A model generated the notes under the pieces. The model worked only from the letters and a program-made list of their open reading frames with translations. It had not been told where the DNA came from and did not search any database. This document shows, one piece after another, positions 1 to 64,000 of a stretch of DNA of 64,000 bases. The stretch spans positions 31,682,001-31,746,000 of the forward strand of contig OZ360249.1 in the NCBI GenBank assembly GCA_977017645.1. Direction: 5' to 3'. The stretch is from Torpedo marmorata. Taxonomy: Eukaryota. How positions within the stretch are numbered: position 1 is the first letter of the stretch; each line of letters begins with the position of its first letter. A program made the position numbers and the translations under genes.

Positions 1-144
1 AACATTAATAATTTTCATCATACTTAACTTACATAAATCTTTCCAATGATTTTCATCTATATTTACATTTAAATCTAATTCCCATTTTAATCTTGATTTA
101 TACAGTCCTATTTTAGGCATTTTCCTCTGAAACAATTTAGACAT
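1..144 (-). mobile_element. L1-clade LINE ORF2 fragment (continues beyond window start)
   Basis: Aligns by eye with 9710-9850 of the L1 copy at 8917-10439. Confidence 0.8.
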
Positions 145-364
145 GCATACTTCTCATCTGAAATTCTGAGAAGTTCTCATTGATGAATGAGTGCGGACAT
201 GGAAATTTACCTTGTCAATGCACCTGCCTGCAATGCCAATCTCATCAATATATATGATGCAAAGTCACCTGCCACCCAAAGTGTTCGAACCCTTGACTAC
301 CTACAAGTGCAGGTTCACCAATGAAACACCATTTCATGTTGCAACAGGAGTTGATTTAAGTGAG

Positions 365-1941
365 ATCAGAATCAGAATTTATTGTCATGAACAAGTCATG
401 AAATTCAGTGTTTTGCGGCAGCATCATAGTGCAAACATTCATATTATAACCATCTTACGACACTACTATATAAAAAAATATATAAATAATAGTGCACGAA
501 AAGTAAGGCAGTGTCTTTGGTTCATGGATTATTCAGGAATCTGATGGCAGCGGGGAAGAAGCTGGCCTTGTGCCGTTGAGTGCTTGTCTTTAGGCTCCTG
601 TACCTTTTACCCGATGGAAGCAGAGTGAAGAGGGCATGGCCTGGGTGGTGGGGGTCTTTGAGGATAGAGGCTGCTTTTTTAAGACACTGCCTCATGTAGA
701 TGTCCTCGATGGAGTGAAGTTTGGTGCCTGTGATGTCACAGGCCGAGTTAACAACCCTCTGGAGTTTACTCTTGTCCTGAGAGTTGGCGCCTCCATACCA
801 GGCAGTGATGCAACCAGCCAGAATGCTCTCCATGGTACACCTGTAGAAGTTTACGAGAGTCTTCAGTGACATACCGAATCTCCTCAGACACCTCAGAAAA
901 TATAGCTGCTGGTGAGCCTTCTTTGTGATTGTATCAACGTGGAGGCTCCAGGACAGAACCTCGGAGATATTGACACCCAGGAATTTGAAGTTCTGAACTA
1001 CTGAGCCCTCAATGAGGACTGGGTCGTGTTCCCCTGACATCCTCCTAAAGTCCACAATCATCTCCTTGGTTTTGCTGACGTTGAGCACAAGATTGTTGTC
1101 GTTACACCATTCAACGAGCTGATCTATCTCCCTCCTGTATGCTTCCTCATTGCCGTTTGTGATTCTGCCAACAACTGTGGTGTCATCGGCAAACTTGTAG
1201 ATGGCATTGGAATTGTGCCTGGCCACACAGTCATGGGTGTATAACGAGTAGAGCAGTGGGCTAAGCACACATCCTTGGGGTGCACCTGTGTTGATAATCA
1301 GTGAGGAGGAGACGTTGTTTCCAATTTGTACTGACTGTGGTCTTCCGATGAGAAAGTCAAGGATCCAGTTGCAGAGTGGGGTACAGGCCTAGAGTTTGTA
1401 GCTTCTTGACCAGCACTGAGGGAATAATGGTATTTAAGGCTGAGCTGTAGTCGACGAAGAGCAGCCGTATGTATGAATTGCTGTTTTCGAGGTGAGCCAG
1501 AGCTGAGTGGAGAGCCAGCGATATTGCATCTGCTGTGGAGCGATTGTGACGATGGACGAATTGTAGTGGGTCCAGATCTTTGCTTAGGTACGTGTTAATT
1601 CTGGCCATGACCAGCCTCTCAAAGCATTTCATCACAGTAGAAGTTAGTGCTACTGGGCGGTAGTCGTTGAGGCAGCTCACACTACTCTTCTTGGGTACCG
1701 GGATGATTGATGCCCTTTTGAAGCAGGTGGGAACGTCTGACTGCCACAATGAGAGGATGAAAATGTCCGTGAACACTCCGGTTAGTTGGTTGGCGCAGCT
1801 TTTCAGTACCCTGCCAGGTACGCCGTCAGGGCCTGACACCTTGCGAGGGTTCACCCTCTTGAATGATGTTCTGACGTCGCCCTCAGAGACAGATATGACG
1901 GGATCCTCAGCCTTTTCAGGGTTCAGATGCTGTTCATCAAG
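365..1941 (-). mobile_element. Rex1/Babar LINE, 5'-truncated, frameshifted RT
   Basis: ORFs 1357-1944 ([21 protein letters not shown]) and 522-1268 ([30 protein letters not shown]); 3' tail of (ATTCTG)n repeats. Confidence 0.9.
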
Positions 1942-1970
1942 CAATATATTTTGTCACAAGGCACTTACAG

Positions 1971-2214
1971 AATTTAAATTTAGGCATACAGCACGGTAAC
2001 AGGCCCTTTCGGCCCACGGCCCATGCCGCCCGATTACACCCAATTAACCTACACCCCTGGTATGTTTTGAAGGGTGGGAGGAAACCGTAGCGCCCAGAGG
2101 AAACACACGCAGACACGGGAGAACATACAAACTCCTTACAGACAGAGCTGGATTCAAACCCTGGTCACTGGCGCTGTAAAAGCGTTGTGCTAACTGCTAC
2201 GTTAACCGCGTTGC
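1971..2214 (-). mobile_element. HE1-like tRNA-derived V-SINE
   Basis: tRNA head with A/B boxes, V-domain (GTTCTCCCCGTGTCTGCGTG...GGTTTCCTCCCAC), CR1-like tail ending TAAATTTAAATT. Confidence 0.85.
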
Positions 2215-2892
2215 TAATATCATGGATTCAGTCATTGATGTGTGATAACTTAAACAACAAAATGTGAGGAGTTTTATCTGTCATCTGGGTACTTCTGACT
2301 GATAATTAGTGAACTATTTTGGAGTTAATAGTTGAGAGTGTGGAGAGCGCCACTTGGTTTGCATTGCGGACTGTGAAAAGCATCTCCCAACAAGGGAGTC
2401 CCTGGAAGATGAAACGTTGGAAGATGAAGCTTTTCATGTTAACCTAGGCATCTCTGAGTAGTCTTCATTGTCTTCCTGCTGCTCTTTAGGCTCTGCCTTA
2501 TGGATCTCATCCTCTGGGTCTCCGCTCTTCTCTTTTTTCAGCACTTTCTTCAGTGGAGCACACTACAACTAAGTCTCCACCTTGTTGTCATGCCTTGCAA
2601 GCAGCACCCATTCTGGAAACCAATGGCTCTTTCCACTCCCTTTCTGGTAGCAACACGCATTGTATCATTATTGGAGTTTGAATTAGAGTGAGCAGCCATT
2701 GAAGTAGATAGCCCTTGTAACCCAGGGCCCATCCCCCTGGAAATGCTAGCAGCTGAAAATATCTGACAGTGTTTCTCCCTCTGGATTGAGGAATCATGCG
2801 TGTGTCGAGGAAACATGGAATTGATCGATAGCTGCTGTCTGGAAAGATCCGACGGCCAGATGTATTTGAAAACCTGATGCAAATACATTGGT

Positions 2893-4038
2893 GGTAAAAC
2901 ACGAAAGTCTGCAGACACCGTGGTTGAAGTAAAAACACAATTCTGGAGAAAATCAGCTGATCAAACGGTGTACCTTAATTGCCAAGATAAATTTACATAA
3001 CCAACATTTCGGGCTTGAGCCCTTCATCGAGGTATGAAAAAATGTCGGCAGGCGCCAGAACAAAATGGTAGGGAGGGAGGGGCAGGGGGTGGAGCAAGGT
3101 CCCAAAGGCAGGAAGTAATAGGTGGATAAGGGAGTGAGGGCACAGCAGCAAGCAGGGGGATGAGGGATGGCTCTGTGAATGGAGAGTGAAGGGGGGGGGG
3201 AGAAAGCTGGAGGAAAGAAGACAAAGGGAAAGGGAAGGGAGGGAGAACAGAGTGTAGGCGAGCAGAAACCGGAGGTCGATGATAATGCCATCTGGTTGGT
3301 GAGTGCCCAGACAGAAAATCAAGTGTTGCTCCTCCAATTTACTCAGTGGGATCGTACATGAGGCCATGGACAGACATGTTAGCAAGTGAGTGGGGGGTGG
3401 AATTGAAGTGGTTGGCCACTGGGAGATCCCTGTCACTGATGCAGACAGAGCAAAGGTGCTCAGTGAAGCGATCTCCCAGTCTGCGCCCAGTCTCTCCGAT
3501 GTTGGGAAGGCCACAGAGGGAGCACCGGATGCAGTAGATAACTCCCGCGGATATACAAGTTGCTTCACTTGGAAGGACTGTTTGAGGCCCCGAATGGTGG
3601 TGAGGGAGGAGGTGTGGGCGCAAGTGCGGTACTTCCTGCGGCCACAGGGGAAGGTGCCAGGGGGTCGATTGGTGGGGAAGGATGAGTGGACAAGGAAGTC
3701 ACGGAGGGAGCAGTCCCTACGGAAGGCAGAGAGGGTAAGATGTGTCAAGTGGTGGGATCATGTTGAAGGTGGCGGAAATTACAGATGATAATGTGTTGGA
3801 TGGGGAGGCTAGTTGGGTGGTAGGTAAGGACAAGGGGAATCCTGGCTTTGTTAAGTCTGGGGGCAGAGGGGGCCAGGGCAGATGAGCGGGAAATGGAGGA
3901 GATGCGGGTGAGGGCTGAGTTGATGTTGGTGGAGGGGAAGCCACATTTGTGGAAGAAGGCGGACATTTCAGATGATCTGGTCTGGAAGACCTCTTCTTGG
4001 GAACAGATGGGGCGGAGACAGAAATATTACGAGAAGGG
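2893..4038 (-). mobile_element. Penelope-like element, 5'-truncated (GIY-YIG region plus hammerhead-bearing 3' end)
   Basis: GVIYCIRCSLCGLPNIGETGRRLGDRFTEH motif; 11-bp TSD AATACATTGGT at 2882-2892 and 4039-4049; hammerhead motif at about 2997-3036. Confidence 0.9.
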
Positions 4039-4690
4039 AATACATTGGTCATCAGACTGGTCTAGGTAGGACATGATGTCTCTGAGCCCTGCATTTTCTT
4101 ACATCAGCAACCACACTTTAAAGGAGCAGTTTACTGACCAGGAGCTCTATATATAACATTTCAATATAATTTTCTTATATTTTACAAGAACTAAAGTGTT
4201 CTCAAGATTGCCTGTACATCTCAGTAGACCAGCAGCAAGTTACAAGGGCTTTCTGTACAATCTCATGGTTAGCTTCATTTTCATATTGGACAGGTAAAGG
4301 CGTTTTATGCTTCATAGAGAATCTGAGAACAATAAAAACAGTAATGCTCATAATAAATCAAAAACAAAAATGTCCAACATAAAAATGCTAAATGATTCAT
4401 ATACATTTTGATTAAGAATGGTTATTATCTATTTAATTCCATGTATTTGAAAAACACTCAAATTTAATAATTGCTGGATGTTCAACAATTTTCAAAACAT
4501 ATTTGAAAAATCAGGTTAATATCATTAGTGAATTCACATTCCTAGAACAGTCTTTAAAGATTTGTCAGTAATGATTAAGTCTAACAATAATTGGTAATCA
4601 AGATACACATGAGCAATAGATAGGTATTCACTCAAGCCAAAATTATATATAATAAAATATTTGCATAGAACAATAATATATTTTTTTAAA

Positions 4691-4949
4691 AATAAAATTT
4701 AGACATACACCACAGTAACAGTCCATTTCGGCCCTCGAGTCCGTGCCGCCCAATTTACACCCCGTCAACCTACACCCCCGGTACGTTTTGAATGGTGGGA
4801 GGAAACCGGAGCCCCCGGGGAAAACCCACGCAGACATGGGGAGAACGTACAAACTCCTTACAGACAGCGAGGGATTCGAACCCTGGTCCGGTCCCAATCG
4901 CTGGCACTGTAAAGGCGTTGCGCTAACCACTACGCCAACCGTGCCTCCC
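4691..4949 (-). mobile_element. HE1-like V-SINE
   Basis: Full-length match to the other SINE copies. Confidence 0.85.
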
Positions 4950-5294
4950 TATAATTATTATAAAACAAAATTAATACATTGCATGACTGTCAGTGCCTTT
5001 ATAAATGCATTGTCAACTATTCAGTTTTCTAATAATGTTTAGAAATATATCATAAGATGGAAAACATTACATAATTTCAAATGAAATATATTTATTTTCA
5101 CTAACTTTGGTTAATACAAACTATAAATATCATGAAAAGTACATCAAACATAACATTAACATGTTCTTTCCCCTGAGGATCTGCAATGAACTGCATCACA
5201 GTACAAAAGGAATAGGAAATGTCGACTAATTGTCATTGATTTGATAGATTTAAATTTAAATTTTAAAATTTAAATAACATTTTAAATTTAGACA

Positions 5295-6161
5295 AGTAAA
5301 AAACACAAATGCTGGAGAACTCAGCAGGTCAAACAGTGTCTTTTATGTAGCAAAGGTAGAAATACATAACTGACGTTTCAGGCTTGAGCCCTTCTTCAAA
5401 GTATGAGAAAATGCCGGCAGACGTCCGAACAAAGGAGTGAGGGGGGAAGGGTGGGTGGGAAAGGCAGAAGATAATAGGTGGAGACAGGAGGGAGGGGACA
5501 GTAGCAAAGAGGGGGAGGAGGGATGGCTGGGTAGCTGGAGAAACACAGGAAGGACAGGTGAGGGGGGAGGGGAAGGGAACAACAAGCAGGTTTAGTGGAA
5601 AGCAGAAAAGTCAATGTTAATTCCATCTGGCTGGAGAGTGCCGAGACGGAATATGAGATGTTGTTCCTCCAGTTTGCGGGTAGTCTTGGTGGGATAGTAC
5701 ATGAGGCCATGGACAGACATGTGAGTGTGGGAGTGTGACCCAGAATTGAAATGGTTGGCCACTGGGAGGTCGCTGTTGTTGCGAACCGAGCGGAGGTGCT
5801 GAGCGAAGCGATCTCCCAATCTACGACCGGTCTCTCCAATGTATAGAAAGCCAAAAAGGGAGCACCGGATGCAGTAAATAAGTCCTCTGGATGTACAAGT
5901 GAAGTGTTGCTTCACTTGGAAGGCCTGTTTGGGGCCCTGGACCGTGGTGAGGGGGGACGTGTGGGCGCAGGTGTTGCACCTCCTGCGGGCACAGGGGAAG
6001 GTTCCGGGGGTGCGATGGGTGGGGAGGGACGAGTGCACGAGTGAATCACGGAGGGAGCGGTCCCTACGGAAGGCCGAGAGGGGAGGAGAAGGAAAAATGT
6101 GTCTGGTGGTGGGATCCTGCAGCAAGTGCCGGAAATTCCGACGGATAATGTGTTGGATGCG
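5295..6161 (-). mobile_element. Penelope-like element, 5'-truncated, inserted into a SINE tail
   Basis: ORF 5592-6170 with GLIYCIRC...YIGETGRRLGDRFAQH; TSD TTTAGACA at 5287-5294 and 6162-6169; hammerhead motif at about 5366-5405. Confidence 0.9.
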
Positions 6162-6399
6162 TTTAGACATTCAGCACGGTAACCGGCCCTTCTGGTCCAC
6201 GAGCCCGTGCCACCCAAATACACCCAATTAACCTGCAACCCCCCGTACGTTTTGAAGGGTGGGAGGAAACCAGAGCACCCGGAGGAATCCCACGCAGGCA
6301 TGGGGAGAACGTACAAACTCCTTACACACAGCGCCGGATTCTAACCCGAGTCGCTGGCACTGTAATAGTGTTGCGCTAACCCCTATGCTAACCGTGTTG
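6162..6399 (-). mobile_element. HE1-like V-SINE (AT-rich tail displaced to about 5249-5294)
   Basis: SINE head and V-domain; the tail resumes on the other side of the Penelope insertion. Confidence 0.85.
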
Positions 6400-6516
6400 T
6401 CTCAGATGACAGAACATTCTGAACAATTTCATTTCCAGTGGTAGGTTTGTAAACACAATGTGGACCTTATTCAATTTTATTTTCATCCATACATTACTCG
6501 CTATTTTTTTGTCAAT

Positions 6517-6928
6517 GACACAAACCAGCCTTCCATCCATTGACACTTCTCGCTGCCTCAGGAAAGCAGCCAACATAATAAAGGTCTTATCACACCCGGG
6601 TCATACTCTTCTCTCTTCTCCCATTGGGCAGAAGATATTACAGTTTGAAGATGTACTGCCAGATTCAAGGACAGCTTCTTTCATGCTGTTTTCAGACTCT
6701 TGAACGGATCTCTCATACGTAACAGATGATCTCTTTATCTCACAGCTACCTCATTGTGGCTGTACTATTTTAACTGCACTTTTCTCTGTAACTTATGTTC
6801 TTCACTTCTGTTTTATTTTCCAATACCTGTTGTATAAATGTATGGGTTGAATTGTCTGGATAGCATGTGAAACAGTTTTTCACTGTACTTAGTACATGGA
6901 CAATAATAAACAATTGAATTCAATTCAG
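6517..6928 (+). mobile_element. Older Rex1/Babar-type LINE 3' fragment
   Basis: Translates as RCLRKAANIIKVLSHPGHTLLS, matching the Rex1 C-terminus seen at 522-700; AATAAA and short repeat tail. Confidence 0.7.
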
Positions 6929-7097
6929 TCTGGACAAAATGCATGGACGTAAGGCACAGTAGGTATGATACTAGAATTATGAATACTTAAACTTTTGTGG
7001 GGATTGGTAGATGGATTTTAAAATACACTAATAAAGGAAGCTCATGATGGCAAATAACATTTCAGTTCTCCTGAGTATTTTAAAAATGGGTAACTTA

Positions 7098-8230
7098 AAG
7101 GAAAATCATGCCTGACAAACCTATTGCAATTTTTTGAAGAGATCACAAGTAGAATAGACAGGGGAGATGCAGTGGATGTTGTGTATATGGACTTTCAAAA
7201 TGCCTTCGACAAGCTGCCACACCTGAGGCTGCTAAACAAGATGAGAGCCCATGGAATTACAGGAAGGATACTAGCATGGGTAGAGCATTGGCTGAGCGGT
7301 GTTCCACAGGGGTCGTGTTGGGGTCGCTTCTTTTTACACTGTATATAAATGATTTGGATTATGAAATAGATGGGTTTGTGGCTTAATTTGCAGATGATAC
7401 CAAAATAGGGGGTAGATACAGGAAGGCTGCAGAGAGACTTGGATAGATCAGAAGAATGGGAAAAGAGATAGCAGATGAAATATAATGTTGGAAAGTGTAC
7501 GGTCATACACTTTGGTAGAAGAAATAGGTGGGCAGACTATTATTTAGATAGGGAGAAAATTCCAAATTCCGAGGTGCAAAGTTACTTGGGAGTCCTCGTG
7601 CAGGATACCCTAAAGGTTAACCTCCAGGTTGAGTCGGGATGTAATGTTGAGACTCTATAAAGCTCTGGTGAGATTTCACTTGGAGTACTGTGTACAATTT
7701 TGGGCACCTTATTTGAGAAAAGACGTGCTGGCGTTGGAGAGGGTTCAGAGAAGATCTACTAGAATGATACCAGGAATGAAAGGGTTAGCATATGTGGAAC
7801 AATTATCAGCTCTTGGACTGCACTCGTTGGAGTACAGAAGGATGAGGGGGAACCTCAGAGGCATAATGCTGAAAGGCCTGGATAGAGTAGATGTGGCAAG
7901 GATGTTTCCCATGATAGGGGATACGAGGACAAGAGGGCATGACTTCAGGATAAAAGGGCATCAATTTAAAACAGAGATGTGTAAAAATTTCTTTAGTCAG
8001 AGGGTCGTGAGTCTGTGGAACTTGTTGCCACAGGCGGCTGTGGAAGCAAGGTCGATGGGTGTATTTAAGGCAGAGATTGACAGGAATTTGATTAGTCAGG
8101 TCATCAAGGGTTTCGGGGAGAAAGCCGGGGTTGAGGCTGAGTGGGTGGATGGATCAGCTCATGATTAGAATGGCGGAGCAGACTCGATGGGCTAATGGGC
8201 CTACTTCTGCTCCTAGATCTTGTGATCTTG
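7098..8230 (+). mobile_element. CR1-clade LINE, internally deleted RT and 3' end
   Basis: VDVVYMDFQNAFDKLPH, SGVPQGS, HLEYCVQFWAPYLRKD, FFSQRVVSLWN; tail GGCCTACTTCTGCTCCTA(TCTTGTGA)n. Confidence 0.9.
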
Positions 8231-8916
8231 AACTTTCCAAACATGTTGTAACATGATACTGTTATGGACCATGACTGACAGTTTGGACTGCGGACGGTAA
8301 GCAGGAAGGATGAAGTCTTTTGGAGTATACACTGGGACCTGGTACTGAAAGAGTTAACTTGCCCAGGACTTCTTGTATTTACCAGAGAGAGACATCAGGG
8401 GGAGACAAACTGTGGAAAGGACACTTGGTGTAAAACTTTGGACAAAGAGCAGGCTGGAGAGAGTTTCTCTCTATTGTAAGGCCTAAATTGAAAAATTAAC
8501 TCAGTGGAAGTTTTGGAGTTGAAAAGGCGGGAGAACTCAGTAGGATCCAGGCCTGTGCATCCCAGAGAAGAAGTGGGGAGAATAGCACAGAGTCTCTTGA
8601 ATCAGAAAAGTCCAGGCTTGTACATCCCAGAGAGAAAAGGCTGGGAGAAAAACAAGGCCTGATGATTCGGCAGAATCCTGAGTTGTGAAAACAGCTTTTG
8701 TGAGGAACCGGCTGTGAAATCCAAGTATACGCCTTAATCCAAAACGGATTTGAAGTCGCAATCCTTATGAAAACACAAGAAGGGAACGTCATCAGAGAAG
8801 AAAAGCAAGCCAAGTATTCGTGAGCATAAACAGTCATTGTCTCTCTCCAATGTTCATTCAGAAGTACTTCTACCAGCACACAGAGCTGAATTTGGAACCT
8901 GAACTTAGTGAGTGAA

Positions 8917-10439
8917 TTTTTTTTTTTTTTAAATATTTTATTTAAATTTTAAAATCACAAAATACATAGATCGAAAATAATATATCATTCCAAATACATG
9001 TGATATATTTCCTCCCTCCCTCCCACCCTCCCCTCCCCAACCCCCCCACCACTACTCTAAAGAGAAAAAAAAATTTAGTAACAAAGAGAAAAAAAAAAGA
9101 ATAAAAAGAAAAGAGTTGAATAATAAAGAATTAAAGTGAGGAGAAAACAAACTACAAACTAATTCTATTTATATATTGGAGGTTAATTTCGCCAGCGGAG
9201 CCGACTTCCAGAGAATTAATTCATACCCATAATTCTCATATATGGGCTCCAAATTTTCAAAAAGAAATGATATTTATTACGTAGATTGTACGTAATCTTT
9301 TCTAATGGTATACATGAACGTAATTCTGCATGCAATCTATCTCAATTCAAATCTAAATCTGATTTCCAAGTAATAGCAATACATTTTTTTGAAACCGCTA
9401 AAACAATTCGTAAAAATTCTATTTGATACATATTCAATCTATTTCTAATACCAAATTTTTTTATATCTCCAAATAAATATAACATAGGATCCATTGGAAA
9501 CATAATATTAAAAATTCTATCTAAAAAATCTTTAACTTTAGACCAAAAATCCTTAATTTTAGAACATAACCATGTTGAATGAACAAAAGAACCAATTTCA
9601 TCCTTGCATCTAAAACACATATCTGATAATGCCGGATTAAATTTCTTTAATTTTTTAGGTGTTAAATATAATTGATGGAAAAAATTATATTGTACTAATC
9701 TGTACCTAACATTAATAATTTTAGTCATACTCAATTTACATAAATCTTTCCAATGTTTTTCATCTATACTAATATTTAAATCTGATTCCCATTTTAATCT
9801 TGATTTATGGAATCCTACTTTAGGCATTTTTCTCTGAAGTAATTTATACATTTGTGATATAAATTTATTAACATTTCCATTAGTAATTAATAATTCTAAT
9901 CCATCCTGTCTTGGAGCTATTAATTGATTCCCCAATTTCTCAACTAAAAATCCTTTAACCTGATAATAAGCTAAAATTGTATTATCTAATATTCCAAATT
10001 TTTCTTTCAATCTGGAAAATGTAACAAATCTTCCAGCCTCAAAACAATCTTTAATCTTCTTAATTCCTTTTTGAAACCATATTTTTAAAAATTGATTATC
10101 AATAGAAAATGGTAAAAATAGATTTTGATACAGTGGCATATTTGGAGATAATGACCCTTTTCGTCCTATCTCATTATCTAACTGTGTCCAAATTTCCAAC
10201 AAATGTTTAATAATCGGTGAATTTTTCTTTTTAACTAATAATAGTTTAGAATTCCATTTATAAATAATATCTTCTTTATATCTCTCCCCTATATTATTCA
10301 ATTCTATATTAATCCAAGCAGTAGATTTAGTTAAATCAAAAAATTAATTAATAAACTTTAATTGAGCTGCCTTATAGTAATATTGAAAATTGGGGAGTTG
10401 TAATCCACCCATCTCATAATTCCAAGTTAATTTATCCAT
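8917..10439 (-). mobile_element. L1-clade LINE, 5'-truncated (ORF2 C-terminus, G-rich 3' UTR, poly-A)
   Basis: ORF 9342-10301 with CCHC knuckle CFRC..HSTWLC and upstream GGLQLPNF; poly-T at 8917-8930; TSD ACTTAGTGAGTGAA at 8903-8916 and 10440-10453. Confidence 0.9.
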
Positions 10440-10578
10440 ACTTAGTGAGTGAATTTTTGTGGACTGTATTATTTTTTTTTTTTGACTGACTTGTTTTTAT
10501 GACTAACCTGGGGTTTTTGGGGAAAGTTTTTCCATTTTTACATGTGGGTTTGGCACAGACTGTAATGGTCTGGGCTTT

Positions 10579-10601
10579 ACACACACACACACACACACAC
10601 A
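10579..10601. repeat. (AC)n microsatellite within the LTR
   Basis: Perfect dinucleotide run. Confidence 0.9.
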
Positions 10602-11149
10602 TCTTTTAGATAAGAATAGTGTTTATAGACGTTTATAGTGGGGTTAATTGTTGTGAAATTATATGTTTAATTGTATTTAATAAATATAAATTTCAATTTT
10701 ACCCCTTTTGCATTGCGTCTTCTGTCGTTGCTGGTTTGAATTTGTAACAATACTGTTGAAAGTTTGTGTCAAATTTACTAATTATGTGTCTGTATTAATT
10801 TACAAACTCCACTGAGCTTATCGAGAAAACTTCTACCTTCAAATGTGATTATAAGATATTTCGGAAGAAATGATTTTTCACTGCTGCTATTATGTACAAT
10901 CAAAGGCAGGTAACATTTTGGCTCATACTTTCATTGCAGCACAAATAATCAATCATCATGTAGCACACGTGTAAAATAGAAGCCAAAGTTTATCCAGCTA
11001 CTGTTGATGCCATTGCCTTGGAAAGTTTAATTCATTAATAATCTGACTTTGGAGTTTTCCGCCAATATTGCCCCTTTCCAAGAACAAATGTTCTTGATTA
11101 AGAATGATCAAAGTCATAAGCTCGTAATGCGAGCCATCCCAAAATTAAG

Positions 11150-11326
11150 ATAAATAACAGAAAATTTCTGGAGAAACTCAGCAGGTCCCATAGCGTCTAT
11201 ACCTTGATGAAGGATTCAGGCCCAAAACGTTGGTTACATATCTTTGCCTCCTATGGACACTGACTTTCTCCGCCAATTTTGTGTATTTACTACAATCACA
11301 GCATTTGCAGACTTTCTCAATTCACT
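11150..11326 (+). mobile_element. Penelope-derived hammerhead mini-element with inverted 5' arm
   Basis: TSD CCAAAATTAAG at 11139-11149 and 11327-11337; TTGATGAAGGATTCAGGCCCAAAACGTTGG; 5' arm is the reverse complement of the tail. Confidence 0.75.
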
Positions 11327-11988
11327 CCAAAATTAAGGTGCATTTTTAAAAGTTGTAACTGCAATTTACTTGATTCAAATACCACATGGGGATCATGAAA
11401 AAAGCTGAGAAAGATAGCTCCTGAGAAATTTTGCTCCTCCGATAAGTTGGCTCTTCTGCTCAATATTCTTCCACTGACAGATTGGCTGAAATCTAGAGCT
11501 CACTTTGAGGGGGAATGTTGGTAATTTTTTTTTTACAATTAATGCTGAAATGCACATCAGAATGAAGTATTATCATGAAATCTGGCCTGCATTTCATTTT
11601 TCTCTTTCTAATTGTTTAATGTAGATTTATTTTCGTTCCAAATTCACGTACGTTGTGGTTTGAAGGAATGCTATGGAATTCCACACCTTCAAAAGACCAC
11701 CTAAGTAGGCTGCAGAACTGTGTTGGCACATTTGCTTCAGTATGAAGATGGAAATTGCCCCAGTAACGGCAATAACATCAAAATATCAAGATGTGTATAG
11801 CCATTTTCCTACTTTCCCAAGGAGTGCTGTCCCGCCTAATCCCACCCCTTGTGGCATGGGTCAGTCGCCTGATCTTCCACATTCACTGCTCCATGCTTTA
11901 TTTTGCCACTTGAGCATTGCAGGGTCAGTGGTTTCTCAAGTATATCAGATTGAGCCACCATCAACACACCCTGTTGGTTCATCTAAAT

Positions 11989-12363
11989 CAGTGGTTTTCA
12001 AACTGCCCCCTAAACTCACATTCCACCTTAAGTAATCCCTATGCCATAAGTGCTCTGTGATTGGTAAGGGATTGCTTAAAGTGGTATGTGAGTGGAAAGG
12101 GAAGGTTGAGAACAACTGCTATAGACCCAATTGTTACTGAAATATTTTGCTTGAGAAAAATTGTCATTGGCCCATTTCCTTTGGAGTTATGAAACCGTGC
12201 ACATAACGAGTCAATTAGGTACGATTAAAACAGTGGTTTTCAAACTTTTTTCTTTCCACTCACATACCACCTTAAGCAATCCCTTACTAATCACAGAGCA
12301 CTTATGGCATAGGGATTGTTGAAGGTGGAATGTGAGTTTAGGGGGGCAGTTTGAAAACTACTG
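11989..12363. mobile_element. hAT (Charlie-type) MITE, composite of two inverted units of about 130 bp
   Basis: TIR CAGTGGTTTTCAAAC / GTTTGAAAACTACTG; perfect 8-bp TSD ATCTAAAT at 11981-11988 and 12364-12371. Confidence 0.9.
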
Positions 12364-12879
12364 ATCTAAATGTTAAGCAAAGACTCTGTTCATTTGCAGA
12401 TGATTTATTGTTCTGTTAAGTTTTCTAGATTGTGACTTGCTTGTTAGTTTCATCTCCAAGAACCACTCAGTATTGTGGGTTAAAAAATATTTTACGACAA
12501 AAAATGTTTAATATCTGTTACAAAATAAAATCAGCACACACCCATATTGCAAATTTTATAAGCAGTTTGTCTATACCTGTGAGGTAGAAATTAGATTGTT
12601 GCAATGGTGGATGGTGAAAATGGTAAACTTTATCCTTGAAAGAAGTTGGGAAAGACTGGATATTTGTGTCAGGATTTCATTTCCAATCAGGTGAGAGTGA
12701 CACCATTCAGCCATGTCTGACATCTCATCAGTGCTCACCTCAACATGCCTGACTGGCTTAATGTGAATCCACCATTTTCTACTTGGATGATTCTGCTGGT
12801 GCACCGAAAAGAAGGTTTTAGTCAACTTTTATCAAGCACATAACAACAGCAAATGCTCCGAGATATCACAAAATCTCCA

Positions 12880-13330
12880 AAGTCTTCCTACCTTCTGCAA
12901 AGCACTCAGGATGTGATGGAATACTTTCCACTTGGCTGGACAAGGGCAGCTCCATCAGCACTCAAGAAGTTGGACACTAGCCAACTATCCAAGACATTAC
13001 GAATTCACTAGCTCCGCCTGTTCTGTGGCTTCAGCGAGCACTGATTGCACTACAACTCACCAAGGCTTCATTAGCGTCTGCAGCCTTTCTCATCTCGAAA
13101 GATACAAGCAACAGGCACATGGCAACATCACCAAGTCCAAACTCCCATCGAATCACATAGACTAACTAACCAGGACATGTATCACTGTTTCTTCATTATC
13201 TTTAGGTCAAAACCTTGGACCATAGTTCCATGCCTAAAAGTAAATTGGATATACATTCAGCTGTTCCAGGGGGACTGCTCACTTTCACTATTTCAAGGAT
13301 AAATAGGGTTGTGCAATGAATGGTTTTCTT
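12880..13330 (+). mobile_element. Old, degraded CR1/L2-type LINE 3' remnant
   Basis: GGATGTGATGGAATACTTTCCACTTGGCTGGA...CAGCTCCATCAGCACTCAAGAAG; a related remnant lies at 36240-36655. Confidence 0.55.
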
Positions 13331-13647
13331 ACTAAATAGCTAAACAAATAAAAATACTGTGAAATGTACAATGAAATAGTAAAGCATTTTTCATTGCTTC
13401 TTGAAGATTGTCAATCAGGAGTTAATGTAATGAACACTTTTCAAGTGTCTGAAATAAATTATATCAATATGTGCAGGTTGTAGATAATGAATATCTCATG
13501 CCATTTGCTTGAGTGCTTGATAAAATTTGACTAAAACCTTCTTTCATGTACACTATCAGAATCCTGCAGATTGAGAGTGGTGGATTCGCATTAAAACCAG
13601 TCGGACATGGAGGTGTTGATGGTTGTGAACATTGATGAGTTGTCGGA

Positions 13648-14054
13648 CTTGACTGAATGGCGTCACTCTCACCTGAATTAGAATACTACGCTTTTCAATC
13701 TTGCTCCAGATTTTTAAGTGTAAAGTGAAGGCTCGTATTTCTCTGCAGTACCGAGAGAGTAGTACTCTGTTAGATTAGTACTGGGCTCTGACTACACTCT
13801 TAGTTAGACATAAAAGATTACATCAAGGACACCAGCAGAATTTCTCCGAGGGTCCTCTGGAAAACTTTCCTCATCCACGAATTAAAGCAGCAAATCTGCC
13901 CATTTACTTCATTGCTGTTTGGCTACTCTGTGGCATACAAATTGAGTACTGCTTTTCCTATGGTTTTAGTAACTACATGTTCAAAAGTATTCATTTGGCT
14001 GTAGAGATCTCCTGAAATTGTGTGAGGCGCAATAAAAATGTAGGATATTTCTTT
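13648..14054 (+). mobile_element. Degraded DeuSINE-like element
   Basis: Degenerate tRNA-like head, Deu-like core (CATTGCTGTTTG, CAAATTG..TGC..TTTCCTA, TTCAAAAGTA.T..TTGGCTGTA) and GGCGC.ATA.AAATG tail; recognised from recalled consensus. Confidence 0.55.
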
Positions 14055-14729
14055 CAAAAGAGGTCAATTTTAGTTTTAATTGGTTGGGCCAATAAGTATG
14101 ACTTTAGACCAGAGAGGAAGAAAAACAAACAGAAAATGCCTAGCCCTGTGATAACAGTGACTTAGGACAACTATTTTCAGTTTCAACATATGCTGCACAT
14201 TCATTTCAACTAAAGTGCAGTGGTAATGAATGAAAATCTTCCAGGTTTACGTAACAGCTCTTGATAGCTTAATGTTTTGTTCCTGGAAACTCCAGGATAC
14301 TCTGGGAAAATTGGAAGCCCACATTCCATCACAACATTGTTGATCTTCAACACTCTCTGCAGTAGCCTGCCAGACCACACAGCTGTAAAAACGAGGAGCA
14401 AATGAAGGTTCACTTTTACTTTCTGGAAAACAGCAAATAGGCAACATTGCAGTCATTTTTACAGTGCCCACATCTAGTTCAAAAATAAAGAAACTGGGCA
14501 AATTCCAAGATTCTGATTGGTTAAATATATTTTGGTTAAGCACTCAATTTTGTGAAGGAAAATGAGGAAAATTAGCAAGAAGTATGTTACAGTGGTTGGA
14601 AGGGAGACGTTACTTAATAATGTTGGGATTGTGGTGTTGTGGTTCTGGGGTGCCGGGAAAGATCTGGATGTACTGAAAGATAAACTGTTTTGAACTCTCA
14701 AAATACAGGGGAATGATGCGAATCAAAAT

Positions 14730-14975
14730 GGGCATCAAGGTTAGCGTAGCGTTTAGTGCAACGCTATTACAACGCCATCGACATGGGTTAGAATTCGACG
14801 CTGTTTATAAGGAGTTTGTACTTTCTTACCGTGTCTGTGTGGGTGTCCTCCAGGTGCTCCGGTTTCCTCCCACCCTTCAAAAATGTACAGGGTTTGTAGG
14901 TTAATTAGTGTATTCGAGCGGCACGGGCTTGTGGGCCGGAAGGGCATGTCACTGTGCTGTATGTCAAATAAAAAA
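14730..14975 (+). mobile_element. HE1-like V-SINE
   Basis: Head, V-domain and tail match the family. Confidence 0.85.
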
Positions 14976-15329
14976 GTTGTGCGATGGATAGATGGAGATT
15001 GGAGGTGGATGAGGGTGATGTGCTGGAATATCGACATACCTGGAATGACTGAGGAGTGCTCTGGAAACAGTGGTTCTGATGTGGAGTGGAATTTATTAGA
15101 AACTGCTAAGTTCCTACCAGCAGATTGTGTTTTGTATCATAGGCCAAGGAAATGTTTGAGCGCAGATACACATAGAACACTACAGTACAGAAACAGGCCC
15201 TTTCGCGCATCTAGTCCGTGCCGATGGAGATGGGAACATAAAGAAAGTTGCTGGCGACTTGAGTGGGGTGTAAATTCCAGTACATACCTATTTAGGTTAA
15301 TAGTGTTTTTCTATGCAGTAAACTTCGCA

Positions 15330-15675
15330 ATGCAGAAAAGTGCTGGAGAAACTCGGTAGACCATGCAGCATCCATAGACAGTAAAAGACCATCGATATTT
15401 CGGGATTAAGCCCTTCTTCAGGAGTGCCTAAAATCAGGCAGACACCTGAATAAAAAGGTTGAGGGGGGGTGGGGGAGGAGAATGAGCACAGGCTAACAGG
15501 TAAAAGGTGGATACCAGTGGGAGAGTAGAAGAGAAGCTGAGAAGTCATGGGGTAGAGGGCAGAGGGCTAAGAAAGGTAGAATGAAGGGAAGGGGATGGGG
15601 AGCTGGAGACAAGAGCGATGAAGGAAAGAGAGACAAGGGGAGGGGGTTAATGGAAATTGGAGAAGTTGTTGTTGA
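15330..15675 (-). mobile_element. Penelope-like 3' end fragment (second subfamily) with hammerhead motif
   Basis: Minus strand CTGAAGAAGGGCTTAATCCCGAAATATCG at about 15388-15425, purine tract and end of the GIY-YIG ORF. Confidence 0.7.
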
Positions 15676-16856
15676 CTTACTTCACAATGGTGACATCACT
15701 TAATAACACATTAACTGCGTTTAAGTTTTTGAAACCAAACTACCACACCAAATGAATCGTTATTTTATTTTCTCTAATACATTTATCAAGCTTTCCTTTT
15801 ATTGTATCTTTGCTAAATGTCTCAACTACGTAGCTGTGAATTCCATATCTTAACTTCTTTCTGGGTGAAGAAGTTTACTCTGAATTCCTACTAAATTCTT
15901 TTGTGATTGCCTTATCTTTATGGTCTCTAGTTCTCTCCTCCAAGTGCAAATAGCTTCACCAAATCTTCTTAGTCAAAGGTCTTTCAGAACTCAATGGGAT
16001 TATTATTTAGGAATTTTGAAGTAAATCCAATTTATAAACGAGCTCCTCATCTCATTCCTGCGAAGCCTTGTCCTTCATAAACGTATTGCTCCCTTTGCCT
16101 TTCTATAAAGTGATCGCACATAATTTGAACATGAATAATGAGTAATTTTTCAGAGATACATTTAGGCGATGAAATGTAAATCTTTGTTTCTAACATAATT
16201 GGCAAGTGAGCTAGGATAATTCAAGATTTAATCATTATCTTCAAATTCCATCAAGTACATACAACAGTGACAATATCACTGAGAAATTGAGACAGTCAAA
16301 CTATTACAGTCTAAAATTACAGTCCTCCTATCTGTTATTATTAAACATGTTTATCACGTGAAAATAATATAAAGAATATTCTCTTCCAAGTAATAATAAA
16401 ATTTGGCTAACCTATTGGGCAAACGCAAAAAAATCTAGACAGCTCCCATATAAAGCCTGTAAATACGAAGGCACTACGTTTGATATCATGGAAACTGGCT
16501 TGAGACTTGCAATTCACACTGAAAAAAAATTTACATTTTGATGGTCTGTACAATTCCATGCTACATTTTGTTAAATAGAGTCTAAAAGCTGGATGCTTAT
16601 GACGCTTTGAAGTATTTTGGCACTGTATTGATAGTTCATTATTGATGCCTCTAGTATTTGAAATGTATTCCATAATATTATACTTTAATGCATTTTAAAT
16701 CATTATTCCATTTTCACTCCCATTATATAATTTCAAAATCAGATACTGAAAAATGAATTTCCATTTTCTTTTATTTCTGTTTGGTGGTTACTCAAAAAAA
16801 AACTAGAAATGATTTTTGTATGTTATACTTCATGCTTACAACACCAATTGTAATTT

Positions 16857-16994
16857 GAAACAGAAAATACTTAAATACTTAGCAGGTCAGACAACTTCTG
16901 TGGAAAAGGAAACAGTTAATGTGTCAAGGTCCAGGATCCTTCATTTCTGTATTTATTTCTAATTTCCTGCATCTGCCGTGGTATTATTTTCTTC
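16857..16994. mobile_element. Old Penelope-tail mini-element (fold-back)
   Basis: 15-bp TSD CACCAATTGTAATTT at 16842-16856 and 16995-17009; degenerate AGCAGGTCAG...CCTTCAT arm. Confidence 0.6.
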
Positions 16995-17392
16995 CACCAA
17001 TTGTAATTTATAGTCTTATCCAGTGAATATTTATTCCCAATCTGCTTCAAATATCTGCTACATTACTGCTGTTACTTCTTGTTTATGTACATATAATTAA
17101 AGTAAATAAAATAGCAGTTAGTACTACATGTTAAACTCTTCTGCAGTTCAGATTTCACATTCTGGATACTTTGAGCAGTGAAATAGTTAATATTGCAGCT
17201 TCTGGTATGCCACAATTAAACAGAACCATTCTGTGAGCTTCCAAGGATGTTTACAAACTGAGAGCTTGTAATGAATTCCTGCTTTCACTCAGGAATGAAA
17301 CTGAATTAAACGTGGATGCAAGTCAAAATATGATTCAGAAAGTGTTTAATTTGTCTCGTCTATAAACATAGTATCTGTAATTAGCGCTGTTT

Positions 17393-17629
17393 GGACAGCA
17401 CGGTTGGCGTAGCGGTTAGCGCAACACCTTTACAGCACCAGCGATCGGGACCGGGGTTCGAATCCTGTGCTGTCTGTAAGGAGGTTGTACGTTCTCCCCA
17501 TGTCTGCGTGGGTTTTCCCCGGGGGCTCCGGTTTCCTCCCACCATTCGAAACGTACATTAATTGGGTGTAAATTGGGTGGCATGGCCTCATGGGCCAAAC
17601 TGGCCTGTTACCGTGCTGTATGTCTAAAT
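17393..17629 (+). mobile_element. HE1-like V-SINE
   Basis: Family match. Confidence 0.85.
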
Positions 17630-18919
17630 GCATTTACGTTAGTGAGGTATAGGAGAGAATATTGGTCTGGGACTTTAATTCAGAAATTTTAGGTCAGTAG
17701 AAAGTGCTCAGTTCAATCCCTACCAAAGGGAAAGAATCCTTGCTTAGCAATTAGTTCATTTAAAACCACAGTTTCCCCCTAAACTCCTTTAAATCAATCC
17801 TGAAACACAGTGATTATATGAGTAGGTGCAAAGAATTGGATAGAAAATGTAGAAGAATCAAAAACAAAAACTGACAATGCTCCAGCCTTATTTCTGTTTC
17901 CTTCATTTATTTTTTTATTTTGATAAGAATGAAGTGTAAATGTCTCTTTGTAAAGAATTGATCATTACAAATTGAATTTGAAAAACTGCTCAAATATAAC
18001 ATTTCACTTAACTGCTTATTAATATTTAGTTTTCAAAAGCTCTAACATTAAATAAAAATTAGCAAGCAAGTACTTTTCTAGTTACAACAGCCAGCATGTG
18101 AACTTAAGGACCACAAAACACTAATTCAGAGCTGTTCCCAAGCATCTGAAGTCAAGCCAAAGGGCAAATTCAAAAGTGAAAAATTGAAAACACATAGAGA
18201 GAAGAGCTTCTTCACACAAAGAGTGATGTGTTTGGTATAATCTGCTGGGCTGAGTGTAATGGAAAAAACTCTGAGGGCATTCAAACTGCAGCCGGATCCT
18301 ATAATGGTTGAGTTGATCTTCAATGGGCCAAAAGAGCTTTTCTCACCCTAACTTATGATTGGAGTTCACAAGAACTTTTAATTTCAGTGATCTAATTTAT
18401 TGAGATTCATGCAGAGTTGCGAAATGCATTTAGTGTACGCTGATTGTTATGACAAATACCAACATAGTAGAATAGCCCATGTGATCACAGACATCATGAA
18501 GAGTGAATAGTTGTTCAGCATTTTGTTGATTAATTTGTTTCCAGCAAACAAATCCAATGTTGTTTCAAATCTGTCCAGTAAATTAAAACTTACAAACATC
18601 CCCATCAATTAATTCTGTGCGCACGCTTAAACAAAGTAAGTGAACAATATCACAATTCAAAACATCAGTGGGATTCTTGTCGGCTGATGAATGACGGTTC
18701 TGAAGAGACTGCTGGCCTTCAGCTATTGCAGCATAAGTATGTTGCAGAGTGATAGCTTCATCAGTCCAAAAGCTCTGTCGCTGGATTTAATTTGGAGTTC
18801 AGAAGTGGAGTCCAATCTTGCTAGGATTCCTAAACTGAGCTGGAATAGGATCAGTGACCCTATTTATTTCAATGGGGATTCTTGGACTGTGCAATAGGGA
18901 TGGTAGGTTTTTTTTAAAA

Positions 18920-19161
18920 ATTAAATGTTTAAATTTAGACATACATGCAGCACTGTAACAGGGCCCATGCCGCCCAATTACACCCAATTGACCTACAACC
19001 CCTGTACGTTTTTTAAGGGTGGGAGAAAACCGGAGCCCCCGGAGGAAACCCACGCAGACACAGGGAAAACGTACAAACTTCTTACAGACAGCGTCGGATA
19101 CGAACCCAAGTCGCTGGCATTGTAACAGCGTTACGCTAACTGCTACGCTAACTGTGCCACC
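18920..19161 (-). mobile_element. HE1-like V-SINE
   Basis: Family match. Confidence 0.85.
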
Positions 19162-19426
19162 GTGGTTAATTCAGTATAATTTTTTAACAATTTCAAAGTA
19201 CCGTACTTAATTTGCTTTCAAATAATATTTTTTTTAATTTTCAAAAATTTAAAAATGTTCGTAATTTTAAGTTTTCAATGTTTCTGAATGTCAGACATAT
19301 CAAAACTGTTAAAAAAATCCTCAGTGTGCCAGCAGCTAGAGCTCCAGTTCCAACATTAGCTTCTGTTGAAGCCCATTAGGCACTCTGGGGATGGGTCCAA
19401 GAGGCCCAATTGCCACCGAGTCTTTG

Positions 19427-20629
19427 GTAAAAACACAAAATGCTGGAGAAGCTCAGCAGGTCAAACAGTGTCCTTTATGTAGCAAAGGTAAAGATACATA
19501 ACCGACATTTCGGGCTTGAGCCTGTCATCAAAGTATGAGAAAATGCCGGCAGGCATCCGAACAATGTGGGGGGGGGGGGGAAGGGGGGTGGCAAAGGCAG
19601 GAGATGATAGATGGAGAAAGGTGGGAGGGGAGAGCAGCAATGAGAGGGAGGAGGGATGGCTGAGTGGGTAGAAGAACTGGAAGGACAGGGAAGGGGGGAG
19701 GGGAAAGAAAAGGCGAGCAGGTTTAGTGGAAAGCAGAAAAGTCAATGTTAATGCCATCTGGCTAGAGAGTGCCCAGACGGAAAATAAGGTGTTGGTCCTC
19801 CAATTTGCGGGTGGTCTGGGTGGGATAGTACATAAGGCCATGGACAGACATGTGAGTGTGGGAGTGTGACTCGGAAGTGAAATGGTTGGCTACTGGGAGG
19901 TCGCTGTTGTTGCGGACGGAGAGGAGGTGCTCAGTGAAGCAATCTCCCAATCTACGACCGGTCTCTCCGATGTAGAGAATGCCACAAAGGGAGCACCAGA
20001 TGCAGTAAATAAGTTCTCTGGATGTACAAGTGAAGTGTTGTTTCACTTGAAAGGCCTGTTTTGGGTCCCGGACCATGGTGAGGGAGGAGGTGTGGGCACA
20101 AGTGTTGCACCTCCTGTGGGCACAGGGGAAGGTGCCGGGGGTGCGATGGGTGGGGAGGGAGGAGTCCACGAGGGAATCGCGGAGGGAGCAGTCCCTGCGG
20201 AAGGCCAAGAGGGGAGAAGGAAAAATGTGTCTGGTGGTGGGATCCTGTAGTAAGTGCCAGAAATTCCGGTGGATAATGTGTTGGATGTGGAGGCTGGTGG
20301 GGTGGTAGGTGAGGATGAGGGGGATTTTATGTTTGGATGCAGAGGCTGGTGGGGTGGTAGGTGAGGATGAGGGAGATTCAATCCAACACATTATCTGCCG
20401 GAATTTCCGGCACTTACTACAGGATCCCACCACCAGACACATTTTTCCTTCTCCTCCCCTCTCGGCCTTCACTTGTGCATCCACTGAACTTATTTACTGC
20501 ATCCGGTCCTCCCTTTGTGGCATTCTCTACATCGGAGAGACCGGTCGTAGATTGGGAGATCGCTTCACTGAGCACCTCCTCTCCGTCCGCAACAACAGCG
20601 ACCTCCCAGTAGCCAACCATTTCAATTCC
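19427..20629 (-). mobile_element. Penelope-like element with 5' tandem duplication and inverted segment
   Basis: GIY-YIG ORF 19762-20484; 52-nt duplication at 20281-20378; + strand inverted copy at 20381-20629; hammerhead motif at about 19497-19536. Confidence 0.85.
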
Positions 20630-21068
20630 AGAGGTAAAGATATATTACCGACGTTTCGAGCCTGAGCCCTTCTTCTTCAAGGTATAAGCAAAAAACAGGA
20701 AGGAATCTGAATAAAGACCGTAGAATGCCAGAAGATGGGAGTCCAGACCAACAGCCAAAAGGTGTTAATTGGATATGATAAGAGGAAAGGTGAGAAATGA
20801 TTTTGGCTCTGTGAAAGGAGACAGTGGGAAGAGAGAGAGAGAGCGATAAACAGACAGGGGGAAGAAGGGGGGGGGGGGGCGTAGTTTAACAGAAACTGGA
20901 GAAGTCGATGTTAATGCCATCCGGTTGGAGGGTGCCCAGACAGAAGATAAGGTGTTGTTCCTCCAATTTGCAGGTGGTCTCAGTCTTGCAGTGCATGAGA
21001 CCATGGACAAACATGTCAGCAAGGGAATGGGACGGAGAATTGAAATGGGTGTCCATTGGGAGATCCAC
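20630..21068 (-). mobile_element. Penelope-like fragment, second subfamily
   Basis: HFNSPSHSLADMFVHGLMHC...KLEEQHLIFCLGTLQPDGINIDFS; hammerhead motif at about 20641-20685; near-match to 55614-55994. Confidence 0.8.
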
Positions 21069-21406
21069 GCTATTACAGTGGACAGAACCGAGGAAAATCC
21101 AGCCCATAGTTGTAAACATACTTCCAAACATTGATTTTTCTAATTATCTAAAATAACTGAGCTTGACTCAATAGTGATGGTATCCTGCCCCAGACTGAAA
21201 TCTCATTATTCCTTCCACCTCCTGAATCACACAAGCATTCATTGTGGTTCTATGACCGAATAACATTTTGGTTTCAACTATCCCTCTTTTCTATTTTCTC
21301 TTCACTTTGCTGCCTTACTCTGCCTTCCCCCGCTTGTTGTTTTTAAAATCCTCACAGCCATTACTCCCCAGCTTCTTCTCAATTTCTTCACTGAGACAAT
21401 CTACCA

Positions 21407-23012
21407 AAGACCCGACCAGTCACCCTCTACCACCACCCTCCTCCGCCTGGCAGAACTTGTCCTCACTCTCAATAACTTCTCCTTCAACTCATCCCACTTC
21501 CTCCAAATCAAAGGAGTAGCCATGGGTACCCGCATGGGTCCCAGCTACGCCTGCCTGTTTGAGAGCTTTATGGAGCAATCCATGCTGCAAGCCTGCACAG
21601 GCAAGACCCCTCATCTCTTCCTCCGGTATATCGACGACTACATCGGGGCTGCCTCATGCACCCGCGATGAGCTTGTCAACTTCATCCACTTCGCATCCAA
21701 CTTTCTCCACGATCTCAAACTCACCTGGTCCATCTCCGATAACACTCTCCCCTTCCTGGATCTCTCTGTCTCCATTCGGGAGACAAGCTTTCCACCGACA
21801 TTTACTACAAACCCTCCAACTCCCACAACTATCTGGACCACACATCCTCACACCCTGTCCCCTGCAAGGACTCCATCCCCTTCTCTCAATTTCTCCGCCT
21901 CCGCCGCATCTGTTCCCAAGATGAGGTGTTCCACTCCAGATCTTCTGAAATGTCTGCCTTTTTCCACAAACGTGGCTTCCCCTCCACCACCATCAACTCA
22001 GCCCTCACCCGCATCTCCTCCATTTCCCGCTCATCTGCCCTGGCCCCCTCTGCCCCCAGACGCAACAAACATAGAATCCCCCTCATCCTCACCTACCACC
22101 CCACCAGCCTCCGCATCCAACACATTATCCGCCGGAATTTCCGGCACTTACTACAGGATCCCACCACCAGACACACTTTTCCTTCTCCTCCCCTCTCGGC
22201 CTTCCGTAGGGACCGCTCCCTCCGCGATTCACTCGTGCACTCATCCCTCCCCACCCATCGCACCCCCGGAACCTTCCCCTGTGCCCGCAGGAGGTGCAAC
22301 ACCTGCGCCCACACCTCCCCCCTCACCACGGTCCAGGGCCCCAAACAGGCCTTCCAAGTGAAACTACACTTCACTTGTACATCCAGAGAACTTATTTACT
22401 GCATCCGGTGCTCCCTTTGTGGCTTTCTATACATTGGAGAGACCGGTCGTAGATTGGGAGACCACTTTGCTGAGCACCTCCTCTCCGTCCGCAACAACAG
22501 CGACCTCCCAGTAGCCAACCATTTCAATTCCGGATCACACTCCAACACTCACATGTCTGTCCATGGCCTTATGTACTATCCCACCCAGACTACCCGCAAA
22601 TTGGAGGAACAACATCTCATATTCCGTCTCGGCACTCTCCAGCCAGATGGCATTAACATTGACTTTTCTGCTTTCCACTAAACCTGCTTGTCGTTCCCTT
22701 CCCCTCCCCCCTCACCTGTCCTTCCTGTTTTTCTCCACCTACCTAGCCATCCCTCCTCCCCCTCTTTGCTGCTGTCCCCTCCCTCCTTTCTCCACCTATC
22801 ATCTCCTGCCTTTGCCATCCCCCTTCCCCCCTCACTCCTTTGTTCGGACGCCTGCCGGCATTTTCTCATACTTTGATGAAGGGCTCAAGCCCGAAACGTC
22901 GGTTATGTATTTCTACCTTTGCTACATAAAAGACACTGTTTGACCTGCTGAGTTTCTCCAGCATTTGTGTTTTTTACTTCAACCACGGTGTCTACAGATT
23001 TTCGTGTTTTAC
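21407..23012 (+). mobile_element. Penelope-like element, longest copy (RT C-terminal half, GIY-YIG endonuclease, 3' end)
   Basis: KGVAMGTRMGPSYACLF, FLRYIDD and LPFLDLSV RT motifs; frameshift near 21780; ORF 21926-22681 with LIYCIRC...YIGETGR. Confidence 0.92.
22867..22907 (+). ncRNA. Minimal type I hammerhead ribozyme motif in the Penelope 3' end
   Basis: Stem I CATACT/GGT(T)ATG, core TTGATGA, stem II GGGC-TCAA-GCCC, GAAA, palindromic ACGT stem III; predicted cleavage after GTC at 22900. Confidence 0.75.
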
Positions 23013-24224
23013 TTACCTTTCTCCCAATCTCTCTATGATTCGTTCCTAATGATTTTAATCTCTTTTACAATTCATCATTCATTTCCCCTTTTATTCTATG
23101 CTCACCGAATATTTTTACCAAATAAAATCTCATATGTAAATAAAAAATTGACCATTTCCTTGTATCCTTTGATGCAAATCTTTCTATCCCTTTCCATCCC
23201 TCCTAATTCATCCCTGGAAAGGATAATCCAACCACACAATTTCCCTGGTTCGTTTTGACCTCCCATTTGTTATAATATTTTGGCTATCAGTCTGCACAAT
23301 CACTTTTAAAATGGCCAGTGAAATGTCTTGAGTTTTCTTTCATAACCAGCTGTTCACTGGGCTAAAGAAAGTAGTGTAGATCTTCACACTCCATTATCAA
23401 ACCTGAACACCCAGACAGAATTATCATGAAGAAAAGGTAAATTTCACTCATCGTTCTTGCAAATCCAACTTTGCCACTCAGATAGGCTCGATCCATTAGC
23501 TTCCTCTGCTTTTCCTTGGCCACCAAGTGAAACGTTAATCGCACAATAACCTTTATTTTACACACTTTTCTAATTTCTCACTTGTCTTTGCTCATGTTCA
23601 CTTAGGGCTCAACTTGTACATGACTGAAATTCTGCTTTTTTGGCTCTCCAGATCACCCAAAGCACTGCTTCTCCCAGCTGCCTTTTTAGTGGCTACTATT
23701 TTTTTCATTTTCTACTCCCCTTCCTTTCAGAACAGACATTATACACCTCATCTCAAAGCTCACATTGAACACTTGCCTCTGTGAACAACCTTCAGAAACA
23801 TCTTTCCTTTCAAAATCCTTGAAGATTTAAAACATTTTAATTCTTTACCCATCTTTGTCATCAATGAACATTTACAAATTTCAGGATAGTTTTCCCCACC
23901 AGTCATAATAAAATGCAATTACACAGGTGCATTTTCCTTATTTGCAGTTTGACAATATTGATCTTACCACATTCATTCAATATTTTTCAAATGTCTGCCT
24001 GAGACTGCTTATCATAACATTCAAATCAGTAGATGCATCTGCAGAAATGACTTCCTTTGAAGTCCATATTACTGTTACCTCCAAAGTCTCAAGAAGCTAT
24101 CTTTGTTCTAATTGATTCTCATCACGGCCTCCGTAATGGCAACTGAGGATGTGGAGCAAGCGCCTACAGGTATACTGACATCCTTAAGTCCCATCCTTCC
24201 ACCACACCAGATACTTTACTACTT

Positions 24225-24502
24225 GTTCAGATGAAGGGTCCCAGACCTGAAATATTAACCTCTTCCCTTTCCAGAGATGAAGGGCTCAATCTCGAAATGT
24301 TGGTTATGTATCTTTATCTTTGCTATGTAAAGTACTGTACACTGTTTGACCTGCTGAGTTTCTCCAGCATTGTGTTTTTACTTCAACCACGGTGTCTGCA
24401 GTTTCATGTTTTACTTCCCTTTCCAGAGATGCTGCCTACCCTGCTGAGTATTTCCAGCATTTTTGGTTTTGTTTCAGATTTCCAGCACCTGCAGTTTTCT
24501 TT
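24225..24502 (+). mobile_element. Two nested Penelope hammerhead mini-elements
   Basis: The younger one (24280-24413) is flanked by CTTCCCTTTCCAGAGATG at 24262-24279 and 24414-24431, inside an older one (CAGATGAAGGGTCCCAGACCTGAAA...CTGCTGAGTATTTCCAGCA). Confidence 0.75.
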
Positions 24503-25278
24503 TTAAAGATTTTCTTTTACCAACATTATCAGATCATTGATGAGAAATCCAGCATTAAATGAACGGTAATTTCCTCCTGTCAAATACCAGGAAGATCAGG
24601 ATCTATCTTTTATATCCTTAATCCAACCCCTCAAGATTTCTTTGTTGTCATGTAATAAAACAGGTGAAATATCACACGAAATTTGCTTTTGTCTGCTGTA
24701 AGGCAGATAGATTCGCCTTCAACAGGAATTGCTGGGCACCCCTTTCAGTCAGAGAATGAGAAGCAAGAGTCCCCCCAGAGTCACTCAGTGTCCGTGCATT
24801 CGCCTCCAGCACACTCACAGCCCCAGACTTCAGTCCAAGCCATCAGCAACCCAAGCTCCAGATCCGAACCTCCAACACGATCAGGAAGCTTTCAACGCCC
24901 TCGGCACCCTCTCGCATCCTGGTTCCGATACCTGGTACCCCTTCAGCCGATTTCCAGCAGTCCGCAGGCTGGTGTGAGTCTTTGACCGCAAGTCACCAGC
25001 AGTGCGCACCCTCTCCTGAATACAATCTCAGATTGAACCAATCTGCTTCAGCCTTCAGAGCCATAGAGTCATACAACATAGAAACAGACCCTACAGCCCT
25101 TCATGGCTACTCGAAACATCAAGTAACCATGTGCACTAACCTACAAGCCTGTGAACTATGCCCCATGAGTCCAAAAAGTTTCCAACCCTACATCACTAAT
25201 AACTGACCACTATTTTCCAAAAATAAACTTTATTCACAATAAATTATTTACAAAAAGAAAACTGTTCAAAGTCTTTTC

Positions 25279-25384
25279 AGAGTAAAATCACAGGTATGCT
25301 GGAGGAACTCAACAGGTCTCGCAGCGCCATAGGAGGTAAAGATATATAACTGATGTTTTGGGCCTGAGCCCTTCTTCAAGGTAT
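25279..25384 (-). mobile_element. Penelope hammerhead mini-element
   Basis: TSD GTCTTTTC at 25271-25278 and 25385-25392; minus strand ATACCTTGAAGAAGGGCTCAGGCCCAAAACATC. Confidence 0.75.
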
Positions 25385-26339
25385 GTCTTTTCGCTCCCTT
25401 AGTGTCATATCCATAGATTTCTATCAATGTACATCAGTACATTGTTGATCATTTTAACCAAAAATAGACTTTATTCACAATAAATTATTTACAAAAGGAA
25501 AACCGTTCAAAGTGCAAGGTTCATTTTATTGTCATGTAATACATTAAAAATGTAACATACATGATATACTTTAACTTTTGCTCATATGCATACATTTCCA
25601 TCACTGTATATTGTTACATTCATTTCTATTTACACCAATGCCACCATTCTGGCACCTTGTTGTTACTCGCCCCTCTGTTGTTTGAGGGGATTCCCGAGTA
25701 ACATAGCCAACATCCACCCATTGACAACTATAACTAGGTCCATCACTTTTAGACATGGCTACACCCTGTCATCATCCATTTCTGTAAACTCAAGGCTTTG
25801 AAAAATATCAGTGTCTGCATTGCATTTTGCCACCAACATTGCTCATCCATCTCGTTGCTAATCTGTGTTTGCTCCTCACTCCAATGTAAGGTTGCTTTTC
25901 TCCATATGTAAATTTGCATCTCTCTCATCAGCTTCAGATCCTCTATTTGCCCCATCAGGAGTCCCTATTCCTTTACTCGAGTTCTTGTATATCAGTCCTT
26001 CTTCTTACCAACTTTGCTTTTGTTCCAGAGATCTCTTCCTAAACTCTTTGAATCTGAGTTTATTTTTAAGAACCTCCTTAAAATCTACCACCTGGTCATG
26101 CGTTTTTATCACCCACGGAATCTTGCGGTGTGCTTCTGTGCACTGAGGTCTAATGTGAATGCATTTTAAAGACACTGTCTCTCAAATACACAAAAAAAAA
26201 ATCTCATCCAGTCCTTCACCAGGTTACATTTTGTTTTCCCTCATTTAACCTAAGATTAACAATGTTGTATTGGTATTCCACGATTTTCTTTTGTCGGCTT
26301 TGGACTGAACTCGTTGGAGTACAGGATGGGGGGAGGGGG

Positions 26340-26684
26340 GGAGCTCATAGAGGCATTTCAAATGGACAGAGTAGATGTGGCAAGGAAGTTTCCCATGGTA
26401 GGGGAGTCTAGCACAAGAGGGCATAACTTCAGGATAAAAGGGCATCAATTTAAAACAGAAATGTGGAAAAATGTCTTTAGAGGGTCGTGAGTCTGTGGAA
26501 CTTGCTGCCAACAGGCAGCTGTGGAAGCAAGGTTGTTGGGTGTATTTAAGGCAGATTGACAGGTATTTGATTAGTCAGGGTACCAAGGGTTACGGGGAGA
26601 AAGCCGGGGAGTGGGGCAGAGTGGGAGGATGGATCAGCTCACGATCAGAATGGCAGAGCAGACTCGATGTTCCTGTATCTTGTG
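26340..26684 (+). mobile_element. CR1 LINE 3' fragment
   Basis: Matches 7850-8230. Confidence 0.85.
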
Positions 26685-27099
26685 AAAAAGCCTCCATGCA
26701 ACTAAATTGGCCTGGAAGGCATCGCATCCAATTCATTAAAGTAGTTTTGATCTTGCATTAATGTCTTTCACTGCAGTCTAGCTCTGGGAAGCGGTGTGGA
26801 AAGGGGGTACTTTAATCCAAAAGCTTTTTTCGAGGCAACACATTGCAGTTCCCCATGAGTCAGGATGCTGATCAAAAGGCTGACCTGCCATAATAGGAAA
26901 AATCCGGCCTGACAGTGAGGTCAGCCTGAAGTGGACGCACTAGTGTTTGCATTGAAGACTCAACACGTGTTGGTAACGGAACTATCATTACCACAATAAG
27001 AAGAAGGAGAAGGAGAAAAAAATAACCTAAAATAAGAAAACTGTTCGGCAAAAGTAAATAAGGAATTAGTAAGAAAGCCTCCACCCCACCCTCTTCCTG

Positions 27100-27705
27100 A
27101 GACGGGCTCCAACTCCCGAATGCCAGATCCCGGTCCCATTGGCTCGCTCAATCTATCTCCACCCCATTGTCAGGCAAGGTGCGCCAATGATTGGTCCAGC
27201 CGACTGTCAATCAAGCGGCCGGACACCAAAGTTGGCCTGCCCTCAGTCACCATGACGTCATTCGCAGGTGTGGAGAAATTAGCTCTGCGAAATTTTTTTT
27301 TTGGGCTCTCTAACGCACAAAAAGCGACGTGATTAAAGCTGGAAATATGAATTCACCCCTTGATTATTTCTCTCTGCCTCAAAACGTGGCCGCAATCCTC
27401 AGCCGTCCCGGGGCCGCACGGCGAAGGCACCGACCCCCGCGGCGCAAAGCGTTTGACGTCCGATCAGAGGAAAAAAAGGTGCCGGGCGCCACTGCGCGGT
27501 GCTCCGCCTCTGGAGAGAAAATAGATCCAGCGTTTCAACCAAGAGGGAAGCCGCCAGCAGGCCCCAAGAACCGGGGATTCGGTGCAAACTGCCACAATGC
27601 AGTGTGAACGTTAATCCCGAATGCAAGCTGGAGCCAGAGTGTCGGTTTTGGGCGTTTCCCGTGGCGGCGGAAGGAGGCGAAGCGCCCGCGGTTGTCAGAG
27701 AAGGG
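27100..27705 (+). promoter_or_regulatory. CpG-island promoter and probable first exon of an unidentified + strand gene
   Basis: Only CpG-dense non-repeat region; ATTGG at 27138, CCAATGATTGG at 27184-27194, CTGTCAATCA at 27204-27213, TGACGTCA at 27253-27260; donors GTAGGT at 27706 and GTGAGT at 27805. Confidence 0.7.
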
Positions 27706-30700
27706 GTAGGTCTGTGTGTGTGTGTGTGGGAGACTAAAAATAGCAACATTGTATCTTTTTTATACAATTATTCATTTCGCGGCTGATACAGTATCCTCTG
27801 ACTGGTGAGTAAAAATAGCAACATTTCTGCTTCCCCCCCCCCAGCCACCCAAATGTATCTGCTTGGCAGAGAAATTGGAGCATGTTTGGTGGAGATTTGC
27901 CTTTCCTGCCCCAGAGTAATGACAGGCACTGCAGCATCAGAGCTTGGGGGAGCTTACTTTATGTAGAACAGTGGCAATAATCCCTCAGAGTGCCTACCGA
28001 CTATTTTGAAATATATATTTAAAATATATATGCATTGGCAAGGGGGGGGAAATCACGCCCCACGTCCCCACCCCCTCTCCTTGGGATCATTCTCGAGGTG
28101 ATGTGACAGTGGGAATGAGTTCTACTCTGTAATTAACCCGGAAATATTCTGGCATTTCTTTTTCTACCCCATCCCACTCTTGAAGGATTTTTTTTCTGAC
28201 AGTTGAGGAGAAAGTGATGGTGTGCGGCGAACACTCAGAGGTGTAAAAGTTTGGAACACGATTGTCAGGGCCGCCGTCAAAGAGGCAGGAATCAGTAAGT
28301 TCAACCAAACTATTTTTTAAAAAAATAATATTTTTGGGGGTGGGGGGAACGGAAGCTTTACTCTGTATTTTCTTTCAAAGCGGCCCATTTGATTTTGGGG
28401 GGGATTGCCTCATGATTGTGTAAATGCTCTCTTTCACATCCCCGATCTACGTGATCAGTAAATGGGCAAAATAGCCCTGTTGGCTGTCATGTGTTCTTCA
28501 GGGAGACGCGAAAATTGCCCTGTTATGAAGTAATCCATCCAGTTTCCAAAACATTCAGTTACGCGTGCGAGCCAGACGGTCTCACTGAAAGCATTAATTC
28601 AGTTAGTATTCATAACGCAGCCTCTTAAATCCCCACATCGCTTTATTGTAATTGGGCAGTGAGATGAATGTCCTATACAACTTAATAGCTTGACAGATCA
28701 GCTGAATCGTCATGGAGAATGTAATTTTATTGCGAAGTTCTCATAACCAGTCGTGGATATGGTGCTTGTTGTTGATTTTGCCACTGATATTTTTTCAATG
28801 GAACAACCTTCTGCATCTATTTACGTTTAATCCCATAAATACTCTTGTATATCCGGACCATTATAATACGTCAAAATTTCATAAAATGTTTATTTTTGTG
28901 TGAAATTCGCTCATGCTTCTGTGATCGTCCCTCCTTGGTGTTCATCGTTGCTGAAGCTCTCAATGCAGCTTTAAATAAAACAATAATTGATCTTAATTTT
29001 TTTTTTTAATGGGCTGACTGAAAATTGTTTTGGATTCTTGATGGCTGCGCTCGTGGTATTACTTGTTAAAGGTCACGTTTGTTACATGATGTATCACAGA
29101 TTTGTTTTGTCATTTGTAATGTAATATAATATTGTGAACCTGGTGGTCAAAGTTAGTAAGAGCTCTTTAGTAGGCAATAATCTTAATGTGTGAGATGGGC
29201 AAGACTGGCATTAAATTACAGTAGAGACATCTACAGCTCGAATTGTATATGTATAGATAGACGTTGTGTTAACATTTTTATGCATTATATACATACTAAA
29301 TTCTGGCATTTTCTGATCTGTTGTAAAATACGTTGCAATAAATGAATTTATTGTATTACATTAGCTGCTTAAACATACAACGTGGAAAATTCATAAGTAC
29401 TTGTATTTTCAGACTGAAGTGTCAACAGATTTTGAATTAAATGTTCCTGAAAGCATGAAGAATGTGGCTTGTTTCTTGTATGTTCGAGTAATTTTTGCAC
29501 TCACTTAAAATATATCCAGAATTACGTTTCTTCTAAAGGGAAGTAAGTAGTGAGTTCTGGTGATGTGTGGGTCAATGAAAGGATTCTGTAAACATGAGGA
29601 TTTGATCAGTGTGGCTTGGTACAATAATATGCACAGACATCCTGTCGTGTAACAAGAAATTGGGAAGTAATTGGCTTGGAGTTTTGAAACAAAAATAACA
29701 ATTTGAAATGTGAAATACCAAGCGGTAATTTGTTTTGATTTTTTTTTTTCAAGGAAAGTCACAATATACGAAGGTTAATGTCATTAACAGAATAGCACAT
29801 TATGCCTGTGGCCCACGATTGAAAGTCTTCCATTGAATCTATCTACCAAAAGTGGGATGAACTGCAGTGGTATAAACAATTTTAACTAAAAGTTTAAAGA
29901 TACTGACTTTTAATATTTCTTGTTAAAGTTGAATTTTCACAAGTCGATCAAAGTTTTTGTTGATTGATTTTGAATTTGCCGTGATGACAGTTGGACCTTC
30001 TCTTGAAGATTTTGAATCACAACAGTGTAGTATTCCTAGATTTGGTGAACTGCTATATTTAGATAACATGACTGATTATCTTGCATTTTGTTTGGATGAA
30101 CATTGTAGCTTGGGTTGTGAAAGTTTGAGGAAGTCCTGATGTGACAGGTGGTACATAAATGTAAATTTATTCTCAACTTGATATTTAAGTATTAAATATT
30201 TGAACTTGGAAGCAGCATCTAAAAACATTTTTTTATTCTAACTGGATGTGTTCAGGAAATTGAAGACATAAATTTGTAGTTTTACGAGATGGTGCAGTTT
30301 TACTGAATTGATGTTTGCATCATCTTGAAGATTCAATTATTTTAAGTAGTATAACGATGTTCTGGAAAGTTTAAAATCAATATCAAGGAAGTTCAAAATG
30401 TTGAAATAAGCATTTATTATGCTTTTCAAGCCAGCTCAAAATGTGGCCTCTACATTAAGTATAAGGTTGTAATGCCCAATGGAACACCATAGACATGGGG
30501 AAGTTCATATAGTTGTAACACAGCATGTGTCTTTTATTGCACATTTTGGCAGTAGATTTAAGTTTCTGCACCTGCATCTGGGTTTCTGAATTATACATTG
30601 TGGTGAGATTTGTAGCTGCCAAATCCTGTCAGAACTCAGGCTGTTATCAACAAAGCTTTATTTTGGTCCCTCTTTTCTGTAATAAGACTCGGTGCAAAAT

Positions 30701-33700
30701 AAAATGGCTCTAAAACATTGTGAGGTTACTTCAAGAATGTATTTACTTTTGTTGTTGATGGAAGGTTCACGTAGTTGCAGCCTAAATATGAAGGTTTCGC
30801 AATAAATTTCTTGAGAGGAAAGTATTGTGTTTGCCTTAATGAATGCATGGATATTTTGCACTCGTACCTTCTCTCATATCTTGAGTAACATGGAAAGGTG
30901 AGGCTCCAAGCCAGCTTCTTAATTTGTTTTGTTGAACTGCAAGGTTGATAGATTAAATCTTTAGAGATTTCTGTGAAATGTGAACAGGGATGAAAATATA
31001 ATATTGTGAGGAAGCCTTTATTACCAACTAACTGTTATCGAGTCTGATTCAAGCCAGGATCTCTGCCACCCAGTGTTGTGGAGTAATATCTTTGAGACAG
31101 ATGGAAGGGAAATCAGTGATTAAGAGTTTAATTGAAATGAGAAGGAAAGAATATATTTTCTTTGTTTTCAGAGAACAAGCTTGTTCCACAACCAAAATGA
31201 AGTGATGGGAGGAAACAGGAAAGGGAAGGACTAATTAAGGAACGGCTAACAAAAATTAGCTCAAGGATAAAGAAGGGTTGCGTCAGACAATGAAAGGAGG
31301 GCTTTCCTGTTTGTTTTACTGAAATGTATATGCTACGGTGAGGAGTTTTGTTCATTAATGGTATTTGTAGAAATATATTGGTAATGAGTTAATGATAGCC
31401 AAATTCTTTCCAGTTCTCATTTTTCAACATAAATGGATTGTCAAGGCTTGCCCAACATAAAATTGCTGTAGAAGTTAAAATGAAAGTTTGTGGAATGCGA
31501 TTGTCACCTGGATCACTTTGCTTAATCTTACTAAAATGTATGGAATTGGGGAGAAACTTTAATTGTAATTACCACACTTGTTCCAATGCAACTTATATGT
31601 GATGCTTTTAAAATTAGTCTCATGTTACACCAATACTAGTGTCAGACTGCAAATGAGTAGCGTTAAGTAATTTATAACTTCTTCCAACCCAACTTTGAAA
31701 GAACAAAGCTTTGTGGTTATTATGTCAAGCATGTTTGTATGGTTTAAGCAGATAATTTGTCTAGGATTTATGTTCCTTAGGGTGATTTTTTTTTTTTTCT
31801 CTCTTCTTCTCTCTAGAACATACTTAAACCGTTAAACTAGATAAATGACTAATCTGTGATTTGGAATTCAGAGTGCAAATGCTGGAATTTTCAGATGAAG
31901 TGGTTGTAATAGCAACCTTCTCAGAAGGTCGTAAAAAGATCAGATTACTTTTTTAATACACATTTTAGAATGATCTGGTGACTAAACAATTATTTATTCC
32001 CTGTGCAGTAATAGATAAACACTGTACAGCAATGCAAACCTTTTCTCATATGTTATCCACTGTGCATCTTTGATACCTTGGCCCAGATTACTTCTCAGTT
32101 GCCTAAAAAATAGTCGATTGGCTCAGTTTCTGTTTATTGGAGATTGCTGTGCTCAATTGACTGCAGCTTTTGCCTAAATAACTATGGTAAATCATTAGTT
32201 GTGATCTTCTCGTAATGTGAATTATTTGTTTCTGTTCTTGTTCACACCTCTTTTATGTGAATTACTGTGTAGCTGATTGTGGCTTAAAGTGTCAGAATAG
32301 CGAGGTTGAAGATTTTATCTTAAACTGGCAGTTAGTTCATTACAACCCTCGGGATGTTCAGGAAGTCTCGTGGTTATGCGGAAAGGAGCCTGGGGTGGGA
32401 GTTTCCATTTGGGGTTGTGTTGGAAGTGGGATTGTTGCAGTTAAAGGGTGAGGGTCAAAATGGCCAGTGGTACTGGATCCAAAGTTGGGGTTGCAAAAAT
32501 GCCTAATTTTACATGTGGATGAAGTGCTTGTATCAGCTGACAAGCAGATGATTTTATTGGAAAAATGTTATTGTGTTGTGTAGACACTTTTGTAAATGTG
32601 TTTATGTATTGTGTTTGAATTCTATTGAATAATATTGACTTCAAGGTGCAGGAAAGTTCAATAGATTTCAATACCACACTTCTGCATTGTTTTATTCGAT
32701 TGTGTGTACCCATTTAGCCTATCTCCACAGGTTGTGTAGGTATTATTCTGTATATTTACAAACATATGATTAGAATGTGGCCAAGTTGTACTATTGTTAT
32801 TTCAATAAATAACTTTTAACAGATAGGATTGCAGTAAGTTATGATAACTTTCCACAACTCCCCCAATATTTTTGAAAAAGATGTGCATGATTTTTTTTTG
32901 GAAAACAAAAATATTATATAATTCCCAGTTCTTTCTGATCACGTCTTGTCTGGAGAAAATCTGAATGGACAATGACAATGATGAAATAAAATTGCAATAG
33001 ATTTTTTTCCAAAAGGAGCTATAGTCTGTGATCAGTATTACTAAACAAGGTCAGAGGGAAGGATTCCATGAATCATTCCTGTCAAAGCATTTTACTTTTA
33101 TCTTGATGTATTTAATTTAAAACTTATGATTTCTGAGATGTGTGTATTTTGTTGAAGAATGCAGTCCCAATGATCACACAAAGGCACAGTCAGTAAAAGA
33201 TTGATTCTGACCTATAGAGTTGACTTTGCGGGGTTTGAATATTCTTTTGATGAGCACGTGAGTTTCCTCCCACATTCAAAAGATTGGTTGGTTAAGTGGC
33301 CAGTGTAAATTATTTCTAGTTTGTATTGGAGTGATAGAATTGGGGGGAATTGAAGAGAGTAGGAAAACTTAGTTGTGGAATGAGATTACTCTGAGTTGGC
33401 AGAGCTGCTATGGGCTGTTCTGTCTCCTTCGTCATTTGTAATATGGAAATGCATATACATTGAGTTTGCAGCAAGCCAGGCTATGCTTACCCATGCTTTG
33501 AGTTTATAACCACTTTTCCCATCCCACCTACTAGCCTATTTCCCTGGCTGCATGGCTGGAGCAGCAGTTAGTAAGCAGCAACTAAGCTTCGGGTCAAGCT
33601 ATCAAAGGTCTTTTCAACTCTTTTTAAAATGTCTCAACTAATCAGAGTTTTAGCAGGCACCTCGAGAGAAATGACTGTAATCTACATAAAAAATACATCT

Positions 33701-34290
33701 AGGTCTTCTGCACGTGCACGGCAGGGCAGGAATAGGAGTGTACATCCATTTTCCCCATTCAGACTCTGGAGTTCAGGAAACATTTGCTTTTCTTACTGAG
33801 CTGAAGGTTCTGATGCCCCCTGTTACTGCCCCTTTGGCTTTTCTCCAAGTATAGCTGGCATCTGGAGTGTGGATCACTGGCCTTATTTTTAAAAATGTGC
33901 TTTTGAAAAATTAATACTATTGTTTTAAATTTGCATCAGATGAAAATGCTTCATATGCCTCTATTCTTGTTTTATTGATTTTTAATTATGTTTTAGTTAC
34001 ATGTTTTTGAACTGTTGAGTCACGGTTAAATCTCATGGCAACTCGTCATCAGAAGGCCATCTGGGCTGTCTTAGTTTCCTCTTCTTGCATTACTGGTTGT
34101 GGCTTGCGGATCATTCCGCCTCATGGAATGGCTGTGGCAGTAGAAGCTTGGGAGCTGCATGGCTGCGGAAGGGAAGTGTGACTCTAGGGATCCTGCAAAA
34201 GGCAGACACAAAGTGTGGATTGGGTTCAGCACAAACTGGCTTCTTAATATTAATAATCAAACAAGCCACTTACTTTTGCAATTCAACTAA

Positions 34291-34548
34291 GGGCGGCATG
34301 GTTAGCGTAGTGGTTAGCGCATCGCTGTTACAGCGCTAGCGACCCGGGTTTGAATCCGGCGCTGCCTGTAAGGATTTTGTACGTTCTCCCCATGTCTGAG
34401 TGGGTTTCCTCCGGGTGCTCCAGTTTCCTCCCACCCTTCAAAACGTTCCGGGGTCATAGGTCAATTGGGTGTAATTTGGCGGCACGGACTCGTGGGCCGA
34501 AAGGGCCTGTTAGCGTGCTGTATGTCTAAATTTAAAAATAAAAAAAAA
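34291..34548 (+). mobile_element. HE1-like V-SINE, near-consensus
   Basis: GGGCGGCATGGTTAGCGTAGTGG head, GGTTTGAATCC B box, V-domain and tail. Confidence 0.9.
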
Positions 34549-36239
34549 GAGATTGTGCTGTATTCCCTCGATGTGGCTAACTTAAAGCTGAGGGGGTCAG
34601 GTAGAAGGACTCTCTGATCTCATCTCAGAATGATCTGGAAGTTCAGAGACAGCGGGAGGTCGCATGCTGGCTTGTAATCTCCAGTGTGCTCTGTTCTTCA
34701 TGCCTTGGTGTGCAGGCTCATGTGCATAGTGATTTAATCTCCCTGGTGGGTTTCTGTTGACAGCCTTGGTTATCTTTATGCTGTAGTTATCAGTGTAGCC
34801 ACAGGAACTGGTGAGGATTTATTAAACCATTATTTCTTTATCCTTCATCGGGCAGCTAGCTTTATCTAGTCTGCTACCAGTAGTGAAAATGTAGATGCGT
34901 ATTAATCCACAAGTTTCTTCATTATAATGGGAATAAATGTTGGTAGATGGTTAAAGTATTTCAGCTACTGATGTGTTTCAGGACGTATACATGATGTTGA
35001 CCAATTTTATGCACATACATTCAGGTGTTTGAATTTAAATGGCCATCCTATCCTAGCCCTGCAATGACACCAAATTTTTCTGATTCATCCTTGCCATAAT
35101 TTTTCAGCCTTTCATTTGTACACAGTAATGTGGAAGACTTTTTAGCCTCTTGTGCTGTTATCACAATAAACTTTATTGAAATTACCACGATACTTGCACT
35201 ATTTATGATTAATTATTAATACAGAACCCAATTTCCTCACTGTTCCATGGAGCAGGTGCATCTAAGCTTAACACACCCTAGAATATTGGTGACTCGTATC
35301 ATCCAATTGGCTTTGGCGAAAGACATAGAAGCTCGCATGTTTCAATGGATCATGAGTATCAAACATCGGTGGATTTTGTTCATAAATTGAATGCTCAAAA
35401 TCTTTGAACTTGTTTTCCGGCAGCATTTAATATGATTTGTGGAATAATTTTAATGATTCTGATAACTTTTTTGCCAAATTTACAAGGATGAAATCTAATG
35501 GATTTTGAATTCATGCTAGTTGGCATTTGGACCTCATTGACGTTTGCTTGGAGAATATATTTTATTGTTCCTCCTTTGCTAGTTGAAAATTGGGCTTTTT
35601 GATCGTGGGTTCTATTTTACAGATGTACAATCTTAGTTACCTTTGTATAGTATTCAGTGTACACTTTTCTTGAATATTTTAAGAATTTTTCAATTTTGAT
35701 CCTGATACCTCCCATTTTTTTTTTGTAATTTCTCATTGCATGAGAAGTTGCCTGAGGTGTCTGTTCAATGTAACCAATGATCTTTCTAATTAAGTTTAAC
35801 CCTTTAACCAACATTCAAGATTAATTTTTCCTTGTGAAATAATTTTTCAATAATCTGAAATATTGTACTAATGGAACTCTTTTCTAATCTAATGATTTGT
35901 GCATGTACGTCTTGTTGAATAATACCAGTGGAGCTTTGCTACTTGTTAAAACGTGACTGCTTGAATTCATGAGAACTTTGCACTCAGCTGTGCTGAGAAT
36001 TGCTATAGTGGAAGTGTCAGACAACTATAAGAATTAATTCATGTTCATGATAAGTGTGTCACTGTTGTCAAGTATTGCTTGTATCAATTGCGAATGACGA
36101 ATCATTTCAGGATTGTAAAGTAATGGGGCAGATGACATTTAAAATTTATCTGGACATTGTGGATATAAGAACAATTCAGACGGTGGATATTTTGGATTAG
36201 TTTATTGTGCAAAGCCAATGTACTGTCCTCCAGAACAAG

Positions 36240-36655
36240 CCAAGGTGATGAAACACCCCTCGCTTGCCTGGACGAGTGCACTACAAAGATGCTTGAGCTT
36301 ATCCAGGACAAAACCTGACTTGCGTATAAAGCACCATTCTAAATATTTGCTTTCTTCACTGTGATGCACTGTAATTACTGTCTGTACCAGCTGAAAAATG
36401 AGCGAGAACAATTTGCCAAGTTTTCTTCAGCAACACATCCCTATCTGATGACCTCTAACATCTAGAAAAGCAAGCACATTAGCAGTGTGGGACAACTGAT
36501 AGCTGCAAGTTTCCCTCAAAATTGCAGACCACTCTGACTTAGAAAATCTATTTCTGGTACTTCAGTAGGTTAAAATAATGGCCCCTACTGCATAACACCA
36601 CTGGAGCTCTTCATTGCTAGGACTTGCAGCCGTTCATAAAATGATGGCTCGTTGC
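36240..36655 (+). mobile_element. Old CR1/L2-type LINE remnant
   Basis: Similar to 12880-13330 (GCTTGCCTGGACGAGTGCA...ATCCAGGACAAA). Confidence 0.5.
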
Positions 36656-36679
36656 ATTATTCTCGAAGACAATAAGAAG

Positions 36680-37016
36680 CATAGAACATTACATCACAGG
36701 AAACAGGCCCTTTGGCCCTTCTAGTCTGTGCTGAACTATCATTCTGCCTAGTCCCACTGACCTGCACCCAGTCCATACCCCTCCCATCCATGTACCTGTC
36801 CATTTTTCTTTTAAATGTGAAAATTGAGCCCACATTCACCACTTCAGCTGGCAGATCGTTCCACACCTCCACTATTCTCTGTGTGAAGAAGTTCCCCCTG
36901 ATGTGCCCCCTTAACTTTTCCCCTTTCACCCTTAACCCATGTCCTCTGGTTTGTACCTCACCTAACCTCAGTGGAAAAAGCCCACTTGCATTTACTCTGT
37001 CTGTAACCTCTCATAA
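36680..37016 (-). mobile_element. CR1 (HER1-like) LINE 3' fragment
   Basis: RGNFFTQRIVEVWNDLPAEVV; tail AAGGGCCAAAGGGCCTGTTTCCTGTGATGTAATGTTCTATG. Confidence 0.85.
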
Positions 37017-37543
37017 TTAGGGATGGTCATTAAATCTTTTCCTTCTCCAGCCAGTCTTCCTTCCATTTAGTGGAAGGAAGTAAACATTAGGCAATTAGTA
37101 GATTACAAAAGGAGTAAAGCCTAAAATTATTTGGTGGTTACCACATAAAGGCAGAATCTCTCTGGTATAATTACTCATTCTTATTCACTCTTTGCTGAAC
37201 AGGTGCCTTTACTGTAACTCCAAGTTCATAGACACCCCCTCACATTTTCTACAAGCAAAGTGAGTAAGGATTTATTTTTCTGCTTTCATTCCAGTACCAA
37301 GGCCAATGAGAATCTAATTTTGGAGCCAACACTGCAGATGATGGCAATCGAAAACAGAAAATGCCAGAACCATGCAGCTGTTCAGGCAACATTCATGGAT
37401 ACTGAAATGACTGTTCTGATGAAGTGTCTTTGACCTGAAATACTGATTTGCGTTTTTCCGTTCCCAGATGCTGACTGACATGCTGAGTGTTTTAGACATG
37501 TAACGGATGTGTTAATGTTAATATTAATATTTAAAGTTAAGTT

Positions 37544-38487
37544 TTTTTAAAATATTTTATTTAAAATTTTTAAATCACACAATACACAGTTTAAAACGCA
37601 AATTTCTCAAATTACATGTGATACATTTTCACCCTCCCTCCCTCTCTCCCTCCCTCCCCTCCCGAAAAGAAAGAAAGAAGAAGAAAAGGATAGAGTAAGG
37701 AGAATGTCAATCTAAAAAGAACAACTATAAACTGATCTTATTGTGGAGGATAGGCTCGCCAGCCAGACCCGATGTCCAGAGATCTTCAAATCCTTAAACC
37801 AACTATTTTTATGTATGGGCTCCATACTTCCAAAAAGAAATGATACTTATCACGTAAATTATATGTGATTTTTTCGAGTGGTATGCATGAACGCAATTCT
37901 GCGTGCCATCTTTCCAACCCTAAATCTACATCCGACTTCCATGTAGTGGCAATACATTTCTTAGAAACGGCTAAAGTTATACGTAAAAATTCTGTCTGGT
38001 ACATATTTAATTTCACTTTAACACTGGTTCCTTCAATATCTCCAAACAAAAATATCATAGGATCCATTGGAAGTGTAGTTCCTAATACTTTATCTAAAAA
38101 TTTTTTAACTTTCAACCAAAAATCATAAACTTTTGGACAAAACCATGTAGAATGTACAAAAGAACCTTCCTCTATATTACATCTAAAACATAAACCAGAT
38201 AATGTCGGATTAAATTTCTTTAGTCTTTTAGGTGTTAAATATAGTTGATGAAAAAAATTATATTGCACCAATCTATATCTAACATTAATAATCTTCGTCA
38301 TACTTTGTTTACATAATTTTTTCCAGTGTTCTTCATCTATTGTTACATTCAAATCTTTTTCCCAATTTAATCTTGATTTATGAATTCCTGTTTTAGGAAG
38401 TTTCCTCTGTAACAATCTGTACATTTGAGAAATAAATTTAGGCACTCCTCCATTAGTAACTAATAATTCCAATTCAGTCTGTCTTGG
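37544..38487 (-). mobile_element. L1-clade LINE 3' fragment
   Basis: ORF 37786-38472 (CFRC..HSTWFC); 17-bp TSD ATATTTAAAGTTAAGTT at 37527-37543 and 38488-38504. Confidence 0.9.
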
Positions 38488-39197
38488 ATATTTAAAGTTA
38501 AGTTATAGAATTATATTTCTTAGTAAGGGTAGTTGTGGGCTGGTACAGGGTCACACACAGGTCACAGCACATTTGCAGGAAAAACCCATTACTCAGAGAA
38601 AGAGTTCAGTTTGGAGTCGTCGCGTCTAAGAAGACAACAGCCAATAATGAAACAGAAGTGCATTTAAGTGATTTAAGGACAATATGTGGTTTTTAAAAGC
38701 CTTATGATAGCAGCTGTTGCAAACTCAAGTGCCACTTGAGTGACATGTGCCAGACTATTCGGAGTCCTAATCACTTATAATCTTGGAACAGGGATGTGGT
38801 CAGATGTTTTTGTAGATGTAAGTGATTTTGAAGAAAGGCATGAAGTAATGCTTTTGAAAATGAAACTAAAACTGTGGTGATGTAATGTCACATGATGAGA
38901 GAAATATATAATGAAGGGAGAGGGACATTTTGAAAGAAACAGACTGCACCAGACTAAAGAAACTCTGACACTTTGGAAGGACAAAGAAAAAATCTGAAGA
39001 ACTTTGATATTCTGGAAAGGCAGAATCATTTTATGAGCAGTGATCTCTGAGTGGATGGAGGTGTTGTTTCTGTGTATTATCCTTATCATAGGAGATACAC
39101 CATATAAGTGGCTTTTAAAATAAGTAAGACCACTTTCAAATTGTTTCTAAGAAAAGAGGACATCACCGTATGTTACTCCTGATCAAGAAAGAAATCA

Positions 39198-39813
39198 ATG
39201 GTTTTGTCCAAAAGTTTATGATTTTTGGTTGAAAGTTAAAAACTTTTTAGATAAAGTATTAGGAACTACACTTCCAATGGATCCTATGATATTTTTGTTT
39301 GGAGATATTGAAGGAACCAGTGTTGGAGTGAAATTGAATATGTACCAGACGGAGTTTTTGCGTGTTGCTTTGGCCGTTTCTAAGAAATGTATTGCCACTA
39401 CATGGAAGTCGGATGTAGATTTGGGGTTGGAAAGATGGCACGCAGAATTGCGTTCTTGCATACTACTCGAAAAAATTACATATAATTTACGTGATAAGTA
39501 TCATTTCTTTTTGGAAGTATGGAGCCCATGTATAAAAATTGTGGGTTTAAGGATTTGAAGATCTCTGGTCATCGGGTCTGGCTGGCGAGCCTATCCTCCA
39601 CAATAAGATCAGTTTATAGTTGTTCTTTTTAGATTGACATTCTCCTTACTCTATCCTTTTCTTCTTCTTTCTTTCTTTTCGGGAGGGTTAGGGAGGGGAG
39701 GGTGGGGGGGAGGGGGGGGTGAAAATGTATCACATGTAATTTGAGGAATTTGCGTTTTAAACTGTGTATTGTGTGATTTAAAAATTTTAAATAAAATATT
39801 TAAAAAAAAAAAA
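39198..39813 (+). mobile_element. L1-clade LINE 3' fragment
   Basis: ORF 39229-39558 is nearly identical to the end of 37786-38472; poly-A; 13-bp TSD AAGAAAGAAATCA at 39185-39197 and 39814-39826. Confidence 0.9.
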
Positions 39814-40272
39814 AAGAAAGAAATCATCGTGAAGATCACAGTTCCGTAACCCTAACAAGAAAGGGGGAAACTTGTGAACACACTCGTATGAAGACTATCT
39901 CTGAAAGACCACTCATCAACAGACGTGTGAGTTTGAAAGAAATCGAATACTCCATTCTTGCTTTATAATAACTTCTGAATCACAATTTAAAGGGATCCTG
40001 AAGATCAACAAAAGAAGTTGGAAACTGGACTTTAAAAATGGACTTTTTCAGATTTAAGTTTAAATTGAAACAGTTTGGACTTTAACACACACACACATTT
40101 ACATTTGCGCATAGTGGGGTTTAAGTTAGAGTTAAGTTTAGAAATAAGTAGGATATGCTATGTTATTAATAGTTTAAATAAAAAACTATTTTTGAATTTA
40201 CCATTGTCTGGTGCATATTCCATTGTTGTTCCTTTGTTAGTACTAACAGGGTTTGTTAGCTCGTAACAAAAT

Positions 40273-40290
40273 TGGGGGCTCGTTCGCAAT
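40273..40290 (+). other. Primer-binding site complementary to tRNA-Pro
   Basis: TGGGGGCTCGT 4 nt after the LTR end; matches the first 11 nt of the tRNA-Pro PBS TGGGGGCTCGTCCGGGAT. Confidence 0.8.
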
Positions 40291-40352
40291 TTAACCAAAT
40301 ATTTTTGAAAGTCAATTAAAAGGCTTACAGTGTGTGTGCATAAACAACAGCA

Positions 40353-40937
40353 ATGGAAATTGAAGGGTTTTTGGCACAGCCAAGCTTTACAGATTTGAAG
40401 GGGGCGACAAAAGATGACTTGTTACTTATCGCGCAAAAGTTGCAACTTACAGAGGTAAAACAGTCGATGAAAAAGATAGTAATTCAGAAAATTATAGCTG
40501 AACACTATGTAAAAGAGAAGAGTTTGAAGAAGAGGAGTTAAAACAATTTCCTGAGAGGAAATCTCTTAAGCAGCCGGTACAGCTGGAACAGGGTGAGTTA
40601 GAGAGACGTAGAATGGAGATTGAACTACGTGTAAAGGAGATGGAGTTCGAAACAAGGAAATTAGAGCTAGAGGAAGCTGAAAGGCGGAGGCAGTTTGAGC
40701 TAGAATTAGAAAAATGTAGAGCTGAGGAAGCCCCAAGGCAAAGGGAGTTTGAAGATAAAAGGAGATAAGAAGGAAATCAATCTCTTGGTTCTCGTGAGAA
40801 TTTTATGTCAAGTAGAGAAATAAAGTTAGTTCCTCCATTTAATGAGGATGATATTGATAAATATTTTCAACACTTTGAGAAAGTGACTGAGAGTTTGAAG
40901 TGGCCAAGAAACCATTGGTCCCTCATGTTACAGAGTG
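40353..40937 (+). pseudogene. gag: Gypsy (probably Gmr1-like) gag, frameshifted and truncated
   Basis: TKDDLLLIA N-terminus, E/R/K coiled-coil, IKLVPPFNEDDIDKYFQHFEKVTESLKWP..WSLMLQSV; contains a frameshift and a stop. Confidence 0.8.
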
Positions 40938-41073
40938 TTGAAGGGTGGGGGGGGGGGGAACCGGAGCATCCGGAGGAAACCCATGCAGACACAGGGAGAA
41001 TGTACAAACTCCTTACAGACAGTGCGGGATTTGAACCCTGGTCGCTGGCGCTGTAACAGCGTTGCGCTAACCG
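40938..41073 (-). mobile_element. Partial HE1-like V-SINE
   Basis: Head and V-domain only. Confidence 0.8.
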
Positions 41074-41249
41074 TTTCTGTATTTTTTTTTTTGATTTCCA
41101 TTCCTCTTTTGTTTTTGTTGAACTATTTACAAGAGCTCTATTTTCTATTCTCCTCTCTTGTGGCTCCCTTTCCTATTTAATAACCTTGTAGTCCAATGTT
41201 CTTTAAAATGTCTGTTTGACATTACAGTACAGTGTTTTTATGCTTGCCA

Positions 41250-41520
41250 GCATAAGAACACTAGAGATTAAAGCTGGCGAAGGCCATTTGGTCTCTTGTT
41301 TCTGCTCCGGCATTCTATAAATTCATGGGTGATTTTCTACCTCAGCATCATTTTCATGCACTATTCCCATATCCCTTGATTCCCTTGACATCTAAAAAAT
41401 CTCTTGCCCTCTGTTCTGAATGTACGCAGCATATGAACCTTCACGTCCCTCTTGAATAGTGAATCTTTAGATTCTCTATCAATTGGATGAATACTTTTTC
41501 TTTCTCTGTCCTGAATTAGG
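41250..41520 (-). mobile_element. Old CR1 3' remnant
   Basis: CATAAGAAC...AGGCCATTTGG.CTC...CTGCTCCG.CATTC...CCCATATCCCTTGATTCCCTT. Confidence 0.6.
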
Positions 41521-42657
41521 CAAAAGGTTTGGTGTGGACATGCTGGGCCAAAGGGTCTGTTTCTATCATGAACAACTTTAAAACTCTATGACTGTCCCCT
41601 GGTCCTGTGACCCTGGTTCTAGACAGCCCAGCCATCAATATCTCTTCCTGGGGACCGAGTAGAGAGTAGGAGGAATCTGTAGCCACAATGTAGTTCGAAC
41701 AGTATGGTGTTGCTACTGATTACTCCTTTAAAGGAGTTAGGTTGACCTGGGATTGCTGACGCAGCTCATACATCCATGGTTAACCATGCAAAAAAAATAA
41801 AAAAATAAAAAAAATCGTTATCCTGAATCGCGTCTCAACACTTTTCCTGGGTGGAAAATTGTGCTCAACAGTTTTCTCAGAGGGCCCTGGGGTTGGTTTT
41901 GTGCAGCCTTGTGTTAATCTTAATCTCTGACCTGGTTGTTCAGGATGTTTTTCAAAAGATGAAAGCCTCTTGTGTGACTTTCCCACATTATTTTTAAATA
42001 TTATATTTACAAATCTTATGACTTGATCGTCTGCTTAAAATGTATGGTAGGAAATTCTGTGATATGATATTTTTTGTTATTCATAAATTTTACTATTGTT
42101 AATGAGTTACGTTGAATTTGATTTTGCAGTTGAATTTTTAATTGACAGTCATGTCTTCTTCTATGTCTTTATGAAACCTTAAGCAAGAGCTTACAATGCT
42201 TAGAAATACTTTATTAGGATTTATTTGTAAATTAATAATTAATTGGGATTTGTACTTGGCATTAGCTTTTGAGCTGATAATGAGAAACTGCTCCCAACTT
42301 TAATTCCTGAATGAAATTATGAATGGCTCAATTTTACAAGATGCTGCTAATGTCCGATGGATAAGGCATTGGTAAAATCATGTTTTGGATCTCATTCCAT
42401 GTTCTGAGAACATCAAAACTGTATCAAACTCGTGGGCTGAGGCCTGGTTAATCTCTCTTTGGAGTTTCATTTTCACTCCTCCACACCCTTCTCAGCACCA
42501 GCACCACTTCTTCTCTCCCAATACCCTCAATTGTTTCCTCTTTTTTAAAAAAACCATTTAAAATTCCTGTTGTGAGTGAAGATTTCTTCATGATACTTAT
42601 AAAATCATAATGTTGCTTAAATATGTGTGATATCTCTATAAATAATGAAGTATGGGA

Positions 42658-43062
42658 TGTATCGGGGGTGTAGGTTAACGGGGTGTAAATTGGGTGGCAC
42701 GGACTCGTAGGGCCGAAATGGCCTGTTACCGTGCTGTAAGTCTAAATTTAATTTTTTTTTTAAAGTACTGCATATTTTTAAGTATTGCACATGACGTAGC
42801 GGTTAGCTCAACGCTGTTACAGCGCCAGTGACCGGGACTGGGGTTCGAATCCCGCGCTGTCTGTAAGGAGGTTGTACGTTCTCCTCGTGTCTGTGTGTGT
42901 TTCCTCCAGAGGCTCCGGTTTCCTCCCCACCGTTCAAAACGTACCGGGGCTTGTAGGTTAATTGGGTGTAATTGGGTGGCTGGGCTCATGGGCTGAAAGG
43001 GCCTGTTACCGTGCTGTATGTCTAAATTTAAAATTTAAAATTTAAAAGTTTAAATTTAAATA
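42658..43062 (+). mobile_element. Two tandem HE1-like V-SINEs (3' half at about 42658-42750, near-full copy at about 42790-43062)
   Basis: Family match. Confidence 0.85.
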
Positions 43063-43133
43063 TTAATTTGTATCATTGTTACATCTGCAAATGTAATCAA
43101 CTCCATCACTAAACGTATTGATATTTTCTTTAT

Positions 43134-43310
43134 CAGCCATTCTCAATTCGGGCCATAGCACATTTAAGGGGAGGGGGGAGCATGGACTGAAATTATTAAA
43201 AAAATTTGTTTTTTACATAGACAGTAGGAGAGAAGTGCGGAAGAAACAAACTAAACTTGACTTCTTCACGGAAGGGGGCCACAGCCAAAAAAAAAGGTTG
43301 AGAATAGCTG
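43134..43310. mobile_element. hAT-like MITE
   Basis: TIR CAGCCATTCTCAA / TTGAGAATAGCTG; TSD not well preserved. Confidence 0.55.
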
Positions 43311-46300
43311 GTTTAGATTGCAATTTCTCTTGTTTTTTCTTTTATCTTGCTGTGTGCTGCTCCAATATATTCGACAGTCAGTTTGCAGAAATCCTGAAAC
43401 ATTTTGTGGATTTTTATTGTGAGTATTAAATCCTTGCATATTACATTTAGAGATTGTACTGCGCCACATCTTTTCAACCTAGTTTTTCTGGTTGGTAATG
43501 ACTCCTACAGTCAAGCAGAGCAATCAAATTCATGTTCTATTCAAGAGCTTGCTGATGAGGCTTAATGATGCTCATTGATTAGCTATCTGCTCAATAAAAC
43601 TCAGTGATGTCATGTACACTTTTGAGTTCCACAAAGAGCTTTAGGAATCTTATGGAACTTTTATAATTAAAAGATGTGATGGCATTATTGCAAATAGTAA
43701 TCTTGTTAATATACCAACGATAGTTATCAATTAAATTGTTCTGCACAAAAAAAATCAATGTATCATATTTGATAAATTGTGGGATACTGCTGTCTTGGTC
43801 TGTTGCCTTTGAAAAAGTTATTCGCTTTTGTTTGGAGACTAATTTTTATTATGTACTAAATCATGAGATCATACAAGTATGTAATAAATGTACAACCTGC
43901 TTTTGTCTAAATTTCAACAAATCAGTTTAAGAGTTTACTGTTACATTTGTTTCTTGGCTCTATGCCTTAAAATCCATTGAAGCATAAATCCTAGTATTAA
44001 AATAATTCTGCTGTTGAAAAAGCTGGTTTGGCTTGCTGTTCGTTGAATTATGTAGTCTTATTTCTATGGAGTGCGAGAAAGGTGGTTTCAAGCTCTGTTT
44101 TTCTTTGTTGGTTTGAATTTTGAGACCACCTGACAGCTATAACTAAAAAATTATAGAGTGTGACTTTTGGGAACATTAAAATGAGAGCGAAAATGTTGCC
44201 ATGTGAGTGAAGGGTTTGCCTGAAAGGCCCCACTGTGTGGACTTTTACAAGCTGTGACTTTGCTGATGCAGGTGAAATAGAAGAAGACAGCAATGGTTTC
44301 TCAGCTGTTCCACCACCAGTGAGCCATCAATATCTCTTCCTTCAGCTGTCACCATTTTTCAAACAAGAGTGAGGTGTCCACTGGGCCAGAGGCATTTAGT
44401 GTTTTAGTCAGCCTCGTGATAGACTACAAACAGTTGGTTTGAGAGACTCCTCCATACAACAGTTGTTTTCCAAGCCCTCGTGACTGGGAGGATCGACAGC
44501 TTCGATGTGTTTCGGATTTGCTTCTGATTATGTTCCTGTAGGTAAAATAGTATTTCTTTCAGACTTTGTAATTGATTAAAATACTGAAAGAATCCGGTGA
44601 GTGGCTTGCACTGTGATTATTTTGTAAAATAATGCTAATGTAGGAAAATGTTTATCTTTAAATGCTAGTTTGGTTGAATCACAGAAATGTGTTATTCTTT
44701 GAGATTCAATGACTGTGCTTTTATTTCCACTCTACATTTTCTTTGGCTGCATATGACTTTGTTCCAGTGGGAAGATAGAAGCTTTGAACCCGAGCTTCGG
44801 GAACTGCTACTAGGTTATTATATCAGAATGCCATTTAAAAGAAATAAATATATTTTGTGAATTTCAATGTTTGGAGAACAGGAAAAAGTGTTATTAACAT
44901 ATAATCTGATTATTTTTTCCCTGCTAGCTGTTTTTCATTGCAAATTATCAATAGTATCACAATGTAAAACAAAAAGATGCAACTATAAATGTAACTGAAC
45001 ATCTGAAACAGAGCAGAATCCATTTATTCTTGGTGTGTTTTGACAACTAGTCATGAAATAATGGAATTATCTCTCTTTACCAGTGTTTCATTGTGGCGTT
45101 AAACCTTGTATGCTGCCTGCAAGACCGTAAACAGAAATATTTGGAAATTATGCTTAATAAACTTGCAAAATATATTTGAAGTACAGAATGATGGAGGAAT
45201 AAAGAGAAGGAAGGAGGGAAAGAGAAAGATATGGGAAAGGAATTTTCAGTGAATTTGATTGTTGATTCCCTTTGGGCTGCTTAAAATGCTAGTCATTTTT
45301 TGTTGAAACTAGATTATTACTAAGGAAAGAGCTTCTCAGCATTTGCTCATTTTTGTCCTTTCCTTTTCATTCCTTTTCATTTCTTGAATTTCTTTCTTAA
45401 ATGGAACTTTAATATTGGTGGCCAGTTGTTTCAAATCAACTTGCCATCTGCAGATTTTATTCTGGTTTTTTTTAAATAAAAGAATTTGAATATAATGCAT
45501 TTTTTATTCATGCAGACACCTTTAACCTTTTTTTAATTTTGCATTGTTTTGTAAAATTGCAACATTATTGTTGTCCATGGCTTAAATTATAATAAGAATT
45601 TGTATTCATATAGCATCTTTCAACATGGTAATCGTTACAAAAGTGTAACCTAACGCTATTTGACACGGGGTCATGTAAAGAGATATTGGAATCAATCATC
45701 AAAAAAAAGCCTGGCTCTTTTCACAATTCTAGTCCACTATGGTAAAATGTTCCACCTTGTACCTTTTTAGAAGAAATATGAAATTAAATAATAATGCATT
45801 GTAATAATTAGAACTGCAACCTGAATAGATTGCTCTCCACTGACATCTTAAAACTAATTTTATAGTAACAACTTTATGAAGTGATGGAATTGATATGTGT
45901 ATTAACTTGTTTTGTAGAAAGCATGTTTAATTAGCGAAAACGTTGTCTTTGGGTTTTTTAACTAGATTGGTGGTGTGGGTATCGGTCACATTTCTTGGAT
46001 ATTTAGGAATGTAACCCATTACATTTTCCTTCTAAATGTTGATTGTATATGGGAAGTTTTTTGTTGTTGATCTTTACAGAAGATTATTACATTGGAGTGA
46101 GTACTGAGTTATAGAAATATGAGATGTCAAAATGTTTCAAATAAAATGGTGCCTGACCAAGCATTAAACATAATGCACAATCCCAGATAAAACTTGGATA
46201 AAACTCAAACCAACCAGCAGAGCAATGATAAATGAGTGAGTACTATCCTTGTGAGGAACATGCAAAGTCACAAACATTCTCTAAATGTATACTGAGGTCC

Positions 46301-47814
46301 TCTGAAAGACTCGTTCTGATTTCAAGGAATGCAGGAGTCTTAGCTTTTAATCTCTTTCTATCTCATTCAAAATATCTTTCATCTAATTGTTAGGCTGTTT
46401 TAATAGCTGTGAACTGATGAATAAACAGGTTTTGCTGAATGTGTTATAAAGGTGTGATCCATGAAAATGCAATTTATTACGCTTGATGGAGGGCACCATT
46501 GTCAATACTGTGAACTTCCTCAAACCCTTTTTGCTAAAGGCATCTTAATTAGTCTTGTGGGGTGGGGATGAAAGTTTCAATGCAATTTTATTTTGTTTGG
46601 CATTGCCAAATAAATCAAGTGCGCCTGCAAATTCAAGTACATCCCTCTCTTCCCCCTCGTCTCGAGCAGACTTTGATTGCACAGTTTTGGAATCACATGT
46701 TTCTAATCAGTCAGGTCCCAAGCCAGGTTTTGATTGGCCTGGTTGGGGCCTCTGCTGTGTTCATGGGTGGGGTTATCAGAGCCCTAAGGTACCCAGACTG
46801 GGGCTATGGGGGCACTGAAGCCTTTTTCTGTGATTGGCAGGAGGTGGAGAAAGGAAACAGAACTTTGTGCTGTGGTCAGTTGCAGAGGAGTAGGGGACAG
46901 AAGTAGTGAGGTCTTAGAGTCTTGTGTGGGTGGAGGTTTGAGGGGGAAAGAGGGCTTGAATGACTGTATCTTGAGTTGGGTCAAGGCTACTGAAACAAAG
47001 GTTTGGGGTGGGTGGGAAGAGGAATTAGGAGCTTGTTTCTTGAGTAGGAAAAGGGGAGAAAAGATGGGTAGAATTGACAGTATCTGGGCAGGGATAATTT
47101 AAGTGGCTAAAGGAGAATTTCTTTTTGGAGTTTTAGGTGAATGGCAAATGGGAGAATGAGGTCTTGGCTGGTTGGGACATTGACCAGAATGGTATTGGGG
47201 AGTGATGCAGGGAGAGTGCAGAATGAATAAAGTAAGGGACTTGGGCAATTCATCAGTAAAGTAAGGGACTTTGGCAAAACACGAGTTGTCCAGGGGATGT
47301 CCAGCAATGGTCACTCCACTCCGAGGACAAAGTGGCTCTCCTTCTGCAATACTCCTAAAGGACTGCTATACAGAAACTAATTTAATCCATTCAATTTCTG
47401 TATCAGGACTGCAACAGTGACTCGTGTCTGTATGCCTGGTTACATTTCTAGTGATGCACAAGGAATAAGTTGCTGCTGCATGTCACTTTCAAGGAGGGGT
47501 TGGGGGTGGGTGGGGAGGGAATTGATTTGAATGAAACAGCGATATGCAATTTAATTTCTAGGTGCTGGTGTTTTAAAGTGGTTCATTAATGATTTTTATT
47601 CAGCAGTCAGTGCATACTATTTTTAAAAATAGCAATGTAATTAGAATTAAAACTCCCTGGATTTCTTGTCACACTGATGAATATTTTTTCCATACTTGTT
47701 CTGGGTGCTCTTTTAGGAGACTAACATGTCTTCTGTCGGTATTTTTCGCCTTGAGAGTCTGCTTGTTTCCAGAGTATTTACCACTTCATTGATTTCTGAT
47801 TGAACCTATTTATT

Positions 47815-48830
47815 TCTACAGTGGATATGGTCTTGGCATATTGCTTCAGCCTTTTTTAAGATGATGTCGAAGAAGGATGAGAGGTGACTTAATAGAGTGT
47901 TTAAATTTAAATGAATCACTCCTCTTAGGAGGAGTGGGGGCGTGTTGAGAGGCATAGATGAGGTAGACAGCCAGCGCCTTTTTCTCCAGGGCGGGAGTAG
48001 CAAACACAGCGGACATCTGTACCAAGTGTCATGTTCTATCATCATCCTGAAGGCCATCAGGAAGCCATGTAAATGGTTCAAGACCACAATGTGGAAGAAG
48101 GTTTTAATTTGACTAAAGGAAATATTTTGTTAGTTCTCAACTTTCATGCATTCCCAATGTCTCAGTGCAGAGTTAAGGCCATTGTCTACCTCCTTCTGGA
48201 CTGTGTGCTTGGCCATAAGGTCTGGGAAGTGATGGACTGGACTTTTCTGAAGTTCATCCTGAACAATTGTCTCACACAGGACTATATGCTCCACACAGAG
48301 GTGAGAGTGGGCTACAACGGTGTAGCGGGAAGAGCCTGGCCTAAGCTATATTTACAATAAATCTTGATGGTAAGAAATTTGCATGACTGTCCTGATTAGA
48401 TGGGGGGAAAAAAAAAACTGGTTACCTTCACCCTAGCTCCACAGGTCATTCCCAGGGATGGATGCTGAGCCAAACGTCAGCTGCTGTTAGAAATTATCAA
48501 CGCAATGAAAGATGCCCACTGATCTGAGATTGACATGTATTTGATCAGTCAGGGCATCAAGGGTTACGGGGAGAAAACCGGGGAGTGGGGCTGAGAGGGA
48601 GGATGGATCAGCTCATGATTAGAATGGCGGAGCAGACTCGATGGCCCATTGGGCCTACTTCTGCTCCTATATCTTGTGATATTGTGATCTGCCCAAAACC
48701 TGCTGGTCTTCTGGTGCTTCTGTGCAGGATTGAATGCTGAAGGCTGACACATTCCAAGGCCCAGATATACATGCTGAGGCATTAACTGAAGTTGTGTTTG
48801 GCCACCTTGCAGGTCTGGAAAGGAAGGCTA
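47815..48830 (+). mobile_element. Degraded Tx1-like LINE ORF2 remnant with nested CR1 pieces
   Basis: CRVKAIVYLLLDCVLGHKVW..FLKFILNNCLTQD; CR1 piece at about 47870-48025; CR1 3' end at 48527-48684 with TGATCTG duplication (48520-48526 and 48685-48691). Confidence 0.6.
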
Positions 48831-49105
48831 CAACAAAACTCCTTCTGCCATTGCTGACCAGGAACTGGAACCTGTGCTTTAAAATAAAATAAAAAAATCC
48901 TTGAGCAATTTTGCATAAAAGCAAATTTGATGACTAGCCTTGATGTTTTGAAGCTTTAACGTCAATGAACTGCTCTGTCTTGTCACATTCAGCGGTGACA
49001 TCTGAATATACAGTTAAAAGCGTGCAAGTTTCATGAATTAAGTGGGGAGAAAAATGCAATAATTGAAAAGGCTGTCCTCATGCACATGAGGCACAGTCAC
49101 CCTAC

Positions 49106-49357
49106 CAGTGGTTCTCAACCTTTTTCGGTCTAAGGCCCACCTGGCTTCTGGTTAACATGCCATGGCCTACGAGTGTCAATGACTGAGCAACATTGACAGC
49201 GTGTTCCATGTGTGTCTTTAAAAATGTTAAATAAAATACTTTAAATTAGATAAAGATGCGTTTCTTACAGAGCTGCCTTTGACTTGGAAAATATTGCTCA
49301 GTCAGTGCCACTAGTGGGCCAAGTGGGCAGTAGACCGAAAAAGGTTGAGAACCACTG
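49106..49357. mobile_element. hAT (Charlie-type) MITE
   Basis: TIR CAGTGGTTCTCAACCTTTTTCGGTCTA / TAGACCGAAAAAGGTTGAGAACCACTG; imperfect TSD CCCTA(GA)C. Confidence 0.85.
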
Positions 49358-49869
49358 CCCTAGACAGTGGGTGAAATATGCCAATGAACATTCAAGTCCT
49401 AACCGATTGATTGTTGGGTGACGGGTGATACAGTGATTGATTATTGCATGTGCTGAGCTTTTGGAATGGTGGACCACATTGGGTATTCCTACAGCTTGCT
49501 GGGCGTACCTTCGTAAGGAGTGCGATAGTCAAGAAAATGGCTCACCACCATCTTCTCAAGGGCATTTAGCAATCGGCAGTTAATCCTGGAATGACCAGTC
49601 AAGTTGATTTATTGGGGTAGGTGGAATTTTTCCAAAGCCCGGCCGTTTATTATTGTGGAGTTTGTCCTGTGAGTTTGTTTTGGAATTTGTGCAGTGGAAC
49701 TAAAGGGGGAAAATGTTACTGGGAGCCAAGGGAGTACAATGTGCTTGACAAAAGTATATTGTCACCTGCAATTGCAGTAATCCAGTGCACTACTTTGTGA
49801 CTGACTGAATAATGCAACACAGGGTAGGTGGATGTATTGTTGCTTCAAATGGAAGAGCAGGTTTGGCAA

Positions 49870-50065
49870 AAGAGAAACACAAAAACTGCGGATGCTGGAA
49901 TCTTGAGTGAGCAATGAGAAGCTGGAGGAAATTCGTGGTTATGTCAGTACTCTTGGGTAGAAACGGACAACCAATGTTTCGGGTTGCAACGCTTTATTGA
50001 GTTTTTATTTCTACTCATGGAAGCTGCCAGACCACCTGAGTTCCTCCAGTTTCTCATAGTGCATA
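49870..50065 (-). mobile_element. Old Penelope-tail fold-back mini-element
   Basis: TSD TTTGGCAA at 49862-49869 and 50066-50073; inverted arms ATGAGAAGCTGGAGGAA / TTCCTCCAGTTTCTCAT. Confidence 0.6.
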
Positions 50066-52445
50066 TTTGGCAATTAGTTTATTTCTTGATTTGATTTTTG
50101 ACTTGAGATTCAAGTTAAATGAGCCAGTGACATTTTTTTTTTAAAGCAGCAGAGAGCAAAATTTCATCTTCAAATATGTGGCACTTTAAACATGCCCAAG
50201 TATTGCTTTCTGACAAATCCTGCTCAGAGTCCAAAACATTGTTTAAAAACTTTAGCATTTAATGCAGAAACTATTAAATAGATTTGAATCACAGTAAGTT
50301 GTTTCAATGCTTTTCTTTGATTTTTTTTTTTTTGGGTCATTTCTCATTCCTGACCTTTTGTTTGTTTTTTAAATGTTTTTCAGGACCTTCTTTATTAAGT
50401 TGTTTTTCAGCAATATATTTGCTTACAGGTTTTACCAATCCAGTACTACTCATTGATTTTTTTTTCCCCCTTATTTTCTGCTTTTTGTGTTGTTTTGGTG
50501 GGCAGCGTTAGCAAGAGCGATTAATGCTCTTTTTCTGACCAGGTTCTTGTGTCATCTGCAAAGGTCGGAATTTATTTGGCAGTTATTTACAGTCTCTCCT
50601 GCATTGAAACAACTAAATTTTGGACTAAAACCTGTGTTCAAAATTACTTTGGTTCCTTGGTGAGTGATGAGGCAAGATCTGGGGGTTTTAACCAGTGTTT
50701 TATTCCTTCTTCTTAATTAGTTCCAAGTTACAAATGCTGTGTCACCACCTCTTTTTATTGATTTGCTTTTCCATAGCTTCCATGTGTTTTATACTATTCG
50801 CTCTGACCTCTCTGCTGGTAACAGTATGAACTCTTAAATTCCCTGAATGCTGATTACAACTGCTCTCTGTCCACTCTTATGTGGCCATCATACTCCTGCC
50901 TTTAAGAACAGTCATTCAAAATCACCTTGGTACCTGCCTCTTTGTCTTCAGATCTCTTCCATTATCACGATTTTATCTATTATCTATTAACCTTCATTGG
51001 AAGCAATTTGGAGGGAGGTAGTTCTAACATTAGGAGCAGCATGTATAAACCGTTTCAGTGTATTGTTGGTCAGTTTGTTCTGTGCTTTGTTGTGCATTTT
51101 TTGAAAATAAAATGTTTTTTTTGTTAAGAATATTTGACTTTTCTGTTTATCACCATGTATTGAAATGAAAACCCTCAGTCATTCCTTTTGAGTTCCATGA
51201 GATCTCGTGTTTTTGTCTGAATTGAATATAATGGGAAAAAAAGTGAATTGACCAGAACAAGTTCTTAAAATTGAAAGAAGTGAGTAGTAAGCCTAAAAAT
51301 AATTAAATAGCAGAGTGAACATTTTTAACTAATTGATTGACAATGAATACGAATGCTGGAAAGCAATGATTCACCCAGTCAAAATCTCTTTAGAGTGCAC
51401 GGATCACTGTATTTCTGCTTGTTTTGTTATATTGTTATATTAATCTGTGGCTTACAGTATTCCCACACGTGTTTTAGATCTTGTGTTCAGAACCAAACCA
51501 GATGTTGTGGTTTTTGCCTCTTCCATTGAAAGCAACAAACTTGGGGATGTGTGCAAGGGAGAAAAATGTATTTTAGTCGCGGTCTTGGTACCTTTTGTGT
51601 CCTAAATTGAGACACTGAAGAGAGACAAGATTTCAGTGGCATTATTTTTCAATGCTAGAGAGATGAATATCAGAAATTTGTAAGGAAAGTAATAAATGGG
51701 CTTTTTCATTCTGAGGTTGGTCGTCATATGGTAAATGTCTCTCGAATATCCCCTGAAGAAAACTAAGTGTGCTTTGAAAGGTTGCATTTTACACAGGGTT
51801 ATAGGAGATGAAGCAAGAGAGGGGAGGAGTGGAATGTGCACAGGTGCAGAGCAGATTGCGCAAGTAACGGGAGGCGAAGAGGAGTTTCTTTTTTAATGGG
51901 GATGTGCTTGGTCATAAGTGAGAATGTACATGGGAGTAGGCAGATTTAAAATGTTTGCTCATTCTTTGGAGTTGAATATTTGAAGTAATGCATAATTATG
52001 TGAGGAGATCGTGAATAAAAGTAGAATTAAGGTTATATTGTGGTTTAATTGTTTGATTTGGGGGTGGGAAGTATTGAAATTGATTACTGGCAGAGTGAAA
52101 CTATTTATGATAATGCAATTGAAATGATACTTTGTTTTACAGTTCAATAAGAAATTAATTAAGGAGAGTATGGTAAAACTTCAAGTCAACTCCACAAAAT
52201 TTAACAGAATAAGAGTTAGAAGTTCACAAAGCTTGGAGAGATTAGTTTGTATCTCACTGATCTCCTTTGGAATACTGCCATTTTATGATAGAGGATAAGG
52301 AACCCAGTTCTGTTAAACCACTTTGGAACTTTTGAGCTGAGATTAAAGTACATTGAAGACTTCCCAAGTGCATCTTTATTTTTGGCAGGAGTCCCACCTC
52401 TCAGAATGGTTTGCTTTACAGATTTTTTTTTTCTCTCTATCCAAG

Positions 52446-52548
52446 ACTTGAGATTGTCTTTGACAAACATGGATTGTGAACTGCTTTGTAGTCTGTCTGG
52501 GCTGACTGACCAGGAGTGCCATAATTGGACTTTTTATTTTAGAAGAAG
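52446..52548 (+). other. Candidate small exon of the + strand gene
   Basis: Strong polypyrimidine tract followed by AG, donor AAG|GTAAAG, AAACATGG start giving MDCELLCSLSGLTDQECHNWTFYFRR; no homology recognised. Confidence 0.3.
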
Positions 52549-55013
52549 GTAAAGAATATGCATTGATTTTACGTGTTTCTGTGCATATCTGATTATACAT
52601 TTTGATAGAAATTTAATTTTTGCAATTTTTTTTAAAAAACATTGCACATATGGGAGATTGTTTGCACATTTTCTCTAACTTCTATGGACTGCCATAAGTG
52701 TAGGAAGACCAGGGAACCAGGGTTGTGGCCTCTCTAAACCAATTACCCCCAAAATTTAGGGATCAAATAGCCATTTTGAAATTCAAATATATTTTGGCTT
52801 CTTCCAAAGGGGAAAGAGTGCATTGTGTTTTTTTTTTAAAACATCATCTCAGCAAATGTTTAGATTTGCTAATCACTTGTAGCTTTAAAAAAAAAAAGCT
52901 TTTTTTAATGGATTATAATGTTGTGGAGCACAATATTACAATTTTAATGTTGTTTTGCCACCATTGGCATTTTGCCTTTATTTTGTTTTCAGTAAGAGTT
53001 TAACCATCAATCTGCAAGAATTCTGGTGCTTGAAATTCTACTTCATTAGGATTGTCAGAAAAATTACCTTGCGATTGAAGATTTTTATTCATACAAGCTC
53101 TTTCCAATGGCTTGTGATAAGTTGTGTCTGTGTGTTGACTTTTCTTAATGGCTTTGCAATATCCATTGCAACAATGGGTCAGGGGAAAGTCTGAAAATGA
53201 GCTCCTAAAATAACATTGAAGAAACTGTTAGTGAGTAAGGACTTGCATTTATTGAAGGTGCACATGAAGTTTTCAATACTGTCTCTGCTACGGGGAAAAT
53301 AGCAATTATCCAGTTTAATGGAAAAAAACGTATTGGGGAAAGGATGAACCAACACTACGATTTACTAGACAAATGATGAGTACAATAATGAAAAGACATA
53401 GTTGGAAAAAACCGAAACAGATTAGTTTTATGAATCTACTGGCTGAATATGTGGACTTCATCAGCCATCTTTACGCAAATTGATGCTTTAAAGTCTGTCT
53501 GCCAATTCTAACGATTTACATCAACACTAGTGATCAATGTAGCTTTCTGTATGATGTTGACTTCTTAGGCTTGGTTGAGTCTTATCTGGTGGTGGAAATG
53601 AATTATACACCTATTTTATCTTAGTAATAGAAGTGCAAAGTGAAGGAGGATTTTACTTCCTCATTTTCAGACTGTAAAACATGGATTGCATCTCGAGGTA
53701 GCCAGATTTGCATCAAAGAACAATGGGTTTGCATTGTAGAATATGACAAGTTCATTTTTGCATTGACAGAAACGAAGTGAAAAAACTTGCCCAAAATCTT
53801 GTATATTTAGCAAATTCATTTCCTTTACTTCTTTCCTTTAAAAATAAAACCACAGTGTTGGAAATTGTCAGTTCCTTTGTAGGATAGATCAATCAATCCT
53901 GAAGACCAATAATATTCTCAATGGAAGGTTGGAAGCTATTTGGCCATGTATTGAGGAATTGAATCGAGACTGTCCTTGACTTTTTTTTCATCTGTTAATG
54001 GATATAAAATAATAGGAATGCACCTGTGATTTTTTTTGGGGGATTATTTATAGTTGGCAGATGAGTCTCCCTGTCTTGATGGTGAGCTTGAAAGTTTGGT
54101 TTCAGTTCTCTATGCTTTGTGCATGAGACTGCTCCAAGTCAGAGATTCTTCGGTTAATTAATATTTTCCAAAAACAAATTTTTGAGCTAAGTTGTGTGCT
54201 TTGTGCATCAACTGGTGAAAGAGATGTGCCTTTCTTCTAGTCGATCAATTGCCACATTGAGAGCATCCTGCAGTGTCAGAAGAGCAGATAGAACATTGAA
54301 TCAAAGTTTTGTCTGCCCTTTCAGACAGTCGTATGAATTTTGCAAAACAAATACATTTGCATGGTAAGATGTCATGTCTATTCCATTTAAATGTGAAAGC
54401 TAATGATTTTATCTGTCAGCGTTTGTATGTTTGAACTGAATATTATTCAGGCAGTGACCAAGATTTAACATGACAGCCAGTTTATAACTAGACATTTTAC
54501 TGAAATTTAATGTTCATTAATTCAGTCATCTGAATAATTTAGGAATGTGTATTTTTTTAAAAATATAACTGTTGTATCTCATAACTGATCTCAATTTATG
54601 CTCTAATTTAAAAAAAAACTTAGCTCCCTCCATTCTAACGTGAACATCAATGTATTCATATTCTTCTTTTTGCGACCACATGATTTGAAGATCTTTGCTT
54701 CTGTCAATCCTTGACAATTTTAGCATTCTCAATTGCTTAATGAGTTTGCAGCCAGAGTATTACATAGAATGATTCAAAAATGTTGCTCCTAAAACTGAAC
54801 AAGTGAAATAGGATTAAGTCAGTGATAACACTACTTACCACAGATTCACATGCAGAGCATAACCAGGATTAATCTCTCTACGCAGAGGTTGGATTGTATA
54901 TTCACTTCATTTGAAAGGTTACGTGTTCAAATCATAGTCTACTTCAGAGCAGAAACCCCAGGCTAACAGTTCAGTTCTGTGCTACGGGTATGTTATTAAG
55001 GGTAAGGGTAGTT

Positions 55014-55272
55014 GGGCGGCACGGTTAGCGTAGCAGTTAGGGCAATGCTGTTACAGCACCAGCGACGGGGGCAGGAGTTAGAATCCGGTGCTGTCTGTAA
55101 GGAGTTTGTACGTTCTCCCCGTGTCTGCGTGGGTTTCCTTTGGGCGCTCCGGTTTCTTCCCACCGTTCAAAACGTACCGGGGGTTGTAGGCCAATTGGGT
55201 GTAATTGGGCGGCACAGGCTTGTGGGCCGAAAGGGCCTGTTACCGTGCTGAATGTCTAAATTTTATTTTAAA
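55014..55272 (+). mobile_element. HE1-like V-SINE
   Basis: Family match. Confidence 0.88.
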
Positions 55273-55613
55273 ATGTATGTTGCTGGCAGTGGGAACCTCA
55301 AGAAGAGAAAATGGATTGGTCAGTTATATTTGTGATATCCTGCTGTTTTCAAATTGGCACCTGCCTTTGCCTTTTTAAAAATTTAATTCAGTTAATTTAT
55401 TTTTGAGTGCTTTGATGATCTCCGTAGAAAATGGATACATAAATACACATTAAGCTTTTTCCTATTCCTAAATATTTAAAAATACTAACCCAGAAATACA
55501 TCACTTGGTGCTGTTTATTTTGGTTCTTCTTGACTGACAATTTCCTTTGTTGTACGGAGAAGCACAATAATAACTGTTTTTTGTCATGGCATAAATTTGA
55601 CTGAGCAATTCCT

Positions 55614-55994
55614 ATAATAAAAACACACAGTAAATGCTGGAGGATCTCAGCCGGTCTCGCAGCATCCATAGGAGGTAAAGATGTATTACCGACGTTTCGG
55701 GCCTGAGCCCTTCTTTAAGGTATAAACAAAAAGCAGGTTAGCGTCTCAATAAAGACTGGGAGAGAACGGGAGAAGAATGGGAGGGGGAGGAGTCCAGACC
55801 AACAAACAAAAGGTGTTAATTGGATATAAGAGGAAAGATGAGAATTGATTTTTGGCTCTGTGAAAGGAGACAGAGGGAAAAGAGAAGAGAGAGACAGAAC
55901 TAGAGGAAAGGAGACAGGGGGAACGAAGATGGGGGGTGGTTTAACGGAAGTCGATGTTAATGCCATCCGGTTGGAGGGAGTTCTCCTCCCACCA
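55614..55994 (-). mobile_element. Penelope-like 3' fragment, second subfamily
   Basis: TSD AGCAATTCCT at 55604-55613 and 55995-56004; hammerhead motif at about 55685-55725. Confidence 0.8.
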
Positions 55995-56439
55995 AGCAAT
56001 TCCTCTGCACAGTTACACTTGAATTGGAGGTGCATTGAATTTTGCTGTTCCCCCGCTGTGTTCCTTTTGGATTGTTTGGAATGAGGAGTGCAGAGAAATT
56101 AGACTATATTGTCCCAGGAGTATCTGTCTGGTGGTGGCATCGCTGGGACAATGAGATCAGAGTGATACATTGCTGAACTGGGACTCCCAACAAAATAAAC
56201 GCTATCCTTGCCTTTCATTCCCCAGCCCCCCACACCCATCAGTACAAATCCTCTCTGATTCTGTACCTCCAGCCCCCTCTGATTTTCCCCAAGTCCCATC
56301 AACAAAATTTTTCCCACTTTTGTTTCTCTGTGTTCAAAATGCTTTTTTAAAAAAAAAAATCAAATGCAAGGTGAGAACTGCATCAAAACTTGAGCAAGTG
56401 TTGGATTTTACCAGAATTACACCTGTATAATTGCAACAA

Positions 56440-56855
56440 ACAAGAGACTGAGTCAAGCATCAGACCCTTCAAGTATGTCCCACCATTTAACATGATCAAA
56501 ACTGATCTATGCTGGCCCCGAATTCTTTTCTGTGCCATATCTCTGTATGTGTCTGTTCCTCAATATATCAACTATTCTCCACTTCCACTTCAAATACATC
56601 TAATAATCCAGTTTCCACCACTTGCTGGGTTTGAGAATTCCAGAGATTCCCTACCCCCTACAAGCAGAAATGTTTTTATGCCTCTGTTTTAAATGACTGA
56701 CCACCTGTAGCTATATCCTTTTTTTTGACACTCTCCCATTAGAGAAAACATCCCAATTAAGCACCCTCAAGGTCTTGCATGTTTGAATAAGGTCACTCTT
56801 CATTCTTCCAAAATCCAATGTCTACAGCCCTGAACTATTTAGACCCTCTTGGAAT
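56440..56855 (-). mobile_element. Old CR1 3' remnant
   Basis: GAGAATTCCAGAGATTC, TTTTAAATGACTGACC and TAAGGTCACTCTTCATTCTTC resemble antisense CR1 3' ends. Confidence 0.55.
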
Positions 56856-56946
56856 GACAACTTCAGTTTCTATTTATCATTACCCTTTCCTATTTACAGT
56901 CATCTTTAAAAATACAAGGCAACATCAATGACCATGGAAGCCTTTT

Positions 56947-57838
56947 TCAGAATCAGAATTTATTGTCATGAACAAGTCATGAAATTCGGTGTTTTTCAGC
57001 AGCGTCATAGTGCAAACATTCATATTATAACCATCTTACGACATTACTATAAAAATATATATAAATAATAGTGCATGAAAAGTAAGGCAGTGTCTGGTTC
57101 ATTGATTATTCAGGAATCTGATGGCAGCAGGGAAGAAGCTGTCCTTGTGCCGTTGAGTGCTCGACTTTAGGCTCCTGTACCTTTTTCCCAATGGTAGCAG
57201 AGTGAAGAGGGCATGGCCTGGGTGGTGGGGGTCTTTGAGGACAGATGCTGCTTTTTTAAGACACCGTCTCGTGTAGATGTCCTCGATGGAGTGAGGTCTG
57301 GTGCCTGTGATGTCACAGGCCGAGTTAACAAGCCTCTGGAGTTTATTCTTGTCCTGATAGTTGGCGCCTCTATACCAGGCAGTGATGCAACCAGCCAGAT
57401 TGCTCTCCATGGTACACCTGTAGAAGTTTACGAGAGTCTTCGGTGACATACCGAATTTCCTCAGACACCTCACAAAGTATAGCCGCTGGCAAGACTTCTT
57501 TGTGATTGCATCAACGTGGAGGCTCCAGGACAGATCCTCGGAGATGTTGACACCCTGGAATTTGAAGTTCTTTACCCTCTCCACTACTGAGCCCTCGATG
57601 AGGACTGGGTCGTGTTCCCCTGACTTCCTCCTAAAGTCCACAATCATCTCCTTGGTTTTGCTGATGTTGAGCAAAAGGTTGTTGTCGTTACACCATTCAA
57701 TGAGCTGATTTATTTCCCTCCTGTACGCTTCCTCATTGCCATTTGTGATTCTGCCGACAACTGTGGTGTCATCGGCAAACTTGTAGATGGCATTGGAATT
57801 GTGCCTAACCACACAGTCATGGTTGTATAACGAGTAGA
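56947..57838 (-). mobile_element. Rex1/Babar LINE, 5'-truncated
   Basis: ORF 57099-57812 is nearly identical to 522-1268; same (ATTCTG)n tail. Confidence 0.9.
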
Positions 57839-58594
57839 GATCTTAGGCCTACAGACTGACATAAATTGGACAACCCCACAAAGAAAGAGAGCAGAATGCA
57901 AATGGATTGAATTACTACAGACCAACGCACCTAATGGATTAAATGAAGAATAGTCAGATCTGCCTAGGGTCTAGAAATAGCAGGAAGTTAGCCATAGGAC
58001 CACGCACAGTACATCCCACTCTGAAGGGATTTAAAACCAAACCACCCAACTAACTAGGAATAACTAACAGAGCGGACAAATTAAGGGACCATCCAACACC
58101 CCCACCAAACCATCTCCAGCCACCAACACACAGGTACGGGTACCACACTCCATCTAGCTCCCACCCGAAATATACGCCCACAGGGGACAACATCCAACAC
58201 CAGGGTACAAACTACACAACACCGCCATCACCAGAAGAGGGAACTCCCCCAGACTCTCACTATTCACAGAGATCCGGTCCCAGAAACATAACCCAGCCCA
58301 AAATGAAGGGATACACATCCAGCACTCCAAACACTAACCATCCTAACCACAACCCTACCCTAAACACCTCCCACCCCACCCTAAACCTGATCCCACCCCA
58401 ACCAATACCCAACGCAGTCTAACATGGCCCCCACCCCAAATACTAACCCACCTAATGGCACAAGGACGAAATGAAGTGCGCTCCGGGGAGAGGCAGTCGA
58501 GTGGCCTTTTGTTTCGTGCAAGGGTCAAGAGATGCCAAGGACCCCCTCACCAGGGGTGAACAAGGAGATGACACTATCTGAGACATTCGGTAGT

Positions 58595-58850
58595 CCAAAC
58601 CTAACCCTAACCAAAAAACCCCCAACTAACCCAACCCTGAACTCCCAAACTAACCCTAAACTGAACCCCCCAACTAACCCTCACTTGAACCCCCCCAAGT
58701 AACCCTAACGTGAACCCCCAACTAACCCTAACCTGAAGCCCCAAACCAAACCTAACCTCAATCACAACCCATAGCCCAACCCCAACCCAAAACCTAAACC
58801 CCCCAACTAACCCAAACGTGAACTCCCCAACCAACCCCAACCTCAACCCC
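58595..58850. repeat. Degenerate telomere-like minisatellite (about 23-24 nt unit CTGAACCCCCCAACTAACCCTAA)
   Basis: Repeated TAACCC/CCCTAA hexamers in a higher-order repeat. Confidence 0.75.
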
Positions 58851-59466
58851 TTTAAGATCCATTTAAGATGGAAGTAAAACTTTCATCTTTGTTCTTCATT
58901 AAATTTATTGCATCAAATTAAATAATTCTTTCCCAGCTTGGATAAATCCTAAAACTAGGCATTTTACATTTTAAGAATTTTATTTAAAATCAAGAAAGGA
59001 TTGGAATGGGACCTCGATGGGAAACATTTGAGATTTGAGTAAATAAAGGGTGTACATTGGAGGTCTATATCAAGTCGTTACTTAATTCAGCAATGATTAT
59101 TTTGAATTTCTTGGAAGTTCAGGCACTTTACTGCATTGTTTATGTTACTTTATGTTAAACTTTATTTATATTTCAGGATCTGGGCAAAGGAAAGTAGCAT
59201 TTATTGCTCATACTTACTTGCCTTTAGAATTGAGAGGCTTGCTAGGCCATTTCAGGGTATATTTGAAAGTCATTTGTACTGGTGGGTCTGAGGTTTCATG
59301 CAGACCAGATAAGGGAAAGATGGTAAATTTTCCAAGAAGGTTTTTGTGACAATCCAGTAATTTTGATTCATCATTGCCACTGAGTAGTTTTTTTTTTTTT
59401 AATTCCATGTCCGATGAAGGATTTGAACTCCTGATCATTTGGTGTTAGTCCAGGCTTCTGAACTGA

Positions 59467-59668
59467 ATTTTTCTCATACTTTGATGAAGGGCTCAAGCCC
59501 GAAACGTCGGTTATGTATTTTTCTCATACTTTGATGAAGGGCTCAAGCCCGAAACGTCGGTTATGTATTTCTACCTTTGCTACATAAAAGACACTGTTTG
59601 ACCTGCTGAGTTTCTCCAGCTTTTGTGTTTTTTACTTCAACCACGGTGTCTACAGATTTTCATGTTTA
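59467..59668 (+). mobile_element. Penelope mini-element with two tandem hammerhead motifs
   Basis: Perfect 50-nt tandem repeat at about 59467-59570; 12-bp TSD CTTCTGAACTGA at 59455-59466 and 59669-59680. Confidence 0.88.
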
Positions 59669-59840
59669 CTTCTGAACTGAGAGTCCAGTAACTTTAAACA
59701 CTGTGTGGCAGCCATGTTTTTGCATTGACTTTGCCTGATTAAGAGATAAAGCACACTTAATGACATTTAAATTGTGGATGTGAGTGCTTTATTGTACTGG
59801 TGGTTCTGTAGGAAATAGCTGCCTATTCTTGCTCACCGTT

Positions 59841-59993
59841 GATGAAGGTTACCTTGATGAAGGGCTCAAGCCCGACACGTTGGTTATGTACCTTTATCTT
59901 TGCTACATAATGTACACTGTTTGACCTGCTGAGTTTCTCCAGCATTGCATTTTAACTTCAATCACGGTGTCTGCTGACCTTCGTGTTTTACTT
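59841..59993 (+). mobile_element. Penelope hammerhead mini-element
   Basis: 18-bp TSD CTATTCTTGCTCACCGTT at 59823-59840 and 59994-60011; core GAAA is mutated to GACA. Confidence 0.85.
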
Positions 59994-60692
59994 CTATTCT
60001 TGCTCACCGTTCAGTGCACCTCTGACTTCTTCACCCGCACCTTGAGACACAAGCCAGAGGTGAGCTGGAGGTTGGATACCTGTATATCCAACCTCATGGT
60101 CTGTCACTGGGTGCCCTTAGCTGTGGCACACTGATTCAGTGAGCTTATAGGCCTGATGTGCTTGTGTATTTGCCCTGTCAGATTTCTCTGCCTCATCTGA
60201 GTAGCACGGCCCATTCATTTAATGAATTTGCTGGCTAATTGTGCTGAATAAAATGGCAACCGTACGTAAATGATTCACTTATTTTTCTTCATTTACTCAG
60301 TTCCAATTAATTTCTGAGACTTTAAGGTGCTTATTTTTTAAAAATTAACTTTGTTGGTTAATTGACTATTTGAATTGATTAGTGAAATTTAAAAAAAAAA
60401 TACTTCAAAAGCCTGAGCTATTTGTCACCAAGCCAATAAAGCATTCTAGGTATTTTGGGACACCCCAACTAAGACCCAATCACCATTTTGCAGGGAGCCT
60501 GTTCGTGTAGTTGTTCTTCCATAACCAGATCAACTTAATGCAGATGATGGGCAATGTGGATGGCAAACTAGGGTAGTGGGCCAGATCCAATACAGATGTT
60601 CCCACCTTCTCAAATCTGGCCTATTTTCCCATTTCAATTGTGGCAGCTTTTGTCCTGTCATGCTCATCTTGCTGAATGAAAGTCTTGATAAC

Positions 60693-60955
60693 ATTGCGTA
60701 GGGTTAGCACAATGCTGTAACAGCGCAATGCTGTTTCAGCGCCAGTGACCAGGGTTCGAATTCGGCGCTGTCTGTAAGGAGTTTGTACGTTCTCCCTGTG
60801 TCTGCATGGGTTTCCTCCGGGTGCTCCAGTTCCCTTTCACCTTTCAAAACGTACCGGGTTGTAGATTAATTGGATGTATTTGGGTGGCACGGGCTCGTGG
60901 GCCGAAAGGGCCTGTTACCATGCTGTATGTCTAAATTTAAAGTTTAAATTTAAAT
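60693..60955 (+). mobile_element. HE1-like V-SINE with small head duplication
   Basis: Family match; GCAATGCTGT-like segment duplicated in the head. Confidence 0.85.
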
Positions 60956-61563
60956 ATTGCAGAGGGAATGAGATATTTTAAAACTTGTCTAAGAAAAATT
61001 TTTGAGTAAAAACGTCGTTTGTTTTCATCAGTATTTCGTGCAAAGTCTAAACCACAAATCTTGGTTCGCCAGAATACAAGGATATTGAATATTTATAAAA
61101 AGATTAATTATCTTAAAAACAATAATAAGTATAAACGAGGAAGAGAGGAACTTCTGCTTTGTTGAAGTGTGATGTCTAGTTTTCCCTCTTGCTGTAATGC
61201 ATTGCGTGATGTTTAATTGGTGAGCAAATCACTTGGTACGGTGCTTTTGCCAATCTTTTCTCTCCTGCTCCACAAACCCCTAATTTCCATAATACATTAA
61301 TACTGTCTGCCTTTGGGGTAGGCTTGTTTGGCATCTTGGTATTTCGCCATGGGAGAAAATCAGAGGCTGCAAGCAGAATGTATGTGTGATTGTATGTGAA
61401 GCTAATGCATTGTTCTCCTTGTGTTGTTACTGTGATAGGGGCACAAATATAGAGGTGTTGCATAAGAACAATCTTGGATAACTACATTCCTTTACGCTCT
61501 TCCCTTTCCATACTTTTTTTTTCTCCTCCCTTCCCCAAGGAAAATTAACTGGTCTGTGAGAAT

Positions 61564-61571
<8 letters not shown>

Positions 61572-61603
<32 letters not shown>
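61572..61603. repeat. Poly-A run
   Basis: About 32 consecutive A. Confidence 0.9.
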
Positions 61604-61605
<2 letters not shown>

Positions 61606-62439
61606 AAATGGGGTCCATAAGATTTTATGATGTGCATTGAACAATGGCTGCACTCTGTTACACAGGGGTCAGCAGTCACCAAAAATATGAAGAAATTAAC
61701 CTAATTCCATTTAGATACAAATCAAAGGAATAATCGATTTGGACAATTTAAATGGAATGGAAAAGAAAGTATTACATCATATCAATTATAGGCATGGAAC
61801 AACACAGTACATGAACAGGTCCTTCAGCTCATGACGTCTCCGCTAAATGCAATGAAAAGAATTGTAAGAAGTTGCAAATGTGTCACGTCGTCATAATATA
61901 AATATGAAACCTGCTGCCCCTCAAGTATTCTTGCATGCAAATTAATTTTGATGTGTGTAGTTCTCGCACTATGGGAATGGTAATAATGTGTTCAGATTTG
62001 TATTAAAACACCTTCCTGCATTGACTTGCTGCTGATTGAATTTATTAGTGCTATGCTCGTGCTGGCAGAAGTGTGGAACAAATTAAGATTGGTATGAATA
62101 TAGAGAAAAAGGTCTGAACAAAGCTACACCTGTTATTTGAGCTTGTGACATGACGGCTGAGCTGGAAACGAACAACAGATGGCTTGAGCTGCATTGATGC
62201 TCATGTAAAACAAAGGAATATTGAGTGTGTTCAGCAATAATTGATCACATATTTTACCCATTTAAAAATAATAACTGAATATTTCTCATGCCTCCAAAGA
62301 CTGGCTTTCTCACTCTTTCAAGGCTTCAGAGTTAAAATCCTTGAATTCCTTTTCAAAGAATATCTTGGGAGTGTTTTCTCCACACAGACTGTTGTAGTTT
62401 CACTGCCATTATCTCAAGGTAAAGTCAGCATGTACCAAC

Positions 62440-62650
62440 AGGGCAGCACCTGGGACGTGGGTTCGAATCCGGCGCTGTCTGTAAGGAGTTTGTTCGTTCT
62501 CCCCGTGGCAGTGTGGGTTTTCTCCGGGTGTTCTGGTTTCCTCCCACCCTCCAAAAATGTACGGGGTTTGTAGGTCCATTGGTGTATTTGGGCGGCACGG
62601 GCTTGTGGACCAGAAGGGCCTGTATGTCTAAATTTAAAAAATTTTTAAAA
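62440..62650 (+). mobile_element. HE1-like V-SINE, head partly deleted
   Basis: B box GGTTCGAATCC, V-domain and tail. Confidence 0.82.
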
Positions 62651-62816
62651 AACAAAAAAAACCAGCCTTGCTGTGCTAGATTTGAACGTTAGAACAAAAG
62701 GAATTCAATTTTCGATTTCAATTCAATCTATGTTCATTAAAACATTAAAATGACCTTCTCCATGACATTTGCATCATTCGGAACATCTGATTGGGTGTCT
62801 CCTGTTGTAATTCACT

Positions 62817-62972
62817 AAACAAGAAAGTTTGCAGATACTGGGGTCGTGCAATACACAAGTGCTGGAGAAACTCAGCAGGGCACGCAGCATCCATAGAAAG
62901 TAAAGGGTGACCAACGTTTCAAGCCTGAGCCCTTCGACAAGATAGAAACTGCTGAGTTTCTCCAGCACTTTG
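62817..62972 (-). mobile_element. Penelope hammerhead mini-element with inverted arm
   Basis: 14-bp TSD TGTTGTAATTCACT at 62803-62816 and 62973-62986; arms AAGTGCTGGAGAAACTCAGCAG / CTGCTGAGTTTCTCCAGCACTT. Confidence 0.8.
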
Positions 62973-64000
62973 TGTTGTAATTCACTCTTGTTACCTGGAT
63001 ATGCATATTGCTTGTGATAACCTATTTTAGGAACTTGGGCATTGGTCATTGTCCAGAACAATGGGGTCCTGGATCCTTGCACACCCCTGCCACCACTCCC
63101 TTCAATTTAAAAGTACCCAACCCAAGACTCTCCCTTCCTCCCTCCCATAATCTCCAGACATGCTCTTGATTATATCTGCTTTCTCCACCCCTATTTTTGC
63201 CCTGCCCTTGTGATTTCCCAACCCCTGGCCCCCAAATGTTTTAAATCCAACTGTTGGTAATTGATTGCCTGCCATCCCATGTGCTTCCACACTTCAACCC
63301 TCTCCACTCCTCTCCATCTACAGAGCAAAGGTTAGTATTGGAATTTGTCCTCCTATCAGCCCCTAATCTCCTCCTCCTGTAGCACCTCTCCACCCTTGGC
63401 TTTACCCGCCCACTGTGGTCACAGTCCCAATTCGACCCATGTTCCACCTTCCATGTGAGTTTTGGAAGAGACGTTTGGCTGTGAAAATGAGCAAAACCTT
63501 AATCAGAACTGAAGTTAACTGAAGCAACAGGTTTACATTGGAACAGTTGGCCCAGTTCAACTCAAGCATTCCAGAGCATGTTTTGAAGAGCACTATAATT
63601 TCTAGGCTGTATTGTTTTAAAGGGAAATGAAAATAATTGCCATTGGAAAAAAATGCCACCTTGCATGTTAATTTTCTGGTGAAATTGAGAAAATGGGTCA
63701 TTTTGAGTGCTGTTGGGTTGGAATTTGATTCTGAACCATGAAAGATTGCTGTATGGGTATTCTTGAAAACCTACATTATTTATGAACATACAGTTGGTAT
63801 GAAATTATTTTTGCATTTGCACACACTCAAATTTCTGAACAGTGTTCTTTTGTTTTGCATCACCGTTAGTGCAGCTTAAGCCATAGGCTGACACCTCCAG
63901 CTAAGTCATCAAGCTACAAGTTCAATTAGCAGGTGTAGAAAAGTATATTTCTTTCCAAATCTGTTAATGCTCTCCACACCTGCCAGCACAAGCAAAGCAC

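Follow-up and report, generated by a model that had tools for sequence, protein, structure and literature searches.

Does L1 of Torpedo marmorata choose the LTRs of other retrotransposons as landing sites? Site choice of vertebrate L1 is generally treated as following a loose T-rich endonuclease motif. In the window, by which we mean the whole stretch of 64,000 nucleotides analyzed here, three L1 copies (L1a, L1b, and L1c) lie inside two Gypsy-type LTRs (LTR1 and LTR2). LINEs with such habits have been described outside the vertebrate L1 lineage. The accessible text of Kojima 2015 (PMC4494074) lists two crocodilian Tx1 families with a preference for LTR retrotransposons, Tx1-8_Crp and Tx1-4_AMi, and calls a family target-specific when one target type occupies more than 20% of its flanks. 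The same text places Xenopus Tx1 in Tx1D, Tx1-Mar in Mariner-N4_AMi, and Tx1-9_AMi in Harbinger. TRE5 and TRE3 of Dictyostelium belong to the L1 clade and target regions by protein tethering, which for TRE5 involves an ORF1–TFIIIB contact, according to the accessible part of PMC5911963.

Two unrelated LTRs in the window

LTR1 (8260–10749, forward strand) is a solo Gypsy-type LTR of ~950 bp without its insert. Its ends are of the TGTTA...TAACA type, a 4-bp target duplication, ATAC, flanks it (8256–8259 and 10750–10753), and a poly(A) signal is located at 10679. The traits of a Gypsy solo LTR, namely TG...CA ends, a 4-bp duplication, and a poly(A) signal close to the 3′ end, are thus all present.

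LTR2 (37499–40268, forward strand) is the LTR at the 5′ end of a decayed Gypsy element of the Gmr1-like type and measures ~1,180 bp without its inserts, with a TATA-like motif at 38905 and a poly(A) signal at 40177. It is directly followed by a forward-strand motif that we take to be a PBS (40273–40282) and by a broken gag (40353–40939, forward strand) that contains two breaks in ~195 codons, one frameshift and one in-frame stop, and is cut off by a SINE fragment. The gag piece is 62–76% identical to five Gypsy proteins, and two gag relatives, P0169 and P0171, are SCAN-bearing polyproteins with the order SCAN, integrase, RT, and RNase H. Integrase ahead of RT is a Gmr1 trait. By its gag relatives, pol being absent from the window, the LTR2 element can be assigned to the Gmr1-like Gypsy group. 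It resembles the Gmr1-like Ty3/Gypsy elements in the accessible text of PMC3424704 and PMC4131045 in that its gag is related to polyproteins that bear SCAN and have integrase ahead of RT but, unlike them, it is truncated in gag.

A search of the window with Gypsy polyproteins gave a match only at the LTR2 gag. LTR1 and LTR2 have no blastn match to each other, which marks them as two unrelated LTR families. Their 3′ ends have in common a (CA)n tract, the poly(A) signal, and the terminal motifs, and only by such shared LTR motifs is LTR1 presumptively assigned. Scanning the window for LTR-like ends with a target-site duplication (TSD) returned eight candidates, of which only LTR1 was accepted and the other seven were dismissed by eye as chance; this census was made without a repeat library, and an old LTR could have gone unrecognized.

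Structure and clade of the L1 copies

L1a (8917–10439, reverse strand) is a 5′-truncated L1 that lies antisense in LTR1, with 310 bp separating it from the LTR 3′ end. It consists of the C-terminal part of ORF2, with two in-frame stops, a 3′UTR, and poly(A), and is bounded by an exact 19-bp TSD (8903–8921 and 10440–10458) whose first copy blends in part into the poly(A) run. LTR2 harbors two further 5′-truncated copies, each formed by the ORF2 C-terminus, 3′UTR, and poly(A). L1b (37544–38487, reverse strand) is antisense to LTR2, 28 bp from the LTR 5′ end, with an exact 17-bp TSD (37527–37543 and 38488–38504), whereas L1c (39198–39813, forward strand) is in sense orientation, with the TATA-like motif ~280 bp upstream of it and an exact 13-bp TSD (39185–39197 and 39814–39826). 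The original prediction of three TSD-bounded L1s within Gypsy LTRs is therefore confirmed, each copy having its own perfect duplication. Neither L1b (0 of 230 codons) nor L1c (0 of 116) contains an ORF2 stop. L1b and L1c are 94.7% identical, and L1a is 76.5% identical to L1b at the nucleotide level, so that the three copies represent two families.

The C-terminal ORF2 pieces are 46–50% identical to a full-length relative, P0159, which among PDB entries matches human L1 ORF2p best (E = 1.6e-182), and zf-RVT matches in the pieces are weak. For the nearest full-length ORF2 relative, 45% identical in the C-terminal part, the endonuclease shows a gap-free alignment with human L1 EN across the C-terminal hairpin region. 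In the target-specific Tx1 clade, the specificity-determining endonuclease hairpin is unlike that of L1. Vertebrate L1-clade traits are present as well: a poly(A) tail, a variable TSD, 5′ truncation, and a loose Y/AA nick. Judged by this L1-type relative, RT being absent from the window copies, the window L1s most likely belong to the L1 clade and not to Tx1.

A tblastn comparison of four full-length L1 ORF2 proteins with the window found only L1a, L1b, L1c, and a fragment at the window edge, plus one weak cross-match to a Rex1-type RT; ORF1 and EN of these L1 families are absent from the window. The edge fragment, a fourth L1 (1–144, reverse strand), is 5′-truncated at ~144, has its 3′ end beyond the window, and is 88% identical to L1a and 82% to L1b. 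Its context had been described as invisible, which is only half true: the 5′-side flank (145–365) can be seen, and it matches neither LTR1 nor LTR2.

Excess of L1 in LTRs

Without their inserts the two LTRs occupy 2,128 of 60,724 bp, or 3.5% (earlier estimate: ~2.1 kb and ~3%). With n = 3 L1s in one window picked after the fact, the probability of finding 3/3 in LTRs by chance is 4.3e-5; counting the fourth L1 (3/4) raises it to 1.7e-4, and taking all other detected repeats out of the target gives 9.5e-5 (3/3) and 3.7e-4 (3/4). Both LTRs of the window carry L1. The copies in LTRs amount to 3/4, in this window alone, against the >20% of flanks used in the accessible text of PMC4494074. Three L1s in ~3.5% of the window hint at an L1 preference for Gypsy LTRs; three cases are no proof.

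The simplest alternative is that L1 is blind to LTRs and that the window was noticed for a rare coincidence combined with local clustering. Two of four random points fall within 700 bp of each other in 13% of trials, and if L1b and L1c are counted as one clustered event, P rises to 1.2e-3 to 3.6e-3, or one window in 278–833. Three points fall in any single repeat class with a chance of 1.6e-3, and the survey spans some 250,000 windows, vertebrate in part. Against this stand the strict nulls (4e-5 to 4e-4) and the presence of L1 in both LTRs, and we regard coincidence as unlikely. The odds of two biased models over no bias are ~50:1, given priors of our own choosing (0.70 for none, 0.20 for a five-fold, and 0.01 for a strong bias).

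Endonuclease-site density was rejected as the cause of the excess: of five Y/AA-type site patterns, four are only 1.0–1.3 times as dense in the LTRs and one is less dense there. SINE, Penelope, Rex1, and CR1 are missing from the LTRs (0 of 50 pieces, with overlaps counted), as had been noted. We rejected this as support for an L1 preference because the 35 pieces that these four families contribute lead one to expect only ~1.2 insertions (P0 = 0.29), making their absence uninformative.

Insertion sites share little sequence

The L1s sit at position 643 of 953 in LTR1 and at positions 28 and 725 of 1,180 in LTR2, non-homologous sites entered in both orientations. The three TSDs have only Y/AA at the nick in common, which bears out the claim that they share little sequence. 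With two L1 families (76% identical), non-homologous positions, and both orientations, the data speak against a single recognized sequence. They show neither the shared target sequence or position of Tx1-type specificity nor a TRE5-like fixed distance and orientation, both of which vary.

A Tx1-like endonuclease reading a defined site that is present in LTRs by coincidence is very improbable. In its favor, the flank of the fourth L1 agrees in register with the L1a target at 17/30 positions over its initial 30 nt (empirical p 0.003–0.02, with the comparison length chosen afterwards), and no other pair from different loci is as similar as these two L1s (88%). The non-homologous sites and the L1-type character of the closest full-length relative argue against it.

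Passive carriage and differential retention as possible alternatives

L1 pieces could also have entered donor LTRs elsewhere and spread by Gypsy retrotransposition, with no new L1 event here. Inside one LTR, L1b and L1c are arranged as an inverted pair of 600 bp, which would yield a double-stranded substrate if transcribed. Relative to L1b, L1c has a cluster of 9 A>G and 1 A>T changes within 48 bp (39325–39372, forward strand), which could be ADAR-like or a sequencing error. The inverted pair and the ADAR-like cluster fit carriage, and an insert present in both parent LTRs would stay in a solo LTR. However, carriage would be needed in two unrelated LTR families, and nearly every A>G change lies in a single arm: L1c has 11, L1b at most 3 compatible ones. 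In addition, the sense poly(A) signal of L1c comes a short way after the putative LTR promoter and should cut the genomic RNA short. The open frames of L1b and L1c, compared with the two breaks in gag, fit a later arrival of L1, although not significantly. Taken together, we consider carriage quite unlikely.

Differential retention supposes random insertion followed by purging elsewhere, through ectopic recombination or effects on transcription, and persistence in silenced LTRs. The accessible text of PMC5381506 reports that stickleback and anole L1 copies are almost never fixed and ascribes the contrast to mammals to ectopic recombination, and nesting rates in human vary with target class (PMC2836564, accessible part). 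Retention is nonetheless improbable: protection would be needed at a ~1 kb scale, and young Penelope and Rex1 copies survive outside LTRs in the same window.

Searches outside the window

A metagenome scan retained eight loci from 465 pattern matches, all distant L1s (39–60% amino acid identity). No LTR piece, gag, or pol match was found at these loci (0/8), of which only two have a 3′ tail with flank. Rfam gave 0 matches, a viral-contig scan 0/166, and a "longer" protein search with L1a 0 of 2,580 candidates. Sampled words of 37400–40400 were common to two public runs (0.58 and 0.30), an observation that we do not count as evidence. A literature search, with most subscription journals outside its reach, found no report of an LTR preference of vertebrate L1 proper.

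Discussion

We favor, at a probability of roughly 45%, ordinary in-place L1 insertion combined with a region-level bias towards LTRs. The LTRs would have come first and the L1s later, in three independent, ordinary target-primed insertions; each L1 is 5′-truncated, ends in a poly(A) tail, and has a loose Y/AA nick site and a TSD of 13–19 bp. Two or more L1 families of this genome would enter Gmr1-type Gypsy LTRs above LTR abundance, as 3/4 copies suggest, through a bias that acts at the region level and not on DNA sequence. The likeliest scenario is that the L1 particle preferentially meets LTR chromatin in the germline, drawn by an accessible promoter region or by a host factor bound to LTRs. 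Such a contact could be modeled on the L1-clade element TRE5-A, whose ORF1 contacts TFIIIB at tRNA genes. In strength, the bias may lie anywhere from a few-fold preference to true tethering. The original proposal of an LTR-directed L1 lineage survives in part: the window does contain an excess (p between 4e-5 and 4e-3 under the different nulls), but not of one lineage, since two families entered two unrelated LTR families.

The stronger version, possible though doubtful, is that a branch of true vertebrate L1 (not Tx1), here in a cartilaginous fish, uses a protein of its own as a tether to some host factor or chromatin mark carried by Gmr1-type Gypsy LTRs. Several families would then insert mostly in LTRs of unrelated sequence, parasitizing and maybe disabling the promoters of another class.

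Within the accessible text of PMC4494074, crocodilian Tx1 elements are likewise LINEs that prefer LTR elements, but they are of the Tx1 clade and use particular LTR groups, whereas the window has two L1-clade families in two unrelated LTRs at non-homologous sites. Tx1, Tx1-Mar, and Tx1-9_AMi likewise use another transposon as a safe landing site; their targets, however, are DNA transposons with preferred positions (~300 bp from the 5′ end for Tx1-9_AMi), and the window L1s share no position. TRE5, as presented in the accessible part of PMC5911963, exemplifies the tethering proposed here, there with an ORF1–TFIIIB contact and here putative; it differs in its fixed distance and orientation to tRNA genes. 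Ordinary non-mammalian vertebrate L1 shares the AT-rich ORF2, zf-RVT C-terminus, short 3′UTR, poly(A), TSD, and several divergent families per genome, and the accessible text of PMC5381506 describes no LTR preference for it.

Should genome-wide enrichment be absent, the finding would be ordinary nesting. If true, an L1 branch steered to LTRs of unrelated families would join the Dictyostelium TREs as the second L1-clade example of targeting guided by protein or chromatin. It would provide a natural model for L1 retargeting and would be an instance of LINE and LTR parasites interacting directly.

L1 insertions in two Gypsy LTRs

Four full-length L1 ORF2 queries detected only L1a, L1b, L1c and a fourth L1, the fragment at 1–144 (minus strand), plus one weak RT cross-hit. 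L1a (8917–10439, minus), L1b (37544–38487, minus) and L1c (39198–39813, plus) are 5′-truncated L1 3′ ends bounded by exact TSDs of 19, 17 and 13 bp, respectively. L1a lies in LTR1 (8260–10749), and L1b and L1c both lie in LTR2 (37499–40268); all these coordinates proved correct on checking. The three copies represent independent target-primed insertions into LTR sequence already in place. Their ORF2 pieces are 46–50% identical to P0159, a full-length unnamed ORF2 whose best solved-structure match is human L1 ORF2p (E = 1.6e-182) and whose endonuclease aligns with human L1 EN without gaps across the C-terminal hairpin region. Judged by this ORF2 likeness, the window L1s are L1-clade elements. 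Identity is 76.5% between L1a and L1b and 94.7% between L1b and L1c, so at least two L1 families are present; the fragment at 1–144 is 88% identical to L1a and 82% to L1b. L1a has two in-frame stops, L1b and L1c none. At 10440–10478, in-frame translation of the L1a TSD and adjoining LTR bases gives residues much like those of the ORF2 stretch whose place they take, pointing to microhomology at the L1a 5′ junction. L1b and L1c (37544–38146 and 39198–39813) form a 600-bp inverted repeat, 95% identical and ~1 kb apart within a single LTR; any transcript reading through both could fold into a long RNA hairpin.

LTR1 is a solo LTR, because its terminal bases are inverted and a 4-bp duplication flanks both ends. 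LTR2 is followed by a PBS-like motif and a broken gag with one frameshift, one stop and an end cut away by a SINE. This partial SINE terminates gag at 40935–41073; the window contains no pol or 3′ LTR beyond, which suggests their loss by deletion. The last gag piece is 62–76% identical to five of eight candidate proteins, two of which are polyproteins with the domain order SCAN, integrase, RT, RNase H. Integrase ahead of RT is a Gmr1 trait. The source of SCAN is described as a Gmr1-like Gag (PMC3424704). LTR1 and LTR2 do not match each other by blastn; their 3′ ends have in common a (CA)n tract, a poly(A) signal and terminal motifs. Passive carriage of the L1s by Gypsy amplification is quite unlikely, since two LTR families would both need it and L1c brings a sense poly(A) signal close to the transcript start.

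The nick sites of the three L1s have nothing in common but Y/AA. L1a sits 643 bp into LTR1 (953 bp), and L1b and L1c sit 28 and 725 bp into LTR2 (1,180 bp); two are antisense to their LTR and one is sense. The insertions use no single target sequence or position, and sequence-specific nicking is very improbable.

Excess over chance

LTRs make up 2,128 of the 60,724 bp of window target, giving P = 4.3e-5 for three of three L1s in LTRs and 1.7e-4 for at least three of four. With every other detected repeat removed from the target, these values become 9.5e-5 and 3.7e-4. The original prediction held the context of the fourth L1 to be out of sight; its 5′-side flank (145–365) in fact lies within the window. 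Because this flank matches neither LTR1 nor LTR2, the tally is 3/4 with the fourth copy unclassified. In register, 17 of its first 30 nt agree with the L1a target (145–176 and 10438–10467 compared; empirical p 0.003–0.02), a weak hint of likeness. The flank also contains a short inverted repeat.

Endonuclease-site density is ruled out as the cause of the excess, as LTRs hold only 3.0–4.5% of nick sites over five motif versions. Chance with clustering is unlikely but gains from two sides: P is only 1.2e-3 to 3.6e-3 if L1b and L1c are one event and 1.6e-3 for three points landing in any one repeat class, and the window was singled out post hoc from a very large scan. A model comparison with author-chosen priors favors five-fold or strong bias over no bias by ~50 to 1, a sum that excludes clustering and carriage, which were weighed separately. 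SINE, CR1, Rex1 and Penelope copies are indeed absent from the LTRs, as first claimed (0/50 pieces, overlaps included). This lends little support, since the expectation from the 35 pieces in these families is only ~1.2 (P0 = 0.29). Differential retention of L1 copies is a decidedly unlikely source of the excess.

A cluster of A>G changes in L1c

L1c and L1b were compared over 458 aligned bases, covering the ORF plus unique UTR but neither the purine tract nor the tail. Relative to L1b, L1c shows 11 A>G, 0 G>A, 3 C>T and 0 T>C changes, together with 6 transversions. Nine A>G changes fall within 48 bp (39325–39372; cluster p = 5e-6); the top same-type 50-bp cluster is 6/11 or 6/13 in five control pairs, versus 9/10 in L1c. 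The 5′ neighbor is U at seven of the 11 sites (p = 0.017) and G at none (p = 0.06), and ADAR favors such neighbors. One A>G outside the cluster replaces a Tyr by Cys; this change is derived in L1c, because L1a and P0001, a protein from the searches, both keep Tyr. L1a has G at some other A>G sites, hence polarity is not set for all. A>G clusters are described as an ADAR hallmark, and systematic sequencing errors also yield same-type clusters (PMC2873906); the L1c cluster reflects either a sequencing error or RNA editing that reverse transcription made permanent. Editing of the L1c template RNA, or error, would fit better than copying of an edited L1b–L1c hairpin, because the L1b arm has at most three compatible changes.

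Genomic setting and relatives

The window is animal DNA of 40% GC, rich in repeats and, by its sequence features, perhaps from a cartilaginous fish. Those besides L1 and Gypsy we take, from sequence features, to be SINE, Penelope-like, Rex1-like and CR1-like. Penelope-like copies at 19427–23014 are nested and inverted, some pieces inserted into each other, with a long open frame at 21743–22681. The CpG-rich stretch at 27000–28300 resembles a promoter: it has CCAAT and CRE-like motifs, and candidate splice donors lie near 27706 and 28296. A plus-strand gene probably has its 5′ end here, in which case LTR2 would be intronic.

Protein searches returned only distant relatives. A metagenome scan gave eight loci out of 465 pattern matches, 39–60% identical; a 3′ tail with flank is visible, by reading, in two (L002 and L005). 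None of these eight loci, from other lineages and other hosts, matched an LTR piece, gag or Gypsy polyprotein, and a scan of viral contigs yielded 0/166. At locus L003, the full-length L1 has a second, distant L1 piece (122–694) immediately upstream, in head-to-head orientation.

Possible targeting of LTRs by L1

The Tx1 clade of LINEs is reported to include members preferring other transposons, with Tx1-8_Crp and Tx1-4_AMi directed to specific LTR retrotransposon groups (PMC4494074). The window L1s work like such TE-targeting LINEs but differ from Tx1-type specificity in lacking a shared site. Tethering is described as established for TRE5, an L1-clade element of Dictyostelium (PMC5911963). 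TRE5 keeps a fixed offset to its target, unlike the L1s in LTR2: L1c lies ~280 bp downstream of a putative promoter marked by a TATA-like motif at 38905, and L1b at the extreme 5′ edge. Strong tethering of the L1s to LTRs is doubtful. In humans, nesting hotspots and class biases are described as common (PMC2836564), and the listings from our literature searches included no report of LTR preference in vertebrate L1 proper.

The original prediction proposed a single L1 lineage directed to LTR retroelements. The single lineage gives way to the two or more families, and the mechanism is unproven; the pattern of L1s in Gypsy LTRs is real and unlikely. We favor, at a probability of about 0.45, a region-level preference of L1 for these LTRs, mediated perhaps by promoter chromatin that is accessible in the germline or by a host factor bound to the LTRs.

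What the first reader, a model, noticed from the sequence alone, without database searches (positions are those of the whole stretch)
59467..59668. Perfect tandem dimer of a minimal hammerhead ribozyme as a stand-alone 200-bp insertion
Seen: two identical 50-nt units (TTTTCTCATACT-TTGATGA-A-GGGC-TCAA-GCCC-GAAA-CGTC-GGTTATGTAT) followed by the Penelope tail, inside a 12-bp TSD. Known: Penelope-type minimal hammerheads have a vestigial palindromic stem III (here ACGT) and cleave efficiently only as dimers. Inference: this locus supplies both partners in cis, with predicted cuts after C59508 and C59558 releasing a 50-nt RNA that could circularise like a very small retrozyme. It lies on the same strand as the putative host pre-mRNA, so it could cut that intron co-transcriptionally.
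Basis: partly seen in the sequence, partly recalled or inferred. Interest (0 to 1): 0.72.

Follow-up and report, generated by a model that had tools for sequence, protein, structure and literature searches.

The report
Penelope stub with doubled hammerhead
A 202-base scrap of a very common jumping gene carries its small ribozyme-like motif twice in a row, a doubling found at many other places in this genome and likely a copying stutter during insertion; folding predictions say it would cut poorly or not at all, so it is probably an ordinary by-product even though it likely lies inside a muscle-gene (MEF2A-like) intron.

Summary
In detail: two identical 50-nt units with minimal type I hammerhead motifs, then the element tail, inside a 12-bp target duplication. 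The insertion is a solo end-repeat of a Penelope-like element with 50,849 exact core copies. The dimer is not special: one tight pattern finds 173 such junctions, with periods of 35-71 nt and arrays up to 13 units; a matched control elsewhere in the element finds 5. The doubled part is nearly always the 5' end, so the likely cause is re-priming during integration, not a spreading circle. Activity is doubtful. The core has U3 opposite G8 family-wide, and the double-hammerhead fold is predicted 17 kcal/mol above an inactive rod. In a 2026 preprint only 1 of 9 predicted dimers cleaved, and units from 51 bp are already reported. The sense-strand host claim gains support: a MEF2A-like gene starts coding 60 kb downstream, and a promoter-like island lies 32 kb upstream (inferred, no transcripts). 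No reads of this species were available. The scan noted doubled Penelope hammerheads before, on other genomes. What may be new is the landing-site pattern around the hammerhead.

The parts
59455..59466 (+). left copy of 12-bp target-site duplication
59467..59570 (+). perfect tandem array, period 50, 2.1 copies; begins at the first base after the target duplication; bounded by a 4-nt direct repeat ATTT; both units carry one T more than the family copy L013
59475..59515 (+). minimal type I hammerhead motif, copy a (U3 at 59481, stem II 59489-59500, C17 at 59508)
   Evidence: sequence
59525..59565 (+). minimal type I hammerhead motif, copy b (U3 at 59531, C17 at 59558)
   Evidence: sequence
59509..59558 (+). 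50-nt piece that would be released if both sites were cut (predicted, untested)
59567..59668 (+). rest of the Penelope-like end repeat and tail; 59519-59676 differs from family copy L013 at 2 of 158 positions
59669..59680 (+). right copy of target duplication; first 8 nt also match the element's own continuation (microhomology at the 3' junction)
59823..60011 (+). older copy of a related subfamily (84% alike), 18-bp target duplication, broken GAAA box, and its own short 5' doubling of about 15 nt
22861..23009 (+). sibling single copy (98.7% alike) at the end of a longer element with a weak RT match upstream on the same strand
   Evidence: RVT_1, E 0.012, 21264-22358
27000..27900 (+). single-copy CpG-rich promoter-like stretch with CCAAT boxes, a CRE, a MEF2 site and donor-like sites at 27706 and 27805; inferred start of the MEF2A-like transcript that would contain the insertion
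   Evidence: motif identities recalled

Best explanation
This is a young solo insertion of the end repeat of an abundant Penelope-like retrotransposon whose first 50 bases, holding the hammerhead motif, are present twice, likely because DNA synthesis slipped back and re-copied the 5' end during integration; the RNA is predicted to fold into an inactive rod and likely cuts little or not at all. Shown: structure, family, recurrence of 5' doubling, U3 core. Inferred: reverse transcription began inside the RNA at the tail, helped by 8 nt of match to the target. At the 5' end the new strand re-annealed through the 4-nt repeat ATTT and copied the segment again. At this locus both units share an extra T, which favours re-copying of an already made strand (second-strand or repair synthesis) over a second pass on the RNA. 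The insertion likely sits, unselected, in a 5'-UTR intron of a MEF2A-like gene.
For: 50,849 exact 33-nt cores. GIY-YIG and RT matches lie upstream of sister copies on the same strand (all below Pfam's curated cut-offs). 173 tandem junctions against 5 for a same-size segment downstream in the element, 20 for longer units (13 of them one 93-bp satellite junction) and 23 for whole-stub tandems. In 71 arrays parsed from 69 of 74 loci: 56 restart at -28..-35 (C17 = 0), 63 leave the upstream copy by +16, and 40 begin within 2 nt of the restart. Of 12 arrays restarting at -38 or earlier, 8 begin within 2 nt of the restart, which a circle would not predict. 8 of 17 longer arrays mix different periods. 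Where start equals restart and extra bases sit at the junction, 13 of 19 share the preceding base with the outer junction (some are probably partial extra units). Folding. Frangieh et al. (PMC11167929): internal initiation explains the tail, hammerhead mutants do not affect insertion, and cleavage needed the element's protein.
Against: Nearest-neighbour energies ignore tertiary contacts, Mg2+ and protein help, and a dimeric S. mansoni minimal hammerhead did cleave weakly in vitro (PMC4209133). The denominator for the control was not counted, and patterns select what they can match (restart at -28 or earlier, spacer up to 30). Landing sites avoid the stem II/GAAA stretch (11 of 80 loci at -14..-1 vs 38 at 0..+9, p 6e-7 on width), more than the two-fold difference in available microhomology would give, so structure shapes the slip in a way a plain slip does not explain. 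65 of 131 arrays have a shorter outer copy, which fits a second RT pass as well. The empty site and reads of this species were not seen.
Confidence: 0.72

Rival explanations
1. The element's own reverse transcriptase reaches the 5' end of its RNA, re-primes on the same RNA just 3' of the hammerhead and copies the domain again, sometimes many times, somewhat as telomerase re-copies its template.
For: Restarts pile up at -28..-35, where an initiator-like motif lies (recalled consensus) and where 6 of 30 single copies (about 4 independent events) also end. Arrays mix junctions (8 of 17). Outer copies are often shorter (65 of 131). Landing sites skip stem II. In the first set an extra G preceded the -32 restart in 9 of 12 junctions with inserted bases vs 1 of 13 elsewhere, as copying of a cap would give (p 0.001, post hoc).
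Against: The extra-G signal did not hold in new loci (4 of 9 vs 8 of 29, p 0.42), and G was not enriched at outer 5' ends (24 of 100 listed; 6 of 15 scored as true ends). This locus restarts at about -40, outside the hot spot, and its shared extra T fits DNA-level re-copying better.
Confidence: 0.17
2. The doubling is an ordinary replication slip long after insertion, between two ATTT repeats.
For: The array is bounded by a 4-nt direct repeat and both units carry the same extra T.
Against: It starts at the first base of the insertion, and same-size slips elsewhere in the element are rare (5 vs 173). Perfect identity only shows it is young.
Confidence: 0.06
3. One reading: an active cis double hammerhead that cuts the host intron and frees a 50-nt RNA that can circularise.
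For: A nested double-hammerhead fold can be drawn with all stems. Minimal PLE hammerheads show low activity as dimers (PMC4209133) and cleave with protein help (PMC11167929). The locus is likely transcribed in sense as part of a MEF2A-like pre-mRNA.
Against: The fold is 17 kcal/mol above the rod and 11 above two closed monomers. The core has U3 opposite G8 where Watson-Crick pairs are the rule (PMC3088659 section 8; the size of the loss is recalled, not read). 1 of 9 predicted Xenopus dimers cleaved (bioRxiv 10.64898/2026.07.22.740005). Junctions show no peak at C17 (4 of 80, like neighbouring sites). No second locus with this unit was seen (0 of 100 listed; one search scored 40 of 2135 candidates).
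Confidence: 0.05

Closest known systems
Minimal type I hammerheads in pLTRs of metazoan Penelope-like elements (Cervera and De la Pena 2014, PMC4209133)
   Same: No loop III, palindromic 15.2-16.2, extra base between 9 and 10.1, G10.1-C11.1 pair, mostly dispersed single copies, sense to the ORF.
   Different: Core is U3 with G8 in nearly all copies (the parts I read describe C3-G8 and U3-A8); stem II is 4 bp; here two motifs are 50 nt apart instead of flanking an element.
Vertebrate non-LTR retrozymes derived from pLTRs (bioRxiv 10.64898/2026.07.22.740005; Cervera and De la Pena 2020, PMC7229834)
   Same: Tandem units each with a type I hammerhead, pLTR origin, family unit lengths reported from 51 bp.
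   Different: Classical retrozymes have canonical cores, units of 150-450 bp and shown circles. Here each locus has its own junction, the tail and target duplication of a plain PLE insertion are kept, and no circle or spread is shown.
Solo or partial-tandem PLE insertions with tail and inverted ends (PMC3846280, PMC8557442, PMC11167929)
   Same: 5' truncation, tail from internal initiation, target duplication, microhomology junctions, frequent head-to-head copies among sister loci.
   Different: The passages I read describe tandems of whole or long units; a short stutter confined to the hammerhead domain was not described in them.

Membership tests
Penelope-like element end repeat (EN+) | Repeat lies downstream of a C-terminal GIY-YIG endonuclease and upstream of the next ORF in full copies | tested here: met
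   L013 has a GIY-YIG frame before and long frames after the repeat (E 0.0021); window 5595-6170 E 0.00029; both below the curated cut-off
Penelope-like element end repeat (EN+) | RT groups with PLE clades (Neptune, Poseidon) | not tested
   No tree built; only a weak RVT_1 match. Neptune type is suggested by a cysteine motif before the GIY-YIG (recalled)
Penelope-like element end repeat (EN+) | Variable 3' tail ends and target duplication | tested here: met
   3' ends cluster near +75..80 and +109..118 (the aligner stops early at small indels); 12-bp duplication here
Minimal type I hammerhead | Core boxes UGANGA and GAAA, A15.1-U16.1, H17, stems I and II | tested here: met
   stem I is weak (U-G closing pair, one bulge)
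Minimal type I hammerhead | Watson-Crick pair between positions 3 and 8 | tested here: not met
   U3 with G8; 50,849 vs 225 (C3) and 506 (A8) genome-wide
Minimal type I hammerhead | Dimeric fold with 4-bp palindromic stem III | tested here: inconclusive
   Can be drawn but is predicted strongly disfavoured; protein help not modelled
Minimal type I hammerhead | Self-cleavage at C17 | not testable with these tools
   needs an in vitro assay
Non-LTR retrozyme | Two or more consecutive units each with a hammerhead motif | tested here: met
   a descriptor requiring C3 would miss it
Non-LTR retrozyme | The same unit spread to many loci as a family | tested here: not met
   0 of 100 listed junctions (of 173) repeat this one; 73 were not listed
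Non-LTR retrozyme | Expressed as monomeric circular RNA | not testable with these tools
   no RNA reads of this species

The most novel reading that the evidence does not exclude
Penelope integration stutters on the hammerhead domain: the telomerase-related RT re-primes just 3' of the ribozyme and writes 35-70-nt hammerhead arrays in one step. This would be the birth route of vertebrate retrozyme-like minisatellites, with well over a hundred independent births caught in one genome, this one inside a MEF2A-like intron where protein-assisted cutting could be tested.
Probability: 0.2. Interest if true: 0.6.

Novelty: new member of a known kind. Interest (0 to 1): 0.24.

Why it matters
As a locus it matters little: it is one of many doubled ends of a huge repeat family, and tandem hammerheads derived from Penelope ends are in print. 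Two family-level points have some value. A family reached more than 50,000 near-identical copies with a U3-G8 core, which fits the in vitro finding that cleavage is not needed for insertion. And the genome holds many independent short hammerhead arrays whose junctions map where 5'-end synthesis slips, a testable lead on how retrozyme-like repeats arise.

Tried and rejected
Rfam scan of the window: 0 matches. Sequencing runs: no RNA holder listed, best share 0.35, apparently relatives only. Laid contigs did not span the insertion site, so neither the duplication nor the empty site could be checked. Cap-copy G at the -32 restart: seen in the first set, not confirmed in new loci or at outer ends, so kept only as a lead. 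Rolling-circle origin: rejected because starts coincide with restarts and junctions differ per locus. Plain distance decay of slip length: rejected because landing sites are bimodal. Host coding exons inside the window: none among 43 candidate frames by Pfam, only retroelement domains and one weak stray match; the gene was found in the 200 kb of flanks. Rows left out: L037, L038, L053 (same arrays as neighbours); 5 of 74 loci not parsed; L115 not parsed; some loci are segmental duplicates (L103/L137, L085/L086) and were not merged. Lunse 2017, Przybilski 2007 and Nelson 2008 were not held, so no measured U3-G8 rate was read; a search for C3U found 0 papers.

Full report
Observation. The window holds a perfect 50-nt period from 59467 to 59570. 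A 12-bp target duplication flanks a 202-bp insert at 59455-59466 and 59669-59680. Each unit reads as a minimal type I hammerhead: weak stem I, core UUGAUGA, an extra A, a 4-bp stem II, GAAA and palindromic ACGU, with C17 at 59508 and 59558. Rfam has no match in the window. Offsets below count from C17 = 0.

Family. The window has several relatives, one 98.7% alike at 22861. The genome (6.2 Gb) has 50,849 exact copies of the 33-nt core. In L013 the repeat follows a frame with a GIY-YIG match and precedes further long frames on the same strand. In the window a GIY-YIG match precedes the copy at 5411 and a weak RT match precedes the copy at 22861. These matches are below Pfam's curated cut-offs. 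The repeat is therefore the end repeat of an endonuclease-bearing Penelope-like element with the hammerhead in sense. That the host is a cartilaginous fish and the clade Neptune is recalled from sequence style and agrees with earlier scan notes; no call here names either. The body differs from L013 at 2 of 158 positions, and the first 8 nt of the right target copy continue the element, which fits target-primed initiation inside the RNA as shown for an anole element (PMC11167929, parts 1-2 of 4 read).

The doubling is recurrent. A tight pattern finds 173 tandem junctions, 0 for the reversed control, about 0.3% of the core count. From 74 loci, 71 arrays were parsed on 69 loci: 54 dimers, 13 trimers and one each of 5, 6, 10 and 13 units, first-junction periods 35-71 nt. 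56 of 71 restart at -28..-35, 63 of 71 leave the upstream copy by +16, and 40 of 71 begin within 2 nt of the restart. Controls: 5 matches for a same-size segment downstream (denominator not counted), 20 for landing at about +46..+76, of which 13 are one 93-bp satellite junction, and 23 for whole-stub tandems. The neighbouring older copy at 59841 also has a short 5' doubling. None of the 100 listed junctions equals this one.

How it arises. A circle would give one junction and random starts. Instead junctions differ per locus, 8 of 17 longer arrays mix periods, and 8 of 12 arrays restarting at -38 or earlier begin within 2 nt of their restart. This points to re-priming at the 5' end during integration. 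Landing sites are bimodal: of 80 loci, 31 fall at -19..-15 (10 are one 13-bp unit with a 2-nt microhomology), 11 at -14..-1, 4 at 0 and 34 at +1..+9. Microhomology is about twice as available at +1..+9 as over stem II, so it explains only part of the five-fold gap. Whether the RT re-primes on RNA or the second strand re-primes on cDNA is not settled. For DNA-level copying: 13 of 19 same-start arrays with inserted bases share the preceding base with the outer junction, and both units here share an extra T. For an RT pass: 65 of 131 arrays have a shorter outer copy. An extra G before the -32 restart, as cap copying would give, was strong in the first set (9 of 12 vs 1 of 13, counted by hand) but not in new loci (4 of 9 vs 8 of 29) or at outer ends (24 of 100, counted by hand).

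Activity. For 59467-59570 the minimum-energy fold is a rod at -31.0 kcal/mol in which the two stem II segments pair with each other; the double hammerhead scores -13.7. With both local stem II hairpins forced, each monomer closes on itself (-25.0) and stem III has probability about 1e-4. Such models ignore tertiary contacts and proteins. Position 3 is U opposite G8 family-wide; C3 (225) and A8 (506) occur at point-change levels. Natural cores keep a Watson-Crick 3-8 pair, C-G or U-A (PMC3088659, passages and section 8); one passage lists a natural U3 variant with G8 and an adjacent insertion (PMC7151607). That a U-G wobble lowers the rate strongly is recalled. The extra A is a conserved feature, and dimers and trimers of a minimal PLE hammerhead cleaved only weakly (PMC4209133, parts 1-2 of 4). 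The anole hammerhead cleaved only with protein, its mutants still inserted, and no RNA ends were found at the site. One of nine predicted Xenopus dimers cleaved (bioRxiv 10.64898/2026.07.22.740005, parts 1-3 of 5).

Host gene. No coding exon was identified in the window. In the flanks, a MADS/MEF2 exon (Pfam SRF-TF, E 3e-20; best PDB match MEF2A) and its start exon lie on the + strand, the ATG 60 kb downstream of the insertion. Window 27000-27900 is single-copy, CpG-rich, and has CCAAT boxes, the window's only CRE, a MEF2 site and donor-like sites; G+T skew on the + strand climbs from 28 kb to 56 kb. The insertion therefore likely lies in sense in a 5'-UTR intron of a MEF2A-like gene. This is inference; no transcript was seen.

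Comparison. The motif works like the minimal PLE hammerheads but fails the 3-8 pair test. The array meets the loose definition of a non-LTR retrozyme, for which vertebrate unit lengths from 51 bp are reported, but lacks a spread unit and a shown circle (PMC7229834 passages). Partial tandems, inverted ends and tails are known PLE habits (PMC3846280 and PMC8557442 passages; PMC6765202 and PMC3884650 passages). A short 5' stutter centred on the hammerhead was not in what I read; searches were (listings only, apart from the papers named). Lunse 2017 was not held, and no supplements were seen; the preprint's tables may list such arrays. Earlier scan notes describe doubled Penelope hammerheads in other genomes; none lies near this locus or matches its sequence.

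Verdict. Real, young and ordinary as a locus: a by-product of Penelope integration, probably inactive. Interest 0.24. The family-level landing pattern is the part worth following.

Noticed in passing
window 27000-27900: Single-copy promoter-like island with CCAAT boxes, a CRE and a MEF2 site, probably the start of a MEF2A-like gene whose ATG lies about 92 kb downstream (L290:5865).
   Followed up: partly
window 59823-60011: Older copy of the same repeat 170 bp away, with an 18-bp target duplication, a broken GAAA box and its own short 5' doubling.
   Followed up: partly
L148-L155 (G000 C56; also listed on C76): A 93-bp hammerhead-bearing unit with one junction forms arrays at several places on two contigs, in both orientations; the best candidate here for a unit that did spread.
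   Followed up: no
L139, L104, L036, L260: Longer hammerhead arrays (13, 10, 6 and about 8 units), some mixing periods within one array.
   Followed up: partly
L005, L021, L024: Head-to-head inverted insertions; in L005 both arms carry the same 43-nt dimer junction.
   Followed up: partly
L067, L079, L085 and L171-L200: 5' ends of single copies pile up at -28..-32, at an initiator-like motif on the 5' edge of stem I, a possible transcription start of the element.
   Followed up: partly
window 58601-58850: Degenerate 24-bp tandem repeat with telomere-like C-rich units about 600 bp upstream of the insertion.
   Followed up: no
G000 C30 29.83-29.91 Mb (L115): One 36-nt dimer junction repeated at nine places within 75 kb, apparently by local amplification.
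   Followed up: no
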